From IMG/VR virus record IMGVR_UViG_3300033074_000580, positions 1-64,000 of that record: a stretch of DNA of 64,000 nucleotides; one strand, written 5' to 3'. Both the position numbers and the translations under genes were made by a program. The first letter of the stretch is position 1. Every line of letters begins with the position of its first letter. Below the pieces are notes generated by a model that saw nothing but the letters and a program-made list of their open reading frames with translations, had not been told where the DNA came from and made no database searches. Shown piece by piece: positions 1 to 64,000 of this stretch. Source of the stretch: a virus. Taxonomy: Duplodnaviria > Heunggongvirae > Uroviricota > Caudoviricetes.

Positions 1-549
1 ATCGTAATTTTCCTTTTTAAGGTTACCTGTTTTACCATATAACCAATTAACTTCAGGACATACAGCATTTACGTGTTCCCAAATTACATGTTTCTTATCG
101 ATATCTTTTGGATATCCACCGAATAATACATTACGACCTTTATCGTTTGGTCCAACCAAATCCGGAAATGCAAACTTTCTTGAATTATATGTTGATATAA
201 ATGTTGGCAAAATACCTAACACATCATAACAAGCCTTGAGAATCAATGTGTTGTAACGTAATAACGTTCCTATAGTATAAATGTTATTCGATTGTAAAAG
301 AGGTTCTTCAATAATAATACGAGTTATACCCATATTTTTATACCCATCAAGATGTTTCTTGAAGGTATCTGCCTTTTTGATTAACTCCTCAATCTTATCT
401 TCGGGTTGAGGTTTAATTTTAGGTGAAAAATGGGTTAATTCCAATAACTTTGACCCTGATATGTCAAATAACGCAAACCCTATGGTTTTGGTTGAAATAT
501 CCAAACCAAGTATTTTAGGTTTGTTCTTAAATTTTACATCTATACTCAT
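1..549 (-). CDS. RuvC-like Holliday junction resolvase (3' end truncated by window edge)
   Basis: Not in the ORF track. Manual translation from ATG at 549: MSIDVKFKNKPKILGLDISTKTIGFALFD...IIIEEPLL...KKENYD, showing the RNase H-fold ILGLD, second acidic IEE and the C-terminal D motif of RuvC. Confidence 0.8.
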   Translation of the reverse strand, partial: MSIDVKFKNKPKILGLDISTKTIGFALFDISGSKLLELTHFSPKIKPQPEDKIEELIKKADTFKKHLDGYKNMGITRIIIEEPLLQSNNIYTIGTLLRYNTLILKACYDVLGILPTFISTYNSRKFAFPDLVGPNDKGRNVLFGGYPKDIDKKHVIWEHVNAVCPEVNWLYGKTGNLKKENYD

Positions 550-556
550 ATAACAA

Positions 557-585
557 AAGTTAAATGATTTATTATTAAATGTAAA
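557..585 (-). promoter_or_regulatory. Housekeeping-sigma-like promoter for the RuvC-like gene
   Basis: Minus strand TTTACA-N17-TAACTT(TTG) just upstream of the ATG. Confidence 0.5.
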
Positions 586-587
586 GT

Positions 588-2153
588 TTAAAAATCTAAT
601 TTAACTGAAATAACTTGGGTTCCAGATTTTGTCAATGGAGAAGCCAATTTACCGACAACTAAAGTTTCTTTGTTTGAATTTAACAATGCAACTTCGGTAA
701 TTTTAATGTTACCACTTGTATAAGTTGGATTTTGAGATGTTTCAAATTTTCCTGTTGGTAAATTTGCTTTAAAAATCATCTCTTCTATTTTACTTTCTCT
801 AACCACACTAACGCTACTTCCCGTTAAACCACTTATTTTTCTTTCGTCCCCAAAAGATGATAAAGTTGATGTGTAGGTTGTTGATGCTGCCGCGTATTTT
901 GTTTGATTTATAGTAAATGTGAAACCTGTTTTAAGATTATCAATGTTATTATTTAAATCAGTATTATATGATGTTTTATTTATTTTCCACGCAGTAGATG
1001 ATGGTAATTGACCATTGTCCACTAATTGGTGTAGAATATAAAATTGACTTGCAGTATAACCACTATTTAAATGTTTGAATTCCCCACTACTAAATTTAAC
1101 AGTCACGTTTTCATCATTTGTAGAACCTGTAACTTTACTAAAATACATACATGGTAATGTTTCTGTAGAGCCACTTAACATGTAAGTCACCCAAAGAGTT
1201 TTACCCGATGTTAACGCAGTAATTGGGTCAGCACTAGCTGCAATTACGTCTACCTTTGGTTTAGGTAGTGTGTGTAATCTATTTGAACCTCCGTCTAACG
1301 CTGCAACAATTTCTTCATCATCAAACACAATTGTTTTTTGATTATAAAATATCTTACCAACTCTCTTGTTTGAATAATCAACCAAATCTTTATATTCTAA
1401 AATTGATTTTGAATTGTAATTTGAAACGATATTTTTTGATGTTCCTGTTGACATATAGAATGTAGCACCCGTAGTTGCACCACTCAATCTATGATATAAT
1501 AGTGTTGGTAAACTAACATTAAAATATTCAACGTCAGTTTTATTTGAAGGGTTATTAGTAGCATCGGTTGTTATTCCTGTCCACGTACTAATATAGTCGT
1601 CGTATTTAAAAAATCCTTCAGGGTCATTTAATGGTGAACCATTTTCAGAATAATGTAATATTGCAATTGCTTTTTGTTCCTCAGGTGAAATTGTGACTTG
1701 TGCACCTGTGGTATCATATATTGTCGTTCCTGTGTTATATGTTTGACCTGATGATGTTGTGTAACCTAAATAATTTTTAATACCAATATATTTGTTGCTT
1801 GTATATCCTGAAACTGAACCACTTACACCAATCGGTAATTTTTCCCATACACTATCTAATGTCCAATTGCCATTTGATTCTATAACATCTCTACATGTTA
1901 ATTGTCTAGATTCTTCTACTGGAATACCATATGTAGTTGTCCCACTTGTATACCAAATTGGGTATTTAACATTTGTATTTTTATCTAATGGAGAAAATAC
2001 ATTTTGTGTGGTTCCGGTTAAGTTATAGTTATATTCAGAATCACCGACAGCAAAATAACTTACAACAAAATTACCTTTTGCTATTGCATTTCTACCAGTA
2101 TCTGTAAGTCTCGCCGCGACTGTTGCTGAATAATTTGTGTTTAAGAAACTCAT
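588..2153 (-). CDS. Baseplate/tail-fibre attachment protein (tail-collar, DUF3751-like N- and C-terminal segments)
   Basis: N-terminal LTDTGRNAIAKG..YFAVGD and C-terminal ITEVALLNSNKETLVVGKLASP resemble tail-collar motifs; lies next to baseplate genes. Confidence 0.6.
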   Translation of the reverse strand: MSFLNTNYSATVAARLTDTGRNAIAKGNFVVSYFAVGDSEYNYNLTGTTQNVFSPLDKNTNVKYPIWYTSGTTTYGIPVEESRQLTCRDVIESNGNWTLDSVWEKLPIGVSGSVSGYTSNKYIGIKNYLGYTTSSGQTYNTGTTIYDTTGAQVTISPEEQKAIAILHYSENGSPLNDPEGFFKYDDYISTWTGITTDATNNPSNKTDVEYFNVSLPTLLYHRLSGATTGATFYMSTGTSKNIVSNYNSKSILEYKDLVDYSNKRVGKIFYNQKTIVFDDEEIVAALDGGSNRLHTLPKPKVDVIAASADPITALTSGKTLWVTYMLSGSTETLPCMYFSKVTGSTNDENVTVKFSSGEFKHLNSGYTASQFYILHQLVDNGQLPSSTAWKINKTSYNTDLNNNIDNLKTGFTFTINQTKYAAASTTYTSTLSSFGDERKISGLTGSSVSVVRESKIEEMIFKANLPTGKFETSQNPTYTSGNIKITEVALLNSNKETLVVGKLASPLTKSGTQVISVKLDF

Positions 2154-2187
2154 ATTTTATAAATATTATTTTAATTTTTAATTATAA

Positions 2188-4593
2188 TCAAATTACATTA
2201 CAATGAAAATTATCGGTATCGTATCCAACACCAACCGCAATTTGTACACCATATCTTGGTGTTTTATAGTTATATTTTGACCTATTGAAAACATTGTTTT
2301 CAACTAAATTACCTCCAGTCCATAAAGTGGATGAAGGAATGAATTGTTCAACCAATTTAGTCCAATATGGTGTCATTTTTTGAACGAATTCATTTACAGA
2401 AACAAAATTGTATGGTGTATATCCAGTTTCCGTACCACTTATGTTAGTAATGTATTGATTATAAATTTCTTCTAAATAGATGTAATTTTTCTTGTACTTA
2501 ATAACATTTGTGTTTGTAATTACTTGACTTAAAGCGGTGTCTAAAAATTCAGCAAAACTATAATCATTTTGTGGTTCTAATTCACCGAATGTTAAATCCA
2601 AATCTCTTGATTTTCTATAAATGTCGTATTCAATTCCTCTTGATGGGGATAGATAAACATTTAAATTTTTTCTATTTAAAATTAGTTTTGATTCATTATC
2701 ATTACTTACAACCGATGTTTTATTATTATCAATATGTGATTCTAATTTAAAACCGTAATCTAATCCAGGCAAGTTTCTAAAATAATTAAAATAATCTTCA
2801 CCGTATGTATAAGGTTTAGGTTTTGTTTTAATTGTTTTTGTTCTACCCGTTAAAACTGATAATTCATTATCAATTATATTAGATGACCTATGGTCTAATG
2901 TTAAATCATACCAACCCGCACCTTTTTGGAAAAAGATATCTGACGATACATTAGTTGTTTTTCTTGGATAACCATTTTCATCTATTGGATATTCATCTCT
3001 CACTAATGTTGTCGTTCCTGTAGTTACTCCTGTTAAATAACTTGAAAATGTTCCACTACTTAAGGTATAACCTGTTATTTCTACTTGAGTTTTTGTACCT
3101 TGAATTAAATCATATAAGTCACTTTCAATATCCAAACTTTGTGGTATTTCAGTAACTTTATAAACGTACTCATCAATTTTAATTAAAGGTTCAGGTGCAC
3201 CTAAAAACTTTAAGAAGAATTGAATTGCAGAACGTGTTCCTTTTGATTTATATAAATGTGAAAGGTTAGTTAATATTCTTCTATAAAACTCGTATTCAGC
3301 CTCAATTAAAGTTTTACCGACAGGTATTCCCAAATATTGGGCTTCTTGTCTTGTGTATAATGTTTCTTCTAAAGATTTTTCGTCAAATAGATTTACAGTT
3401 GATAATCCTAATGTATTTGATAAGTTTTTTAATAATACGTCCGGTACATTGTTTATACCGTCATAACTAACATTTCTCATAAAAGCAATGTTATCTATGT
3501 ATTTTTTTACTTTATCAAAACTTTGTCCGTATAATTGGAAAATAGATTCCGCTCTTTTTTCTTCAGTATCAAATTCAAATAATTGTGGTGCCGATAAAAA
3601 TCTAACGATTAAGTTTGATTTGTAATCGTCAATCTCATCACCCAATCCACTTAACGTACTGATATAGTCATTGTAGTTAATACCTACAATTTGTAAGTTC
3701 CAATTATCTTTTGATATTGGCCAAGTAACGGAGACATCAACAATATCGGTAGATGTTTCATCAAAACTATCTCTCGGTACTTTAAACGTTGCAGTATACT
3801 TCGGATTAGATTCTCTATTTAAAAGAGATTTTTCCAAATCATCCAAATTATTGAAAAACTCTTCCGTTATCGAATCATTTGGTCTAATTAAAAAACTTGT
3901 AGTTGTACCGGTTGAACCGCTAAATAAATCACCATTAACTTTTAATTTAATATCTCCGTTAATGTCGGGTTCTGTATAGTTTATTATGTTATATGTATTA
4001 CCACTAAAATCTATACTATATTTCGTATATGAGGAATAAAAATTTCTAACAGTATTGTCTGTTGTGGGTAACACATTACTTAATGGTTGTTCCAATACAA
4101 TATCAAAAGGATTGAATATTATATTTTGTGGAACATAAAATTCAGTAGTATTTGTTGTTGTACTATATGTCGAATTAAACGCAGTATAGTCAGTTATTTT
4201 ATATGAAGAATTTTCATCTATAAAAATTGCGGCGGGGAATTTACTGATGATTTTCCCAATTGAAACTGATAATCTACTTTTTAAAGAACCGAATAAGGAT
4301 TTACTTGCATCATCAATTTTACCCTTAAATGAAATTTTTTCTTTTTTAACATTACCGTATTGTGTTGTTGGTGCTTCTTCCTCTTCTTTTAGAGTATCTA
4401 AAGTAAGATAATCTGAAAATGGACTAGTTTTAAAATCTTTACTATCTTTTTCAGGAATGACCTTATCAACCGCAAAACTGGTGTTAGTTAATTGACTGGT
4501 TCCGTCGGTTATTTGTCTACCGACTAAACTATCACTAAATGTTTCCGCACCACTTGCAGCTTGACTTGGTATTTTATACTTTACTACAGCCAT
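2188..4593 (-). CDS. Baseplate wedge protein with P2 gpI/T4 gp7-like domain
   Basis: VPDVLLKNLSNTLG...YRRILTNLSHLYKSKGTRSAIQFFLKFLG matches the Tail_P2_I 'KGT' signature. Confidence 0.7.
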   Translation of the reverse strand: MAVVKYKIPSQAASGAETFSDSLVGRQITDGTSQLTNTSFAVDKVIPEKDSKDFKTSPFSDYLTLDTLKEEEEAPTTQYGNVKKEKISFKGKIDDASKSLFGSLKSRLSVSIGKIISKFPAAIFIDENSSYKITDYTAFNSTYSTTTNTTEFYVPQNIIFNPFDIVLEQPLSNVLPTTDNTVRNFYSSYTKYSIDFSGNTYNIINYTEPDINGDIKLKVNGDLFSGSTGTTTSFLIRPNDSITEEFFNNLDDLEKSLLNRESNPKYTATFKVPRDSFDETSTDIVDVSVTWPISKDNWNLQIVGINYNDYISTLSGLGDEIDDYKSNLIVRFLSAPQLFEFDTEEKRAESIFQLYGQSFDKVKKYIDNIAFMRNVSYDGINNVPDVLLKNLSNTLGLSTVNLFDEKSLEETLYTRQEAQYLGIPVGKTLIEAEYEFYRRILTNLSHLYKSKGTRSAIQFFLKFLGAPEPLIKIDEYVYKVTEIPQSLDIESDLYDLIQGTKTQVEITGYTLSSGTFSSYLTGVTTGTTTLVRDEYPIDENGYPRKTTNVSSDIFFQKGAGWYDLTLDHRSSNIIDNELSVLTGRTKTIKTKPKPYTYGEDYFNYFRNLPGLDYGFKLESHIDNNKTSVVSNDNESKLILNRKNLNVYLSPSRGIEYDIYRKSRDLDLTFGELEPQNDYSFAEFLDTALSQVITNTNVIKYKKNYIYLEEIYNQYITNISGTETGYTPYNFVSVNEFVQKMTPYWTKLVEQFIPSSTLWTGGNLVENNVFNRSKYNYKTPRYGVQIAVGVGYDTDNFHCNVI

Positions 4594-5519
4594 TATGATG
4601 TAATGTTATCTAAGTTTAAGGTCTCATCAATATTATCTCTTTCTTCACGAACCTCATATAATGTTTCGTTATATTGGTCTTTAACCTCGTAAAGGTTGTA
4701 TTGTTTGTATATTGCGTTATTATTATTGTTATCGTAAATTGTGTAAATACCTTGAGCAACTGCCTTAGTTTGATTACCATAAAGAGCGTGTGCCAATGTA
4801 CTTGCATCATGTTCTACCATTTCAACCTCAACTGTTGTTGGGTTAAAAAATGTATTTGTCAAGATAATTTTTTGACCAGGTTCCCCGATAAATGGAGTCA
4901 CGTTTGGTCTACTTGATGGAGCAGAACTTGGTGTTAATGTAATAAATAAAAACGGAGCTGTTTGGTCGGTATATTGATATCTAATCGCCTTATCAGTTGA
5001 ATTCGTTAAATTAGACACTATTGGTTGACAATAGAAACATGAGGTCACCATTCTGTAAAAATTAGGTACCTTCGTTTTACCGTCTGATGCATTTATATAT
5101 TCAACTCTATACCCAACTAATCCTTGTGGTGTAAATTTATTTCTGTCCACACTTGGTACTGCTGAAATATCGATAACCAAACCTCTTACAGATGGTAAAG
5201 AAGCCAAAACACCACAATCCGTAATTGAGGTTCTAATTTGTTTTGGTCTAAGATGTAACGTATAAATTCCTAATTGAGAGAAATCCGCCGATTTTAATTT
5301 TAAATTATAAAGACCACCTAATATTTCATTATTTGGTGCATTAGTATCATCAGTAGTATCTGAATTATGATAAACTGGTGTCAAAATATCTTCCGATACT
5401 AATTTTTTTAAGGTAACTTCAGCTGTAGATGTTCTACCAGAAGTGTAGTGATAAAAAATATCTACATCTGCGGGTGACACATCTGCCGGTCTAACTATAC
5501 CATATGAACCTACTGCCAT
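4593..5519 (-). CDS. Hypothetical virion/baseplate protein
   Basis: 308 aa ORF, stop overlaps next start, TATTTATA motif upstream, structural context. Confidence 0.6.
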   Translation of the reverse strand: MAVGSYGIVRPADVSPADVDIFYHYTSGRTSTAEVTLKKLVSEDILTPVYHNSDTTDDTNAPNNEILGGLYNLKLKSADFSQLGIYTLHLRPKQIRTSITDCGVLASLPSVRGLVIDISAVPSVDRNKFTPQGLVGYRVEYINASDGKTKVPNFYRMVTSCFYCQPIVSNLTNSTDKAIRYQYTDQTAPFLFITLTPSSAPSSRPNVTPFIGEPGQKIILTNTFFNPTTVEVEMVEHDASTLAHALYGNQTKAVAQGIYTIYDNNNNNAIYKQYNLYEVKDQYNETLYEVREERDNIDETLNLDNITS

Positions 5520-5542
5520 GCTTTTTTATTATAAATATAATT

Positions 5543-6118
5543 TTATTGTTTTTTCACGTTAAAATACCCATTACCGTAAACACTTAATTCACCCATATTA
5601 TCAATTTCCCCCAATCTTAAGTTTAATTCCATAACCCCCAATTTACCCCTTTCAACAAAAATGTCAGAGTAAACTCTTGGTTGTTCGATAAACCCTAAAA
5701 AATGTTCATTTCTGGTTAACATTTTATTTATCACATATTCTGTTGCAAAATCAGAATCATTACCGATTGTTGAACCGGATGCAGTTAAATAAGATGGTGT
5801 TTTACCTGTAATTTGAGTATATCCCGTATCGTAATCTTCATACGATAATCCATCAATAGTGTACCCTGTATAATTTACTGTAACTCCACTAATAGTTTTG
5901 GTAGTTGCGGTAATTCCCGAATAAGAATCTGAACCATATAATTTTTTCTCACTTAATCTACTGGACCCTATGGCCATGAAGCTAAATGTTTTAGTTCCTG
6001 TAATACCTTCCTTATATTCTAAATCATTTAAATATGATTGAGTTTTACCTGTAATATCTGTATAAGGTATTGTAAATTCTAAATCTCCAAAATATGTGGC
6101 ACCTGAATATGTGGGCAT
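5543..6118 (-). CDS. Hypothetical virion protein, Thr/Gly-rich
   Basis: 191 aa with 8 [ST]GxT motifs; structural module. Confidence 0.55.
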   Translation of the reverse strand: MPTYSGATYFGDLEFTIPYTDITGKTQSYLNDLEYKEGITGTKTFSFMAIGSSRLSEKKLYGSDSYSGITATTKTISGVTVNYTGYTIDGLSYEDYDTGYTQITGKTPSYLTASGSTIGNDSDFATEYVINKMLTRNEHFLGFIEQPRVYSDIFVERGKLGVMELNLRLGEIDNMGELSVYGNGYFNVKKQ

Positions 6119-6199
6119 ACTAATTTATTCTATTCTAGTAAATATCCATAAGGATAGTTTAATGAAATATAACGAATAAATTAGTACAAATAAAGTCGA

Positions 6200-6952
6200 T
6201 TATACGTTAGAACCAACAAAATAATAATTGAATGTTCTTGATGAGCCGGAAGGAACAAATGTTATTCTAAATTGTGTTCTATATGTAATTGCATTAGTAT
6301 CTATTGCAATTCCTGGTATTTGATATCCGTTAATACTATAACGTTTATATGGGGTTGTTTGTGATTGTGTAATTGTAAGATTTTGTAATAGTCCACCACC
6401 CCATTTTCCATATTGTTGGTCACCCGCTAAATTAAATGTTCCAAGATTTTCAATTAAAAAATTAGATGTAAATGTAGAACCATATCCGACCGAAGGATAC
6501 GTTGGTGCATCGTCCGCTAAATAGAATGGACCATCAAACCATGCAATTTCAGGATGAAGTCCACTGTTTGTAACTTCACTACCCGGTGTCCCAACAAAAA
6601 AACCACTATCAGGACTAAGACTACTATATGAAGAAGATAAAGGAACTTGTGACAATACAGATAACGCCAAACTTGTTGTATTAAGAGCGTAAACCGCAGA
6701 TGAACTACATTTATTATTTGCGGTTAATTTCATGTAATAATCGTTACCAGTAACACCAGTAATACCATAAGTTCCTGCCGCCAATGTTCCCCCATTATAT
6801 GCTGAAACGGTATTTCTAGTAACACCGGTCGCATATGTTGTTCTTAAAACTTCTGCACCGCTTGTTACGTCCCATTCATATATTTGAATGGTAAAATTAT
6901 CCGGTTCTGCGGACCCGGTTAAACCGATGGTTAAATTATCTTTAGTTGCCAT
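6200..6952 (-). CDS. Hypothetical virion surface/fibre-associated protein
   Basis: 250 aa beta-rich, S/T/G-rich ORF with TATTTATA upstream. Confidence 0.55.
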   Translation of the reverse strand: MATKDNLTIGLTGSAEPDNFTIQIYEWDVTSGAEVLRTTYATGVTRNTVSAYNGGTLAAGTYGITGVTGNDYYMKLTANNKCSSSAVYALNTTSLALSVLSQVPLSSSYSSLSPDSGFFVGTPGSEVTNSGLHPEIAWFDGPFYLADDAPTYPSVGYGSTFTSNFLIENLGTFNLAGDQQYGKWGGGLLQNLTITQSQTTPYKRYSINGYQIPGIAIDTNAITYRTQFRITFVPSGSSRTFNYYFVGSNV

Positions 6953-7000
6953 ATTCTATTTTTTAAGTTCTTTTATATAAATATAAGTTTAATGTTATTT

Positions 7001-9679
7001 TTAGATTTTTTGTAGACTTGCGGTAACTACCGTAAATGGTCCAGTTGTTGATGCGGTTACGGTCCAACTTGTCACGTTATATGTTCCAGGTGCTAAGTTG
7101 AAGTCTATGAAATTAGTTCCTGTTTGTAATGTTGTACTATATGTTCCAACACCAGGTATCACTATAGACGTTGAACCTTTATCTCCAGTTACAACTTGAG
7201 AAGTTAATCTTATGGTTACGGTTGCTCCCACAATAGTTATTGTCGTTGCTGTCACAGTACTACTTGTCGATGAAGTACTAACTGATACCGAACTAGGACT
7301 GAATGATGCAGTTGCCGGTGGTACTGGTACCTCAGTAACTCCACTATTTGTTACACAACCATTTGCATCTGTTACCTCAAGACAATAACCATATGTTGTT
7401 ATTCCCGAAACATTGAATGTTGCACCCGCCTCTGTTACATTTGTCCAAGTGTTTACTAATGTTCCACCACAAGTTGTATATGGTGAACTTGTATCGGCAT
7501 ATAATCTATATGTCTTAGGCCATACACCTCCCGATGAACTTAATTGAATAACTCCATCTGTTAAATTTCCTGCCCATGTTGGGTCTGTAATTCTTGTTAC
7601 GCTTGCGGATTGTGCTGTTGGTTGGGTAATTGTTTGTCCATATGATGCAATACATCCTTGACTATCTTTTACATAAACAGTATAACTACCCGCAGTTAAA
7701 CTACTAAATGTTTTAGGGAACGCATAATATGTACTATTGTCTATTGAAACTGTATAAGCCCCACTATTACCTCCACTTGGATTAGATGTAGCAATTGAAC
7801 CATTTGAACCTCCGTTACAACTTACATTAGTCACACTAATTGTAGCATTAGGCGCCGTTTTAGTCATATCAATTGGTAATGTTCCCGATTCACAACCTGA
7901 ACCATCTCTACCTTGTACTGTGTAACTAATTGCACCTAAACCACTAAATGTACCACTTGATTGCCAAGCTCCCCATGAACCCGAACTATATATTCTATAT
8001 TGATATCCAGTACCTGAACCACCAGTTGCAGTTACGGTAATTGAACCATTTGAACCATTATAACATGTGGTATAAATTGCATTTGTACTAATGCTAACCG
8101 CAGATGGTTCTGTTACCGTTACACTATAATATTGCTCACATGTTGTAGAACTTGAATCTTTCACATAAACCCTATATGTTCCGGCAGATAATCCACCATA
8201 TGTTCTATCTCCCGAAATCGTTTGATACGCATATAATGTTGAGCTACCATCACTATTTGTTAGTTTTGTAGCATATGGTCCACCGATACCACCTGAAATT
8301 GTCGAATAACTAAGAGATATACTACCATTACTACCTCCGTTACATGTTGGTTGTGATGATGATGTACCAATATACGGAGCACTTCTTGCTAAACTACCCA
8401 CATAAACTGATGAAACTGTTCCCGTTCTGTTACTATTTCTTATATAACCGGTCCATGGTCCGCCAGATAAACTACTAAACGTGGCACTTGTTTGCCAATT
8501 GACGTTATCTTTCGAATATTCATACGAAGCTCCATTACCTCCACTACCGCTTAATGTGAATGATGCGTCATTTAAATTATAACAACTTTGTAACGAATAT
8601 GTTGAAACCGATACTGTCAACGCAGGTAATGTTGGTGTGACAGTTGGAGTCACCGTGTGTGTTGGTGTTATACTTGGGGTAATAGTTGGTGTAATTGTTG
8701 GTGTAACAGTTTTTGTTGGCGTAATTGTTGGAGTAATACTTGGAGTAATACTTGGTGTAACGGTTACTGTTGGAGTAATTGTTGGTGTAATAGATGATGT
8801 AACAGTTGGTGTAACTGTTTTTGTTGGTGTGATAGTAGGTGTAATTGTAGACGTTACCGTTGGCGTAATTGTAGGTGTTACAGTTACTGTTGGGGTTGGT
8901 GTTGGTGTTAAAATAGTGACACTAATACCAAAGCTACAGTTAATAGTCTGTGTTGGGGTAACTGTAACTGTTGGAGTTACTGTATGTGTAGGTGTAACCG
9001 TATTTGTTGGCGTAATTGTAGGTGTTACAGTTACTGTTGGGGTTACTGTTACCGTAGGTGTGATAGTTGGGGTAACTGTGTGTGTAGGTGTAACCGTATT
9101 TGTTGGCGTAATTGTGTGTGTTGGTGTTATTGTAACTGTTGGTGTGATAGTTGGTGTGATAGTATTTGTCGGTGTAATTGTTACTGTAGGTGTTGGTGTA
9201 GGTGTAATAATAGTTACACTAATACCGAAGCTACAATTGATTGTTTGAGTAGGTGTCACCGTTACTGTAGGTGTTACCGTTACTGTAGGAGTAACTGTGT
9301 TTGTTGGTGTAACAGTTGGCGTCACAGTAATTGTTGGCGTAATTGTGGCTGTAGGTGTAATAGTTGGGGTAATGGTTGGTGTTACTGTTATAGTAGGTGT
9401 TGGTGTAGGTGTTCTTGATGTAAGAAGAATTGTATATGGTATATTAAGACCATTTACCTTATTTACCACAATAATACTTGTAGCACCATCAGGTATAATA
9501 ATTGGAACACCAGTTTCTGAATTATTTACTATAGTTAAATCATGAAATGATAAATCTTGAGCATATAAGTTATTATCATATCTTATGGCAAGATTAGATT
9601 CACTAACACTATCGTGGTAGATATCATAAGGTCCCGGTGAGGTTCCTGATTGTAATTCTATGTAAAAATATCTTGCCAT
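7001..9679 (-). CDS. Fibre/adhesin-like protein: mucin-like TPT stalk plus SprB-type repeats
   Basis: About 260 aa of (TPT[IVNH]) repeats followed by several CNGGSNGSI...GG...Y...F..L.AG.Y.V.VKD..GC units typical of the SprB repeat. Confidence 0.75.
8628..9412. repeat. Degenerate coding tandem repeat (Thr-Pro-Thr-X units) with two Cys cassettes
   Basis: Repeated gttggtgt/aactgt/aattgt units with synonymous variation. Confidence 0.9.
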
Positions 9680-9688
9680 TTATTATAA

Positions 9689-10438
9689 TTACTGATTTAT
9701 TAAATTGTAATCGTTTTCAATATTTAAAACATAATCAACTTGTGATTCACCCATAAAAACTTTATCGGTGTACGCAAATAGTTTATTTTCACCATCATCA
9801 AATATTGAAGATTTATATATATTTGTTTGATTATTTCCGTTTATTTTACTAACATTATTTGTATCGATATCATATAAAAATGTTTCAAAATTATCTTCGA
9901 ACATACCTGTAAATAATATCTTATTTTGACCATACATTGGTATTATTCTAACCACATTTTGTGTGTATGGTGAACAATCAAAAATTGTATTACCATTTTT
10001 TAAAATATCATCACTTTTAACATTTAAAATGTATTTTCCATCTTTAATAAATCCTGTTCGTACTCTATCCCACATCATCAAATTTGTTACTGTTTTAGTT
10101 ACCATATCAAAATCTCCTTGAACTAAAAAATATTTTAGTGGCTCGTGGTCTTCCATTTTATGTGCACCAATAACATAACTTATTTTATTATCATTTATAA
10201 ACCCATTACACTCAGCAATTACTTCATAATTTTCATTTTCATGTGTTATTATATTTGGTGTGTTAATTGTTGTTTTTGTATAATTTGAATCTAAAAGACA
10301 TAATTTCCAATAATCTTCAAATACATCATCCTCACCAAATTTAAAACTAAATCTTTGGTTTGTAAATTCACTAACAATAATATTGATTTCATTATTATGT
10401 TTAAAAATATATGGTTGATGTAAATTACTTATTTTCAT
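9689..10438 (-). CDS. Hypothetical protein between the two TPT fibre genes
   Basis: 249 aa, N/I/K/D-rich globular-looking ORF with no recognisable motif. Confidence 0.6.
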   Translation of the reverse strand: MKISNLHQPYIFKHNNEINIIVSEFTNQRFSFKFGEDDVFEDYWKLCLLDSNYTKTTINTPNIITHENENYEVIAECNGFINDNKISYVIGAHKMEDHEPLKYFLVQGDFDMVTKTVTNLMMWDRVRTGFIKDGKYILNVKSDDILKNGNTIFDCSPYTQNVVRIIPMYGQNKILFTGMFEDNFETFLYDIDTNNVSKINGNNQTNIYKSSIFDDGENKLFAYTDKVFMGESQVDYVLNIENDYNLINQ

Positions 10439-10442
10439 TATT

Positions 10443-13106
10443 TTATGTATTATAAGGTGCTACTGTAAATTTATTACCTTCATATGTGTTTAATGCGGTT
10501 GGTAAATCTGTCAACACGTTTGATGGGTAGTGTCTAATAGGTCCTCCGTTTACTGTTGTCCATTGGTCAATAATATAAAATTGTCTTGTTCTACAATTCT
10601 GAACAATAATTCTCATATATCCATTATAACCATGTATAGGTGGTGTAAATGTACTTGGAAGACCTGTTAAAGTTTTTGTTGTTGGGTTATATACACCGTT
10701 AGGGTAATTATAATTATTATATGCGGTTTCATACATAAACCATTTCCATTCTGTTGGTGATGCTGTACCATAACAATAATTTGCCACAGGTAATGCTGTT
10801 GGTGTCACCGTTGGTGTTGGTGTTGGTGGTATTGTCGGACAACTTATTGTGAATTGATATGAATCACCCAATGGTAAGCTTGGATTTTCAGGTCCAACCT
10901 CAACTCTCATTTCATAAGTACTACCAGTCAAGTATGTGAAAGTAAAGCTACCCGTAGTTCCGGTTGTATTAAGGTCTCCAACTCCTCCCCATGGTCCAAC
11001 ATACGTATCATCATATCCAACCCAACCACTTGTTTGCGCCAAACCACCATTAACATATAAATTAAATCTATTTGGTCTATCAAATGCTGCATAAGTTATT
11101 GTGATTGTATTACTACTAACATAATAACCATTAGAAAAATCTAAACAATGTGTAAATGATGTGTACGTACTATTATTGTAGTTATTTGTAACCGTATCAT
11201 AACATCTATTGTCACAAGTTGTTCCACTAGGGTAGAATTCTCTAGCAATAGGTACAAATGATGTATCAGGTGTCGGTGTTACTGTTGGTGTAATAGTTGG
11301 TGTAATAGTTGGTGTAATAGTATTTGTCGGTGTAATAGTAGGAGTTACAGTTACCGTTGGAGTTACTGTGGTGGTCGGTGTTACCGTTGTAGTAGGTGTA
11401 ACTGTTGGTGTTACAGTTAATGTAGGTGTTGGTGTTATTGTAGTTGTAGGTGTTGGTGTTGGCGTAATAATAGTCACACTAATACCAAACGCACAATTGA
11501 CAGTTTGTGTAATAGTTGGTGTAATCGTGTTTGTTGGTGTAATAGTAGGTGTTACAGTATTTGTTGGCGTAATAGTAACTGTCGGTGTTATAGTTGGCGT
11601 TATACTAGGTGTTGGCGTTGGTGTAGGAGTTACCACAGTAACGCTGATACCGAACGAACAATTTATAGTTTGAGTTGGTGTTACTGTGACTGTTGGCGTA
11701 ACCGTATTTGTTACGGTCGGTGTAATAGTTGGTGTAATAGTTGGAGTAACCGTATTTGTTGGCGTAATAGTCGGAGTTGCGGTAATAGTTGGTGTTACCG
11801 TATTTGTTGGAGTTACTGTGTTTGTTGGTGTAATAGTTGGTGTAATAGTTGGGGTAACCGTATTTGTTGGTGTCGGTGTAGGTGTCAATATTGTAACACT
11901 AATACCGAAGCTACAGTTAATTGTTTGAGTAACTGTAGGTGTAATAGTATTTGTTGGGGTAATAGTTGGTGTAACAGTTAATGTTGGAGTAACAGTTGGT
12001 GTTGCAGTAATGGTAGGTGTAATAGTAATTGTAGGTGTCGGTGTAGGGGTTACCACGGTAACGCTGATACCAAAATTACAGTTAATAGTTTGTGTAGGTG
12101 TAACTGTAACTGTATTTGTTGGAGTAACAGTTACTGTAGGTGTAATAGTTGGAGTTACGGTAATTGTAGGTGTTGGAGTTGGTGTCGCGATGTTCACATC
12201 TATACCAAACACACAATTTATAGTTTTAGTAGGTGTAACCGTAATGGTTGGTGTTACTGTGTTTGTTGGGGTTACAGAAGGCGTAACTGTTTGTGTCGGC
12301 GTTATCGACGGAGTTACAGTAATTGTAGGTGTAACAGTTGGTGTAACCGTATTTGTTGGTGTAATTGTAATAGTTGGAGTTATCGTAGTTGTTGGAGTAA
12401 TTGTTACCGTAGGTGTAATAGTAGGTGTAATTGTAGGGGTAACAGTTGGTGTGATTGTAACTGTAGGTGTAATAGTTGGTGTAACATATAACTCAACACA
12501 ATCAACAACAATATTTTTTGTTATCTTTTCTTTAACCCAAGGTGCATCTAATGTAATAGATGCGGTTCTTATACCATTTGTTGTAAAATTTCTACTTACT
12601 GAACTATTGGCCGTAAATCCTGTTACTGTAACACCATCGTCCCATTTAAGTGTATAATTAACAGATGTATTTGATAACATCTTTAATTTACCAAAGTTTG
12701 TAGAATTTACAATTGTAATAGTATATCCCGAAGATGAACATACACCAGAATATGAGAAATTTGCGGTAACTTTATCTTGAGATATGTTACCATCAAAATC
12801 AACCATTGGTCCATACTCATCTACTTTAGAATCAATATAAATTGGTAATTGATAATCTCCGTAAATTGAATTTATATCACTACTATTCCATCTGTTTGAT
12901 GTTGGTGTACCCCACACATAATATCCTTCCGAAACAGTACCTCCTGAGACATTATAAACTTTGGTACCTGTTGTTAATGTTGTAGGTGTAATTCCACTCC
13001 AATATATAATATTACCATCGATATCATACCAAGCCTGTTCGGTCAATGAGACCAACTTAACTTGTACGATATTTTCCCTCTTAATGGTATGTCTTATTCT
13101 TTTCAC
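10443..13106 (-). CDS. Fibre-like protein: PKD/Ig-like N-terminal part, long mucin-like TPT stalk, Cys-containing C-terminal head
   Basis: GTG start with TATTTATA 5 nt upstream; YTLKWDDG...RTASITL PKD-like segment; about 400 aa TPT repeats with five INCxFGI[SD]V cassettes. Confidence 0.7.
11270..12485. repeat. Degenerate coding tandem repeat (TPT units) with five Cys cassettes
   Basis: Same repeat family as 8628-9412. Confidence 0.9.
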
Positions 13107-13140
13107 CTACTATAAATAAATAACAATTGATTTTATTTTA

Positions 13141-14628
13141 CTAATATGTTCCACAAGATGATGCCGGTTGACAAATATATCCACCTCCCGTTGTGTGATA
13201 TAATCTTCTATAATTTATTCCATTGTAAATCCATAAATTTTGACCTTGTCCATATGGTGCAAATGATGTTGAAGTATATGTCGTTGCATTACAGAATGTG
13301 GCCGTTGAACTATTTAATTCAACAGATATCTGAGCGGCACCCGACCAACTACCATATGATGGTGTTGTTCCATCAGGAATATATTGGAAATTTACAGTTA
13401 ATGAAACATTTGGTGGGTTTGGACACGTTAAATCACTACTTAGAGCTAAATTACCACCATTACCCACACTATCATATACAGAAATAGCATACGTGTTACC
13501 AACATAACTATCTAAACCTGTATACGTATGTGGTAATGAATAATGTGCCGAATCAAAACCTGCAGGACCTGAAGTTATAACACAATAATAACCTGTACCT
13601 GAACCACCAGTTGCCCCCGAAACAGTTATTGTAGCTCCCGTTGGATTATATCCAACACAAGTAGATGACAAACTAAAGTTAATAGGTGGATATGAAATAC
13701 CATTATTGGTTGGTGTTATGGTTGGTGTTATTGTAGGTGTAGGTGTTATTGTGTGAGTTGGTGTAATAGTTGGCGTTATACTTGGTGTTGGTGTTGGTAC
13801 GAAAATTGAACCTCCTCCTCTTTCATAAAATTTAATTGGGTCATTACTTTCACCCACTCTATTACCCGTTGTACCACTAAAATTATATATTTGATAAGAA
13901 TAATCACTTCTATCAATTACTACCTTAAAATACATGTCAGTTGTATCGACAACCTCTCTTGATGTTGAAAATACATTATTACAAAAATCGGTTATACTTC
14001 CATCTTCAGCATTATAAAATTTTGCCGTCATGAAAAATGTGTCTCCACTTAATGGTGTACCAGATAATACACTCTCATCTTGGAACCAAAATAGATACAT
14101 GTTCTCTTTGTTTCTATAATTTGACCCCATAAACACAGGGCAATGGATATTTTCATTTAAATTATTTCCACTATAAAAATATTTTTCACCTAACGGTAAA
14201 CTAAGATTTTTTGCAAAAACTAATTTTCTATTTATTCTTGTCGGCGCCTCAACAACTCCATCGGTAATCGGAGTTTTAAAAAATTCCAATCTAAAGAAAC
14301 TTTTGGTTGCCGCCTTTAACATTTTAGCATTTTCTTTTGTACTAATACCAACAGCATTATAATCGGGTACATATGTACTACCAGATAAAAAATAAAAATA
14401 AAACCAAATATCGGTTTGACTAAGATTTGTACCACCAACTGATGTGGTATATGGTTTATGTATAAATCTTACCGTTTCATAATTTTCAATAGGATTGATT
14501 ATTGAAGATAGAACTTCATCTTCAAATTGAACCATACTTTCTTGCCAACCCAAATTATTTTGGATGTCCTGTTCTTGATTTAAAATTATATTTAAATTTT
14601 CGTTAGATTTTAAAAATTCCATTAACAA
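13141..14628 (-). CDS. Virion protein with short TPT linker and SprB-like/Cys-rich C-terminal domains
   Basis: Globular N-terminal half, [10 protein letters not shown] linker, STCVG...[14 protein letters not shown]...YAISVYDSVG module. Confidence 0.6.
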   Translation of the reverse strand: MLMEFLKSNENLNIILNQEQDIQNNLGWQESMVQFEDEVLSSIINPIENYETVRFIHKPYTTSVGGTNLSQTDIWFYFYFLSGSTYVPDYNAVGISTKENAKMLKAATKSFFRLEFFKTPITDGVVEAPTRINRKLVFAKNLSLPLGEKYFYSGNNLNENIHCPVFMGSNYRNKENMYLFWFQDESVLSGTPLSGDTFFMTAKFYNAEDGSITDFCNNVFSTSREVVDTTDMYFKVVIDRSDYSYQIYNFSGTTGNRVGESNDPIKFYERGGGSIFVPTPTPSITPTITPTHTITPTPTITPTITPTNNGISYPPINFSLSSTCVGYNPTGATITVSGATGGSGTGYYCVITSGPAGFDSAHYSLPHTYTGLDSYVGNTYAISVYDSVGNGGNLALSSDLTCPNPPNVSLTVNFQYIPDGTTPSYGSWSGAAQISVELNSSTATFCNATTYTSTSFAPYGQGQNLWIYNGINYRRLYHTTGGGYICQPASSCGTY

Positions 14629-16397
14629 TCGAAATTAAAGCCGTTTAGTCCATCCTGTTTATTATTATATTGTTGTTCATTTCTTAAATAGAAATTGATA
14701 TCTGTTCTAACATAGTGCATGTTATTTGAAAATGGAAAATTCGTACCATTACCATCCACATCCACATAACCATGGTCATATAAATCTCTCCATCTCCATA
14801 TTTTTTCAACTGAGTCATATGTTACATTTTCAGGTAAATTATAAACATCATCGGTTTGTGAACTTTCAACATATGGTGATAATTGTCTTAATTTAATTCT
14901 TTGGTGTGGTTGATAATATAATCCTGTTTTATTATTAACACTAGCACCAGAATAATATGTTGAATCGTCTTGATTGTGGTCAAAGTGTGTTGTAGGTGTT
15001 GTGAATTTATGGAAAGATTCACTAACAACTCTTTCTTTGAGTTCCAATGGGTTATATTCAACAAAAGCACCAATTAAAGTTGTACCTGTTGGGATGGTTG
15101 ATCCACTTAAAAAAGTAAATCCCGTATAACCGGCTTGCCATGTTCTTCCTGTAAATGATGTAACGTTCGACAATGCTGTTTCGTTGTGGGTTGTTCCACT
15201 AAAATGTTCGTCAATCCATGAATTATGAAAATTAAATTTATAACCAACTTTTGGTGGGTAATCAAAATAACCTTCACCATTTCTAAAAATGGTTGTCACA
15301 TAAACTTCAGTTGGTGTGTATCCTAAGTTATTTGTTAATCCACTTAGAACGAAAGGTTCCTTAAAGTCAAATAAAACTGACTCAGGTCTATTTCTTTCAA
15401 CTAATATGTCATTATCACCTGAAAAATTTTCAAATACTAATTTTCTTTCGTTTTCCCATATTGGTGATTCAAATCCAACTTTATCTAAAATATAACCACT
15501 TTCATCTGTTAACGTTTTATGTAGATGAACATAATATGAAGATGAAGTTCCGGCTAAATTGTTTATATCAATAATTCTTTTGCCCGTCATTAAAGTCATT
15601 GTATTAAATGGGGTACCACTAACAGAACTTTTTGCAATGTTTATCACATATTTGTCTGAGTTGTAAAATTCATTACCGACACTATTGATATAAAATGTGT
15701 TACCTGTTAAAGTTGAACCAGATAGTTTTACATATTCACCTGCATTCATACCATGTTCGATGGGACTAGTTAATTCATAATAACTGTCACCACTATATGT
15801 TAATCTAAATGGTATTCCATCTTCAGCTTTAAAATGAATTATATTTCTACCTTCAGTTTTTGTTGCACCAGATAATGTATAAATCATTGAATATTGTGTA
15901 TTCGCAGAATATACATAACTTAAATAAACGTTCCAATTTTGATATGGTGCTTGTATTGGTGTTACTATAGTGTGACCTGTTGGTCCAACAAGTTGATATG
16001 TTGGCGTGAATTGAGATAAAGTTGTACCTGAATTTATTACATTGTATTCTCTTACTACATCTTGTCTCATGAAAGCAAATTCATCATATGGTATAAAACC
16101 AGTATGATTATTATCCGTTCCATCTCCAACCAAATATAATCTATCTTTTAGATATGTATATTCCGTATTACCACTATACATGTTACGGAATATCATTTTC
16201 ATTTTACCAAAAATCTTATATGTGGCACTATTGTTTCTTTCTTTATAAAAAAGTTCATCTAAATCTAAAACAATATCTTTATCACCTATACGCATAAGTG
16301 ATTCTGATGTTTCGAAATTAACTCTAACATCAACATCCTCAGAATCCGCCTTTTTGTATCTCTTACTTGGTAAGAGTATTTTTTTATTTTCTTCCAT
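14622..16397 (-). CDS. Hypothetical baseplate/virion protein
   Basis: 591 aa, coupled to neighbours, 12 [ST]GxT motifs. Confidence 0.6.
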   Translation of the reverse strand: MEENKKILLPSKRYKKADSEDVDVRVNFETSESLMRIGDKDIVLDLDELFYKERNNSATYKIFGKMKMIFRNMYSGNTEYTYLKDRLYLVGDGTDNNHTGFIPYDEFAFMRQDVVREYNVINSGTTLSQFTPTYQLVGPTGHTIVTPIQAPYQNWNVYLSYVYSANTQYSMIYTLSGATKTEGRNIIHFKAEDGIPFRLTYSGDSYYELTSPIEHGMNAGEYVKLSGSTLTGNTFYINSVGNEFYNSDKYVINIAKSSVSGTPFNTMTLMTGKRIIDINNLAGTSSSYYVHLHKTLTDESGYILDKVGFESPIWENERKLVFENFSGDNDILVERNRPESVLFDFKEPFVLSGLTNNLGYTPTEVYVTTIFRNGEGYFDYPPKVGYKFNFHNSWIDEHFSGTTHNETALSNVTSFTGRTWQAGYTGFTFLSGSTIPTGTTLIGAFVEYNPLELKERVVSESFHKFTTPTTHFDHNQDDSTYYSGASVNNKTGLYYQPHQRIKLRQLSPYVESSQTDDVYNLPENVTYDSVEKIWRWRDLYDHGYVDVDGNGTNFPFSNNMHYVRTDINFYLRNEQQYNNKQDGLNGFNFDC

Positions 16398-19300
16398 TAT
16401 TCAGATGGTGGGAACGCCCCTTTTGGTCCGTAATATTTTATCATGGTGTCTAATGCTGTTTTATCGGGTCTTAAACCAAAATAGAATAAGAATGGTGTTG
16501 ATAATACTTGTTTGTTACCACTATAATTTAATTGTGTTTCAAATAAGAAAGTTTCTCTATAATCGTGAACATACCTATCTGTTTGTTCTTTCCATGTTTT
16601 ATCAACAACAACATATGTAACACCACTTAAAGGTGATTTTGTTGTTCCTGATGTTACATGTAACCATATATCACCTTCAACATAACTTATTGCTCCATTT
16701 GGTGATGTACTAGGTGCGGATGAACTTATATTTTCAAATCTTTCCAACATGTCTGTGGTATTACCTGTAAACGAATACTGCGGATGTGTAATTGTTATTG
16801 GTTTTAGTAAATACTCTTCCTCACCATCAGCAAACAAATAATTTGTAGTAGTATTTGTTGCACCACTAATTGAAAATAAGCGTTGTAATTTCATAGATGC
16901 AATTGAGGTTCTATCCCATTTTTGTCTATCAGAATTTCCACCGTATGGTCCAAAACCTATACCTCCTTTATTCCATAAAAAGAATGGAACTTTTTGTGTG
17001 TAATCGCCCAATCTATAATTTAAACATTGTCTAATAAATGCACCATTTAAATCTAATTTTAAATCAATTGGTACGGGACTATAACTATTCCCTGACTTAA
17101 AATAACTTGCAAAATATGAGTCTTCTGGATCCATCAATTCACCGTTATATATGAAGTAATGTGGACTATCTAAATCGAATGCTTCAATTCCCGCTTCACA
17201 GTTAATTGACATCAATTGTGTAATATCACCATCGAATATTTTTACATTATCACCTAAACCTGTTCCTGTGAAGAAATCCCCAACATCAAATTTAGCATCA
17301 CTAATGTCCATTCGATAATTGATTGCATATTCAACAACATTAGCAGGGTCTTGATATGATGTTGTGTTAATATCTCTAATAACTGAACATGTTGGGTCAA
17401 TTCTTGGGTCTTGACAAATTTCATATAAGAACTCATCTCTCACCCCAACGTCATAGAATGTTGTTGGGTGTAGAATTTCTTTGTATGTTCCCATATTTTG
17501 ACCAATAAAACCACTTGTTGGGTTATATGGTGTTGCTCTATAATAAAATTCTTGGTCTAAAACATTAAAGAAAACTAATTCTCTTGGGAATTTAGATGCT
17601 CGTTGACTTAAATCTAAAACTGTTGGGTCATCCCATTTAATTCTTTTATCAAATTTAAAGAAATATAAAACCCCGTTTAACCAGTTATCTATAAATGAGT
17701 AGTTTACAACTCCTCCACAGAAAAACACACCAACTCTTTTTCTTTTATACCACTCTTTAATTACTGATTGATTTTTTGACACCCCTTCAATAACTGGCAC
17801 TATGGTTACAACACCATCTCTAATCTCAGTTAAACCTGATTTTGTTTTCTTTGAGAAAGTATTGTCTCCACCTTCCATATCGGCAACATTTGGTAATCTT
17901 CTTGTTGATGATGAACCAGCAATTGTTGCAACCAAAGTATAATTTGATGCAGGTGCGGTTGGGGTTGAGGTCTCAACATATGGGGTTCCAGTATAATACG
18001 GTTTACCTAATAAATGGTAAGGGTTTGTTGTTGAACCATAATTGTATGACACACGCTTTGAATATGTTGTCCATGATGGTCCATTTGGATTTCCAACATT
18101 TGATACGTCGTTAACATCTCCATATGTACCACTTGATGACCACAAATATGTATAAACACTTGTTTCATCGTAGAATTTGTCATATTTTGAACATCCTTGC
18201 TCAATTGTTAATTCGGTTGATGATGTGGTTTTTGATGCTGCCCTATCATAAACTCTAACAACAGCATATAAATCTTTAATACCTTCAATACCACCCGCAC
18301 TATAATCTTTTCCTGCATATTTTTCCCAATAAGAATAAGACATTTTAATTGCAGGTACGTTTGTATATGTTTCCGGTGAACCTGTATTATATTCTCTATA
18401 TGTATTTGGGGTAAATTGTGTTACTCTTTCATAAACCTCTGTTTGATAATTTCCTCCTCCGCAATCTATTGATTGTAATGTAGCATAACCACTGGTTGTT
18501 TGTCCACTTTGTATTGTAATATCTTGTGTTCTATATGTGTAGTTACAAGGATTTCTTATTAAAAGTGTGATTACAATATTTTCAGTTGCGGTAATTGGTC
18601 CACCAGATAAATCAACATATTGTGCGCTAACTTGACTTCCATTATCTGTTATTTTTACGGAATTACCAGTATTTGTTGGTGTCGTAACTGTAACAATTTG
18701 GAAATAGGAGTTTAATTGTGTATCAACATACGACGAATTAAATTCAGTATACATATCATTGAATGTGTCTGTTGAAACATCACTACCAACTAATGGATAA
18801 ATTCCACCTATATATCTTTTTTGTGATGATATGCCCGGTGTTGTATATGTATGTAATAATGGAATATCAGATTCAAGAATTCCTGAAGTTTCAACGTCTT
18901 TTGCAGACTGACCATTAAATAATTCAGTTAAAAATGTACTACCCGTTGTGGTACTTGAGTTTAAATAATTTGGTGTTTGTCCAGATAAATAAACTAAATA
19001 AATTGACCCATCATATGGGACTACCTTTGTTTTTATTTCGGCACTTCTATAATAAAGATTTAAATTACCCAAACCCGAACTTGGTGCAACACCATCAACG
19101 TCAGTAGAACATTCTTCACAATCCGGATATGTTGTTAATGGTAAACTTGTTTGACCACCTTCAGCAATTCTCATTGCAAATTCCCTCAATCCAACACCTA
19201 AATCGAATATTGGGTGACCATTTGCAAATGAAAAACCCATTGCGGTTTTACCAAGGTCCCACATTATACTACCTATTGTTTCATATACCCATATTTGAAT

Positions 19301-20932
19301 TATAGTAAAAATATATTGAACAAATAATAAAACTTCCGAAATAATTAAACCAAATTTAATTCTATTTCTAAATCCGAAATTAACTGGAAAATAATTAGCT
19401 TTACCTGTACAATCATCTTCACTATTTGGTCTAATTTCTTTTATACCTAAAAATGCGTCTCTTCGTGAAAGTCCTAAGAAATTCTCAACTGCCGATACTT
19501 CATAATGTGAACCTTGGAATGATGATACAGTATAAACTTTACCGAAAATAAATTTATAAAATACATCTTCGGGTATTCCATTGTTATTAGTACCTAACAT
19601 TAAATTTTTCTTATCTTCAACAAAAGTGTTTGACATTGAGCTGCCCGTTGTGCCCGCAGGCCAAACTATGTTAAGATAATCCTCAAATACATCTGAAAAT
19701 TGATAAGTAGTTAAAAGTTCTTCATCGTATTCACCATAATCATTACTACCATCTGAATTTTTATTATATTCTCTAATTTGTGGTACTAAATAATTTGCAG
19801 TTCCCGTTTTTTCATTACTACCATCTAATGAAAATTTAAATCTTGCGGTAGTTGTTGTTGGAATACCTTTATTTGGGTCATTTGTTATTTCTTGTTCTCC
19901 AAATTCATTTGTGTAAACATATTCCATGTTCATTGGAAAAACTACCATGGCAATACCATCTTCATCTATAACTTCAGTTGGGTAATAATATTCTAATTCG
20001 GGATATAATGTTACACCATCTGAACCATAGACTTTATTACCTGTATATCTAACTGCAGTTATTTTACCTTCAGTTGTTTGTAAATTACATTTATAACCTG
20101 TTTTTCTACGAATTACACCACTTCTCTTAACAGCATCTCCGTTATCATCGGTAACTGTTGATGTTAAAATTAAAGATATAGGTTCAATTCTAATACCACT
20201 TTCAGAAATATCAAAATCGGTTCTTGTAATTCCTAATTCACATAAATCAACATTACCCCAAAATGGGAATACCTCAATAGTTTTATCAAATCTAATAATT
20301 TGAGGTAATCCATCAATATCGGAACTTGATTTGAAATTATAATATCTTTCAAATTTTTCAACTCCAACTCCTCTTTTAATGAAATCATATGGTCTTAAAG
20401 AAAAACATCCAATATCTGACAAATCTATATCAACATGTATTTTTTGGATACCTGTGGGTACTCCCCAAATCATAAAGTCACCTGATTCGTTTGTTTTTAC
20501 GGTATATCTAAAATAACTTTCATATACCTCTAATACTTCTTCTCTTGTTAATATATCAGATTGGTCTGGAAATGTTCCTGTTGGTACATGTCCTCCATGT
20601 TGTTTTCTTGCAGGTAATAAATTATATCTATAATTGTTTTCGTCTCTTTGACTAACGGGGTCTGTATATGGATATAAAGCCGAAATAACAGGGTCGTCAG
20701 CATCTGTTGATTTTTGTTCTACGAATATGGATACTCTGGCATTTGGAATACCGAATCCATCATTTGCAGTTATTCTACCACAAACAACTCCATAATCAGC
20801 ACAAAGTGACGTATATATGTCTTTTTGTGAGAATTTTAAAGACAAAATCTCAAGTAAGTCGTAGTCTTGTTTTAACTCGACAGTTACTTTCTGTTCTTTA
20901 CCAATATTTGTTGAAATTCTATGTTTTTGCAT
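16397..20932 (-). CDS. Large baseplate-associated protein with N-terminal carboxypeptidase-regulatory/Cna-like domain
   Basis: GVVCGRITANDGFGIPNARVSIF...TNESGDFMIWGVPTG beta-sandwich signature; 1511 aa, directly downstream of the gp6-like gene. Confidence 0.6.
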   Translation of the reverse strand: MQKHRISTNIGKEQKVTVELKQDYDLLEILSLKFSQKDIYTSLCADYGVVCGRITANDGFGIPNARVSIFVEQKSTDADDPVISALYPYTDPVSQRDENNYRYNLLPARKQHGGHVPTGTFPDQSDILTREEVLEVYESYFRYTVKTNESGDFMIWGVPTGIQKIHVDIDLSDIGCFSLRPYDFIKRGVGVEKFERYYNFKSSSDIDGLPQIIRFDKTIEVFPFWGNVDLCELGITRTDFDISESGIRIEPISLILTSTVTDDNGDAVKRSGVIRRKTGYKCNLQTTEGKITAVRYTGNKVYGSDGVTLYPELEYYYPTEVIDEDGIAMVVFPMNMEYVYTNEFGEQEITNDPNKGIPTTTTARFKFSLDGSNEKTGTANYLVPQIREYNKNSDGSNDYGEYDEELLTTYQFSDVFEDYLNIVWPAGTTGSSMSNTFVEDKKNLMLGTNNNGIPEDVFYKFIFGKVYTVSSFQGSHYEVSAVENFLGLSRRDAFLGIKEIRPNSEDDCTGKANYFPVNFGFRNRIKFGLIISEVLLFVQYIFTIIQIWVYETIGSIMWDLGKTAMGFSFANGHPIFDLGVGLREFAMRIAEGGQTSLPLTTYPDCEECSTDVDGVAPSSGLGNLNLYYRSAEIKTKVVPYDGSIYLVYLSGQTPNYLNSSTTTGSTFLTELFNGQSAKDVETSGILESDIPLLHTYTTPGISSQKRYIGGIYPLVGSDVSTDTFNDMYTEFNSSYVDTQLNSYFQIVTVTTPTNTGNSVKITDNGSQVSAQYVDLSGGPITATENIVITLLIRNPCNYTYRTQDITIQSGQTTSGYATLQSIDCGGGNYQTEVYERVTQFTPNTYREYNTGSPETYTNVPAIKMSYSYWEKYAGKDYSAGGIEGIKDLYAVVRVYDRAASKTTSSTELTIEQGCSKYDKFYDETSVYTYLWSSSGTYGDVNDVSNVGNPNGPSWTTYSKRVSYNYGSTTNPYHLLGKPYYTGTPYVETSTPTAPASNYTLVATIAGSSSTRRLPNVADMEGGDNTFSKKTKSGLTEIRDGVVTIVPVIEGVSKNQSVIKEWYKRKRVGVFFCGGVVNYSFIDNWLNGVLYFFKFDKRIKWDDPTVLDLSQRASKFPRELVFFNVLDQEFYYRATPYNPTSGFIGQNMGTYKEILHPTTFYDVGVRDEFLYEICQDPRIDPTCSVIRDINTTSYQDPANVVEYAINYRMDISDAKFDVGDFFTGTGLGDNVKIFDGDITQLMSINCEAGIEAFDLDSPHYFIYNGELMDPEDSYFASYFKSGNSYSPVPIDLKLDLNGAFIRQCLNYRLGDYTQKVPFFLWNKGGIGFGPYGGNSDRQKWDRTSIASMKLQRLFSISGATNTTTNYLFADGEEEYLLKPITITHPQYSFTGNTTDMLERFENISSSAPSTSPNGAISYVEGDIWLHVTSGTTKSPLSGVTYVVVDKTWKEQTDRYVHDYRETFLFETQLNYSGNKQVLSTPFLFYFGLRPDKTALDTMIKYYGPKGAFPPSE

Positions 20933-20987
20933 CTCTTATAATAAATAGAAAGCACATGATTTTCTACTATTATAACGAAAAAACATT

Positions 20988-22820
20988 TTAGTATGTAGTC
21001 GTTCCTAAAGATTTAGTTCTAACTCTAATATCGGTATTTGGGAATCTAATTTGAAATATTTGATTAGATGTCATGAATATCGACATATCTATTTGTTGGA
21101 TTTCTTTAGTTATACTATCAGCATAAGATTGTGAAACCTCTGAAGATGAGTAATTACCACCTATTTTGTTGTAAACTCTTATATCCACTACGTTCACAAC
21201 ACCTTGTAAAACACCAATTTGTCTAATTAAATCACCGACAAATAATGGGTCACCCATTTTTCTTTTAGATATATCAAAAAATTCAGTAGCACTTGCAATT
21301 GCAGATTTAACAATATCTGTCGGATTCTCATTTTTATCAATTATTAAATCGATATCTAATCCTAAATCAATAACTTGTCCACTTGCAATATCAATATAAT
21401 CATTTATCATTCTATATTCTGACAAATAATTTATAATATTATTTTTTAATGTATTTGAAACTACATCGGTAAGTTTACCATTATCATCGTAAGATAATAA
21501 TTTTATTTTTACCTTATTATCTTCTTCTTGTACATTCACTTTTGCGGGTGCACCAAATGTAGATGGCATTGTTTCAATTAAAGATTTGTAATCATTTAAA
21601 GTTACCGCTCTATTTTGTGCCGCAAAATTATATGCAACCATGTTTCTAATTTCATCTATGGTTGGTTGGTCCGCACCTCCTACAGCTGCAGTTACATTTA
21701 CCACTCTTAATGATTGTTCAACTTGTGCGTTAATACCCGCCACAGGTCCGTTTATATCAAATTCGACATTATCTATACTTGTTATAACGTTAACCCCTAA
21801 ATTGGTATCTTTTCCACCTCCTACACGGTATTTCACAAATAATGTTGTATTTGATTTAGGTATTGCACCTAATGACATGTTATTAAGATAACTTGCTAAG
21901 TTAACTTTTAAATTACCAGTCATGTAGTTATCTAAATTTTCTAATGGGTCAACACTACCCGAACCAAACGTTAATGAAAAATAACTTTCAGGTGTATATT
22001 CTGTGATAAATTTGTTATTTACATTCATGTACGTACCCGCCTTAAAATTATCTTTATCGGATACTGCAGTTGGGTCTGGTATGAATATTTTATCTTGTAT
22101 TAGTGATTTAACTTCGTACCATTTATTTGTGGATGAGGCAAATTCACCTGATGTTGGATTTGTTCCGTAACCCGTTCCTTCTTTGTGTATCACACTTGTT
22201 ACCCCTAAAACATTTTGTTCAGGTAAATATAATTTTAAGAATGGTTTTTGGTCAACTTCTGTAATAACTCTTCTGTAAATTCTCGTTACACCATTAACAA
22301 CAGGTTCTCTTTTTGTAATTGTATAAGAAACTAATGTGTTGTTGTTATCAAAATTAGGTATTTTTAATCTATTTGGTTCACCTTTATCATTAAATGGACT
22401 TGAGAAATCTATATCATTTATAGTTTCAAATATTTGACCTCCTCCTGAAACCTGTGCACCAATTCTGATAATACCCAAATATCTTTCATCTTCCTTATCA
22501 CCTCTTACAGGTACATTTATTGAAAAATCACATAATGCAACTGACGGTCTTGTGCCAGGAATTTTAATACCATATGTTTTAGCAATGTGGAATAATGATT
22601 GTCTTTGTTGTGCAAAGTCTAACATAGTTTCTTGCCAAACTCTATCAATATGAAAATGTAAGTTATCAGCAACCGCAGCATTTAAATCTAATAATACTGA
22701 AAATATAGACGCATCATTGGTGTTTTTTACCAAATCAGGGTAATATTCTTTTGTTAAGTTTACTAATTCTTGTCTTAGTCCTGCAAAATCTCTTGTTGCG
22801 TATGATATTTTCTTACTCAT
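20988..22820 (-). CDS. Baseplate wedge subunit (T4 gp6 / P2 gpJ-like)
   Basis: YATRDFAGLRQEL, AAVGGAD, AQNRAVTLNDY baseplate-J signature. Confidence 0.9.
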   Translation of the reverse strand: MSKKISYATRDFAGLRQELVNLTKEYYPDLVKNTNDASIFSVLLDLNAAVADNLHFHIDRVWQETMLDFAQQRQSLFHIAKTYGIKIPGTRPSVALCDFSINVPVRGDKEDERYLGIIRIGAQVSGGGQIFETINDIDFSSPFNDKGEPNRLKIPNFDNNNTLVSYTITKREPVVNGVTRIYRRVITEVDQKPFLKLYLPEQNVLGVTSVIHKEGTGYGTNPTSGEFASSTNKWYEVKSLIQDKIFIPDPTAVSDKDNFKAGTYMNVNNKFITEYTPESYFSLTFGSGSVDPLENLDNYMTGNLKVNLASYLNNMSLGAIPKSNTTLFVKYRVGGGKDTNLGVNVITSIDNVEFDINGPVAGINAQVEQSLRVVNVTAAVGGADQPTIDEIRNMVAYNFAAQNRAVTLNDYKSLIETMPSTFGAPAKVNVQEEDNKVKIKLLSYDDNGKLTDVVSNTLKNNIINYLSEYRMINDYIDIASGQVIDLGLDIDLIIDKNENPTDIVKSAIASATEFFDISKRKMGDPLFVGDLIRQIGVLQGVVNVVDIRVYNKIGGNYSSSEVSQSYADSITKEIQQIDMSIFMTSNQIFQIRFPNTDIRVRTKSLGTTTY

Positions 22821-22821
22821 C

Positions 22822-23274
22822 TTAAATGTTTAATATTATAAAGTCCGAAGATGAAAATGCTCCGTTATTAACCGTATATTCTATTTTAACTACAGCGGTA
22901 TGTGGTTTAGTTGAATTGTCAGAAACTCTAAATAATCTTTCATCTTCATCTTGATTAAATGTTCTAACAGTATCTGGGTCATCTTCTGCAGACATCACTT
23001 CCAATTTAGTAATATCTAAATTTGGTATATATTTTTTTACCGATTCCCTAATTTCTTCCTCGATTAAATTGAAGGTTACCATATCATTTTGGTCAAAAAT
23101 AAATTGATATAGTCTAGTACCAAAATCGGGTAGAAAATAACGACTACCTCTTTTTGTCAATAAAAGGTGTATTAAATTGGCTCTAACCTCTCTTTCAGGG
23201 TCTACAGTCATTTTTAAATAATCACCTCCTAAACTCTCTCTAAATGGGAAATCTATTCCATATTTTACCGCCAT
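22822..23274 (-). CDS. Baseplate wedge subunit gp25-like (sheath initiator)
   Basis: GIDFPF...NLIHLLLTKRGSRYFLPDFGTRL GPW/gp25 signature. Confidence 0.9.
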   Translation of the reverse strand: MAVKYGIDFPFRESLGGDYLKMTVDPEREVRANLIHLLLTKRGSRYFLPDFGTRLYQFIFDQNDMVTFNLIEEEIRESVKKYIPNLDITKLEVMSAEDDPDTVRTFNQDEDERLFRVSDNSTKPHTAVVKIEYTVNNGAFSSSDFIILNI

Positions 23275-23311
23275 AACAATAAATATAAACTATTATGAAA
23301 TGGTAATAAAT

Positions 23312-23336
23312 AAAAAATCCAGCCGAAGCTGGATTT
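23312..23336 (-). terminator. Intrinsic terminator downstream of nrdA and the candidate RNA
   Basis: Minus strand AAATCCAGC-TTCG-GCTGGATTT followed by a T run. Confidence 0.85.
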
Positions 23337-23344
23337 AATATAGT

Positions 23345-23440
23345 GTCTTGATATTCACCCCCTGTATTCTCAAAACCTGGAAGCTCAAGGTACGCCTTGA
23401 CGACAGTAGTACTTTGAGGGAGTCTCCCATTATCTTTAAG
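23345..23440 (-). ncRNA. Candidate structured non-coding RNA (rod with central bubble)
   Basis: GC-rich intergenic segment; nested pairings GATA/TATC, CTCAAAG/TTTTGAG, CTG/CAG and apical TCAAGG-CGTA-CCTTGA; immediately followed by a terminator. Confidence 0.45.
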
Positions 23441-25214
23441 CCTCACAACTTACGCAATCAGGATTCATTGCTTGTGCTGCTATATCACCTCTTAATACCG
23501 ATTCAGTTCTCATATAGTAAAGTGTTTTAACCCCTTGTTTCCAAGCCTCTAAGTGAACTTGGTTTATCCATTTAGGGTCTGCAGTTGCAGGAAATGCTAA
23601 GTTTAATGAAACCGCTTGGTCGATATATTGTTGTCTAACTCCCGCTTGTTTAACTAAATCTAATTGATTTATTTCTTTGAAAGTTTTAAACACTTCTTTT
23701 ACTGATGACATTTTATAATTGTCCTCTTCTTTTACTTCATTACATAAAACCACTTTACCGTCAACAAAACACCATTCATCTAAGAAATCTAATCCTTGTA
23801 CTGAACCACCATCAGCTAAAATTTGGTCCCAAACTTCTTTTGTATTTTTACCCAATTTACGTAGTACTCTCTCCAATTCTGGATTTTTACGAATAAACGT
23901 TCCCTTTGATGTTTGTTCCGTGAATACGTTTGCAGCCCATGGTTCAATACCACTACTAACATTTCCACTCAATTTAGAGTTGGATACAGTTGGAGCAACC
24001 GCTCTTAAGTGTGTATTTCTCATTCCACTTTCTTTACACCATAATGGTTCACCTAATTCTTTTGCCAAATCTCTACTTGCTCTTTCACTCTCAATTTTAA
24101 TTTGAGAGAAGATTTTACGAGTTTCAAATTGTGCGGTTAATCCTTCAAATGGTACACCTTTTTGTTGTAAGTATGTGTGCCATCCCAATACACCTAAACC
24201 TAATGCTCTACCTTTTTCTGCTGAACGTACAGCATTATCAAAACCTCTTAAGTTTTTAGCTTTTTGGATAAATTCTTCTAACACCCCATCTAAAAAGATT
24301 GTTGATGTATAAACTAAATCCGTATCTTTCCATTCATCATATTTTGCTAAATTTAAAGAAGATAAACAACATACAAATGAATGTGATTCGTCCGTGTGTA
24401 AAACAATTTCAGAACAAATATTTGTCATGTGAACTTTCAAACCATTCTTTTTGTACATTTCAGGGTTTTGTTTATTAACATTACCTTTGTACATAATGTA
24501 TGGTTCACCAGTTGCTTTACGTTTCTGAAGTAACTTACCCCATTTACGTCTTGCTTCAGTATCACCTTCTTCTAATTTCTTCATAAACTTATCACTCACA
24601 ACAACACATTGGTGTAAATTTAATGATTGTCTATTTACATCACCTTTTGGTTCTCTAATTTCTAAGAAATCTTCAAAATCTTTGTGGTCAATCTTAATGT
24701 TAACAGATGCAGCACCTCTACGAACTGAACCTTGATTTGTTGCCAAAATCGTTGAGTCATAAATCTTAATAAATGGAATAACACCATCTGATGTTCCGTT
24801 ATTTGTAATTTTAGCACCTGCAGGTCTAATCATGTTAATACCAATACCAACACCACCTCCGTGTTTAGCAAGTAACATTAACTCTAAATTCTTATTGCCA
24901 ATTTCAAAAATACTATCACCAACATCAATACCAAAACAACTAATTGGTAAACCTCTATCGGTTCCTGTATTTGATAAAACCGGTGTAGCTAAACATAACC
25001 AACCTTTCCAAATGTAATCAAAAAATTTAGTTGCTAAATGTGGTTTACCTAATCTTTTTGCAACAGTTGTTGCAACTCTCCAATACGCATCTTTTGGTTT
25101 TTCGCCAGGTAATAAATAACCTTTTGAAATTGTTTTAACATAAATTTCTGTGTTTCCCCAATTTGGAAAATCCACATCAAGCTCCCAACCGAGTTCTTCT
25201 CCGTAATTTTTCAT
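23436..25214 (-). CDS. nrdA: Class I ribonucleotide reductase alpha subunit (short, no ATP cone)
   Basis: ATPVLSN, PISCF, GGGVG, TNICSEI (catalytic NxCxE), APTVSNS, KTLYY and C-terminal CVSCEA. Confidence 0.95.
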   Translation of the reverse strand: MKNYGEELGWELDVDFPNWGNTEIYVKTISKGYLLPGEKPKDAYWRVATTVAKRLGKPHLATKFFDYIWKGWLCLATPVLSNTGTDRGLPISCFGIDVGDSIFEIGNKNLELMLLAKHGGGVGIGINMIRPAGAKITNNGTSDGVIPFIKIYDSTILATNQGSVRRGAASVNIKIDHKDFEDFLEIREPKGDVNRQSLNLHQCVVVSDKFMKKLEEGDTEARRKWGKLLQKRKATGEPYIMYKGNVNKQNPEMYKKNGLKVHMTNICSEIVLHTDESHSFVCCLSSLNLAKYDEWKDTDLVYTSTIFLDGVLEEFIQKAKNLRGFDNAVRSAEKGRALGLGVLGWHTYLQQKGVPFEGLTAQFETRKIFSQIKIESERASRDLAKELGEPLWCKESGMRNTHLRAVAPTVSNSKLSGNVSSGIEPWAANVFTEQTSKGTFIRKNPELERVLRKLGKNTKEVWDQILADGGSVQGLDFLDEWCFVDGKVVLCNEVKEEDNYKMSSVKEVFKTFKEINQLDLVKQAGVRQQYIDQAVSLNLAFPATADPKWINQVHLEAWKQGVKTLYYMRTESVLRGDIAAQAMNPDCVSCEA

Positions 25215-25236
25215 ATATAATAAATCTGTTTTTTAT

Positions 25237-26232
25237 TTAAAAAATGTCATCCCAATTCTCACCTTCACCTGACTTTGAATAATCTGTAGGTCTTAAAGCA
25301 AAGAAATCAGTATGGGTTACGCCTCCAGTTAAATGATAGAACCAATCTAACTGAGATGCTTTCTTTTCATTATACTCATAAAATTCAGTATAACCTAATT
25401 CAGCTAATTTTTCATTAACCCTTTTTGTTATAAAATGTTTTAGGTCATCTTTTTTAAGATTCTCTAAATCACCCATTTCAAAAATCTTATCAATAAATTT
25501 GTGTTCTAATTCCATAATTATTTTTGATGCGGTATAGATATCATCCTTAGCCTCATCCAATAATTCTGGAAATTCTTGACACATATGTCTAAATAATTGT
25601 ACTCCCATTTTAGAATGTAAAGATTCATCTCTAACACTCCACTTCATTTGTTGTCCAATACCTTTTAATAGGTTTCTCATTTGGAATGAGTAAAGAACCG
25701 CAAATGAAGAATATAAAGCAACCCCTTCAGCAAATGCTGAAAATATTGCTAAACTCTTGCCAACTTCAACCCTTGCTTTATGATTTGTATCTAAATCTTT
25801 AGGTGTCCAATCAGCGGTTGTATTAGTCAATAATTCAAATCTTTCTTTCATTGTTTCGTCATGTAAGAAACCTTCGAAATCATCTAACCCTAATGTTTCA
25901 TTTAAATAAGAATATGCAATTGAGTGTATAGTTTCTTGTGAACCAAACGCCATAGCCATTTGTCTGATTTCATGTTTTGGAAACCATTTAGTAACCATAC
26001 CCGTCCAATAATCGGAAACCGCACATTCCGTTTGAGCAAAACCTAATAGAATGTTACCAACTAAATGTTTTTCCGATTCATTTAAATTTTCATTCCAATC
26101 TTTAACATCACCCTGCATCGGAATTTCGGTGTGTAACCAAAACGCCTGCATTTGTTTTAACCACCCCTCATTATAATAATCGGGATATTCAAATGGTTTA
26201 AATGGTATTCTTTCCGTAAATAATTTACTCAT
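25237..26232 (-). CDS. nrdB: Class I ribonucleotide reductase beta subunit
   Basis: KPFEYP, FW..E, ETIHSIAY, EGVALYSSF, RDESLH, C-terminal DFF...TDY. Confidence 0.95.
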   Translation of the reverse strand: MSKLFTERIPFKPFEYPDYYNEGWLKQMQAFWLHTEIPMQGDVKDWNENLNESEKHLVGNILLGFAQTECAVSDYWTGMVTKWFPKHEIRQMAMAFGSQETIHSIAYSYLNETLGLDDFEGFLHDETMKERFELLTNTTADWTPKDLDTNHKARVEVGKSLAIFSAFAEGVALYSSFAVLYSFQMRNLLKGIGQQMKWSVRDESLHSKMGVQLFRHMCQEFPELLDEAKDDIYTASKIIMELEHKFIDKIFEMGDLENLKKDDLKHFITKRVNEKLAELGYTEFYEYNEKKASQLDWFYHLTGGVTHTDFFALRPTDYSKSGEGENWDDIF

Positions 26233-26251
26233 CTTTATTTCTTTCTTTCTT

Positions 26252-27625
26252 TTATTTATTTTGTAATTCTTGTCTCTTTAAAAACGCCTCTCTTGCTCTA
26301 TTTGCGTTATTAGCGGTCTTATCTTGTTCATGTCCAAGTAATGTATTTTGCATTTCGGTATCGATAACCAAAAATTCATTATTGAACTTACAGTTTTGGA
26401 ATACAACACCATCTTTACCAATACGAGATTTAAGTAATGTTAATGTTGCCAAATTATGTTCTTTTTGTTCTAATGTTTTACCAATAGAAAGAATAACGTG
26501 TGCAATTTGTGCCTTCTTAATTGAACCCCCCATTTGGTCACCTGTTACAACTTCAGATGAAATTGATTCACGATTACCCTGTGTTGCGGTCCAAATTGCC
26601 ATGTTGAATTCTGTGGTCATAGATTCTAAACTTCTCATAATAGAACCCTCACCTTTCCATTCTTCTCCGTTAGTACTTCTTTCGGGTGAAATACAATCAA
26701 CGTAGTCAATAATCAACAAGTCAATTTTATTCCCTTCCGAATTCATTTTTCTAATCTTAGATTTAATTTCAGAAATAGTGATGTTATCACTCGCCAATTT
26801 TAAAAGTTTAATACTACCTTTTGAACGACTTTGAGCTTCATCAACTTTTTCTTTAACGATATCTTTAAATTCAGGTTGTTCGTCAGGTGCAATTTCAGAC
26901 CAAATTGTATAATGTTTACGTTTAATATTACCCGGATTATCCTCAAAAAATATTTGAAGTACGTTATAATCTAAGTTGAACGCTGTGTTTGCAAATTTAG
27001 TCAGTAAAGTTGTTTTACCAGTACCGGTTGGAGCCAATACGACTCCTAATTCACCGATACCTAAACCACCTTTTAATAGATTATCTATACCAACAATACC
27101 TGTTGGGATTGGGTGTCTAAAATCTTTTTCTAATGCTCCATCAATATCATGAAATACATCAGTCGCATCATCACCGACAACTCCAACTTGAAGTGCTTTT
27201 TGAATGATTTGTTCAATCTTACTATAGGATTCAAAATCACCGTTTTGAATAATACCTTCAACAAGTTTTAATTCTTTTTTAAGATTTTGTTGTCTACAGA
27301 AATTAAGTGCCGTTGTTTTAGGATATTCAATATCTTGACTATTTTCTTTAATTGCCTCTAACGTATCGATGTGTACTCTAGAAGAGTCTTTACCAACATT
27401 TTCCGCCATTATTTTCTGTGCAACTGTATTGTAATCGGGAATTTTATTGTATGTCTTATATAATTCCTTAAGATTTTCCATAATATATCTAAAAGAATTA
27501 TTATCAAAAAACTTACTTTCTATTACATCAATAATTGTCTCTCCGTACTTTTTATCTTCTATGATTGCCTTTAATAATGACTGCTGAAATGAAAATCCTA
27601 AATGTCCAAAATTTCTCTCTTCCAT
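26252..27625 (-). CDS. Replicative DnaB/gp41-like helicase
   Basis: Walker A APTGTGKTT, LLIIDYVD, WTATQGNR, LLKSRIG. Confidence 0.9.
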   Translation of the reverse strand: MEERNFGHLGFSFQQSLLKAIIEDKKYGETIIDVIESKFFDNNSFRYIMENLKELYKTYNKIPDYNTVAQKIMAENVGKDSSRVHIDTLEAIKENSQDIEYPKTTALNFCRQQNLKKELKLVEGIIQNGDFESYSKIEQIIQKALQVGVVGDDATDVFHDIDGALEKDFRHPIPTGIVGIDNLLKGGLGIGELGVVLAPTGTGKTTLLTKFANTAFNLDYNVLQIFFEDNPGNIKRKHYTIWSEIAPDEQPEFKDIVKEKVDEAQSRSKGSIKLLKLASDNITISEIKSKIRKMNSEGNKIDLLIIDYVDCISPERSTNGEEWKGEGSIMRSLESMTTEFNMAIWTATQGNRESISSEVVTGDQMGGSIKKAQIAHVILSIGKTLEQKEHNLATLTLLKSRIGKDGVVFQNCKFNNEFLVIDTEMQNTLLGHEQDKTANNANRAREAFLKRQELQNK

Positions 27626-27652
27626 GTTAAATGTTGTATATATGTTTTAAAA

Positions 27653-28102
27653 TTATAATTGATAGTTCAAGTACGTTGTTTCCAATTCTTCTGAAGACAA
27701 GATGTCAGTTAAATCTGACAAAATTCTTTTAAGTCTTGGACGAATATCTACCGTATATCTTACTTTTGGGTGATAATAATATGCGGGGAATATCCTTTGA
27801 ATAAATACACTTTCGTTTAGCTTTATTTCCAATAAAAAGTGCTCTCTGTCCTTCTCATTTGAATCTTCCACATAGTCCGAAGATAGGAAAAAATTTGCAT
27901 TTTCACACAGATAATTGGAACTTTTTATTTTCAAATCTTCAGCGATATCGTCACAAATATTTTTTACATAATAATGTAAATCCATTGAACGTCTTGCTTG
28001 GTCAACGTGGTCTTTCACGTTAAAAAATCTTTGACAGATGATATTTCCATCTAATGTCAATAAAAATTCGAATTTTGTGATGTCTTGTTGTTGATTAGTC
28101 AT
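27653..28102 (-). CDS. Hypothetical protein in the replication operon
   Basis: 149 aa ORF overlapping the exonuclease stop. Confidence 0.65.
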   Translation of the reverse strand: MTNQQQDITKFEFLLTLDGNIICQRFFNVKDHVDQARRSMDLHYYVKNICDDIAEDLKIKSSNYLCENANFFLSSDYVEDSNEKDREHFLLEIKLNESVFIQRIFPAYYYHPKVRYTVDIRPRLKRILSDLTDILSSEELETTYLNYQL

Positions 28103-29114
28103 AATTTTTAATTTTAATCATTTTTTTATTTTTCTCTTTTGTTGTTAATCGAAGGAATGGGTTTAGAAATTTAACGAACCCGTCATCTGATTTTGGTAAT
28201 AGGTTGAATATCCCATCATCCCTCATCATTCTCATCGCGTTTTTATATGACCTACCTTCTTGGTCTAAATTTTCGTTTATTAGTAAATTTATATTTTCTT
28301 TTGCTTCGTCAGTTAAAAAAGGTTCATCTAAACTTACAATACGATTGTTCACATCAAAAAACTCCTCACCTAATACACCATATTTTGTAACTCCTGTTAA
28401 TAAATTCGCAACAAGTTTATTATGTTTATCTTGTTGAAAGATTTCTTCACATTTGTTCTTAATTTGTTCAACAGAAAGTTGTTCTGTTTTTAGTTCAGGG
28501 AAAAGAGACAAAAATCTCTTAACACCCATTCCTCTTATACCTGCAATGTTGTCTGATGAATCTCCACACATCATCTTAACTAACTTAACGTTTTCAATTA
28601 AGATTTCTTCGTGGTTGTAAACAATAATATCACTTTGTTTATATAATTTTCCGTGTGACGGATTGTAAATTTGTGTATTTTCTGAAACTAATTGGGTTAA
28701 ATCTCCATCTGAAGAATAAACGATTTTATTTTCTTTTGGTGAGTTCTGAGTATAGTAAGCGATGTTATCATCAGTCTCACAATACTCATACTCTCCTTGT
28801 CTTACAAACAACTCCTCAAGATATTGTTTAATTCTATCTCTTTGGTAAGTGTAAGAACTTATTTCTTCTTCAGAACGAAGACGTGATTTTCTGTTTTCTT
28901 TGTATGGTGCATAAATTTTCTTACGAGTTTGGGACCCTTCAAATCCATCCCAAAATACAACTATCTTGTCTAAATTGTATGTCTCAAATGTTCTTCTAAG
29001 AGTATTAAGAAAATGATAAATTCCCCCAATGTGTTCTCCCTTATGAAAGGCGTTTTTAACACCATAGAAACCAATCGTAAGTAAATTGTCACCATCTACT
29101 AATAAAACAGACAT
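28095..29114 (-). CDS. 5'-3' exonuclease / flap endonuclease (T4 RNase H / PolI N-terminal-like)
   Basis: LLVDGDNL, VFWDG, YKENR, ETDDNIA, SSDGDLTQL, GDSSDNIAGIRGMG (H3TH). Confidence 0.92.
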   Translation of the reverse strand: MSVLLVDGDNLLTIGFYGVKNAFHKGEHIGGIYHFLNTLRRTFETYNLDKIVVFWDGFEGSQTRKKIYAPYKENRKSRLRSEEEISSYTYQRDRIKQYLEELFVRQGEYEYCETDDNIAYYTQNSPKENKIVYSSDGDLTQLVSENTQIYNPSHGKLYKQSDIIVYNHEEILIENVKLVKMMCGDSSDNIAGIRGMGVKRFLSLFPELKTEQLSVEQIKNKCEEIFQQDKHNKLVANLLTGVTKYGVLGEEFFDVNNRIVSLDEPFLTDEAKENINLLINENLDQEGRSYKNAMRMMRDDGIFNLLPKSDDGFVKFLNPFLRLTTKEKNKKMIKIKNYD

Positions 29115-29125
29115 TAAAAAAATTA

Positions 29126-30106
29126 TTATAAATCACTATCCTCTGTTACAACTTGTGTATCTGCGATGTCTGTAACATTAACACCTAATTGTTTACCGAT
29201 GTACTCTCCGTTATCACGTTTGTACTCTTCGATAGAACGTTTTTCTTCAGTATCGTCTTTACCATGCATAAATCCTTGTGGAGTTACCAAGATACGACCA
29301 TCCTCATATCCACCACCGTTGATGTGGTTCTTACTGATTGAGATTTTAGTACGTGTTGCGATTCTGATTTTTCTCTTATCTTTAGTGATAGAGATTTTAG
29401 TAGTTCCTGCACCTTTTTGGTTACCAAATAAAAATACTAATGATGAGTTTAACCAAATCGCTTCACCACCTTTAGCTTTGATTTTTGGTTGTCCAAAAGG
29501 ATTGTCAGGTAATTCTACCCATGGTTGGTTAACAATAACCAAACTGTTTGTGTAAGGTTTGTCAGTTCTTCTTGAACCTGAAATACGTTGGTTGATACCC
29601 ATTCCAATTTTGTCAGCCAAAACTGATGCGTTGTGTTGTTTACCACCTTTACCATCATAAGTCATTTTACAAGGAACCGAACCAACTGAATCCCAAAGGA
29701 ATAATAAATCGTAAGGGATGTCTCCTTTCTCTTGTGCATCCATCAATTCATTGATGTAATCTGTGATTTGTTCAATGTATTCGAAATCACTATTGAAAAG
29801 ATATTCTCCGTCTTTATCAAATCCCATTAACTCAGCGTGTTCCCAACTCCATTTTTGTTCAGTAATAATGAACACGGGAAGGATTCCCTTTTTTTGTGCA
29901 TCTACCGCCGTTTTTACTAATGCCGTGGTTTTACCCGTATCACTATGTCCTAATAACATATTGATATGTCCCATTGCAGGACCCGGAATACCCGTGGCTT
30001 CCAAGAAAGCGTCTCCCAAATCAAAGAAACGGTCGGCTTTGTATTCCGCCTCTTTAGAGAATTTCTTCTTGATTGCTGAGAAATCTGTTTTTTTAATACC
30101 TGCCAT
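29126..30106 (-). CDS. RecA/UvsX-like recombinase
   Basis: Walker A GHSDTGKTT, TEQK, LWDSVGS, VIVNQ, KGGEAI. Confidence 0.88.
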   Translation of the reverse strand: MAGIKKTDFSAIKKKFSKEAEYKADRFFDLGDAFLEATGIPGPAMGHINMLLGHSDTGKTTALVKTAVDAQKKGILPVFIITEQKWSWEHAELMGFDKDGEYLFNSDFEYIEQITDYINELMDAQEKGDIPYDLLFLWDSVGSVPCKMTYDGKGGKQHNASVLADKIGMGINQRISGSRRTDKPYTNSLVIVNQPWVELPDNPFGQPKIKAKGGEAIWLNSSLVFLFGNQKGAGTTKISITKDKRKIRIATRTKISISKNHINGGGYEDGRILVTPQGFMHGKDDTEEKRSIEEYKRDNGEYIGKQLGVNVTDIADTQVVTEDSDL

Positions 30107-30123
30107 ATAATTGTTTTAAAAAT

Positions 30124-30145
30124 GGGGTGGATATTTCACCACCCC
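30124..30145 (-). terminator. Hairpin/terminator between the SSB and recombinase genes
   Basis: GGGGTGG-TGAAATAT-CCACCCC followed by ATTTTT on the minus strand. Confidence 0.65.
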
Positions 30146-30152
30146 GTGTAAA

Positions 30153-31001
30153 TTAGAATGGTAAATCAGAATCTGTATCATCATCTTCTTGTGGGTCTAC
30201 CACAGGAGTTGATGTTTTTGGTTGATTACCACCGATTGTTTCTTCTGCTTGTAGGTTAGAAACCCATTTGTTACTATTTGAATCCCAACGAGGAACTTCA
30301 CCTTTAGCAACCATTTCTAAGTAGTCTTCACCTTTCTTAGAATAAACATCAGACCAAGTCAATTCATCATCAATCCATGTTTTTGCGATGTTTGCATCTG
30401 TGTGTAAAACACCCGCATCTTCAGGAATAACAGAATTGATTGTTGTGTATTCTTTACCATTTCCTGACTTAGCCAATGTCAATGATAAAATCAAATCACG
30501 TCCTTTTTCAGGGTCAGTAATATCACCTTTATTACGGAAAATTGGGAACACTTTGTCTAAGATACCATCACCTTTTGCATTGTGTTTAAATCTCCAAAAT
30601 TTAGGACCATCTTGTTCGTGGTCACGGTCAATTACCTTAACGATATAAAATTTACGAGAACGATATTGACGAGCCAATTCTTTGTCAGAATCAACACCTG
30701 TCATCATTAAACCCTCGTATACTTCATGAAGAGGAGAACGTTTTCCCTCTTGTTTCGGGTCATACAATTTAACCCATTTACCATCCACTTGAACTTCGTG
30801 GAAGTACACCTCAACAAATGGTGAAGAACCATCTTTTGTAGGTAAAATACGGATACGTCTTTCTTCACCTTTAGAACCCTTAGGTAATACGGTTGTGAAA
30901 TAACGTTTCATTCTGTCCTCTGAGGACATTTTGTTTGCGTTGCCACTTGTGGCTTGTTTGTTTTTTTCGTACTGTGCAAGTACTGCATCAAATGTAGACA
31001 T
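30153..31001 (-). CDS. Single-stranded DNA-binding protein (gp32-like)
   Basis: IRILP...PFVEVYFH, VIDRD, DITDPEKGRDL, acidic tail ending DDDTDSDLPF. Confidence 0.85.
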   Translation of the reverse strand: MSTFDAVLAQYEKNKQATSGNANKMSSEDRMKRYFTTVLPKGSKGEERRIRILPTKDGSSPFVEVYFHEVQVDGKWVKLYDPKQEGKRSPLHEVYEGLMMTGVDSDKELARQYRSRKFYIVKVIDRDHEQDGPKFWRFKHNAKGDGILDKVFPIFRNKGDITDPEKGRDLILSLTLAKSGNGKEYTTINSVIPEDAGVLHTDANIAKTWIDDELTWSDVYSKKGEDYLEMVAKGEVPRWDSNSNKWVSNLQAEETIGGNQPKTSTPVVDPQEDDDTDSDLPF

Positions 31002-31046
31002 GTTGTTAAAATTTAATTAAAGATACATTTATACTAAAATATAGAT

Positions 31047-31075
31047 AAAAAAACCCGAATTTGGAAATCCGGGTT
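31047..31075 (-). terminator. Intrinsic terminator ending the upstream structural operon
   Basis: AACCCGGATTT-CC-AAATTCGGGTT followed by a T run on the minus strand. Confidence 0.75.
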
Positions 31076-31101
31076 AAAGTTTTTTAATATTTTTTTATTT
31101 G

Positions 31102-31980
31102 TTATAAGAACGGTGAATCAGGACCCCAAGTTGTATTGTAATTTGTCAATACGTTAATTCCTGTTGAATCTACCACCGGATTAGTAGGTGAACCTCCTAA
31201 CATTAACAATTTAGTTTGTGGTAATACCGTCAATGGTGAACTTGGTCTTGTAAAGTTTCCCGTATAAACCGCCGAATTTGTCCAACGGAAGTTAGTGATT
31301 TTACCTGGGAATCCGTCACCTGCGGTTTCACCATCAGCACCAATAAATAGGTCTTTCAATGCACCTGTAACATTTACTGAATCAGATTGTGCGGTTCCTA
31401 CTGAAGAACCATCTATATAACATTTTGTAGAACCACTAGTTCTTACTAATGCAACATGTATCCAAGTGTTTTGATATGTTTTACCAATCGCCCAGTTGTT
31501 TCCATTTGGCCAAGTATACACTTTATTACCTTCAATACTCACACCAAGTGTTGCTGCGGTGTCAGGACCAATTGAGAATACTCTTGGGTGACTTGATAAT
31601 GTAGTTTGGTATTGGAACCATTCGATTGTGTAATCACCTGTACCCGGCAACCATGTTGCAATTGTTCCTTTTGGTGCAGATACATAAGAACCTCCACTAG
31701 CGGGGTCTAAACCATTAAATAAAATAGTTCCAGAACTTTCAGCAGGAGCTCCCCAATTTATCAAGTAATTGGTAAACGTACCCATTACATCCGTTTTTTT
31801 GGTAACATTATAACCATATGTTGTTGATAAAACATAGGCCATGTTATCATCCATTATTTTTTCATCCGCAAAAATACTGTATTTTCCTTCCAATGTGGCA
31901 CCACTTACCATTGTACTAATGTAAGTTAAATTACCTCTTGTTGAATTTGTTGTAGATGTTGCTGCCGAACCTGATATCAT
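31102..31980 (-). CDS. Concanavalin A/LamG-domain virion protein
   Basis: GTGDYTIEWF, TWIHVALVR, YIDG, IGA..., FPGKITNFR, YTGNFT.P..PL. Confidence 0.8.
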   Translation of the reverse strand: MISGSAATSTTNSTRGNLTYISTMVSGATLEGKYSIFADEKIMDDNMAYVLSTTYGYNVTKKTDVMGTFTNYLINWGAPAESSGTILFNGLDPASGGSYVSAPKGTIATWLPGTGDYTIEWFQYQTTLSSHPRVFSIGPDTAATLGVSIEGNKVYTWPNGNNWAIGKTYQNTWIHVALVRTSGSTKCYIDGSSVGTAQSDSVNVTGALKDLFIGADGETAGDGFPGKITNFRWTNSAVYTGNFTRPSSPLTVLPQTKLLMLGGSPTNPVVDSTGINVLTNYNTTWGPDSPFL

Positions 31981-31998
31981 TTTGTATATAATTTTTTA

Positions 31999-32379
31999 TT
32001 ATTCCATCGTAAATAGATACGCGTATTTATTTAATAATCCTAAAATCTCATCTCTAAGATTTAATAAATTTGTGTCTGAGGAGTCTAACTGTTCAGTCAT
32101 TTGAACTAAAGCCTCTCTTGTGGTATTAACTAATCCTTTAATATCAATATCAGATAAATTTGCCAATTGTATAGTATTTGTTTCATCATCCAATACAAAT
32201 CTACCGTATTTACCCATTGCCTGCTCCACAAAATCGTCAATTAACTCGTCTAAATCAGAATAAAATCCACCAAATGCCTCATGTCTAGCAATACCCTTAG
32301 TTTGCCAATGACATATTCTCATTTGTTGTTGTAAACCCACTAAAAAATTTACATTAGAATTTAACTTCATCTTCTTCAT
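31999..32379 (-). CDS. Ferritin/Dps-like four-helix protein (DUF5856-like)
   Basis: HWQTKGIARHEAFGGFY..L..LID.FVE..G and LLNLRDEIL....K..YL. Confidence 0.75.
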   Translation of the reverse strand: MKKMKLNSNVNFLVGLQQQMRICHWQTKGIARHEAFGGFYSDLDELIDDFVEQAMGKYGRFVLDDETNTIQLANLSDIDIKGLVNTTREALVQMTEQLDSSDTNLLNLRDEILGLLNKYAYLFTME

Positions 32380-32998
32380 TTGGGTTAAAACTTGTTTTTA
32401 TTTGGTCGGGTGAATAATTATCAACCTCATCTTTTGTTAATACATATTCATTCTTACCACTAGCCCTCATTTCATCTTGTTTGTGTGCAAAGAATTCTTG
32501 TGGTTTTTGATTAAATGGATATGAATCTAAAGAACGCATTTCTAATTTTTCAACTTCTGTTTTTGGTTTGTTAGCCTCCACCGTAGCACCTAATTGGTCG
32601 ATTTTAGCCATAACCGCATCCATTTGTGATAATTTACTTTCTAAATCACTTAGTTTACTGAACACATCATCCATTTTAGTTACAATTTCAGTATGTGTAC
32701 CATTACTATCTTCTTGGTCTTTTTTAACACTTTTAACCATGTTAACCAAATCCGTAATATCCACTTCTTCAGTTGAATCCATTTCAGGAGCCGGTGCTTC
32801 AGGTGATGCAGTTTCTGGTGCAACCTCCGCGTCAGCCGCAGGCTCAGTTTCCAATCCCGCAGCAGGGTCAGCCGCTGGGTCTGCACCTAAATCAGGTAAA
32901 TCTGTTTCCGGTGCCTCTTGTTCTACTATCATTTTTGAGCCATATTTGTTTATTGCTCTAAAACGATTAACTTCTTCTAATAATTTTTTTTCTAACAT
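32354..32998 (-). CDS. Hypothetical acidic/coiled-coil protein, possible head-internal or scaffold-like
   Basis: N-terminal LLEEVNRFRAINKY, A/P/E/D-rich linker, coiled coil. Confidence 0.6.
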   Translation of the reverse strand: MLEKKLLEEVNRFRAINKYGSKMIVEQEAPETDLPDLGADPAADPAAGLETEPAADAEVAPETASPEAPAPEMDSTEEVDITDLVNMVKSVKKDQEDSNGTHTEIVTKMDDVFSKLSDLESKLSQMDAVMAKIDQLGATVEANKPKTEVEKLEMRSLDSYPFNQKPQEFFAHKQDEMRASGKNEYVLTKDEVDNYSPDQIKTSFNPNEEDEVKF

Positions 32999-33002
32999 AG
33001 TA

Positions 33003-33203
33003 TTAGTCTTGTAATAATTGTCTACCGTCGTTGGTAATATATTTTTTATTTATTCTTTCAACAATTCCGTCTTTTTCTCTGATTGTATAACATTCACCTG
33101 TCATTAAATCACATTCTTCTCTTTCCATTCCGTCATTAGAAACATTTCTAATTTGTTTTGGACTTAAGAATTGGTCTACAGCCTTTAATGTATTATTTTC
33201 CAT
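33003..33203 (-). CDS. Small hypothetical protein
   Basis: 66 aa, TATTTATA upstream, CDLMTGEC segment. Confidence 0.6.
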   Translation of the reverse strand: MENNTLKAVDQFLSPKQIRNVSNDGMEREECDLMTGECYTIREKDGIVERINKKYITNDGRQLLQD

Positions 33204-33248
33204 AATTTTTAAGTTATATGTATAAATATCCCAAATATCTTAATATTC

Positions 33249-36200
33249 TTACTCAATATTAAAATAAACAACGTCTCCGTCTTGAATATTCAAATCCTTC
33301 ATTAGTTGTTTTGACAATCCAATACCGTATCCAACAATATTAGGACCATTATTAACCGAACCAACAATATCGTTTACCAATATTTGATTAGATGTATTTG
33401 GTATCGGGTTAACCGTTATTTCTTTACCAATGTCACTTGGTTTGTAAAATTTAGCCGTCTTACCTATTATAATATCTGGTTTTGCAACACTATAGTCAAA
33501 TTTAATAGAATAGAATCTTTTTTTAGAGTCTTTTATATTTGACCACTTTAACAATACCTTATCATCTGAATTACCTAATGTGGTGTTATATACTGTGAAT
33601 GTTGTTTGTCTTGCAATAACACTCATTGATGTATCGTCACTTATTGGATAATTTGGTCCACCCATTGTAACCGCAAGTGCTCTTAGATATGTTTTATTGT
33701 TGTATGTTACTTTTTGTACATACTTTTCACCATTCCATCCATTATATGGTACACCCGCACTTGTACATCCCATTTGTTTCACTAATTCTTCACCTTTTAC
33801 TGTTTTACCTCCATTATCAATTACAACAGAATTACCATCCGTTGTAGTAATTGTGTTTTGGAATTTAGTTGAACCAGTTAGTGTTGTATTTTCTTGTTCT
33901 TTTACCTTTGCAACCGCACTTCTTGTTACTTTATCAAACAATACTCTATAACTTGATAAGAATGAATCTGCCGGGTCTGGTAACGAAGCGTAAGGTATTC
34001 TTGTACCTTTAAAGGATGTTATAATATTATTATTTCTAATATTGTGTGTAACCTCTGTAATCCAATACGAACCTCTAAATAATGGCACATTTTTTAGATA
34101 AAAATACATTGTTGGTTGAACCATTACATTACCCATCATTGTCACATCACAAGTATAAGATGCTTGTCTATATATGTCAAATAAACCTATATCAATTTGA
34201 TGTGCACCCGCACCACTTTCTGAACGACCTAAATTTTCAATTACGTTGAATGATTCTGTTGTGTTTCTAATTGACGTTTGGTCTAATTGTACACTTTTAA
34301 AAATTCCTTGGTTTTGGTCACCAATGCTAACTTCAAAAGCCACAACTTTATTTGATTTTGATAAATCTCCGTTTTGGAATACTTGTGGCGCGGTTATTAC
34401 TAATGGACTACCCACACCGTTAAATAAATTACCACTATCGTTTTTAAAATTATATTTTTTGTTAATATCTTCTAATTCTAAATGTTTAGATGTTGGACCA
34501 ACATATTGAATTACAATTTTAGGTGACGATTCTTGGTAATCCACATCTAAGAATGTACCAAACATATTGTTTGCAATTTTTTTAGATGGAACAATTTTAG
34601 ATTTTGTTGTGTGATTTGTTCCATAAAAATTAACATATGACGGTAATGCTCTCATGTCAAATCCCGTTCCTTGGATTAACATTGATATAACACTATATAA
34701 GTTTGCATTATCATTTTTAGAATCTTCTAATGGTAATAATTTTTCCAAACTCAAATATGCTTGGTCTCCAATATCTTTATTTGCTTTATCTAAAAATAAA
34801 AATTCTTCTAATAATGTTCTTTGTCCTAACGAATTACCCGCAACCCACTTGTCGTTAAATGATTTAAAGAAATTATATAGTTCAAGTTTTAATGGAGTAT
34901 CATTATACCCATTAAAAATTGTAGCCTCGTTCTTATTGTTCTTTATTTCAAGTGTGGATAATTTTGGTATTAACCCGTTTAAAAATGCATCCATTCTATT
35001 GGTTGCAGGTGTTAATACTTTTAACTTTAGATAGTTTTGGAATTCTTCTTTTGTTGAAAACAATCCTTTACTATATCCACCCGCAAAAATATGAATAAGT
35101 GGTCTAAATCTTAAAATATTCTCCTCACTTAATTCTACATTATTAACTGTAAAGAAGTTCTTATAACAATTAGTTGTAGGTTCTTCACCTATATATAATT
35201 TAATGAAATTTTGATTTTCATTAGTATATTGTGATGAATCATATTCATTATAACTAAATGTGTTTACGTTATCAATACCCCCAAAACCATACCATGTGTT
35301 TGGAATGATTTCTTTAGGATTACCGATTGTAATTTTTAATAAGTTAGTTTCACTTAATATCTCCTTTGTTACGTTTTGTAATTTTTCTAATTGTTTTGTT
35401 TTTAATGTTTGTACGATTGCGTTTTTATCGGTATTGTCATTATTTGCATCAATATCGATAGTCACTAAAGCCTTCAATAAATCTTGGAAGTTAGAATATT
35501 TTACACTATATTTTTTTGTAACTTTGGTTTCATTATTTACAATTGAAGTTTCCTCAAAATCAGGGAACTTCTTGTATGGAATTTCCTCAACAATTTTCTC
35601 AGAAGCAAAATCTAAGAAGCAATCTTCAAATGAATCCAATATTTGTGGACTGAATGTTGCAATTAAATCTATGATTTTACGATTACTTCCATTCTTTTTT
35701 AATGAATACTTGTTATCGTCACTTTTATCTAAACCAGTGAAAAATCCACCATCAAAATCAACCATTTCGTAGAAGTTAACTCCTTCATCATATGACCTGT
35801 TATATTGGTCATATCCAAAAAATGTCTTTCCGCTAAATGTGGTGTTTACAAGTTCATCATCGTAACACCAAATGATTCTCATATTTTTTTGTTCGTCACC
35901 ATTGTAATCAATTTCCGAACTAATATATTCATTTTTTAATCCACCAACAGAAGGTAATAATGTAAACCACTTATCGTTAGATGAAGTTTTTGAGTTATTA
36001 ACAAATGTTGTGAAATAATTACCACTATTACCAACAATATCTTCAACGGTGTTAATAACACCATTTGTCACTTGTTGTGTGTATCCTGTGGTTGTACCTG
36101 AATAGTAATCAAAATGGGTATAACCATTTACAATTTGATGGTATACTGAATCATAGAATGGGTGTACACCAACAACATTTGTTGTTGAGTATTTTATACT

Positions 36201-39068
36201 TTTTCCATTTATGGTGTATGTTTGGTCATTACCATTATCAAAGAACGTTCCCCCATTAAACGAATCTGTAATTGTTGTTGTGGTACCAGTAAAAATTGGT
36301 CTTAAAATATCAACACCCTCTGTTAGATATTTCTTATATCTGTGATATAATGAACCCCATTTAAGAATTAAATGGTATGGAACATAATGTGTTGCAGCAA
36401 CTTCTTTAAACATACTAGATAATCTAGTTGTTCCATTAACAAAATCAAATTTATCTTCTAAATCGATAAACGGTAACGAATTTAAAAGAAGATATGCTGA
36501 ACCAACGTATTTTCCATATGAACTTTTGTTAAAATCACTACTAAGTTGTTTATGGAAATATGGTGTGTTTAAAATGTTCGTAGAACTCTTCTTATTTAAT
36601 TGTATTTTCTCACCAAATATGTTTGAACTTTTACCTGACTTAACCCAGTTTATTGGTAACTTAGGTCCCACAATAAAACCTTCAGTTGTTCTAACATTAA
36701 ATAAATTTTTTAAATTTAAATCATCGGTATTGAATTCATCTTTACCCAAATAGTTCAAATATAAACTTGAGTTGAATGGATATATGTTATATCTATAACT
36801 TTGGTTAATATCGTACTCTAGGTTTTTTAAATTATTATTTATATGATTAAAACTACTGTCGTTATCTTTATTTGTTGTATAACCATAGTTTGTACCTATT
36901 TTGAATGAATTATCTTCAATAGATTTAATATAGGTTACTGTCGGTATTTTATCTTGGTAATAAGGATAACGTTCAAATGGTGAAAAAGATAGTAAGTAAT
37001 TTTGTAGTTTTTCAATACTATCGATAGTCTTTAAAACTGCAATTATGTCACTATCTTCTGCAAACATTTTTTCAATGTTATTAAATTCAGATTTCCATAA
37101 GTCATCAATACCTGTTTTTGTAAATTCATCATTTAAAACGGTATATCTTGCTCTTTCCCAAATTTCATATAATATAGAAGCAATTGATTTATTAACATAA
37201 GGTACATTGGATTGTAAACTAAACAATGTTGATGTGTTAACAAAATCTATGTTTGGTGAATCGTTCTCAAAAACAAATTCAACCTTACTTGCACTTCCTT
37301 CATTATTCGTTAATGAATCGTGTCTTTTAGTACCAACAGCTTGATAGTTTTCTAAAAATTCAATTTCAGGCCAAAGAGCTCTATTATATGTTTGTAATTT
37401 TTTCTGTAAGTCGGGGTCACCAGGATATGCAACAACTTTTTGTTTGTTGGATGTCTGTTTTTTAACCTCAGGCCAAGGGTATATCGAATCGTTTCTTTTT
37501 GATTCATCACTAAATCCCGATAATATTTCTCTTCTTGTTGAACCAACTTCAAAAGCCTTATAATGTACTTCTTTCATCAAACGAATGTACACTTCCGCGT
37601 TTGCAAGAATAACCGCAAATATATTACGAATTGTCGGTTCAAATCCAATTCCCTTATCTTTATCTTTAACAATTTCGTTCATTCTTTTTTCAACCAAATC
37701 TTGCAATTTGTTTCTTTGTTCAACGAACGATTTTTGTATATCGAAAATATCCTTTAATAGACTTTGAATTGCAACAAGATATCCATTTGAGCCGGGTCCT
37801 TTAACATAAAAGTCAATTCCTTTTATTGTGTTTGTAAAACTAAAAGTTTGTTTTTTAAAATCGTTAGATGCTTTTTGAATAAATCCTTCAGCAAAAACTT
37901 TAGTTTCTAATAATTTTTTAGGGAAGTCTGTAATGATTTGTTCTAATGTACCTCCATTTTTACTTCCTTTTATTTTTAAATCACTATTTTTATTTTGACC
38001 CGCCATTCTGTTGTAGTCAACTCCGTCAACGTTAACAATTTCTGAACTCAAATTTACTTTAGCCCAATTTTTTACTGCGTTTTCAAAATCTTGAATTTTC
38101 TTTTCATAGTCTTGGATTCCTGCAAATAGTTTCATATCTACAAGTCCACCAAATATTTCTTTTTCTAAAATTTTATCTAAACTTCTTGCAATAACAATTA
38201 ACTCTCTAAGTGTTTTTGTTGGAAAGTCGTTTGCGATTAACCCTTTTTGTTTGTATTCATCATAAACTGACTTCAACATAACATATCCCTTAGATGACTT
38301 TTTAATTTTCTTTTGCTGTACTCCCTTTGTTTCGATGTACTTTGCAGGTTCATCAGATTCAATCATGTACATATAAGGTGCATTTAAAATACCATTCAAT
38401 GGGATATCATTTAAATATGCATATGTTGAACCTACAAATGATGTGGCAATTTCAAAGTTACCGTTTGACTCGTTATATTTTGAACTGAACTTAGTTAGAT
38501 GTAATCTATATCTAATTGCTTTACCATAATAACCTTTTATTGTTAAATAAAATATGGGCCAAGGTAAATGAAAAAACGCACCGTATGGTGAATTTTGTGG
38601 AGATTCAAATAATGTCTTTCCTCTAACATCAACAAAGTTAATATTGATTTGTGGTATAAAACTGGCACCTTTTATATTGATATTGATACTGTCTATTCCG
38701 AAAGATTGTGCGGTTTCGTCGTTTTGTGTTGGTAGTACTCCAAATATGGTGTCTTTACCTGTATATGAATCAGTCCATGAAGTGTCAAAATCTTTGCCAT
38801 TTTGACCTTTATTGCTTAAAAAATTTAAAGTTCCCTTCGCTATTGATGTAAGGTTACCGGTTGTTGATTGTCCTCCGTCAGCAATTAAAGTACTTCTTGG
38901 TACTAAATCCGCCTCAAGATTAACAAACATTACTAAGTTTTCTTGTTTTACACCCCTCTCTTCAACTTTATCTCCATTTTGCACACTATTAGGGTCGATG
39001 AAAATTAAATTATTTACATCAACTTTAACTAGTATGTCTTCATTCTCATTTATTTTATTGTTCCCCAT
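33249..39068 (-). CDS. Very large baseplate hub protein (gp27/VgrG/late-control-D-like with large insertions)
   Basis: N-terminal FGIDSINI...FVDVRG and late YTCDVTMMGN..VQP.....L....F.GSYWITEVTH hub signature; follows LysM/gp53-like gene. Confidence 0.6.
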   Translation of the reverse strand: MGNNKINENEDILVKVDVNNLIFIDPNSVQNGDKVEERGVKQENLVMFVNLEADLVPRSTLIADGGQSTTGNLTSIAKGTLNFLSNKGQNGKDFDTSWTDSYTGKDTIFGVLPTQNDETAQSFGIDSININIKGASFIPQININFVDVRGKTLFESPQNSPYGAFFHLPWPIFYLTIKGYYGKAIRYRLHLTKFSSKYNESNGNFEIATSFVGSTYAYLNDIPLNGILNAPYMYMIESDEPAKYIETKGVQQKKIKKSSKGYVMLKSVYDEYKQKGLIANDFPTKTLRELIVIARSLDKILEKEIFGGLVDMKLFAGIQDYEKKIQDFENAVKNWAKVNLSSEIVNVDGVDYNRMAGQNKNSDLKIKGSKNGGTLEQIITDFPKKLLETKVFAEGFIQKASNDFKKQTFSFTNTIKGIDFYVKGPGSNGYLVAIQSLLKDIFDIQKSFVEQRNKLQDLVEKRMNEIVKDKDKGIGFEPTIRNIFAVILANAEVYIRLMKEVHYKAFEVGSTRREILSGFSDESKRNDSIYPWPEVKKQTSNKQKVVAYPGDPDLQKKLQTYNRALWPEIEFLENYQAVGTKRHDSLTNNEGSASKVEFVFENDSPNIDFVNTSTLFSLQSNVPYVNKSIASILYEIWERARYTVLNDEFTKTGIDDLWKSEFNNIEKMFAEDSDIIAVLKTIDSIEKLQNYLLSFSPFERYPYYQDKIPTVTYIKSIEDNSFKIGTNYGYTTNKDNDSSFNHINNNLKNLEYDINQSYRYNIYPFNSSLYLNYLGKDEFNTDDLNLKNLFNVRTTEGFIVGPKLPINWVKSGKSSNIFGEKIQLNKKSSTNILNTPYFHKQLSSDFNKSSYGKYVGSAYLLLNSLPFIDLEDKFDFVNGTTRLSSMFKEVAATHYVPYHLILKWGSLYHRYKKYLTEGVDILRPIFTGTTTTITDSFNGGTFFDNGNDQTYTINGKSIKYSTTNVVGVHPFYDSVYHQIVNGYTHFDYYSGTTTGYTQQVTNGVINTVEDIVGNSGNYFTTFVNNSKTSSNDKWFTLLPSVGGLKNEYISSEIDYNGDEQKNMRIIWCYDDELVNTTFSGKTFFGYDQYNRSYDEGVNFYEMVDFDGGFFTGLDKSDDNKYSLKKNGSNRKIIDLIATFSPQILDSFEDCFLDFASEKIVEEIPYKKFPDFEETSIVNNETKVTKKYSVKYSNFQDLLKALVTIDIDANNDNTDKNAIVQTLKTKQLEKLQNVTKEILSETNLLKITIGNPKEIIPNTWYGFGGIDNVNTFSYNEYDSSQYTNENQNFIKLYIGEEPTTNCYKNFFTVNNVELSEENILRFRPLIHIFAGGYSKGLFSTKEEFQNYLKLKVLTPATNRMDAFLNGLIPKLSTLEIKNNKNEATIFNGYNDTPLKLELYNFFKSFNDKWVAGNSLGQRTLLEEFLFLDKANKDIGDQAYLSLEKLLPLEDSKNDNANLYSVISMLIQGTGFDMRALPSYVNFYGTNHTTKSKIVPSKKIANNMFGTFLDVDYQESSPKIVIQYVGPTSKHLELEDINKKYNFKNDSGNLFNGVGSPLVITAPQVFQNGDLSKSNKVVAFEVSIGDQNQGIFKSVQLDQTSIRNTTESFNVIENLGRSESGAGAHQIDIGLFDIYRQASYTCDVTMMGNVMVQPTMYFYLKNVPLFRGSYWITEVTHNIRNNNIITSFKGTRIPYASLPDPADSFLSSYRVLFDKVTRSAVAKVKEQENTTLTGSTKFQNTITTTDGNSVVIDNGGKTVKGEELVKQMGCTSAGVPYNGWNGEKYVQKVTYNNKTYLRALAVTMGGPNYPISDDTSMSVIARQTTFTVYNTTLGNSDDKVLLKWSNIKDSKKRFYSIKFDYSVAKPDIIIGKTAKFYKPSDIGKEITVNPIPNTSNQILVNDIVGSVNNGPNIVGYGIGLSKQLMKDLNIQDGDVVYFNIE

Positions 39069-39381
39069 AATATAACTTATACAATTCTACACCACTTTTG
39101 TAATCTTGTAAAGAGGCAATCAATGGAAAGGGGATTCTAAGATAGAAATTGTTTGGAATTTCAAATTCAATTCCTCCCGCCAATGGATTTGCCAACATGA
39201 TTAACCAACCATATAATGGTGAGTTGTAATATTCTTGAGATAATTTATCTAATCTATCTTTACCTTTTTTATATTGTAGATACTTGTCAGATGTTTTAAT
39301 AGGTATTTCAATACCGGGTACAATTTTAAATTCCCCATCAATTAAAAAATCTTGGTATCTATCGTAATATTCTCTACTCAT
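39055..39381 (-). CDS. LysM/Tail-X (gp53-like) baseplate protein
   Basis: DRLDKLSQEYYNSPLYGWLIMLANP...LRIP. Confidence 0.8.
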   Translation of the reverse strand: MSREYYDRYQDFLIDGEFKIVPGIEIPIKTSDKYLQYKKGKDRLDKLSQEYYNSPLYGWLIMLANPLAGGIEFEIPNNFYLRIPFPLIASLQDYKSGVELYKLYYGEQ

Positions 39382-42300
39382 GGTTTATAATAATTTAAAG
39401 TTGTACCTATTATATCTACTCTACCATTATTAAAAATATTTGATAGACTTGTTTTAACGTCATCGTCTGTTATATAATCAGTGGTACCTATTTTATAAGT
39501 TATCTCGTTACTATTTTTTCTTTTAGGGAATTTACCTAATCTGAAAGTTTTTGGTTTAACTGTTGTTATAAAATCATCATACTTGAAACAAAGTTTATCT
39601 GCAGTCCTAAAATCATATTTCTCTTTTAGTAACTTAAATAAATTTTCTCTTTGTCCTTGTAATAATACTTTTAAAAATTCAGTTAATAAAGTATCATCGA
39701 TTGAATCTAATAAAAAGTCAAATGTTCCATCCAAATCAGATGTAAAATCTGAATGTTGTGCTTTAATATATGAAATTACAGAAGAATATTCAGAATAGAA
39801 ATTTGAACTAGTAAATCCTGATAATTGTGATTTACTAAATGTTGTACCATCTATTTTACCGTCTCCTTGATTTCTAACTAAGAAATTAACTTTATCTAAT
39901 GTACTAATTACATTATTTCTTGATGATTCTAATTGTTTAACACTACCTATAGTTACAAATTTATCGATAACATCTGAAACTATTTTTACAATAACTTCTC
40001 TTATCTTAACATTTTCCTCACTAAACATATTAGGTTCAAATATTTCTTCGAAACCTAATATTTTTACCATATCATAGTTGTTGATTGAATACTTTAATGT
40101 TGCTTTGAAATTGTCAGCATGCCATCCTAAATTTCTTACTAATGGATATTCGCCTAATAATTCAATGTTATCAGTACTTGTATCTCCACTAATTGTGTTA
40201 ATTGTCATTCCACTAAAAGTTCTATACGTTGGTGAGAAAAACATATATCCAATTTTTTTACCATACTTAGGTATGATTTCATTATATGCGGATTGATATG
40301 TGTTAAAATATTCACCGACAGAACTATAAACCATATTAACTAAATTGGTGTACTTAATTGAATCTCCCGATAAATCACCAATGTATTTTCCCTGTGTTAC
40401 TTTTGGTTTATCTTTATTGTCACCAACTAATTTATATTCTGGTTTCTTTTGTAAGTCCGCTAAAAATTCTTTAGTAAACTTTTCTTTTTCTTGTCCATTT
40501 ATAAGTGTTGCAGTGGAAATTGAACGTTCATCGTACATTTCAGTATTTGCATAGAAATTTGAAGATAACGCATTTTGTAATCTTTCTACCGGTTTTTCAA
40601 TTCCTTGTCCACCAATAAAACTAATTTGTAATGTTACATTAGCTAACATTGGTTGTACTCCAATTCCTTCAGGGTTTAAATCCCAAATATTTTCTTCAAA
40701 TGTGATATTAACATCTCTAATAATAATTTTAGAGTGATAGAAATCACCAATTCTTAAAACACAAACAGGTGGAGGACCAAATGAAGTATTTCTTGCATTT
40801 AAGTCATTTATATCCGCAATTCCCTTTATAGGAATAGTATTACCCGGTCTCACACATTGGTGTAAAAACGTTAAACGTGAATTTAATCCTTCAGGTGTTG
40901 TTGAATGGAAACCTGGATGGAAATATTTTAATTTTTCCTTTAACGATGAAAACGCAAGTGGTGAATCTTCTTCTAACTTTTTAAAGTAATGACATTCTGA
41001 AAGAGTTTTCATAATGATTCTCTTCATAATATCAATTGAAGGTTTTGGTGAAACTTTAGGAATAGGGTCACCATCGGGTACACTTGTTAATTTTGGTATT
41101 TTGATTTTTTGTGGTTCGTCTTGTTTAGGTACATTTATTGCACTAAATTTAACACCGACTTGTCTACAATAAAATGGATTAGGTGCGTGTATCTTTAATC
41201 CATTAGTATCGTAAATAACTGTTTTACAATCTAAATTACTATCATTTGGGTCTGGACTTTTTATAACAGCAGATTCTCCCTCACTTGTAAATTTAAATTT
41301 AATTTTACCTAAGTTATTTTCATAACCCAAATCTGAACATTTAACTGTTAAGTTAAAACTAAAACCATCATCTTTTTTACTCGATACGTTTTCAGTTTTA
41401 GGCCATTTTATGTCAGGTATTTTACCATTTTCAATTTTATTTAACACATTCGTTACTATTGAATGTGCTCTTCTCATGCCTAAATAAAAATTATAAGTAT
41501 CATTAGCCACTTCAGATGTGGTGGCAACAATCACAAATTCCGCAGTATCTATTTGATTTTTACTAATAGCTTCCTTTAATGAAGTTAATGAAGCATCAAA
41601 TGCATTATAATTAACATTTAATGCGTTAAATCCATTACTTATTCTTTCTAATTGTTTATTAAGAGTTGTACCCGTATCAGTAATCTGTGATTTTTCAACA
41701 CCAAATATTGTTTTAATATCTTTTAATTGATTTGCTGATGGTGTACTATCGGTTAATAAATTGGTTAATTCAGTTGTTGCATCACTATAATATGTTCCTG
41801 AATTAGCATTATATTCCGCAAATATATCACTAAAGGATTGTGTTGCTTTTGTATCGTTAGTAACATTACCTTGTGGATAATCATTTGGGAAATATAATGA
41901 CATAGAATACGGTTCGATTGTTGGTTTTGGATTTTCTCCTGTATTTGGTTTAACCTCTTCTACCGTTTCTAAATTGTATTTGTATTTTTGAATTGTTTCA
42001 GGTGATTTACCTTCATTCAAATATTCTTTAATTCTTCTGATGTCGTCAGTATCTAACATTGTATATGTTTTCACTAACGTATAAAAATCTTCATCTTTAC
42101 ATCCAGCAAAAAATGCATTGATGTAGTTATCGGCATCTTCATCTGACATTCCGTTGAAATGTTCTCTAACAAGTAAATTCAAAATACTTGGGTGGTCAAC
42201 TACAACTTTAAATGATACTTGACCAGTTCTTTCTGTATTTTGATATGTGTATATTGGTTCTGGTCTACCTAAAAACGCATTTGATTCCCATCTAGCACTA

Positions 42301-44093
42301 TTTTGTTCACTAACTTTTAAATCGTATGGTGGAAACCACATAACACGACCTCCATTAGGTCCTCTTTCACATGCCGGTAAATCTGTAACTCTAAAACCAT
42401 CCGCATTAGATGTTTTCCAAGCTAAGTTCTCAATGGAGAACATATATTTTTTTGCATAAAAACCACCACCATATTTGTAATTATCAAACATATTGGTTGA
42501 ACCTTCAAAAGATTTTTTACCATTAGAAATTGGTGCGATATTAAGATTCCAAACTCTACTTTGTCCTCCCATTACGCTACCATCAAATTTTCTATATGTG
42601 TTGGTTTTTTTCATGGTATCTGAATAGTTCATATATGAACGGTCTTTTGTCCATACACGACAATATTCTACACCTGATTCAACGTTTTTCTTGTCAACAT
42701 ATCTAACAGCAGAACCTCTTGAAATAACAACATCACCCTCTTTAAACATTCTACTTGTTTGGTCGATAACATTCGCAACGTGTGAACGCGCTTCACCACC
42801 ATTAGATGGCATACTATCTAATAATTCTTGTGTTTTACCTAAAATAGAATCTTCTCTAAAAGTATACTTTGTTGAAAGTGTTTCTTGTAATCTTGATTGT
42901 TCAGATGACCTATATTCTTTATTGTTAGCACCTAATACATTTTTAGAATTTTTACTATACCATGTAAGTTTACCTCCAATTGTACCTCCTTCAGTAATGT
43001 TTTTACTTTTTTGAAATACTTCGGCCGCAGTTTTATCAAACATCAATGTTAGATAGTAACTACTTCTAACTTGATTGTCATTAAAGTCTGACATTGCGTA
43101 TTTTACGTCGGTACCTCTATCGTCTCCAATATAAGCAATACCCGCAGGTGCTTCAACACCCAATAGTGTTTTAACTCCTTGTCCAATTTTATCAACAAAA
43201 TTAAAAATCTTAGATGAATTTTGTGACCTTGCGGTTGTTGTATAATTTGGTGCGTATTTGTTGAATGTTAATGAATCAAAAAGTCTTTGTTTTGGACCTT
43301 GACCCATATATTCAATTAACAAATCAGAAGGTTTTCTTGATAACTTTGGTCTTCTTTGTATTCCAATAAGTGAACCTAACGCACCCGTAGTGTCTTGCCA
43401 TAATTTACCTAATTCAGTAGATGCTTCAGGTCTATAATTTATAGGGTTTGTTGGATTGCTTAAATAATCACCCGGTATTTCACTAAAAGGTAATTGTGTT
43501 CCAGATACTGTTTGTAAAAAATCAATTCCTTTACCAAAAACAGTACTTGCTACGGTAATCTTATTGTTTGGTTCCACTAATGGTTCACGACCCGTAATAA
43601 TGTTTAATGCTGTTGCGGTATTACCATTTAACGCGTCTAATATTCTTACTTTACCATCAATGGTTCTTTCGGTATTGGCAGCAATTCTTGTATAAACAGG
43701 ACCATTTTTATCTTTACCAATATAATTTGCCGCAAATTTAAATAACTCAGATTCTGTATCATATGTTTGATTCTCAACTATACTAATTAAATTGTGATTA
43801 GTTTGAGTAAAATATGGGTATAAATTTAAATTTGCTCTTCTTGGTAATGTATCTAAATTTTCTTTTATGAAAAATTCAGTTGGTTTGTATATGTTGTTTT
43901 TTTGTGGGATTGTTAAATCTTGATTTCTGTTTGTATCAACAGCACCTGGGTCAACATTTGCAACCACATCTAATCCTTGTAACTCATATGTTGTATTTGT
44001 AAATGATTGTGGACCATTAGGAACCTGTAAAGTCTTTCCTAATATGAAATCTCTAAATCGTTTTGTTGAATCAAAATCTAAGTAACTTGGCAT
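39378..44093 (-). CDS. Large tail tube-initiator/baseplate protein (gp48/gp54-like) with an inserted OmpA-like domain
   Basis: FPPYDLKVSE...W....LGRPEPIYTYQNTERT and PPVCVLRIGDFY...PM.ANV.L tube-fold motifs; YFPND...YNFYLGMRRAHSI OmpA-like segment. Confidence 0.65.
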   Translation of the reverse strand: MPSYLDFDSTKRFRDFILGKTLQVPNGPQSFTNTTYELQGLDVVANVDPGAVDTNRNQDLTIPQKNNIYKPTEFFIKENLDTLPRRANLNLYPYFTQTNHNLISIVENQTYDTESELFKFAANYIGKDKNGPVYTRIAANTERTIDGKVRILDALNGNTATALNIITGREPLVEPNNKITVASTVFGKGIDFLQTVSGTQLPFSEIPGDYLSNPTNPINYRPEASTELGKLWQDTTGALGSLIGIQRRPKLSRKPSDLLIEYMGQGPKQRLFDSLTFNKYAPNYTTTARSQNSSKIFNFVDKIGQGVKTLLGVEAPAGIAYIGDDRGTDVKYAMSDFNDNQVRSSYYLTLMFDKTAAEVFQKSKNITEGGTIGGKLTWYSKNSKNVLGANNKEYRSSEQSRLQETLSTKYTFREDSILGKTQELLDSMPSNGGEARSHVANVIDQTSRMFKEGDVVISRGSAVRYVDKKNVESGVEYCRVWTKDRSYMNYSDTMKKTNTYRKFDGSVMGGQSRVWNLNIAPISNGKKSFEGSTNMFDNYKYGGGFYAKKYMFSIENLAWKTSNADGFRVTDLPACERGPNGGRVMWFPPYDLKVSEQNSARWESNAFLGRPEPIYTYQNTERTGQVSFKVVVDHPSILNLLVREHFNGMSDEDADNYINAFFAGCKDEDFYTLVKTYTMLDTDDIRRIKEYLNEGKSPETIQKYKYNLETVEEVKPNTGENPKPTIEPYSMSLYFPNDYPQGNVTNDTKATQSFSDIFAEYNANSGTYYSDATTELTNLLTDSTPSANQLKDIKTIFGVEKSQITDTGTTLNKQLERISNGFNALNVNYNAFDASLTSLKEAISKNQIDTAEFVIVATTSEVANDTYNFYLGMRRAHSIVTNVLNKIENGKIPDIKWPKTENVSSKKDDGFSFNLTVKCSDLGYENNLGKIKFKFTSEGESAVIKSPDPNDSNLDCKTVIYDTNGLKIHAPNPFYCRQVGVKFSAINVPKQDEPQKIKIPKLTSVPDGDPIPKVSPKPSIDIMKRIIMKTLSECHYFKKLEEDSPLAFSSLKEKLKYFHPGFHSTTPEGLNSRLTFLHQCVRPGNTIPIKGIADINDLNARNTSFGPPPVCVLRIGDFYHSKIIIRDVNITFEENIWDLNPEGIGVQPMLANVTLQISFIGGQGIEKPVERLQNALSSNFYANTEMYDERSISTATLINGQEKEKFTKEFLADLQKKPEYKLVGDNKDKPKVTQGKYIGDLSGDSIKYTNLVNMVYSSVGEYFNTYQSAYNEIIPKYGKKIGYMFFSPTYRTFSGMTINTISGDTSTDNIELLGEYPLVRNLGWHADNFKATLKYSINNYDMVKILGFEEIFEPNMFSEENVKIREVIVKIVSDVIDKFVTIGSVKQLESSRNNVISTLDKVNFLVRNQGDGKIDGTTFSKSQLSGFTSSNFYSEYSSVISYIKAQHSDFTSDLDGTFDFLLDSIDDTLLTEFLKVLLQGQRENLFKLLKEKYDFRTADKLCFKYDDFITTVKPKTFRLGKFPKRKNSNEITYKIGTTDYITDDDVKTSLSNIFNNGRVDIIGTTLNYYKP

Positions 44094-44123
44094 TATTCTC
44101 TTTTATCTTATAAATAGATTTAA

Positions 44124-46013
44124 TTATCTTTTAGCTGTCGACGGTTGAGTATATTCTTTCTCATCAGTTACAATAAAATCATTATAAATGCTTGAATTTT
44201 TAACAGTTTCTCTCATCCAACCATCAACTAATGTTGCACCTCCCTTAAATTCGTATTCATTTTTAACGGTAACTGTTTTATTAACACTCATTTCTTTTTG
44301 TTTCTTTTCGGTCTCCTCTTGTACCATTTTTTTAGCCTGTTCTTGAGTTACTGAATTTTTAGGTGATTCTACTTTACCTTTTTGTTTATCATCTTTTAAT
44401 GTAGAACCAAGTCCCTTTATTTCATTTGTTAACGCCGCAGCTAATTTAGGCATCGACTCTCTTGTGATATCAGCAATTTTGCCCATATCTACCAACTTGT
44501 TAAATAACTCTTTTCCTTCTCTACCTGCAGCTAATGCCGCCGCCTTTACTAAATAAGATACGTCTCTTCTAATGTTCTCAATATTTGTCGCCTGACCTCT
44601 AACAATATCTTCAGGTGACATTTCTTTAAATTGATTTCTATATTCTAATAATAATTTTGCTTGTCTATCATCAATTTGGTCTAATGCAACTGAATTTGCA
44701 CCATCAAATTGTCTCCTTAATTCTTCAGAATTTAATGCTATGGTCATTTTGCCATCTTGCATTTGTGCTAAATTCGATAAAAATTCTTTATCATCACTTT
44801 CAATTTGTAAACCTGACAACATTTGAGTTGATGAAAGTCTTTCTTGTGTTGCAATTGCAGTCTTAGTTAATTCTTTGTAATCAACACCAAGAGCGGTTGC
44901 CATTTCTCTTACTTTTCTAAGATTAACACCAGTAACCTCAAATCTACCTTGTTCTTGATTATATGTCGCCAAAGAACCAGCAGCTTCAATTAAAGCGTCT
45001 TGTAGTCCTTCAACATTATTTGTTGCCATATACATCAATTTAAGTGGGTCATTAAAATCACCAATTGCACCACCTAACACTTGTAAATTTGCTGATAATT
45101 CTAATGCACCCTCAGGACTAAACACCTTTTCCGCAACTGCAGCTACAGATTCCATACTTGATTTGAATTCAATTGATTTTTGAACCATTCTTGCAAGTCC
45201 ATCAATACCTTTTTGGAAACCGTATTGGTTTAACATTCCTATATTTGTTTGTAAGGATTCTGCAACTTTTTTTGAACTCAAACCTAACTCTAATGAACGT
45301 TGTCCCGTTCTTTGAACCGCATCAATAGTACTTTTTGCACCGATACCCACTTTTTCAAATTCAGGTATCATTTCCATCATTTTGGACATGTCACCAATAT
45401 AAGCTTGACCTATTTTACCAACATCATATAATGTTTCTCTGTTTAAAACATTAAATCTTCCAGTTGTTTGTAATAAATTGGTTGATGCAATTGCTACCGT
45501 GTCAAAAGAAATACCTAATTTGGTTAAATCTCTACCCGCCTCACTAATTTGATTTCTAAAATCCGCAGATAATTTACCTGTTAAACTAGTTTTGGTGTTA
45601 ATATCTTCTAATAACTTAGTTTGATTTTGATATTCGTTTGAAACTTCTGTTAATCCTGCACTAAATAATTTTTTAGCTAATTCATCGGGTGTGGCTAATC
45701 CTCCTTTAGAACCACTTAATGCACCAACAATAGAATCCGCATTTACTGTTTTTGATATGTCTGTATAGTATTGTCCTGATTGTTGTGACCCCGCAAATTT
45801 TGAAACTAAGTTACCTAACGCTAATCCACTATCATTCGGAGTTCTACCTCCTCCATCCATCTGATATCCGTCATAGAGTGATTTAGCCTCTCTAGTTCTT
45901 GTGTCCATGGTTTTATTCTTGTCTCTATCAGCATATACATCATTATATGTTGTCAAGAATTTCATCCAATTCTGCTGTTTTGCAAGTGTTTCTAAGTCTT
46001 TTACATTCGCCAT
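44124..46013 (-). CDS. Tape measure protein
   Basis: 629 aa helical A/L/Q/K-rich protein in the canonical position after tube and chaperone; length close to T4 gp29. Confidence 0.75.
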   Translation of the reverse strand: MANVKDLETLAKQQNWMKFLTTYNDVYADRDKNKTMDTRTREAKSLYDGYQMDGGGRTPNDSGLALGNLVSKFAGSQQSGQYYTDISKTVNADSIVGALSGSKGGLATPDELAKKLFSAGLTEVSNEYQNQTKLLEDINTKTSLTGKLSADFRNQISEAGRDLTKLGISFDTVAIASTNLLQTTGRFNVLNRETLYDVGKIGQAYIGDMSKMMEMIPEFEKVGIGAKSTIDAVQRTGQRSLELGLSSKKVAESLQTNIGMLNQYGFQKGIDGLARMVQKSIEFKSSMESVAAVAEKVFSPEGALELSANLQVLGGAIGDFNDPLKLMYMATNNVEGLQDALIEAAGSLATYNQEQGRFEVTGVNLRKVREMATALGVDYKELTKTAIATQERLSSTQMLSGLQIESDDKEFLSNLAQMQDGKMTIALNSEELRRQFDGANSVALDQIDDRQAKLLLEYRNQFKEMSPEDIVRGQATNIENIRRDVSYLVKAAALAAGREGKELFNKLVDMGKIADITRESMPKLAAALTNEIKGLGSTLKDDKQKGKVESPKNSVTQEQAKKMVQEETEKKQKEMSVNKTVTVKNEYEFKGGATLVDGWMRETVKNSSIYNDFIVTDEKEYTQPSTAKR

Positions 46014-46026
46014 ACATATAAATAGA

Positions 46027-46179
46027 TTAGTCCGTATTTTCTATTTCCATTATGTAGTTTATATAATATCTTCTTATATAAACAGGCATGGTTAAAATGT
46101 CTCCATAAGAGAATCCTTTTCTAACCAAATAATGTATTTCAGATAATTGATTTTTCTTATACTCCGTAGAAAGGGCGAA
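46027..46179 (-). CDS. gp51-like / GT-type tail chaperone C-terminal extension, probably reached by frameshift
   Basis: Not in the ORF track. The +1 frame reads FALSTEYKKNQLSEIHYLVRKGFSYGDILTMPVYIRRYYINYIMEIENTD*; no upstream in-frame ATG (TAG upstream), and it begins at the TTT TTT C run. Confidence 0.65.
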   Translation of the reverse strand, partial: FALSTEYKKNQLSEIHYLVRKGFSYGDILTMPVYIRRYYINYIMEIENTD

Positions 46180-46906
46180 AAAAGTCAACCCCGAATCCAA
46201 TAGTAAATTGGACTACTTCTCCTGACGGGGCGATTGCTTGTTGTGTTAAGTCTATTCCAGGTTTTACATCTGAAATATATTTTCTAAAATCTTGTGAATC
46301 TTTAATTGGAAGATTTTCAATAAAATTACGAGTGTTCATCGGGTCTTTGTTTCCTTCGACCGATTTAATCATACCCTCAAGTTGTTTGGTAATAACGGGA
46401 GCGAACCCAACACCATTCCAACTTTTATTCATTTCACGAATTTCATTTTCTTGTTTTTGTGTTAAAAATTTAAATGTGATATGAATTTTAGATTTTTCCA
46501 TATAATATGGATATTCACCGTTTGCGTCACTTTCTAAATCAAATGGTTTGAAATTAAGACTACTTAAATCGATGTCAACTTCAAATTCCTCATTTGTTTT
46601 TGGGTCTGTTAATTTAACCTTATAATCTGAACCAAATGCAGTGTTTCTTAAAAATATAAGAATTGCTTGTCTATCCTCTTCAACAATATCGTCAATTGCA
46701 ATATCCTTATCAATTACTTTTCTTTTTAAAAGTTCGGTAACGATTGCGTTTGTTTGAATTAAATTTGGTGACGCTAAAATATTTTCATCGGCAGCAGTTA
46801 AGTATGCAACTCTTAATGATTTCTTATTGTTAGCGTAATGAATACCTCTACTTGGTAATTCCACCACATCATATGCAATTCGGGGGTCAATTCTATATTC
46901 TTCCAT
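46157..46906 (-). CDS. Tail assembly chaperone / baseplate hub assembly protein (T4 gp26-like)
   Basis: VELPSRG..Y, YLTAADENIL, DRQAILIFLR..AFG..Y, ends GVDFFRP; between tube and tape measure. Confidence 0.8.
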   Translation of the reverse strand: MEEYRIDPRIAYDVVELPSRGIHYANNKKSLRVAYLTAADENILASPNLIQTNAIVTELLKRKVIDKDIAIDDIVEEDRQAILIFLRNTAFGSDYKVKLTDPKTNEEFEVDIDLSSLNFKPFDLESDANGEYPYYMEKSKIHITFKFLTQKQENEIREMNKSWNGVGFAPVITKQLEGMIKSVEGNKDPMNTRNFIENLPIKDSQDFRKYISDVKPGIDLTQQAIAPSGEVVQFTIGFGVDFFRPFYGV

Positions 46907-46912
46907 AGTGTA

Positions 46913-46941
46913 AGTTTAAACTATAACTATTAAAAAGTAAA
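46913..46941 (-). promoter_or_regulatory. Housekeeping-sigma-like promoter for the chaperone gene
   Basis: Minus strand TTTACT-N17-TAAACT, same geometry as the promoter at 557-585. Confidence 0.5.
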
Positions 46942-46954
46942 GTTTTGAGCAAAC

Positions 46955-47003
46955 AAAAAAACCGATAACCTATTAGACAGATTTACTAATTTGGTTACCG
47001 GTT
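46955..47003 (-). terminator. Terminator after the tail tube gene
   Basis: AACCGGTAACC...GGTTATCGGTT stem with inner TTAG/CTAA pairing, followed by a T run. Confidence 0.7.
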
Positions 47004-47023
47004 CTTTAAATAAAATGATTATA

Positions 47024-47512
47024 TTAGAATACTTGGATACAACGGTCCATTCTCAAATTACAAGTAATTGTTGAGATTTCGTCTCTTGAGTAATCAAGTT
47101 CACCGAAGTCTAAGTTTGTGATAAATGTTCCTTGAAGAATCCATTTTTCAACCACAACTCCAGTTGGGTCTAACATTTCAAGTTCAATGTCTTTTTTATA
47201 ACCAGCAGCATATCCCATTCTACCTGTTACTGATTCTGCATGTAAACGGAACCATTCCATAAGAGCTTGAGAAGCCGAAGGACCGATTGGGTCTCTAAAG
47301 GTTACTCTAAGTTCTTCCCATGTGAAACGTCCAGCAACATAAGTTGAAGTATTCAAGAATTGAATTTCTGTTGAGTTAATTTTTGCTTTTGGTCTAGCTG
47401 CGGAACTTACAAACCATTCATTGATACCCAATGATGATGGGAAGCGAAGAATAAATCGATTCTGTCTTTTTGGTTCGTAAGGAACCGGCATTTTCATTAG
47501 TAAATCTGCCAT
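47024..47512 (-). CDS. Tail tube protein (T4 gp19-like)
   Basis: EPKRQNRFIL, AGRFTWE....TFRD, YKKDI..EMLDPTG.VVEKW.L.G.F....DFGELDY. Confidence 0.92.
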   Translation of the reverse strand: MADLLMKMPVPYEPKRQNRFILRFPSSLGINEWFVSSAARPKAKINSTEIQFLNTSTYVAGRFTWEELRVTFRDPIGPSASQALMEWFRLHAESVTGRMGYAAGYKKDIELEMLDPTGVVVEKWILQGTFITNLDFGELDYSRDEISTITCNLRMDRCIQVF

Positions 47513-47594
47513 TTTGTGTTAGTTAAATTTTTTGTTATTTTTACTTCTTATAAATATATCTTAAATAGAAAATAAATTATTTATCGGACCAAAC

Positions 47595-47623
47595 TTGATT
47601 TTATCAAAAATTTTTCGTAGTTT
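47595..47623 (+). promoter_or_regulatory. Sigma-like promoter pointing into the intergenic repeat array
   Basis: TTGATT-N17-TAGTTT on the plus strand, with no ORF downstream. Confidence 0.4.
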
Positions 47624-47636
47624 TTTACAAAATCCT

Positions 47637-47724
47637 CCAGTATCTAGTTCCAGTATAAATAATATATCTAGTTTATTATTTATTATTATATAAATACTAG
47701 TTCTAGTATATTCTAGTATACTGG
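47637..47724. repeat. AT-rich array of CYAGTW units (iteron-like), including a direct repeat TTCTAGTATA x2
   Basis: Seven direct copies plus one inverted copy (TACTGG) within about 90 bp. Confidence 0.7.
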
Positions 47725-47755
47725 GCAAATAAAATCATTTAATTATTATATCCAA

Positions 47756-47771
47756 TGTTCCACGTGGAACG
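47756..47771. promoter_or_regulatory. parS: Chromosomal-type parS palindrome
   Basis: TGTTCCACGTGGAACG: perfect 14 bp palindrome GTTCCACGTGGAAC, 15/16 match to TGTTCCACGTGGAACA, intergenic. Confidence 0.7.
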
Positions 47772-47780
47772 TTCTACAAT

Positions 47781-47810
47781 AAAAAAAGGGAAGCTTTTCG
47801 GCCTCCCTTT
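47781..47810 (-). terminator. Intrinsic terminator after the sheath gene
   Basis: AAAGGGAGGC-CGAAAA-GCTTCCCTTT followed by TTTT. Confidence 0.85.
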
Positions 47811-47835
47811 CTTATTTTTATATTCTCCTTTTAGA

Positions 47836-50292
47836 TTAGATATTCTCAAATGAAGCTCCTGTTGGAGTAATTACGAATTCCAAATCAATAAATTCAAGAG
47901 AACGAGTTGGTTTTACATAGATTTTACCTCTTAATGTATTTGCGTCTATATCTTCAGGGTCACTTGATACAGTTACCTTAAATTCATATAAACCTCTTTC
48001 TTTCTTGATTGATTCTAAGATAGGATTTACCAATCTCAAGAATTCTTGTCTTACTTGTTCGTCGTTTTGTTCAAACAATAATCTAACAGCAACAGCTGAA
48101 ATTAACTTTCTTGCTCTCAATAACAATCTTCTTACGTTGATTCTATCTAATGCAGATTCTCTAACTTGAAGAGTTTTGTTACCCCAAATGATAGTACCTG
48201 TATCAGAGAATGTTGCAATTGGGTTAATTCTATTCTTGTAAAGAGTGTCTCTTTCGTCTAATGTTAATTTCTTTTTAGCTTTGATTGCATTTACCAAACC
48301 TCTTGAATAACCGGCAACCGCGAACCAAGGATATGAAACATTATCAGTTAAAGCAATATTCTTCAATACTTCACCTGTTGGTGGAATGTAAAGTTGAGTT
48401 GCGTTATCTGTGTCTCTTACTTGAATCCAAGGCCAATATGTTGCTGAATAGTTAGAATCAATTGCTAAGTCATCAAGATATCCTGTTACAGTATCTGAAT
48501 CATCAACATTTGGTGCTGAGATAATATATAATGAATCCGCTCTATCATTTTCAACCATATCAATTGCTTGATTTGTTAAAGATGAGTGGTCATAGAAGTT
48601 AATACCCGGAGTTGCAAATACGTTAATATCAACAGCTTCAGGGTTTGCAAATGTTTGAATACCAGTGTTATATGCATAGTAATCAGAGTTACCAGCAGAT
48701 GTACTAAACACCCCACCATTATCTGTGTTACCTGTTATATAAGTTGTTTTACCAAATATAAATTGGTCACCGTATGTTCTTGTTTGTCTGTAAACATCCC
48801 AACCATCAAATCCACCACCTACTGCAAATGTAAACTTACGATAGTTTATATTTGTCAATTTGTTAGCGTTACCACCTGATTGACCTTCTAAATCATATGG
48901 TGTACATTGATATGTTGTACTTGTGATTGAAGATGCGTTAGTTGATAAGTGGAAACCGTTAGTTTCACCATTAGCTGCCGTTCCTTTATATTTAAACAAT
49001 GCAGCATCGTGTTGATATCCTTCTTGGCTAGATAAACCTAAAGATACTTTCTTTACTTTATCACCACTTGAAGTTGTTCCTGAGAATGTTGCACCTGAAT
49101 AAATTACGTCACCCGCATCAAAATATTTTACTTTATAGTTAACTGCACCTAATGTAGTTGAACCCGATAATGTTGCTGATGTGAATCCTTTAAATCCTGC
49201 AGGGAACGCATCTGTTGGGTGATTATCTGTCATACTTAACATGATATACTTAGAACGTAACTCATATTCACCGTCTGAAGTACCCACTTTTCTTGCAACA
49301 TATCCTGGCATGTCAGGATTCATTGAACATCTTGTAAATTTCTCAAGTACTACTTGATTTTCATCTGTATCGTTAAAATCACGAACAATTAAATCAAATT
49401 CACCTGTTTCTAAATTTATATTTTGAATAGTAATTTTAACTTGTTCATTTGAAGAATCACCATCAGAAATTGTAATAACGTCAAATAAATCTGCAACTTG
49501 ACCACCTCTTACTTCAGATACTACTGTTGGTGAAGCTGCGGTTTTCCATTGAGTTAAATAATTGTCACTTTCTAAATTTATTACCGGTGTTAGACTTAAT
49601 CCCGTTAAATTACCTTGTTTATAAGCCGATTCAACATAATTAGGATAAACTTCATGTACATATAACGGAAAATCGTCCATATTCTTATCAAAAACACTTG
49701 TGCCTAATACTTTTGAAATGTATTTTGGTGATGTTTTATCTAAAGAACATGTAAATGATTTAACTCCTGTATTTCCCGTTACCGATAATGTAAATTCAGC
49801 CAATGGGTTTGTTGTTAGACCTGAACCTGTAATTGCAATTGTTGTTGTACCTGTTTGAGTCATTCCAGATGTCGCATATGTTAGATTTTGACCAACATAT
49901 TGACCTCTAGACCTTAGAGATACAACTACTTTATTGTTATAGTTAGAATCACCACTTATTGTTTTAATACCAAATGTTTTATAAGGTAGGTAACCTGTTA
50001 AACCAAGAATTCTTGTAACGAATAATTGATTTGATTCTTGTAAATAAGATTTAGCCACATAAGGTAATTCATATTTAGGATTTCCTGCACCGTCTTTTTC
50101 TGGTGAAGTTGAACCAAAATATGTTTTGAATTCGTCGAAACCACCAATTAAAATTGGTTCAAATGCCGGACCTTTTAAAGTCTCACCCACTAAACCCAAT
50201 GTTGTAACTCCGACACTTTGTGCCACGAATGTAAGATCCTTCTCTGATGTGTACACACCTGGAGATACGAATACTCTGTTTGAATTTGCCAT
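47836..50292 (-). CDS. Contractile tail sheath protein (T4 gp18-like)
   Basis: VSPGVYTSEKD, YWPW, PWFAVAG..RG, RDTLY..RINPI, WGNKTL, LDRINVRRL, KPTRSLEFI. Confidence 0.95.
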   Translation of the reverse strand: MANSNRVFVSPGVYTSEKDLTFVAQSVGVTTLGLVGETLKGPAFEPILIGGFDEFKTYFGSTSPEKDGAGNPKYELPYVAKSYLQESNQLFVTRILGLTGYLPYKTFGIKTISGDSNYNNKVVVSLRSRGQYVGQNLTYATSGMTQTGTTTIAITGSGLTTNPLAEFTLSVTGNTGVKSFTCSLDKTSPKYISKVLGTSVFDKNMDDFPLYVHEVYPNYVESAYKQGNLTGLSLTPVINLESDNYLTQWKTAASPTVVSEVRGGQVADLFDVITISDGDSSNEQVKITIQNINLETGEFDLIVRDFNDTDENQVVLEKFTRCSMNPDMPGYVARKVGTSDGEYELRSKYIMLSMTDNHPTDAFPAGFKGFTSATLSGSTTLGAVNYKVKYFDAGDVIYSGATFSGTTSSGDKVKKVSLGLSSQEGYQHDAALFKYKGTAANGETNGFHLSTNASSITSTTYQCTPYDLEGQSGGNANKLTNINYRKFTFAVGGGFDGWDVYRQTRTYGDQFIFGKTTYITGNTDNGGVFSTSAGNSDYYAYNTGIQTFANPEAVDINVFATPGINFYDHSSLTNQAIDMVENDRADSLYIISAPNVDDSDTVTGYLDDLAIDSNYSATYWPWIQVRDTDNATQLYIPPTGEVLKNIALTDNVSYPWFAVAGYSRGLVNAIKAKKKLTLDERDTLYKNRINPIATFSDTGTIIWGNKTLQVRESALDRINVRRLLLRARKLISAVAVRLLFEQNDEQVRQEFLRLVNPILESIKKERGLYEFKVTVSSDPEDIDANTLRGKIYVKPTRSLEFIDLEFVITPTGASFENI

Positions 50293-50375
50293 CGATTGTT
50301 GTTTGGTTAATTATTTTTATTAGTTATTCTATAAATATCTTTGTTTTTAGCAAAGATTTCCGTACTTTTTTGAAA

Positions 50376-50415
50376 AAAGATAGTTAATTATCCTTTTTTA
50401 TCTTTATTTATCTTT
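50376..50415. promoter_or_regulatory. Candidate operator: TATCYTT repeats at 10 bp spacing
   Basis: TATCCTT at 50389, TATCTTT at 50399 and 50409, inverted AAAGATA at 50376, directly before the RHH gene. Confidence 0.45.
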
Positions 50416-50419
50416 TACT

Positions 50420-50578
50420 ATGGATAACAAAACTAAAAACGTAAAAATTAGTGAGAAACACCACGAAATGTTAAAAAACCATTGTGATAGGAATGGTTTA
50501 AAAATTTATAAAGTTTTAGAGAAATTTATTGAAGACCTTTGTAAACCCAAAAAGAAAGACATTTACGGAGAAGATTAG
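50420..50578 (+). CDS. Small ribbon-helix-helix DNA-binding protein
   Basis: Below the ORF-track cutoff; MDNKTKNVKISEKHHEMLKNHCDRNGLKIYKVLEKFIEDLCKPKKKDIYGED* has the beta-strand plus two-helix RHH pattern. Confidence 0.7.
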   Translation: MDNKTKNVKISEKHHEMLKNHCDRNGLKIYKVLEKFIEDLCKPKKKDIYGED

Positions 50579-51810
50579 TACAAATATGTAATACCAATTC
50601 TCGAACCGATAACAGGGGTTCCCAATATTGTTACTTCTTGATTACCTGTTATATCAAAACCCTGACCCTCCTCTTCAACAAGACCATTTATGTCTAATGT
50701 AACAACACTATTGATATTATTATAGGTTCTAAAAACTGGAGTTCCTCCTGAATATGTAAAATATTCTGTGGTAACTTGTATTAGTTTACCGTAATTGTCG
50801 ATAATAACACTATTTCTACCTTTATAATATGAAATTACAATGGTACTACCTTCTAAAGGTGCCTCTGCAAATGTAACTTTAGATGTGTAAGCCACATGAA
50901 AATAATCCACGTCTCTTTCTTGTAAAAGACCATTTATTGTCACACTAAACAAGGTACCTATACTTTCACCAACGCTAAATTGTGTCTGCATACCATCACC
51001 TGTAAATGACATTACAGTAATATCAATAGCTTTACTTACATATTTCTTTCTACCCGCACCTTCTTTTGCAAATTCATTCATTAAGAAAAATCTACTAATT
51101 GCCGGTTTTACTTCAAATTCTTCAGAATCAATTAAGAAACCTAACATTGTGAATGTATATTTCTGCATATAAAATCTACGACCATCCATAGTATCTAAAG
51201 GTGTGTTATCTTCCACTCTATCCATGATGATTGGAATGTAATGACCTTTAACTTGAGTATAATCCTGTCTAGATGAGAAATTTTGAAGTACTACTTTACT
51301 GAATTTGTTTAAATCTCTAAACTTATTACAAGCAACATATACCTCATAAGTGATATCAACAGGTACAGGTTGAGGTATTTTGTATATATCAGCCCCCATT
51401 TGGGTACCGTTCCAAGTTGGTACGGATGCATAATAAAATTGATGTCTGTCAGGTATGGTTCTTTGTACCGATGGGTTTGTACCCGGTTGAACGTCTGGTT
51501 TTCTAACAATTGAAACAAATGGTAACATTGGGTTACCGTCTTCGTCTGAAAATTCCCAATTGTTTGAAAATTCTCCCCATCTTTGTACAGTTAATATTTT
51601 CTTAATAACGGGTATTTTTTTACCGTCAGCGACAACATTAAAGTTTTTTTGGACATAATCTAAAAAACCACCATCTAAATCGTCGTGTAAAATAGAATCA
51701 GGTAGATACGTGTCAGACTTTGTTATCTTATCTAATAACTCTTGTCTTCTTTCGGTAAGTTCTTTACCGGTATAAACCGAAATACTTGTTTTTCTTTTAG
51801 GTATTCCCAT
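50575..51810 (-). CDS. Neck/tail completion (terminator) protein, gp15-like, with two C-terminal beta-sandwich repeats
   Basis: PQPVPVDITYEV, F....GFLID; likely start MGIPKRK at 51810 just after the upstream stop; repeats with TINGLLQ..DY / DINGLVE..G. Confidence 0.6.
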   Translation of the reverse strand: MGIPKRKTSISVYTGKELTERRQELLDKITKSDTYLPDSILHDDLDGGFLDYVQKNFNVVADGKKIPVIKKILTVQRWGEFSNNWEFSDEDGNPMLPFVSIVRKPDVQPGTNPSVQRTIPDRHQFYYASVPTWNGTQMGADIYKIPQPVPVDITYEVYVACNKFRDLNKFSKVVLQNFSSRQDYTQVKGHYIPIIMDRVEDNTPLDTMDGRRFYMQKYTFTMLGFLIDSEEFEVKPAISRFFLMNEFAKEGAGRKKYVSKAIDITVMSFTGDGMQTQFSVGESIGTLFSVTINGLLQERDVDYFHVAYTSKVTFAEAPLEGSTIVISYYKGRNSVIIDNYGKLIQVTTEYFTYSGGTPVFRTYNNINSVVTLDINGLVEEEGQGFDITGNQEVTILGTPVIGSRIGITYLY

Positions 51811-51811
51811 A

Positions 51812-52324
51812 TTAAACTCCTCTAAATTGGTTATCTTGAACAGGTGAACATAATATTGACCTGTAATATGGTTTGTATCCAAACATATTATGTTTATTGT
51901 CCGACGTTACTCTACCGTCATTAGTTACTTGATAAAATCTTGTTCTTGTTTCAGATTCAGGGTAACCAATGTAATCACCGTATCTAATATCTATTTTTAA
52001 TTCTTCTAAATGTTTTATATAAACAGAAAGAGACATATTACCCGGCTCCAAATACCTCATCAATCCACCATTATATGATGAATTTTTAGGTTCTTCAATT
52101 TTAACCAACGCATTAAATTCAACAGGAGGGAAAAATTTAGTTTGGTCAACTCCAACTTCAGCATATACCGAATCGGTATCAGTTTTTTCTCTATCTACAC
52201 GATAAAGAACCAATTTCATGTTTAAATCCCCATGTAGATATTCTTGTCCTATTTGAATATTTAAATCAAAATCGTCCTGAGATAAGAATTTACCTAATCT
52301 GGTAATCGGTAGTTTATTGTTCAT
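51812..52324 (-). CDS. Neck/head-closure protein (gp14-like)
   Basis: VLYRVD...T..DSVY.E, I..GDYI, FYQV; context next to the tail terminator. Confidence 0.6.
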   Translation of the reverse strand: MNNKLPITRLGKFLSQDDFDLNIQIGQEYLHGDLNMKLVLYRVDREKTDTDSVYAEVGVDQTKFFPPVEFNALVKIEEPKNSSYNGGLMRYLEPGNMSLSVYIKHLEELKIDIRYGDYIGYPESETRTRFYQVTNDGRVTSDNKHNMFGYKPYYRSILCSPVQDNQFRGV

Positions 52325-52372
52325 ATTCTAATAAATAGTTTAATGTTACATTCTAATTATTTATATTTTAAT

Positions 52373-54124
52373 ATGGAAACAAAGATTCCCGAAATTGAGG
52401 CAAGAAATATTCTGTCAACATATGAAGGTTCCAATAATCAATTATTGGAGTGGAAAAGAAAATTTACGGACGTAAAGAATTTTAAACTTACTCGACCACA
52501 AGCTGAGTATGTTCAAAAATATCACAATATCACACCAAAGGTGGCTAGAAAATATATTGGTATAGTATCTACATTTGGTGAGAAAATTCAAGAAGATAGA
52601 TTATTACCTAATGCACCACAAAAAATATGGTGTGAAAAATTGTTATGTGAATCTGACAAGGCGTATCATATATGGGGTAAAATATTAGAAAATGACCAAC
52701 TTAGTGCAATGTGGTTACCTAAGGCGGCCATCATACAAGAAGAGAAAAAATTAAATCGTGTAATTGATTATTCAAAATATAAAGAAAGACCACCAATGGA
52801 ACATCAAAAAGTGGCCATTGAAAAATTATTAGCGAATGATAAATTTATACTTGCTGATGATATGGGTCTTGGTAAAACAACATCTGCAGTAATTGGTGCA
52901 TTGGAAAGTGGTGCCAGAAAAATTTTAATCGTTTGTCCCGCATCGTTAAAAATTAACTGGCAAAGAGAAATTTCAAATTATTCTGATAGACGTGTTTTAA
53001 TTGTTGAAGGTCGTAAATGGGGGTCAACTTTTGATTTTTATATTATCAACTATGATATCATTAAGAATTACCACACCACGGATAAAAGTGAAGATAGTGA
53101 AGATTATAAATTATTAGTTCACGCTAATTTCGATTTGGCAATTGTGGATGAGGCACATTACATTTCGAATTCAACAGCAAATAGAACTCGTTTATTAAAT
53201 GACGTACTTGAAACAATACCAAAAGTTTGGTTATTAACAGGTACCCCAATGACATCACGCCCAATAAACTATTTTAATTTATTAAAAATTGTTGAATCTC
53301 CATTGACTTTGAATTGGCAATCATATGTTCGTAGATATTGTGCAGGTTATCAATTTAGAGTGGGACAAAGAAAAGTATGGAACACAAGTGGTGCAAGTAA
53401 CTTAGATGAACTTCGTGAACGTACAAAGAATTTGGTTCTTCGTAGAATGAAAACCGATATTCTTGACTTACCTGAAAAAATTGTAACACCAGTATTTGTT
53501 GAGTTGAATAGTAAAATGTATGATGAAGAGTTAGATGATTTTACTCGTATTAGTAATGACAATAAGGATTCCGAAACAATTACCGTTACACTTAATCGTT
53601 TAATGAGAATTAGACAACTTATTGCATATGAAAAAATACCTTACACTTGTGAGTTAATTGATAAATGTTTGGAACAAGGTAAAAAAGTTATTGTGTTAAC
53701 TAACTTCACAATGACGCTCGACATGTTACATGAAAAATATAAAAAGAATTCAGTAACACTTGATGGTCGTATGCATAAAGATAGAAGACAAGAAAATGTA
53801 GATAGATTCCAAAACGACGATAAAATTAAAGTTTTTATTGGTAATATTAAAGCTGCGGGTGTTGGTATTACTTTAACTGCGGCTGAGGTTGTTATTATGA
53901 ATGACTTATCATTTGTTCCCGCGGACCACTCACAGGGTGAGGACCGTGCATATAGATATGGACAAAAAAATAGTGTCCTCGTTTACTATCCAGTATTTGA
54001 GAACACTATTGAAAAAGTTATTTATAATATTTTACAAAAGAAGAAAGGTGTAATTGACCAAGTTATGGGTGATGGCGAATATTCCGAATCGTTCAGTAGA
54101 GATTTAATTAAGAGTCTCCTTTAA
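52373..54124 (+). CDS. SNF2-family helicase (SMARCAL1/HARP-like annealing helicase)
   Basis: LADDMGLGKT, IVCPASLKINW, IVDEAH, LLTGTP, RRMK, AAGVGITLT, QGEDRAYRYGQ; start moved to the ATG at 52373. Confidence 0.92.
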   Translation: METKIPEIEARNILSTYEGSNNQLLEWKRKFTDVKNFKLTRPQAEYVQKYHNITPKVARKYIGIVSTFGEKIQEDRLLPNAPQKIWCEKLLCESDKAYHIWGKILENDQLSAMWLPKAAIIQEEKKLNRVIDYSKYKERPPMEHQKVAIEKLLANDKFILADDMGLGKTTSAVIGALESGARKILIVCPASLKINWQREISNYSDRRVLIVEGRKWGSTFDFYIINYDIIKNYHTTDKSEDSEDYKLLVHANFDLAIVDEAHYISNSTANRTRLLNDVLETIPKVWLLTGTPMTSRPINYFNLLKIVESPLTLNWQSYVRRYCAGYQFRVGQRKVWNTSGASNLDELRERTKNLVLRRMKTDILDLPEKIVTPVFVELNSKMYDEELDDFTRISNDNKDSETITVTLNRLMRIRQLIAYEKIPYTCELIDKCLEQGKKVIVLTNFTMTLDMLHEKYKKNSVTLDGRMHKDRRQENVDRFQNDDKIKVFIGNIKAAGVGITLTAAEVVIMNDLSFVPADHSQGEDRAYRYGQKNSVLVYYPVFENTIEKVIYNILQKKKGVIDQVMGDGEYSESFSRDLIKSLL

Positions 54125-54356
54125 TGGAAATAATTAAGTCTCTTATTGACGTGTCCAAATTCTTATCACTAACATCACCGATTAAAACATTAACTTTTTT
54201 ATTCATTAAATCTAACGATAAAACATTTTCTTCTCCTTCCTTCATTTTAAATGTAAATTCAAAATCATTTTTACCACAAATTTCAAATAATTCCAATAAA
54301 TTCTTATTCATATATTTTTTCTTTAAAAAGTAAATCATTATTAAATAAAACCCCAT
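54108..54356 (-). CDS. Small hypothetical protein (true start probably MNKNLL at about 54311)
   Basis: Overlaps the stop of the upstream minus-strand gene. Confidence 0.5.
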   Translation of the reverse strand: MGFYLIMIYFLKKKYMNKNLLELFEICGKNDFEFTFKMKEGEENVLSLDLMNKKVNVLIGDVSDKNLDTSIRDLIISIKGDS

Positions 54357-55197
54357 TTTCTTCGAATGTCATTTTTTCTTTATCGTTCTTAAAAATCATA
54401 ATTTTCGAATCGACACATACAAACACATAATATGTGCATTTTGATTTTTTACTCATACTAACATCAACAAAATATCCATTCTCTCTTTTTTGTATATTAC
54501 ATGTGGATTTTATTTGGTCAGTAGTTTTTGACCCATCATTATGAATTTTCCAAACATCAACACCCTCTTTTCTGTCATTATAATCCCCCCTTCCCTCTGT
54601 TGATTTATATTCTAATAAATCTGGGAAGAAAAAATAAATATCTTTTTCATAAAATTTCTGTGCCAAATCTCCAATAGACATTGTTTTATTAAAAAGTGAT
54701 ATTAAATTGTCATACATTTCGGTACCGATTAAAAATATTTCATTTTTTTTGTATTTTACAATTTTTAATATTTTTTTTAATTTATCGATAGTTTCAGTTT
54801 CAGAATCTTCTGATTTAAAAACAATTTGTTCTTTATAGGTAAACAGAGTCCCATCAATAATGATTTCCTCAATACCCTTTTTACGATATAATCCCAATAA
54901 AAATTTATTACATCGATTGAAAATTAAAGAATGACAAGTATAATTTGTATCTGCCTGCATTAAAGGCGACCACTCGTTGTTTATGATAACCCCAAAATCG
55001 GGTTTATCTATTTTTTTCGGATTTTGAGCCCACATACCTAAGGGTTCATATATTTCTTTTAAAATTCCCAAAATTTCCTTAGCGAGATATAATTTGATAT
55101 TATCGTTCCTTTGCCATGATTTTGATATATCATCGGTTAATGAAATCTTATAAAGTGGGTCTATTTGTAGATTTCTTAATCTTTCTTGTATATTCAT
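54304..55197 (-). CDS. Hypothetical protein with possible PD-(D/E)XK nuclease C-terminal domain
   Basis: GDLAQ...RGDYNDRKEGVDVW...TDQIKS resembles a D...QxK nuclease active site. Confidence 0.5.
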   Translation of the reverse strand: MNIQERLRNLQIDPLYKISLTDDISKSWQRNDNIKLYLAKEILGILKEIYEPLGMWAQNPKKIDKPDFGVIINNEWSPLMQADTNYTCHSLIFNRCNKFLLGLYRKKGIEEIIIDGTLFTYKEQIVFKSEDSETETIDKLKKILKIVKYKKNEIFLIGTEMYDNLISLFNKTMSIGDLAQKFYEKDIYFFFPDLLEYKSTEGRGDYNDRKEGVDVWKIHNDGSKTTDQIKSTCNIQKRENGYFVDVSMSKKSKCTYYVFVCVDSKIMIFKNDKEKMTFEENGVLFNNDLLFKEKIYE

Positions 55198-55236
55198 AAT
55201 CTAAAATATAAACTATTTATTAGAATAAAACAAATT

Positions 55237-56349
55237 ATGGCGACAATCATTTCACCTACCGAAAAAGAAAAATTATATACACAAGTTTTCCATTTATTGG
55301 GTATGCCCGTTCGTGGTATTGAATTAACAGAAGAACAAATGGATACTTTTCTTGAATTATCCTTATCTGAATATGAACAATACGTATCAGATTGGTTAAT
55401 CGAATCTCAATGGTCATCTTTAGTTGGACTGGATTTAGATACTCAATCTTTAACGAGAGCGTTTACCACAAGAAGTTTAGATTATGAAACACAATTTAGT
55501 CATTCATATTCTAAAATTGTAGGTTTACAAGCGGGTGGGGATAGTGAACTTAAAAAAGATTTCATTACATTAACAGGAGGTACTCAAACCTATGAAATAC
55601 CTGCCGGTCGTGAAATCAATGAACTTTTATGGTTTAGTAGAGCGGAATTACAAGATTCTATTGTTGACCCATTTTTAGGCGGGTTTGGAGGTCTTGGTGG
55701 TGGTGGATTTGGTGGTGTGGGTGGTTATGGTCAAATCGGTAGTTCAGGTAATTATTTTATGATGCCCGCTTTCGATTTGTTATTGAGAATGCAAGATAGA
55801 AACATTAAAAACCGTTTAATCGGTGGTGATGTTACATATAGAATTACTGCAGGTCCCGAAGGGAAGAAGTTAATCCACTTATATAACGTACCAGGAGGTA
55901 AGTTTGATTTTAACAATATTAAACGTAACTATCAAGTTTGGTATTGGTATTATGAAACAACAGATAGAGATAGTTGTTTGGCAAAAAATAAAGACATAGT
56001 TAAATTACCGTCGGATGTTGATACTGAACAATTAACTTGGGAAGCATTAAACAAACCGGCACAAAACTGGGTTAGAAAGTATCTAATAGGTTACTCAAAA
56101 GAAGGTTTAGGTAGAATTTGGGGTAAATTTTCAGGTGATTTACAAGTTCCCGATTCCCAAGTAAAATTAGATTATAGTTCTTTACTTACTGAAGGTAAAG
56201 ACGAAAGAATGAAATTGGTGGAAGAACTTATGGCGAGATTAGAAAGACTCCGCCCCGATAAACTTCTTGAAAGAAAGGGTAACGAAGCGGAGAATCTTAA
56301 TAAATCGTTAAAGTATAGACCATTCCAAAATCCATACAACGTAATTTAA
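55237..56349 (+). CDS. Neck/head-tail adaptor protein (T4 gp13-like)
   Basis: LG.PV..IELT.EQ, WVRKY.....KE.LG.I.GKF.....P...V.LD...L..EG..E; Gly-rich loop; start ATG at 55237. Confidence 0.8.
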   Translation: MATIISPTEKEKLYTQVFHLLGMPVRGIELTEEQMDTFLELSLSEYEQYVSDWLIESQWSSLVGLDLDTQSLTRAFTTRSLDYETQFSHSYSKIVGLQAGGDSELKKDFITLTGGTQTYEIPAGREINELLWFSRAELQDSIVDPFLGGFGGLGGGGFGGVGGYGQIGSSGNYFMMPAFDLLLRMQDRNIKNRLIGGDVTYRITAGPEGKKLIHLYNVPGGKFDFNNIKRNYQVWYWYYETTDRDSCLAKNKDIVKLPSDVDTEQLTWEALNKPAQNWVRKYLIGYSKEGLGRIWGKFSGDLQVPDSQVKLDYSSLLTEGKDERMKLVEELMARLERLRPDKLLERKGNEAENLNKSLKYRPFQNPYNVI

Positions 56350-59243
56350 CCTTCTGTTACGTGTAATATAAGGTCACCATTATCATTACCGATAATTTCA
56401 TCCTCATTACTTGTTGTACTTTGAGCTTGTGACAATAGTACTTTTCTGTTGTGTTCAACCCAATATTGGTCGGCTAATTCTAAACTATTTTCAACATACA
56501 TGAAAAATGGGTCTCTACCTATTTTATTCCAAAATACAACCTCACTATCCGATAAGGTCATTACCTCATCAAATTTATCTTGACCACTTTCTTTTAAAGG
56601 GAATCCATTTACAAGTTCACATTGAGATTTAGTAAAGTATTGTCTATCTTTTGGGTCCTCAATTAAAATGTCTTCACGAATTGATGGATTAAACGCCACT
56701 AATAAAGGTTCAATTCTTTTATTGAAATTATTTAAATAACGAGGAACATTATAATCACCTTTTAGGTCGGGATTATTGGTTATTTCTTTTTCGTCAATCA
56801 TATAACAGTTAACCTCAATATAACCATCCGGCATTGGATAACCGTTTTTAGCTGTGAATTCTTCCTGTTGTTTTTTAGTTGGTTTGGTCACCTTTTGAAC
56901 ATCACCCGAAGATTTCTTTTGACCGTTGTTTACATAATATATTGTGTCACCTAAACCAGCAGGATAATCGTTTTGAATGATTAGTTCCATATGTGCTTGT
57001 CTTGACATTAAAGACCCCGATTTAGTTGTTTTCTGTATGTGTTTTTTATAATCATTAACTGATTGTTTAACACGTGCCTTATTTGCAATTTTAGATAAAG
57101 GTATCTCCTTATTGAAAATCTTTTCAACATAATCGTAATATAATTCAACAAACGAATGTCCATCACCATTTAAAAGATGTTTTAAACCCTCATCTAAAAA
57201 CTCCACAACATATGTTTGTAATTTTTTAGATTTAATTGTGTTTCCTGTAAGTTTAATTTTTTCTTTACCCTTTTTCATCAATTTAATGATGTAATTTTTA
57301 CGAGAAACATTTATACATGCCGGTGCGGTATAATCGATATCGAGACCCATTTCGTTTCGCATAAAGATATCATTAAATTCTGCGGTATCTGCTTCAATAC
57401 CCACATATTCTTTACCCTCTTTAACCAATTCATTTAACCCCTTACCAATATATCTTGATTCTTTAGCACTTTCAGGTGCTTCAAAGTTAACACCATCTGT
57501 GTCCATTACGAGTGGTTTATAACCTTTTTTCATAAAGAACATAATCATCATGCGTAAACATTGGCGACCGATACATGTAATGGTTTCACCTGAATCCATT
57601 TCACCCCAAGGGAATACATGTGGTGCAGATAATGAACCAAAATATGCGTTAATGAAAATTTTAATTGGTAATTGTTTACGGTCATACATTTCAGATGCAA
57701 CGGGGTCACTATCTTTTAATTCACCCGCAAGATGTTTATACTTAATACGAATGTTACGGAAATATTTTAACATGGATTTCTGTACACCCATAACATCACA
57801 ATCAGGAAACACATCATATACTAATTGAATAGATGGATAAAGTGACGAGTAGTCAAACTTAACAATATTCTTTGCATAACCAACATTCAATAAACGAGAT
57901 AAACCACCCGTAAATGGACGTTTCTCATCCTTAGCGGGAATTGCAAGATTATTCTCATACGACCAAGCTAACATGATAATCTTCCACAATGTTGCAGTAC
58001 CCATTGTTGCAATTCTTTCATAAGTGGTCGGTACCAATTTAGAAAGTAAAAACGTTGATTGAGAAAACGAATCATCAACAACCATTGTCTCATACAAGTC
58101 ATCGTCAAGATACTGTTCAACAATTTTTCTACCTGGCCATATTTCAAATTTGCCGGGATATTTTTCTAATAATCCTTCTGTACCCGGTTCACCAATTTGT
58201 TTATATCCACCTGTTTTTGGATTAACATAATAACTTTCATTACTTAAATAAATTTGTGAAATTTTTCCACCATCTACGTAAACACGATTAGGTTTTTCTT
58301 TTTCCAAATATTTTGTAATGTATTTCAAACTCCAAGATTTAATTTCAGAGTTAATTGCTTGTGCTCTTCTAACCGAATGTGCAATATCAATAATATTAAA
58401 ACCCCAAATTACATGTTGAGTATAATCTTCAATTTCATTTGCCAATTTTAATACGCCTTTCTTTTCTTTAATTCCTGTTGATGTGAATACTGAAGTTAAT
58501 CCGTTTACATCTACTCCTAATATTTCTGCTCTTTTTAAAATAAACGGCCAATCGAAAAATGCAGAGTTATATCCTGCAACAATTGTCGGTTTTAAATCTT
58601 TTATGTATTGAAAAAATTTCTCAATACATTTCTTTTCGCCGTCCTCACCAAATGCAGGTATTGTTTCTTGTAGACCGTGATTATCCTTTACTCCAATCAA
58701 AATGATTTTACAAGTTTCAGGGTCTAATCCTGTGGTCTCAATATCGAATACAAATCTATATACGTCACTATAGTCTTCGATTCCTTTGAAAAGTCTTTTT
58801 CTTGTTTGTACCAAATATTGTTCTACTGGTGATAAGATTGTGAAATGTTTTCTAACCTCCTCACCCCATGGGTCTAATCCACCGGATTTAAAAAAGTTTA
58901 TTAGGTCGGTATAACTTTTAATACTTTTAACTAAAAACTTCTGACCTTGTTCGAGTCTTTCATTTCCTTGTGTTTCAAGTTTTTCAATAATAATACCATA
59001 TTTTCCCATCATCTGTTTTTGTAGGGATTTTGAATTATTATAGAAATTTAAACCCGATAAATCACCAACCCACAAGAATGGAGTAAATGAATCTGATTTT
59101 ACAATTTTACCCTTAATTGGGTCTTGAATAATTTTGGTAATTGAATTTGTGGGGTAATCATACTCGACACCTACGATGTACTTTTCATCGTCGCCCCCAT
59201 TAAGAAAGTTTTCGATAACTTCCTGAGAGATAACTTCTTTCAT
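56346..59243 (-). CDS. Family B DNA polymerase
   Basis: Exo FDIETTG, GYNSAFFDWPFI, YLDDD; Pol FDYSSLYPSI, KIFINAYFG, MDTDG, KNY; no intein seen. Confidence 0.95.
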   Translation of the reverse strand: MKEVISQEVIENFLNGGDDEKYIVGVEYDYPTNSITKIIQDPIKGKIVKSDSFTPFLWVGDLSGLNFYNNSKSLQKQMMGKYGIIIEKLETQGNERLEQGQKFLVKSIKSYTDLINFFKSGGLDPWGEEVRKHFTILSPVEQYLVQTRKRLFKGIEDYSDVYRFVFDIETTGLDPETCKIILIGVKDNHGLQETIPAFGEDGEKKCIEKFFQYIKDLKPTIVAGYNSAFFDWPFILKRAEILGVDVNGLTSVFTSTGIKEKKGVLKLANEIEDYTQHVIWGFNIIDIAHSVRRAQAINSEIKSWSLKYITKYLEKEKPNRVYVDGGKISQIYLSNESYYVNPKTGGYKQIGEPGTEGLLEKYPGKFEIWPGRKIVEQYLDDDLYETMVVDDSFSQSTFLLSKLVPTTYERIATMGTATLWKIIMLAWSYENNLAIPAKDEKRPFTGGLSRLLNVGYAKNIVKFDYSSLYPSIQLVYDVFPDCDVMGVQKSMLKYFRNIRIKYKHLAGELKDSDPVASEMYDRKQLPIKIFINAYFGSLSAPHVFPWGEMDSGETITCIGRQCLRMMIMFFMKKGYKPLVMDTDGVNFEAPESAKESRYIGKGLNELVKEGKEYVGIEADTAEFNDIFMRNEMGLDIDYTAPACINVSRKNYIIKLMKKGKEKIKLTGNTIKSKKLQTYVVEFLDEGLKHLLNGDGHSFVELYYDYVEKIFNKEIPLSKIANKARVKQSVNDYKKHIQKTTKSGSLMSRQAHMELIIQNDYPAGLGDTIYYVNNGQKKSSGDVQKVTKPTKKQQEEFTAKNGYPMPDGYIEVNCYMIDEKEITNNPDLKGDYNVPRYLNNFNKRIEPLLVAFNPSIREDILIEDPKDRQYFTKSQCELVNGFPLKESGQDKFDEVMTLSDSEVVFWNKIGRDPFFMYVENSLELADQYWVEHNRKVLLSQAQSTTSNEDEIIGNDNGDLILHVTEG

Positions 59244-59332
59244 CTTATAATTTTTTTAAATGTGACGTATTAGCTTGTGATTAAATCACAGTTTGCCTTG
59301 TTTACATTTAATTATAAGAAAAAAAAGTCGTA

Positions 59333-59701
59333 TTAAAAAATATTGATGTACAATTTCTCCTTAACAGGTAAAATTAACTTGTTTGTTGGATTTCCGTCAG
59401 TATCATTAAATTGAACAATGATTTTACCTTCATACTTACCAACTTCAGATGTTTGACTTTCAGTAAATCTATATGTAATATAATATTCGTCTGTGGTTTG
59501 ATTGTAATGTTTTGTTCTTGTTGTAATATTACACGTTTCGTTTAGTAAAACCGGAGTATCTGTTTGAACATCGAACATTTCAAATGTAATATCGGCGTTT
59601 TCCAATAAGTCATTAAATGATGATTTATCGTTTTTACCATCATCTATCATTCTCATCTTCAATATTGGGTCAGATGCCCCTTGTCTTATAAAAAATTCCA
59701 T
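59333..59701 (-). CDS. BppU N-terminal-like virion protein
   Basis: FFIRQG...P.L.., ITY.F....T..VG.Y.G...V.F.......LP pattern. Confidence 0.55.
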   Translation of the reverse strand: MEFFIRQGASDPILKMRMIDDGKNDKSSFNDLLENADITFEMFDVQTDTPVLLNETCNITTRTKHYNQTTDEYYITYRFTESQTSEVGKYEGKIIVQFNDTDGNPTNKLILPVKEKLYINIF

Positions 59702-59713
59702 ATATCTTAAATA

Positions 59714-60517
59714 TTATGTTAATCTAATCATTACAAAACTACCACTTCTATATAACCCTTGTAATGGGACTCCAGCGGCGGCAGCTTCAGCGTCGTCTAC
59801 AAAACTTGATGTTACACTAGAAAGGATTGTAAAATTATTAACGTTTAAATCATTTTTTAATTTAACACTACCGCTAAATTCATATGTGTATCCATTTGAT
59901 ACTGAACCGGTATTAAACGCAATTTGACGAGAACCACTAATCGACATTTGTGGACTTTCCCATAAATTGTTTGCAAATAACTTTAATTGTGAAGGATGAT
60001 TTGTCCCACCAACTGTACCGATATACATATCTTTTCCCACATTTAAAAGATATGAATCATTATCATATCCAACTAAACCTCCAGTATATGTTGATGAGTT
60101 AATACCTAAATCGACATAATGAACATTTTCCGTACCATTATCTGCAGTTAAAACTAAGTCAGTACTTGCGTTGTTACCTGAATTTGTATTAACTATGTTT
60201 ACTTGTCCATAAACATTACTATTACCTTGAAAATGAACAATATTGAAGCTATTAGAGTTTTCAACGTGTAAAACTTCAGGATTATCTTCATGAAACGACC
60301 CCGTACCCACAATTAAATTTGGTATTTTCCCGTCGATTGTTAAATTTCCTGTTATATATTGACTACCCGTAAAATGATGAGAACCACTATCCACTAATAC
60401 TTGTCTTAATGACGATAGTGTTTGTTGAAACGTTGTTCCGGAATATGAAACCGCAGTTACACCGGTTAAACTTGGTATAGAACCACTGGTTAATTGAGAG
60501 ATTTTTTTACTTGCCAT
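59714..60517 (-). CDS. Fibre-like virion protein
   Basis: KKISQL N-terminus, STDLVLTADNG.E..HYVDLGINSS, C-terminal DDAEAAAAGVPLQGLYR.G; rich in [ST]GS. Confidence 0.6.
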   Translation of the reverse strand: MASKKISQLTSGSIPSLTGVTAVSYSGTTFQQTLSSLRQVLVDSGSHHFTGSQYITGNLTIDGKIPNLIVGTGSFHEDNPEVLHVENSNSFNIVHFQGNSNVYGQVNIVNTNSGNNASTDLVLTADNGTENVHYVDLGINSSTYTGGLVGYDNDSYLLNVGKDMYIGTVGGTNHPSQLKLFANNLWESPQMSISGSRQIAFNTGSVSNGYTYEFSGSVKLKNDLNVNNFTILSSVTSSFVDDAEAAAAGVPLQGLYRSGSFVMIRLT

Positions 60518-60530
60518 TTAGATAAATAGT

Positions 60531-61697
60531 TTAATAAATTAGTATGTCGTTATCTTCTGTAAATAGATATTCACCATTTTCAGTTGTTATACCTACTGAC
60601 GTAAATGCCGTTATTTCTTGACTACAAGGTGACTGACATTCGTTTATATTATAATTTGGATAAATTGTAGTTTTATAATGATGTTTAACGTGTACAAAAT
60701 CTAGAGGTTCTTCAAAATACTTAACCTGTAATAATGAGAATTCAGTATTACCCGTGTGTAAAGTATTATAACCAGTAGTTCCCCCACCCCAAGATTGTAT
60801 TATTTGATTTTCAGACTCTCTTAAAGACGGTATTACTTCTTCCCAATTTTTTAATTTATATATTGGTTTACCGTTTAGATAAATTGTTAATGTCCCTAAT
60901 CTATTTAATCTATTATTCCACCATTTTTTGTTTAACTCTTCGATAAACTCGTTTGTAATTGTTCCCCCACTCATCCAATCATAAATGTCGTTGCTTATGG
61001 TATAACCTGTCATTATTTGGGTTGATGTGGAACCGGTATCGTTTGGCGTATAGGAAACTGGATGTGGACCTAAAATTAAATCATTCCACCCACCTTCGTT
61101 TTCTATTTCACAATTATTATATTCATTATTTCTTGTAAATGTAATTGTAACATTAAAATCGGACGACGTACCACCGCTACATAATACTGGTGTTTGTCCT
61201 GATAATGTATAATATGATTCGGTATATCCCGATATGGTATCACAAACCCCCGAATAGTGGTATTTTTCCCATTTTATTCTACCGTCATTTGTAAATGAAA
61301 ATGATAGATTATTGTCCGCGTAGTATCTTTCATTGGTTTCCCCACTAATACCCCAATAATAGAATGTTGTTCCTCCAGACCAATTTATGCTTTCTTTATT
61401 AAAAACAAAATCTAATGTCCACCCCTTTTCTGTACGTCTTCTAACCGTAAAATCACACGTATCTCCCGTATAGTTATTGTTAATTTCATAAACCCACGGT
61501 TTAACATCATCTAATATATTTGTTAAACATGAAGAGTCCACAGTTAGTCCCGAATATAATATCTCAGTATTAAAATCCAACACCTCGGAATTGTAATCGT
61601 CGGTTATTTTGGACAGTTCAAAATCATATAATTCAGAATAATCCAATTTTAAATCCAATTTACTACCGTAAAACTTTAAAATATTTTGGTTTGCCAT
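60531..61697 (-). CDS. Virion protein with LamG/concanavalin-like fold
   Basis: GWTLDFVF, LGTLTIYLNG, YFEEPL; likely start MANQ at 61697 with TATTTATA upstream; 11 [ST]GxT motifs. Confidence 0.55.
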   Translation of the reverse strand: MANQNILKFYGSKLDLKLDYSELYDFELSKITDDYNSEVLDFNTEILYSGLTVDSSCLTNILDDVKPWVYEINNNYTGDTCDFTVRRRTEKGWTLDFVFNKESINWSGGTTFYYWGISGETNERYYADNNLSFSFTNDGRIKWEKYHYSGVCDTISGYTESYYTLSGQTPVLCSGGTSSDFNVTITFTRNNEYNNCEIENEGGWNDLILGPHPVSYTPNDTGSTSTQIMTGYTISNDIYDWMSGGTITNEFIEELNKKWWNNRLNRLGTLTIYLNGKPIYKLKNWEEVIPSLRESENQIIQSWGGGTTGYNTLHTGNTEFSLLQVKYFEEPLDFVHVKHHYKTTIYPNYNINECQSPCSQEITAFTSVGITTENGEYLFTEDNDILIY

Positions 61698-61751
61698 CGT
61701 TATATAAATATCTTTCATAACATTTGATATTTATATAAAAAGTGTATTTAC

Positions 61752-62504
61752 ATGAATAATTTTATAAAACAGGTTATTGAAGAGAAATTCGCCTCAAAAG
61801 CACAACAAAGATTCTTTTATGCGAAAGCAAACGAGAAGGGTGCATCCAAGAAAGAAAAAAAGAAATGGGGTAAATGGGCTAAAGAGTTTTCAGATAAGAC
61901 GGATTATGAAAAAATACCTGATAAAGTTGAAAATGAAGTTGAAGTTGACGAAATTGTTGACAAAAATGGTAATATAGCTAGAAGTAAGAAATCGACAGAT
62001 GCCAATACAAAAGGTATCACTTCAAATAAAACAACTGATGAAGTTGTTAAAACGGCTAGAGGTCAATCAGGTAGTTATCACACAAGTGGTACACAAAACT
62101 ACACAAGATATTGGGGTGAATCTGACATTTCTAAAGCTTTAGGTGCAAAAGACACAATTATTCAAGATTTACCATATGACGACGCAAAAGACCATATGGA
62201 AGATGATTTGGGTTTAGACGATAACGAAGCGGAAGAGAGATTAGCACAAATGGGATATGACAAAAAATTACCCGACGATAAAGTTAGACTTGTCGAAAAT
62301 CCTAAAAAATTTATGGAAGAATACATCGAAAGTGTATTGAAATCCAAAGGTAAGGATAATGATATCGTACCAAAAGAAGAAGAAATTGAAGAAAAAGAGA
62401 TAAATCCAATTATTTTAAAGCAATTAAAATCGTTAAAAAATAGTTTACAAAGTCATAATTTATCGGTGAATGATATTATGAAACACTTAAAAGACAATGA
62501 ATAA
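61752..62504 (+). CDS. Hypothetical charged protein (possible head-internal protein)
   Basis: N-terminal FIKQVIEE, FASKAQQRFFYA...KWAKEF...IPDKV motif. Confidence 0.6.
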   Translation: MNNFIKQVIEEKFASKAQQRFFYAKANEKGASKKEKKKWGKWAKEFSDKTDYEKIPDKVENEVEVDEIVDKNGNIARSKKSTDANTKGITSNKTTDEVVKTARGQSGSYHTSGTQNYTRYWGESDISKALGAKDTIIQDLPYDDAKDHMEDDLGLDDNEAEERLAQMGYDKKLPDDKVRLVENPKKFMEEYIESVLKSKGKDNDIVPKEEEIEEKEINPIILKQLKSLKNSLQSHNLSVNDIMKHLKDNE

Positions 62505-62994
62505 AGAATTAAATGGTAGGGTATTTGACATACCTGAAAACATATTACATAAAATTACACAGACGGTTAATAGTTTGGGTGGTCAACATATTCATGGTCT
62601 TAATAGAGCAAAAAAATTATTATCAGACAAAACTGTAAAATATAGTCAACTTAAAAGAATTATACATGATTTAAAAAACATGGATAAAACTGCAGATAGA
62701 GTTAGATATGACCTTTATGGTGGTGAATTGATGGATAATTGGTCTAAACAATTTTTAAAAGGAGAAAGGGATTTAATAAGTAATAGAAAAGACTCAAGAA
62801 AAAGGGCAGATGAAATTGGTGGAATAACAGGAGAAAGAAAAAATAGTCACCTTAAATCACATTCAAAAAAACCCGATTTTCTTCCATCTTTAAACATGGT
62901 TAAGAGTAATTCACATAAAAACTCAATTAGTCCTATTGTATCATTGGGATTATTTGAAGAAATACAAAAATTTAAAAAACTAATAAACTACTAA
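62497..62994 (+). CDS. Hypothetical basic protein
   Basis: 165 aa, C-terminal LFEEIQKFKKLINY. Confidence 0.6.
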   Translation: MNKELNGRVFDIPENILHKITQTVNSLGGQHIHGLNRAKKLLSDKTVKYSQLKRIIHDLKNMDKTADRVRYDLYGGELMDNWSKQFLKGERDLISNRKDSRKRADEIGGITGERKNSHLKSHSKKPDFLPSLNMVKSNSHKNSISPIVSLGLFEEIQKFKKLINY

Positions 62995-62995
62995 T

Positions 62996-63373
62996 ATGGC
63001 AACACAATTAGAATTATTGGCTCAAAAGTATAGAACAGAAGTTTTGGGACCAAACATCTACAAAGAAGATAAAGGATATTCATCGAATAACAAAAACGCG
63101 TTATCTGACGGTGATGCAAAAGGTAAAGGTGAATTAGACGGGTCAATAGGTTCTTCTGTTGACGTACAGAATAGAATTGATAATCTTAATAGAAATAGAT
63201 ATAATAACGGTAACGAATACTCATCAACTAATAAAGACGCAATATCTGACGGAGATGAATTTGGAAAAGGTGAATTAGATGGTTCTGTAGGTTCATCGAT
63301 TGATATTCAACAAAGAATTGATGCGGTTGGTAGAAATAAATTTAATGCAAAGAAGGGTTATCCTGATTTCTAA
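62996..63373 (+). CDS. Hypothetical protein made of two ~48 aa tandem repeats
   Basis: YSSNNKNALSDGDAKGKGELDGSIGSSVDVQNRID and YSSTNKDAISDGDEFGKGELDGSVGSSIDIQQRID. Confidence 0.7.
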   Translation: MATQLELLAQKYRTEVLGPNIYKEDKGYSSNNKNALSDGDAKGKGELDGSIGSSVDVQNRIDNLNRNRYNNGNEYSSTNKDAISDGDEFGKGELDGSVGSSIDIQQRIDAVGRNKFNAKKGYPDF

Positions 63374-63376
63374 TAT

Positions 63377-64000
63377 ATGATTTTTAACGATATACTCTTT
63401 AAAATACTTGAAGAGCAAAACATAATTAAAACAACTAAAACTAAACCTATTGTTAACGCGATTAAAAATAGGAATAAGATTAGTTTTTATTATAGTGGAC
63501 CAAGAAAGGGGAAAGACGGTGTTAAATCAGGATATCGTGTTAAAGTGGAACCAGTTGCAATTGGGTTAAGTAAAAAGGGTAACTTAATATTAAGAGGATA
63601 TACACAACCACCATCTACCACAAAAACCGGTTTCGCAAAACACGGATGGAGAACTTTTATTTTAGGTAGAATGAGTAACGTTCAAATTACCGATGAAGTC
63701 TTTAATCAAAAAAGACCAGGTTATAAAGAAGGTCCTGATGGTTCAATGACTACAACATATGTAACAGTAGATTGGGGTAAACAACCTGAGGTTAAAAAAC
63801 CAAGAATTGTTAAACCTAAACCAGTCGACGTGAAACCAGAGGTAAAACCTTCAGAACCAGAAGTAAAACCTCAACCTGAAAAAGTTGAACCTCAAAAACA
63901 AGAATTACCTCAACCAAAACCTGAGGTAAAACCACAAGCATCACCCGAACCCGAAAAGGAAATTCAGAAAGACGTTGAACTACCTCAACCAAAACCTGAG
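63377..64000 (+). CDS. WYL-domain protein with P/E/V/K-rich tail (truncated by window edge)
   Basis: Not in the ORF track. MIFNDILFKILEEQ...IVNAIKNRNKISFYY...RVKVEPVAIG....LILRGY...GWRTFILGRMSNV, then KPEVKP repeats. Confidence 0.75.
   Translation, partial: MIFNDILFKILEEQNIIKTTKTKPIVNAIKNRNKISFYYSGPRKGKDGVKSGYRVKVEPVAIGLSKKGNLILRGYTQPPSTTKTGFAKHGWRTFILGRMSNVQITDEVFNQKRPGYKEGPDGSMTTTYVTVDWGKQPEVKKPRIVKPKPVDVKPEVKPSEPEVKPQPEKVEPQKQELPQPKPEVKPQASPEPEKEIQKDVELPQPKPE

Follow-up and report, generated by a model that had tools for sequence, protein, structure and literature searches.

The four-residue pattern [ST]GxT is a selected short motif at the protein level, specific to one clade of phages, and ongoing selection keeps it on probably exposed parts of the tail, i.e., in a cluster of proteins encoded downstream of the baseplate genes, in the outer insertion of the tail sheath and in a protein with a lectin fold. 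The source genome is that of a 324-kb jumbo myophage, of which the window, the whole stretch of DNA analysed, covers 64,000 nucleotides. Eight carrier proteins (Table 1) together display 74 sites, compared with 8.1 expected after shuffling of whole proteins (a 9-fold excess, z = 24). Shuffling inside 10-residue blocks raises the expectation to 12.9 sites (z = 18), and S/T/G composition therefore fails to explain the excess, be it as a property of whole proteins or in the form of local S/T/G-rich patches. The excess thus survives the composition-shuffled controls that the initial annotation of this DNA had proposed. Literature searches yielded no account of the motif in phages.

The signal is narrowly defined. 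In an unbiased ranking of a-b-x-c patterns, from which two proteins with T-P-T repeats were left out, SG.T (z = 15.6) and TG.T (z = 10.9) are the sole stand-outs. Reversed, permuted and substituted versions occur in the carriers at about the expected frequency (~1x), including those with N or D at position 1 (NG.T, 1 observed vs 3.2 expected; DG.T, 2 vs 2.6), with A, N, D or S at position 2 and with V, I or L at position 4 (0.7x); Ser at position 4 reaches 1.6x. A DNA-level cause is ruled out, as had been claimed from the varied codons: the coding frame holds all 74 sites and each of the other five frames 0-1, and both Ser codon families are in use (AGT, AGC and TCN are all present). A shared duplicated domain was not seen at the BLAST level, where mutual similarity is lacking among the carriers, which span at least two unrelated folds in addition to proteins without detectable similarity.

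Hand counts in five of the carriers had been given by the initial annotation and proved exact, although the ORF at 60531 ends at 61718 and not at 61697. Three further proteins are enriched, those of 801, 1511 and, marginally, 495 aa; in the latter, which weakly matches phrog_15511, local shuffles also reach 5-6 sites. No PHROG or Pfam match was found for the 521-aa protein, and the predicted structure of the 591-aa protein has a pLDDT of only 34. The sites of the sheath all fall within residues 142-520, i.e., in the central insertion between the conserved termini where they had been placed. For the 395-aa protein, with 629 homologues found, the AF2 model (pTM 0.67) matches CBM40 and the BoNT receptor-binding domain in Foldseek (E ~1e-6). 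In this one model the sites would lie at strand ends, strand starts and in loops, in no uniform context, a placement that fits exposure, short of proof. Solved relatives of three carrier proteins were sought and not found. The outward-facing position ascribed to the carriers is upheld for the sheath insertion by homology; for the others synteny is the sole indication, and the 395-aa protein is a putative virion protein.

Table 1. Carriers of the [ST]GxT motif, control genes and glycosyltransferase (GT) genes. Coordinates refer to the window unless marked "genome"; expected numbers are from shuffles.
Feature	Coordinates	Strand	Sites observed	Sites expected	Remarks
521-aa protein	588..2153	-	14	1.17 (local shuffle 1.85)	downstream of baseplate genes
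801-aa protein	2188..4593	-	8	0.78	no family match
191-aa protein	5543..6118	-	8		densest carrier (4.2 per 100 aa)
Two fibre-like T-P-T-[IV] mucin-like repeat proteins	7001..13106	-			flank a 249-aa ORF; Thr 24-28%
495-aa protein	13141..14628	-	5	1.07	marginal enrichment
591-aa protein	14622..16397	-	12	0.70	
1511-aa protein	16397..20932	-	8	2.16	moderate enrichment; directly downstream of gp6-like gene
gp6-like and gp25-like baseplate wedge genes	20988..23274	-	0		PHROG matches
629-aa ORF	44124-46013		0		
Tail tube	47024..47512	-	0		buried control
Tail sheath, 818 aa	47836..50292	-	8		phrog_23 tail sheath, 1.4e-63
395-aa protein	60531..61718	-	11	0.64	concanavalin/CBM40-like jelly-roll
407-aa GT-B-like protein	genome 64755-65978				phrog_7162 glycosyltransferase, 1.6e-40
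354-aa Agt-like GT-B	genome 68752-69816				AmGGT relative; adjoins GT2
260-aa GT2	genome 69818-70600				
GT2 Pfam matches	genome 69944-70234, 222257-222664, 228765-229073				above cut-off
GT1 Pfam matches	genome 219640-219792, 247227-247613				above cut-off

The description of the motif as virion-wide went too far, since only 2 sites fall in the 574 aa of the gp23-like capsid protein; the tail tube and the gp6-like protein, already listed as free of the motif, have none, and neither do the gp25-like protein and the 629-aa ORF. The gp6-like and gp25-like genes serve as internal controls and as the synteny anchor, and their orthologues (78 and 73, respectively) have a median of 0 sites. The low count reported for NrdA, NrdB, helicase, exonuclease, RecA-like protein, SSB, PolB and SNF2 was also recovered, with 5 sites in 3,885 aa together. 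Avoidance of the motif by ordinary cytoplasmic proteins was not seen (49 sites observed vs 35 expected).

The enrichment recurs in eight genomes of one clade, in which sheath identity falls to 42%. This clade is a deep group of freshwater jumbo myophages, large and abundant; identity with the published 'moraphages' is ruled out by the lack of DnaK and glutamine synthetase, and the DegT gene of the genome, searched for a clue to the host, gave none. Orthologues that are only 24-30% identical retain the motif density while individual sites turn over. In the related genome G006, the 521-aa protein has an orthologue with 43% identity and 18 sites (1.5 expected), and the best matches of the 801-aa protein (1,895 aa, 58% identity) and of the 191-aa protein (394 aa, 48% identity) possess 18 (4.9 expected) and 8 sites (0.9 expected), respectively. 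The counterpart of the 801-aa protein in G012 is 28% identical and has 12 sites vs 2.9 expected. Orthologues of the 1511-aa protein have a median of 9.5 sites, the best G006 match being aligned over only 633 residues, with 1 site.

Turnover is best visible in the families of the 591-aa and 395-aa proteins. Among the 29 orthologues of the former the median is 14 sites (range 5-18) vs 0.8 expected, and the 35 distinct motif columns among 24 aligned orthologues indicate both gain and loss of sites; the 39 aligned homologues of the latter have 3-14 sites each vs 0.2-2.1 expected. Across orthologues, several sites stay invariant. The final Thr persists in 0.78 / 0.77 of orthologues as opposed to 0.45 / 0.53 for other Thr (p = 0.002 / 0.012). 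The x residue is kept less often than residues in general in the 591-aa family (0.41 vs 0.64), but is not freer in the 395-aa family (0.64 vs 0.60). At variable sites Ala, Ser or Asp can take the place of Gly where positions are otherwise conserved, and a special Gly conformation is therefore not obligatory.

Outside the clade the pattern disappears. None of three whole outgroup phage genomes has an enriched protein, which rules out a generic property of phage sheath and fibre proteins. The Microcystis phage Mel-JY01 has 40 sites genome-wide vs 40.2 expected, and its sheath insertion is homologous and alignable, yet carries 0 sites.

Pooling of 410 sites yields the consensus hydrophobic-[ST]-G-{not P}-T. 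Position 1 is balanced between Ser (201/410) and Thr (209/410), Pro occurs at x in only 2/410 sites (~17 expected, p = 4e-6), position -1 is hydrophobic in 58% of sites vs 33%, and basic residues, like charged residues overall, are depleted around the sites. Such a profile could arise without any enzyme, if the motif were a structural idiom of this clade that ends or starts beta-strands in beta-rich outer domains, a glycine turn or bulge capped by a hydroxyl, with a beta-branched Thr next to it, and kept for folding, stability or solubility. The hydrophobic -1 position and the exclusion of Pro are equally expected of a motif at a beta-strand edge, and the depletion of charged residues, the invariant sites, the apparent strand-loop junctions in the lectin-fold model and the lack of avoidance in non-target proteins all agree with it. 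We nonetheless consider this explanation unlikely, if by no means far-fetched. In such turns Asn and Asp normally stand in for Ser/Thr, yet neither does so here, contrary to what a plain Asx/ST-turn would show; V, I and L do not substitute for the final Thr; Gly gives way to Ala, Ser or Asp at otherwise conserved positions; and the secondary-structure context in the one model is not uniform. The carriers moreover comprise at least two unrelated folds as well as mutually dissimilar proteins, the homologous Mel-JY01 insertion has no need of it, and a structural role gives no reason for the restriction of the motif to a single clade.

The search of the remaining genome for glycosyltransferase and sugar-nucleotide genes, which had been suggested as a check, revealed at least 10 GT-like genes, together with a DegT-family aminotransferase, an NDP-sugar epimerase/dehydratase and an FkbM-type methyltransferase. 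Four GT genes in or near the late/head module, those of the 407-, 354- and 260-aa proteins in Table 1 and a fourth at genome 118872-119564, are present in 8/8 clade genomes (34-78% identity) and absent from 3/3 motif-free outgroups. Among them, the Agt-like/GT2 pair forms a conserved block with head genes even in more distant lineages. The glycan locus at 218.8-229.9 kb is unlikely to be the writer, as G006 keeps the motif without the DegT, TOD1-like and GT7C-like genes; homologues of its GT4-GT1-GT2 triad occur in the motif-free phages Mel-JY01 and immuto, of which only the former also has a clear homologue of the GT1-FkbM fusion.

Because the clade keeps the excess and always carries this private GT set, the motif is a plausible tag for sugar coating. 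[quoted passage not shown] The resemblance of the Pro exclusion at x to the x-not-Pro rule of N-x-S/T would suit such a role; the failure of Asn/Asp to replace Ser/Thr and the Mel-JY01 sheath insertion speak for it as well. On the other side, four relatives (L098, L099, G012 and G014) keep all four late-region GTs, yet are enriched only 2-4x, which a structural role would accommodate more readily, as it would the lack of avoidance among cytoplasmic proteins. A clean case of natural loss was not found either, as a motif-poorer subclade (P0085, P0120) retains the late-region GTs. The association in related phages, for which the initial annotation had proposed a test of co-occurrence, is thus present in all eight clade genomes, but is limited to a single clade and therefore counts as one evolutionary event.

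More specifically, and somewhat more tentatively, we propose a dedicated cytoplasmic O-glycosylation system of the phage, with the late-module GT set as writer and a clade-wide glycan coat on the tail as its product. The modification itself, the residue modified, the enzyme and the purpose of the coat are all putative parts of this scheme. One of the clade-specific late-region GTs would add the first sugar to the hydroxyl of the position-1 Ser/Thr, with the 407-aa GT-B-like protein and/or the 260-aa GT2 as candidates for this priming step. The small Gly might admit the enzyme, and Thr at position 4, which is strictly conserved, could act as recognition element. The adjacent 354-aa Agt-like enzyme would then lengthen the chain. 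The resulting coat would extend over the surface of the sheath and the distal part of the tail, including baseplate periphery and fibres, and its sites may turn over like those of an animal-virus glycan shield; enzyme roles and coat share the tentative standing of the scheme as a whole.

The assignment of the GTs deserves caution. Phage GTs more often act on DNA or on host surface glycans, and those of this genome could do likewise rather than act on the motif. The late-region GTs flank a dUTPase/dCTP-deaminase-like gene, and the single ThyA-family gene scores 343.5 bits as thymidylate synthase equivalog (cut-off 325); viral ThyA homologues can make 5-hydroxy-dCMP, a handle for glycosylation, and the activity of the family is unreadable from sequence (PMC13326640). 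Among solved structures, the 354-aa protein has a single relative, AmGGT (8XSG; E = 4e-7 over ~236 residues). This enzyme is homologous to ApAgt, which acts in the cytoplasm to extend glucose already linked to protein; since AmGGT does not accept glycopeptides (PMC12159676), membership in the Agt/AmGGT family leaves the acceptor type unfixed.

Two other interpretations would retain the selection signature. A covalent modification other than glycosylation, such as phosphorylation, nucleotidylylation or acylation by a phage or host enzyme, would equally account for hydroxyls at positions 1 and 4 and for the sequon-like exclusion of Pro; as a search of the genome for a protein kinase domain (PF00069) found none and we saw no further writer, while GT genes are plentiful and linked to the clade, we regard it as highly improbable. 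Only slightly less improbable appears a non-covalent role as a short linear motif that a binding partner recognises, for which an assembly chaperone, a decoration protein, the lectin-fold protein of the phage itself or a host surface component bound by multivalent weak adhesion may be proposed. Exposed tail parts, turnover, many copies per protein, the lectin-fold protein among the carriers and the location of carriers among fibre-like genes are all consistent with such recognition. However, no candidate reader was found, four residues of which one is free provide hardly any binding energy or specificity, the sheath surface bears sites yet makes no host contact, and the co-distribution with GT genes would go unexplained.

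Known glycosylation systems parallel the proposed O-glycosylation in part only. Mycobacteriophage virions are glycosylated (Freeman et al. 2023, as cited in PMC12619734), and phage-encoded GTs, which are present here too (GT1/GT2 Pfam, phrog_7162), are proposed to decorate their structural proteins while these are still in the cytoplasm, ahead of lysis (PMC12619734). In what that source relates, capsid and tail-tube subunits bear their glycans C-terminally, without mention of a short sequon, whereas in the present phage capsid and tube, the parts glycosylated there, are unmarked and a dispersed four-residue motif with putative modification is found on other proteins; this likewise argues against glycosylation. 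The chlorovirus PBCV-1 glycosylates Vp54 at atypical N-T-x-T sequons with virus-encoded machinery that includes many GTs and sugar methyltransferases, and resembles our case in its independence of the host and in a non-canonical four-residue site whose third position is free and whose fourth is Thr (PMC9614988). It differs in being a eukaryotic virus with N-linkage to Asn at four sites of one capsid protein (PMC9614988), compared with a candidate Ser/Thr acceptor followed by Gly and dozens of sites on many tail proteins; N-T-x-T is not among the top enriched patterns of the carriers.

Among bacterial systems, the soluble cytoplasmic NGT/Agt enzymes of Actinobacillus attach sugars to adhesin-type proteins at a short sequon that excludes Pro at x, with Agt as the GT4 enzyme that elongates the protein-linked sugar (PMC12159676), and the 354-aa phage protein is a remote relative of this family. 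The sequon differs, however, being N-x-S/T (PMC12159676), which is not enriched in the carriers (66 observed vs 69.6 expected). The autotransporter heptosyltransferases Aah/TibC hyperglycosylate many Ser of beta-rich surface adhesins in the cytoplasm by means of a dedicated GT-B-type, GT9-like enzyme, an iron-binding dodecamer acting on beta-helix repeats (PMC4358343); the searches made detected no such domain in the phage GTs, and unlike the targets of Aah/TibC the phage carriers are not repeats of one unit. The O-glycosylation sequon of Bacteroidota, D-[ST]-[AILVMT], is similarly short (three to four residues) and present in many copies on surface proteins, but belongs to a periplasmic, host-encoded system. 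It is not enriched in the eight carriers (16 observed vs 21.7 expected), in agreement with the distinction drawn by the initial annotation.

To our knowledge, protein glycosylation of phage particles is documented in very few phages so far, and without a defined acceptor sequence. If the proposed system exists, virion glycosylation would become predictable from sequence, the conserved GT block in the late module of abundant lake phages would be accounted for, and a short tag with soluble cytoplasmic enzymes would provide a new orthogonal O-glycosylation tool for glycoengineering. It would also raise the question of the purpose of a glycan-coated tail, for which protection from proteases or grazers, adhesion and escape from recognition may be considered. 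Even if the motif were structural, a clade-wide pattern of four residues that survives near-total turnover in unrelated folds is unusual, and would be a useful marker for exposed virion proteins in otherwise unannotatable genomes.

The two fibre-like repeat proteins are a case of their own. They are not enriched for [ST]GxT (2 vs 6.2 expected and 7 vs 4.1), and their top tripeptide is TPT. Their T-P-T mucin-like stalks share the gene cluster of the motif carriers, a side observation that would sit well with glycosylation.

The excess of the [ST]GxT motif in eight proteins of the window is accounted for neither by global nor by local composition, as whole-protein shuffling would give 8.1 sites (z = 24) and shuffling confined to 10-residue blocks 12.9 (z = 18), where 74 are observed. 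The initial annotation had noticed the motif as a candidate glycosylation sequon and proposed such a control; every one of its counts proved exact on recount, as did its negative set, in which replication enzymes totalling 3,885 aa have 5 sites. When all a-b-x-c patterns are ranked without bias, the two T-P-T repeat proteins being set aside, SG.T (54 vs 8.5) and TG.T (43 vs 9.5) are far ahead of the rest. Controls (reversed motif, [ST]xGT, G[ST]xT, [ST][ANDS]xT, [NDAG]GxT and [ST]Gx[VIL]) lie at about 1x and [ST]GxS reaches just 1.6x; residue order and identity matter. The motif is a protein-level signal: the 74 sites fall in the coding frame, with 0-1 in each other frame, and AGT, AGC and TCN codons are all used for its Ser. 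The rest of the genome shows no excess (102 vs 114 expected), and the description "virion-wide" was too broad: 2 sites were counted in the capsid protein and none in the tube, the gp6-like or the gp25-like protein.

The source record, a single contig of 323,865 bp (32% G+C, CheckV completeness 97%) of which the window is the first 64 kb, belongs to a contractile-tailed jumbo phage; identity with the published "moraphages" was rejected. PHROGs identify the tail sheath, tube, baseplate hub and gp6-like and gp25-like wedge proteins, and a gp23-like capsid gene lies just beyond the window. The motif-rich ORFs at 588-20932 share a strand with the gp6-like and gp25-like genes, lie immediately downstream of them and have no family matches except weak ones to one uncharacterised PHROG family; from synteny alone we take them to encode proteins of the baseplate periphery or fibres. 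All eight sheath sites fall within residues 142-520, a stretch flanked by the conserved termini, and sheath insertion domains of this kind form the outer tail surface. No BLAST similarity was found among the carriers. The lectin-fold protein (395 aa here; homologues P0018, P0052, P0060 and others) occurs in a form of ~390 aa and one of 580-650 aa, the latter with a C-terminal part also found alone in other contigs. In three divergent lineages, a ~460-aa protein encoded in the head module, two genes beyond the module's 643-aa ORF, has 3-4 sites apiece (p = 0.015, 0.007 and 0.0006) and may be the sole head-associated carrier.

The helicase, exonuclease and RecA-like protein have one site each, conserved in nearly all orthologues; these are background, not targets. 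Two sites of the negative set, put down to Walker A by the initial annotation, may be of that kind. Two fibre-like proteins with long mucin-like T-P-T-[IV] repeats (Thr content 24-28%; TPT ranks first among the window's tripeptides) show no [ST]GxT enrichment. Elsewhere, mucin-like linkers of the T-P-T type commonly carry O-glycans. Three large proteins encoded beyond the window contain collagen-like (G-[ST]-S)n tracts. In the first two, with Ser+Thr+Gly up to ~63%, the motif is nearly absent (2 vs 12.0 and 1 vs 18.2 expected) since the triplets always end in Ser and never in Thr; the third protein has 4 vs 9.3.

Coordinates of proteins and loci (positions in the source record unless another contig or phage is named)
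Feature	Coordinates	Remarks
Motif-rich ORF	588-2153 (-)	
Motif-rich ORF	2188-4593 (-)	
Motif-rich ORF	5543-6118 (-)	
T-P-T repeat protein	7001-9679	fibre-like
T-P-T repeat protein	10443-13106	fibre-like
Motif-rich ORF	13141-14628 (-)	
Motif-rich ORF	14622-16397 (-)	591 aa
Motif-rich ORF	16397-20932 (-)	
Helicase	26252-27625	
Exonuclease	28095-29114	
RecA-like	29126-30106	
Tail sheath	47836-50292 (-)	818 aa
Lectin-fold protein	60531-61718 (-)	395 aa
GT-B-like	64755-65978 (L001:755-1978)	set A, late region; 407 aa; phrog_7162
Agt-like	68752-69816	set A; 354 aa
GT2	69818-70600	set A; adjoins sigma-like gene and head module
Head-module protein	75413-76804; L188:16860-18221; L189:9255-10637	~460 aa
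gp23-like capsid	~79.7-81.4 kb	
Weak GT2	118872-119564	set A
Thymidylate synthase equivalog	212242-213264	L094
Glycan locus L092	218.8-229.9 kb (218779-229859)	set B
GT4-GT1-GT2 triad	218779-222862; Mel-JY01 84024-86972; immuto 49128-52985	
GT1-FkbM methyltransferase fusion		set C; 906 aa
Collagen-like, first	239445-242594	
Collagen-like, second	276680-280894	
Collagen-like, third	282814-286185	
Sugar-gene block	L188:1092-9655	distant relative

The consensus of 410 sites, pooled over 37 enriched proteins, is phi-[ST]-G-{not P}-T, in which position -1 is hydrophobic (phi) in 58% of cases, the background being 33% (p = 2e-24), Pro occupies x in 2 sites against ~17 expected (p = 4e-6), and basic residues are depleted nearby. 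These flanking preferences fit a strand-edge motif equally well, and in the AlphaFold model of the 395-aa protein (pTM 0.67), a concanavalin/CBM40-like jelly roll, the sites occupy strand ends, strand starts and loops. A structural idiom nonetheless seems rather unlikely to us: the sheath of Microcystis phage Mel-JY01 has a homologous insertion that aligns with the present one and is devoid of sites at all of the corresponding positions, so that the fold does not need the motif. Mel-JY01 is at expectation genome-wide (40 sites vs 40.2), and neither it nor the other outgroups scanned genome-wide, uncultured phage LR756508 (400 of 484 kb) and Flavobacterium phage immuto, has any protein at p < 5e-3.

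Within the clade, co-occurrence in related phages, a check proposed at the outset, extends to seven further genomes, analysed whole. The complete genome G006 (336 kb, 225/379 ORFs shared) has 7-18 sites in seven of the eight counterparts, again with SG.T and TG.T as top patterns; the six deeper relatives (capsid 54-63%, sheath 42-47% identical) show an excess too, strong in four (G018, G010, G013 and G015) and less so in G012 and G014. Among the hundreds of members of the 395-aa family, 39 aligned homologues (53-83% identity) have 3-14 sites each against 0.2-2.1 expected, swapping Ser and Thr at position 1 and keeping Gly and the last Thr. The 591-aa protein has a median of 14 sites in 29 orthologues (0.8 expected), and of its 35 motif columns (24 distinct sequences) few are invariant, most being gained or lost by single substitutions. 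In these two families, conservation of the last Thr exceeds that of the proteins' other Thr residues (p = 0.002 and 0.012); x is freer than average in the 591-aa family, but not in the 395-aa family. Orthologues at just 24-30% identity retain motif density. Such turnover with density kept in divergent orthologues indicates that, beyond mere inheritance, selection renews the density.

The window has no candidate modifying enzyme, as originally reported; the search of the rest of the genome suggested then revealed at least 10 glycosyltransferase (GT)-like genes. All eight clade genomes have set A, and none of the three outgroups does. Its GT-B-like protein, with a weak Pfam match below cut-off, counts at least 7,996 homologues in the database, of which the best 120 are no less than 79% identical, and is among the clade's most conserved genes (45-54% identity in deep relatives, 78% in G006). 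In lineages further removed still, the Agt-like/GT2 pair and head genes make up a conserved block. AmGGT, a remote match, is the sole solved relative of the 354-aa protein; it is homologous to ApAgt, which elongates protein-linked glucose in the Actinobacillus cytoplasm, and the family also includes enzymes refusing glycopeptides (PMC12159676). Set B comprises GT4, GT1-like, three GT2-type and TOD1-like GT genes, a DegT-family aminotransferase, an epimerase/dehydratase and a methyltransferase. Homologues of its GT4-GT1-GT2 triad occur in Mel-JY01 as well as immuto, both free of the motif; the set C fusion has a clear one in Mel-JY01 only, and G006 keeps the motif but is without the DegT, TOD1-like and GT7C-like genes.

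We tentatively favour an acceptor site of an O-glycosylation-type modification. An acceptor for a hydroxyl-directed enzyme is favoured by the strict need for hydroxyl residues with Asn/Asp unused, the sequon-like Pro exclusion, site turnover at maintained density, occurrence in unrelated folds, the motif-free homologous outgroup domain and the private GT set linked at clade level; beside it, a motif recognised non-covalently appears improbable, and covalent modification other than glycosylation very improbable. However, the motif-GT association concerns one clade and thus in effect a single event, DNA and host glycans are common targets of phage GTs, and a ThyA-family gene is present, scoring as a true thymidylate synthase with an activity not fixed by sequence. 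Several relatives also keep GTs yet show enrichment of just 2-4x, and cytoplasmic proteins show no avoidance of the motif.

A literature search found no report of an [ST]GxT motif, and neither the Bacteroidota D-[ST]-x sequon nor N-x-[ST] is enriched here. By analogy, the functionally closest systems would be mycobacteriophage virion glycosylation, for which other targets and no sequon are reported; the N-linked N-T-x-T glycosylation of chloroviruses, which infect eukaryotes, in contrast to the candidate Ser/Thr acceptor in a phage; and the NGT/Agt and Aah/TibC systems, which glycosylate adhesins in the bacterial cytoplasm.

The conserved part of L092 consists of GT4, GT1-like and two GT2 genes; a variable cassette (TOD1/MUCI70-like, GT7C-like, 303-aa unknown, DegT aminotransferase), missing from G006, suggests strain-variable sugars. 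The syntenic triad (36-49% identity) is a predicted glycosyltransferase module, widely conserved in phages and common to this jumbo phage and the Microcystis and Flavobacterium myophages. In L188, the contig of a distant relative, the Agt-like/GT2 block has genes for NeuB-like, CMP-sugar-synthetase-like and GT29 sialyltransferase-like proteins and several methyltransferases immediately upstream; they point to a putative phage-made nonulosonic-acid glycan. The thymidylate synthase equivalog, ~5 kb from the glycan locus, matches models in two or three stretches and appears to carry an insertion.

Follow-up and report, generated by a model that had tools for sequence, protein, structure and literature searches.

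Results

A perfect palindrome between the tail sheath and tail tube genes

The stretch of DNA analysed here (the window, 64,000 nucleotides) is the first 64 kb of the 323,865-bp record G000, an IMG/VR jumbo phage with 32% GC and a CheckV completeness estimate of 97%. The phage is myovirus-like. In the window, a tail sheath gene (upstream) and a tail tube gene (downstream) are both encoded on the minus strand and are separated by a 323-bp spacer that harbours a parS-like sequence, referred to as site A (Table 1). The original prediction of an intergenic, perfect 14-bp palindrome in a tail operon was confirmed at this position. Read along the sense strand, the spacer contains the sheath terminator, whose T-run ends 10 nt ahead of the palindrome, then the palindrome itself, a further 6 nt, a TATAAT box, a CCAGTAT/CTAGTAT stretch, the ATATATTTAT block and finally the tube start. 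In an alignment of 64 sheath-tube spacers the ATATATTTAT block was nearly invariant, and may represent a late promoter of the clade.

Table 1. Features in and around the sheath-tube spacer (positions in the window)
Feature	Position	Strand	Details
Tail tube gene, 162 aa	47024-47512	-	PHROG 4542, E 4e-27; weak Pfam T4 gp19 match
ATATATTTAT, late-promoter-like motif (sense)	47550-47559	-	~40 nt before the tube start codon
TATAAT, -10-like box	47745-47750	-	6 nt downstream of the palindrome, sense strand
parS-like site A	47756-47771	.	TGTTCCACGTGGAACG; perfect 14-bp palindrome GTTCCACGTGGAAC at 47757-47770
Intrinsic terminator of the sheath gene	47781-47811	-	GC-rich hairpin followed by a T-run; -26.2 kcal/mol, z = -4.2 (RNA fold)
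Tail sheath gene, 818 aa	47836-50292	-	PHROG 23, E 1.4e-63; Pfam Phage_sheath_1, Phage_sheath_1C

The repeated CCAGTAT, CTAGTAT and ACTAG units of the spacer occupy positions 47600-47735 of the window. Relatives keep a CCCAGTATA...CTA block at the corresponding position, and CTAGTAT is strongly avoided throughout the phage genome (13 copies versus 78 expected).

The site recurs five times in the phage genome

Within the window, the occurrence of one parS-like site with up to three mismatches was matched in 17 of 100 shuffles and is therefore within chance. We extended the parS scan to the whole genome and found the core GTTNCACGTGNAAC five times, at 47757 (site A), 156104 (B), 156264 (C), 162657 (D) and 173902 (E). 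An order-3 Markov model predicts 0.007 copies, and the maximum over 300 simulations was 1. Four copies are exact and one reads GTTTCACGTGGAAC; all five fit the 14-bp parS core. Compared with the 16-bp inverted-repeat consensus TGTTNCACGTGNAACA, site C is perfect and site A deviates by one mismatch at the outermost base. The 16-mer TGTTCCACGTGGAACG of site A is found in identical form at G000:C1:162656-162671 and in a Flavobacterium genome.

The five copies lie in varied contexts. Site B falls within an acidic 117-aa ORF, where it encodes VPRGT, while site C is located at a divergent junction, 24 nt upstream of the start of the same ORF. Site D is intergenic and site E marks a convergent gene junction. 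Their flanks are unrelated save for sites A and D, which have TAGA(A)C on one side and ATT on the other in common. Five of the 15 CACGTG hexamers of the genome are part of the 14-mer. The intergenic half-site GTTCCAC is almost confined to full palindromes; we therefore regard the sequence as a specific dyad site and rejected a general promoter box.

A probable Bacteroidota host suggested by ribosome-binding and promoter motifs

DNA searches against GenBank phages revealed no relatives of G000, and its sheath protein gave remote matches only, at about 34% identity. Thus, a cultured relative or known host is absent from the phage collection. Two independent signals in the sequence point to a host from the Bacteroidota, and the phylum is used below in this inferred sense. 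First, the Shine-Dalgarno core was detected in just 17 of the 372 ORFs, together with an A-rich tract at -14 to -10. Second, intergenic TTTG-N18-22-TAnnTTTG motifs occur 25 times in promoter orientation versus twice in the opposite orientation and 0.46 times in shuffles. Scarce Shine-Dalgarno sequences and sigma-A promoters of this TTTG type are marks of Bacteroidota. On the same two grounds, the assignment extends to a large uncultured phage clade.

The host-type TTTG promoters are concentrated at 150-170 kb of the genome, and the early region was therefore placed there. Four of the five sites lie within or at the edges of this 18-kb region. GC skew tracked gene orientation and transcription and did not reveal a replication origin.

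The palindrome has the spelling of Bacteroidia parS

Bacteroidota comparison genomes, gathered via a 16S probe, allowed a comparison with the parS of the inferred host group. The exact 14-mer was present in 57 of the 151 Bacteroidia genomes (56 of 150 if G107, an unpublished genome on which nothing else depends, is left out), usually as one to three clustered copies, versus 0 for a reversed control. A Flagellimonas and a Myroides genome each contain exactly two perfect TGTTCCACGTGGAACA 16-mers 1.9 kb apart, and a Chryseobacterium genome has a pair with the same spacing in the TTTC/GAAA spelling. In a Flavobacterium genome we found ten clustered sites, among them the phage's own spelling with its terminal G. 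The Flagellimonas pair flanks gidA/mnmG, with one site 7 nt before the start and the other 7 nt after the stop codon (L338:3702-5614). This gene is a classic origin-proximal gene. The parAB genes of this Flagellimonas are located elsewhere, 1.4 Mb from the pair, and ParB genes are present in the hosts named here.

Outside the Bacteroidota, the phage spelling equals the parS of P. aeruginosa and of Burkholderia chromosome 1 (PMC4368675, PMC5450999), in agreement with the original identification of a chromosomal-type parS. Judged by sequence, the palindrome appears to be a genuine parS of this type in the spelling of the inferred host group, the Bacteroidia.

No partition proteins were detected in the phage

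Profile searches for ParB_N, HTH_ParB, AAA_31 (ParA) and tyrosine integrase gave no match across G000, and even at E 0.1 no ParB_N or HTH_ParB candidate emerged. Likewise, tblastn with Flagellimonas ParA and ParB returned no match in the phage genome (best E 0.68 and 2.0, respectively). The absence of parA and parB, as originally noted for the window, therefore holds for the rest of the genome by these methods. That is, the parS sites of the phage lack cognate parAB on the same replicon according to profile families and tblastn.

Conservation of the site in related phages

By their tail tube protein, at least 595 contigs in IMG/VR were recognised as relatives. We compared the core with 64 unique sheath-tube spacers from relatives; the closest match had no mismatch in 6, one mismatch in 19 and two mismatches in 10, while shuffled spacers gave 0, 0 and 0.3, respectively. 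That is, 35 of the 64 spacers contain a parS-like site with up to two mismatches, versus 0.3 expected, and the other 29 do not. In lineages with the exact site, 88-100% of the 16-mer was common versus only 20-33% of the 40-nt flanks, which argues for selection, or repeated gain. A scan of IMG/VR for the 14-mer returned at least 120 stretches, a number that chance alone could give according to a rough estimate.

The setting of the site is conserved as well. A terminator of variable sequence is always present in the relatives. The median distance from its T-run to the start of the parS-like site is 6.5 nt, and 22 of the 35 relatives with such a site have TATAA 6-8 nt beyond it. This fixed arrangement of terminator, site and TATAA hints at a connection with transcription. 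Four relatives instead have the site behind the tube terminator, which suggests a DNA-level element able to move within its neighbourhood.

Conservation in this spacer, originally proposed as a check, was found in about half of the relatives as far as the presence of a site is concerned, but the centre of the palindrome is degenerate in many relatives and the exact core is retained in just 6 of the 64 spacers. Bases 6-7 (AC) are fixed, whereas bases 8-9 (GT) become CG, AT, GA or AA in several independent lineages, giving the central variants CGCG, CATG, CGAG and CAAG. Of the 35 syntenic sites, 12 have an A as base 8 and 12 have something other than T as base 9; the central CACGTG is thus not kept across relatives. 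Even in the closest relatives, where the terminator is identical, the site is already one or two mismatches off. Most near-complete relatives have either one exact copy, located in the sheath-tube spacer, or none at all. The half-site GTTCCAC is intact almost everywhere, and P. aeruginosa ParB binds half-sites such as GTTCCAC (PMC10419367). Such asymmetric decay is not expected of a site for a symmetric ParB dimer and falls on bases that canonical parS keeps; it counts against a strict parS.

Sites B-E bracket and divide a lineage-specific early module

Sites B-E lie in an accessory region that is specific to the lineage; searches of IMG/VR found no relatives of it or of the genes adjoining sites B-D. 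They bracket and divide an early module whose proteins are small and mostly without family, including DUF932, GP88 and RNA-polymerase alpha-CTD-like proteins. None of the proteins near these sites resembles a cognate binder.

The module contains a second motif, TTTACTGGA, with 44 copies versus 4.2 expected, all of them at 156,417-174,108, between sites C and E. Many of them are either arranged as inverted pairs (TTTACTGGA-N4-14-TCCAGTAAA) or placed directly ahead of promoters of the Bacteroidota type; one of the inverted pairs encloses site D. The relatives G001-G004 have only one to three copies. The motif is probably the operator of an early-gene regulator.

Discussion

Proposed recruitment of host ParB and its alternatives

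Identity with the centromere of the host group, five copies in varied contexts and the lack of detectable phage ParAB make recruitment of host ParB by these orphan, host-type parS sites the best explanation, and we hold it to be true with slightly better than even confidence. Borrowing of host ParB is the most likely reading because five sites of exact host type are present and a phage ParB was not detected. The original interpretation is partly supported, as regards the type of the site, its match to the inferred host group, its recurrence and the lack of detected phage ParAB; the purposes that it put forward, in which the phage may recruit host ParB and SMC to position or segregate its DNA or may titrate ParB, stand as proposals. 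Once the phage DNA has entered the cell, a host ParB dimer would recognise the parS sites. ParB would then bind CTP and close around the phage DNA as a sliding clamp, in the manner known from the host chromosome.

If ParB does bind, three consequences can be envisaged. The phage genome may be hitched to the partition and condensin machinery of the host, a prospect that we rate just short of even. A non-integrated genome would thereby be positioned or inherited while lysis is delayed (carrier state), as the non-sporulating counterpart of the spore entrapment of phi29. Less probably, clamps spreading from three sites might damp transcription of the 18-kb early region with its host-promoter-driven genes. 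Slightly less probable again is that ParB is titrated by the many phage copies and that segregation in the host is thereby disturbed.

A wider reading joins three claims and is, as a whole, rather doubtful. ParB clamps from the bracketing sites (156,263 and 173,902) and the dividing site (162,656) would act as a switch on the early region; this switch would silence the early genes while the 324-kb genome persists, partitioned as an episome in non-sporulating Bacteroidota; and the large, widespread clade of aquatic jumbo phages, with its 595 or more IMG/VR contigs, would keep a one-site version after the sheath terminator, so that borrowing would be general.

The main rival is that the palindrome serves as the operator of a regulator unrelated to ParB, from phage or host, and that its match to parS is coincidental. 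We consider this unlikely; at site A, the operator would control a promoter that starts right after the sheath terminator. The position of the site just past the terminator with TATAA close behind would suit an operator, as would the uneven conservation, in which bases 8-9 vary but the left half and GGAAC are retained; directional elements typically show such asymmetry. Site C precedes a gene start where two genes diverge, and the early region has a dense operator grammar of its own in the form of TTTACTGGA. However, the parS core admits only 4 of the 16,384 possible 14-bp palindromes and the phage carries the exact spelling of the host group, so that an operator requires a 1-in-4,000 coincidence with host parS. 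Moreover, neither a -10 box nor a spacing is common to the other four sites, and one of them is inside a coding sequence. No candidate regulator is encoded next to the sites. Two of them belong to the 117-aa ORF, whose strongly acidic product is without family and was set aside as an unlikely binder.

It is quite improbable that the sites are bound by a divergent ParB-like or KorB-like protein of the phage itself, as a self-contained system. Most of the many early proteins of G000 are without family and could conceal such a protein, but neither the permissive profile searches nor tblastn with a host ParB brought one to light, and a private system has no reason to use the exact host spelling.

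About as improbable are functionless copies, whether left over from host DNA that was once captured or arisen between phage regions by recombination or duplication. The additional flanking bases common to A and D, the placement of B-E in an accessory region and the decay of sites in relatives would agree with neutral remnants. However, neutral processes are not expected to yield five copies of one 14-mer whose flanks are otherwise unrelated, the site is retained across lineages with randomised flanks, and no host-like genes lie beside the sites.

A hairpin in RNA or single-stranded DNA that aids termination or transcript stability was rejected as highly improbable: the site does lie immediately 3' of intrinsic terminators and is predicted to fold into a 5-bp stem with a 4-nt loop, but the stem is weak, a structure beyond the terminator would seldom be part of a transcript, pairing in relatives is often lost (C-A, G-A) without a compensatory pattern, and one copy is inside a gene and another at a promoter.

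Comparison with known systems

The closest parallel to ParB recruitment comes from the virulent Bacillus phages phi29 and Nf, for which PMC2731898, summarising Meijer et al. 2005, describes parS sites bound by host Spo0J. According to the same source, phi29 carries five such sites and uses them for spore entrapment of its genome (PMC2731898). Like phi29, G000 combines five dispersed host-type parS sites with no detected ParB, ParA or tyrosine integrase, and by analogy it would be a non-integrating phage that relies on the ParB of its host. Since phi29 already carries five host parS sites, the principle is known and the idea is less new. The two phages differ in other respects: phi29, a 19-kb podovirus, infects a spore-former and is entrapped in the forespore, whereas G000 is a 324-kb myovirus-like phage with an inferred non-sporulating Bacteroidota host, and it has four sites bracketing or within the early region and one after the sheath terminator. 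Bacteroidota are not known to form endospores. The purpose must therefore differ from that in phi29, and a segregation role would concern dividing or dormant cells.

The phage sites resemble chromosomal parS/ParB-CTP complexes, such as those at parS1-4 of P. aeruginosa (PMC4368675), in their TGTTCCACGTGGAACA-type 16-bp inverted repeat and in their clustered copies, and the half-site kept in phage relatives is a known ParB target in that species (PMC10419367). Unlike chromosomal parS, they are located on a phage and not beside oriC, and parAB are missing from the replicon.

Dispersed centromeres also occur on plasmid-prophages, where short palindromes such as the sopC-like sites of N15 and the parS of P1 are scattered on a mobile replicon. 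The KorB-OB operators of plasmid RK2 likewise comprise several dispersed palindromes, and long-range silencing by sliding clamps is known for them (PMC11790492). As in RK2 and N15, several short palindromes are spread over G000, some of them in late or structural regions. In contrast, N15, P1 and RK2 have their own ParB, SopB or KorB and private spellings, whereas in G000 no element-encoded ParB-family protein was detected and the spelling is that of the host.

New here is the combination of a jumbo phage of an inferred non-sporulating Bacteroidota host, the bracketing of an early region and the tight coupling of a clade-wide site to the sheath terminator; the literature searched contained no papers on host-type parS in jumbo or Bacteroidota phages. 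If ParB recruitment is true, jumbo phages that look lytic and infect a phylum prominent in aquatic and gut habitats would hold a handle on the segregation and condensin machinery of their hosts. Carrier states and pseudolysogeny, poorly understood although frequently invoked for phages of Bacteroidota, would thereby gain a concrete mechanism, and the single phi29 example would be extended beyond spore-formers. In addition, an orphan parS in host spelling would be a simple marker that could help to predict host and lifestyle of uncultured phages.

Additional features of the early region

Three further elements were observed near sites B-E. The 117-aa ORF (G000:C1:155887-156240, minus strand) might encode an early protein of the DNA-mimic type, given its strongly acidic composition; it belongs to no family. 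A free-standing 98-aa RNA-polymerase alpha-CTD-like protein is encoded at G000:C1:162193-162489 (Pfam RNA_pol_A_CTD, E 1e-11) and is possibly a decoy for activators or UP elements. It is 30-40% identical to the RpoA CTDs of Bacteroidia and 32-34% to those of Clostridia; as these ranges overlap, a host call from this protein was dropped. Finally, a GC-richer non-coding stretch of 600 bp (G000:C1:173900-174510; L005:5900-6510) occupies the convergent junction that has site E at its edge. An Rfam search of 32 kb around sites B-E, including this stretch, gave no match. The stretch contains eight GTATTAC/GTAATAC copies and 24 long-range inverted repeats, and may serve as an iteron-type origin or encode a large structured RNA.
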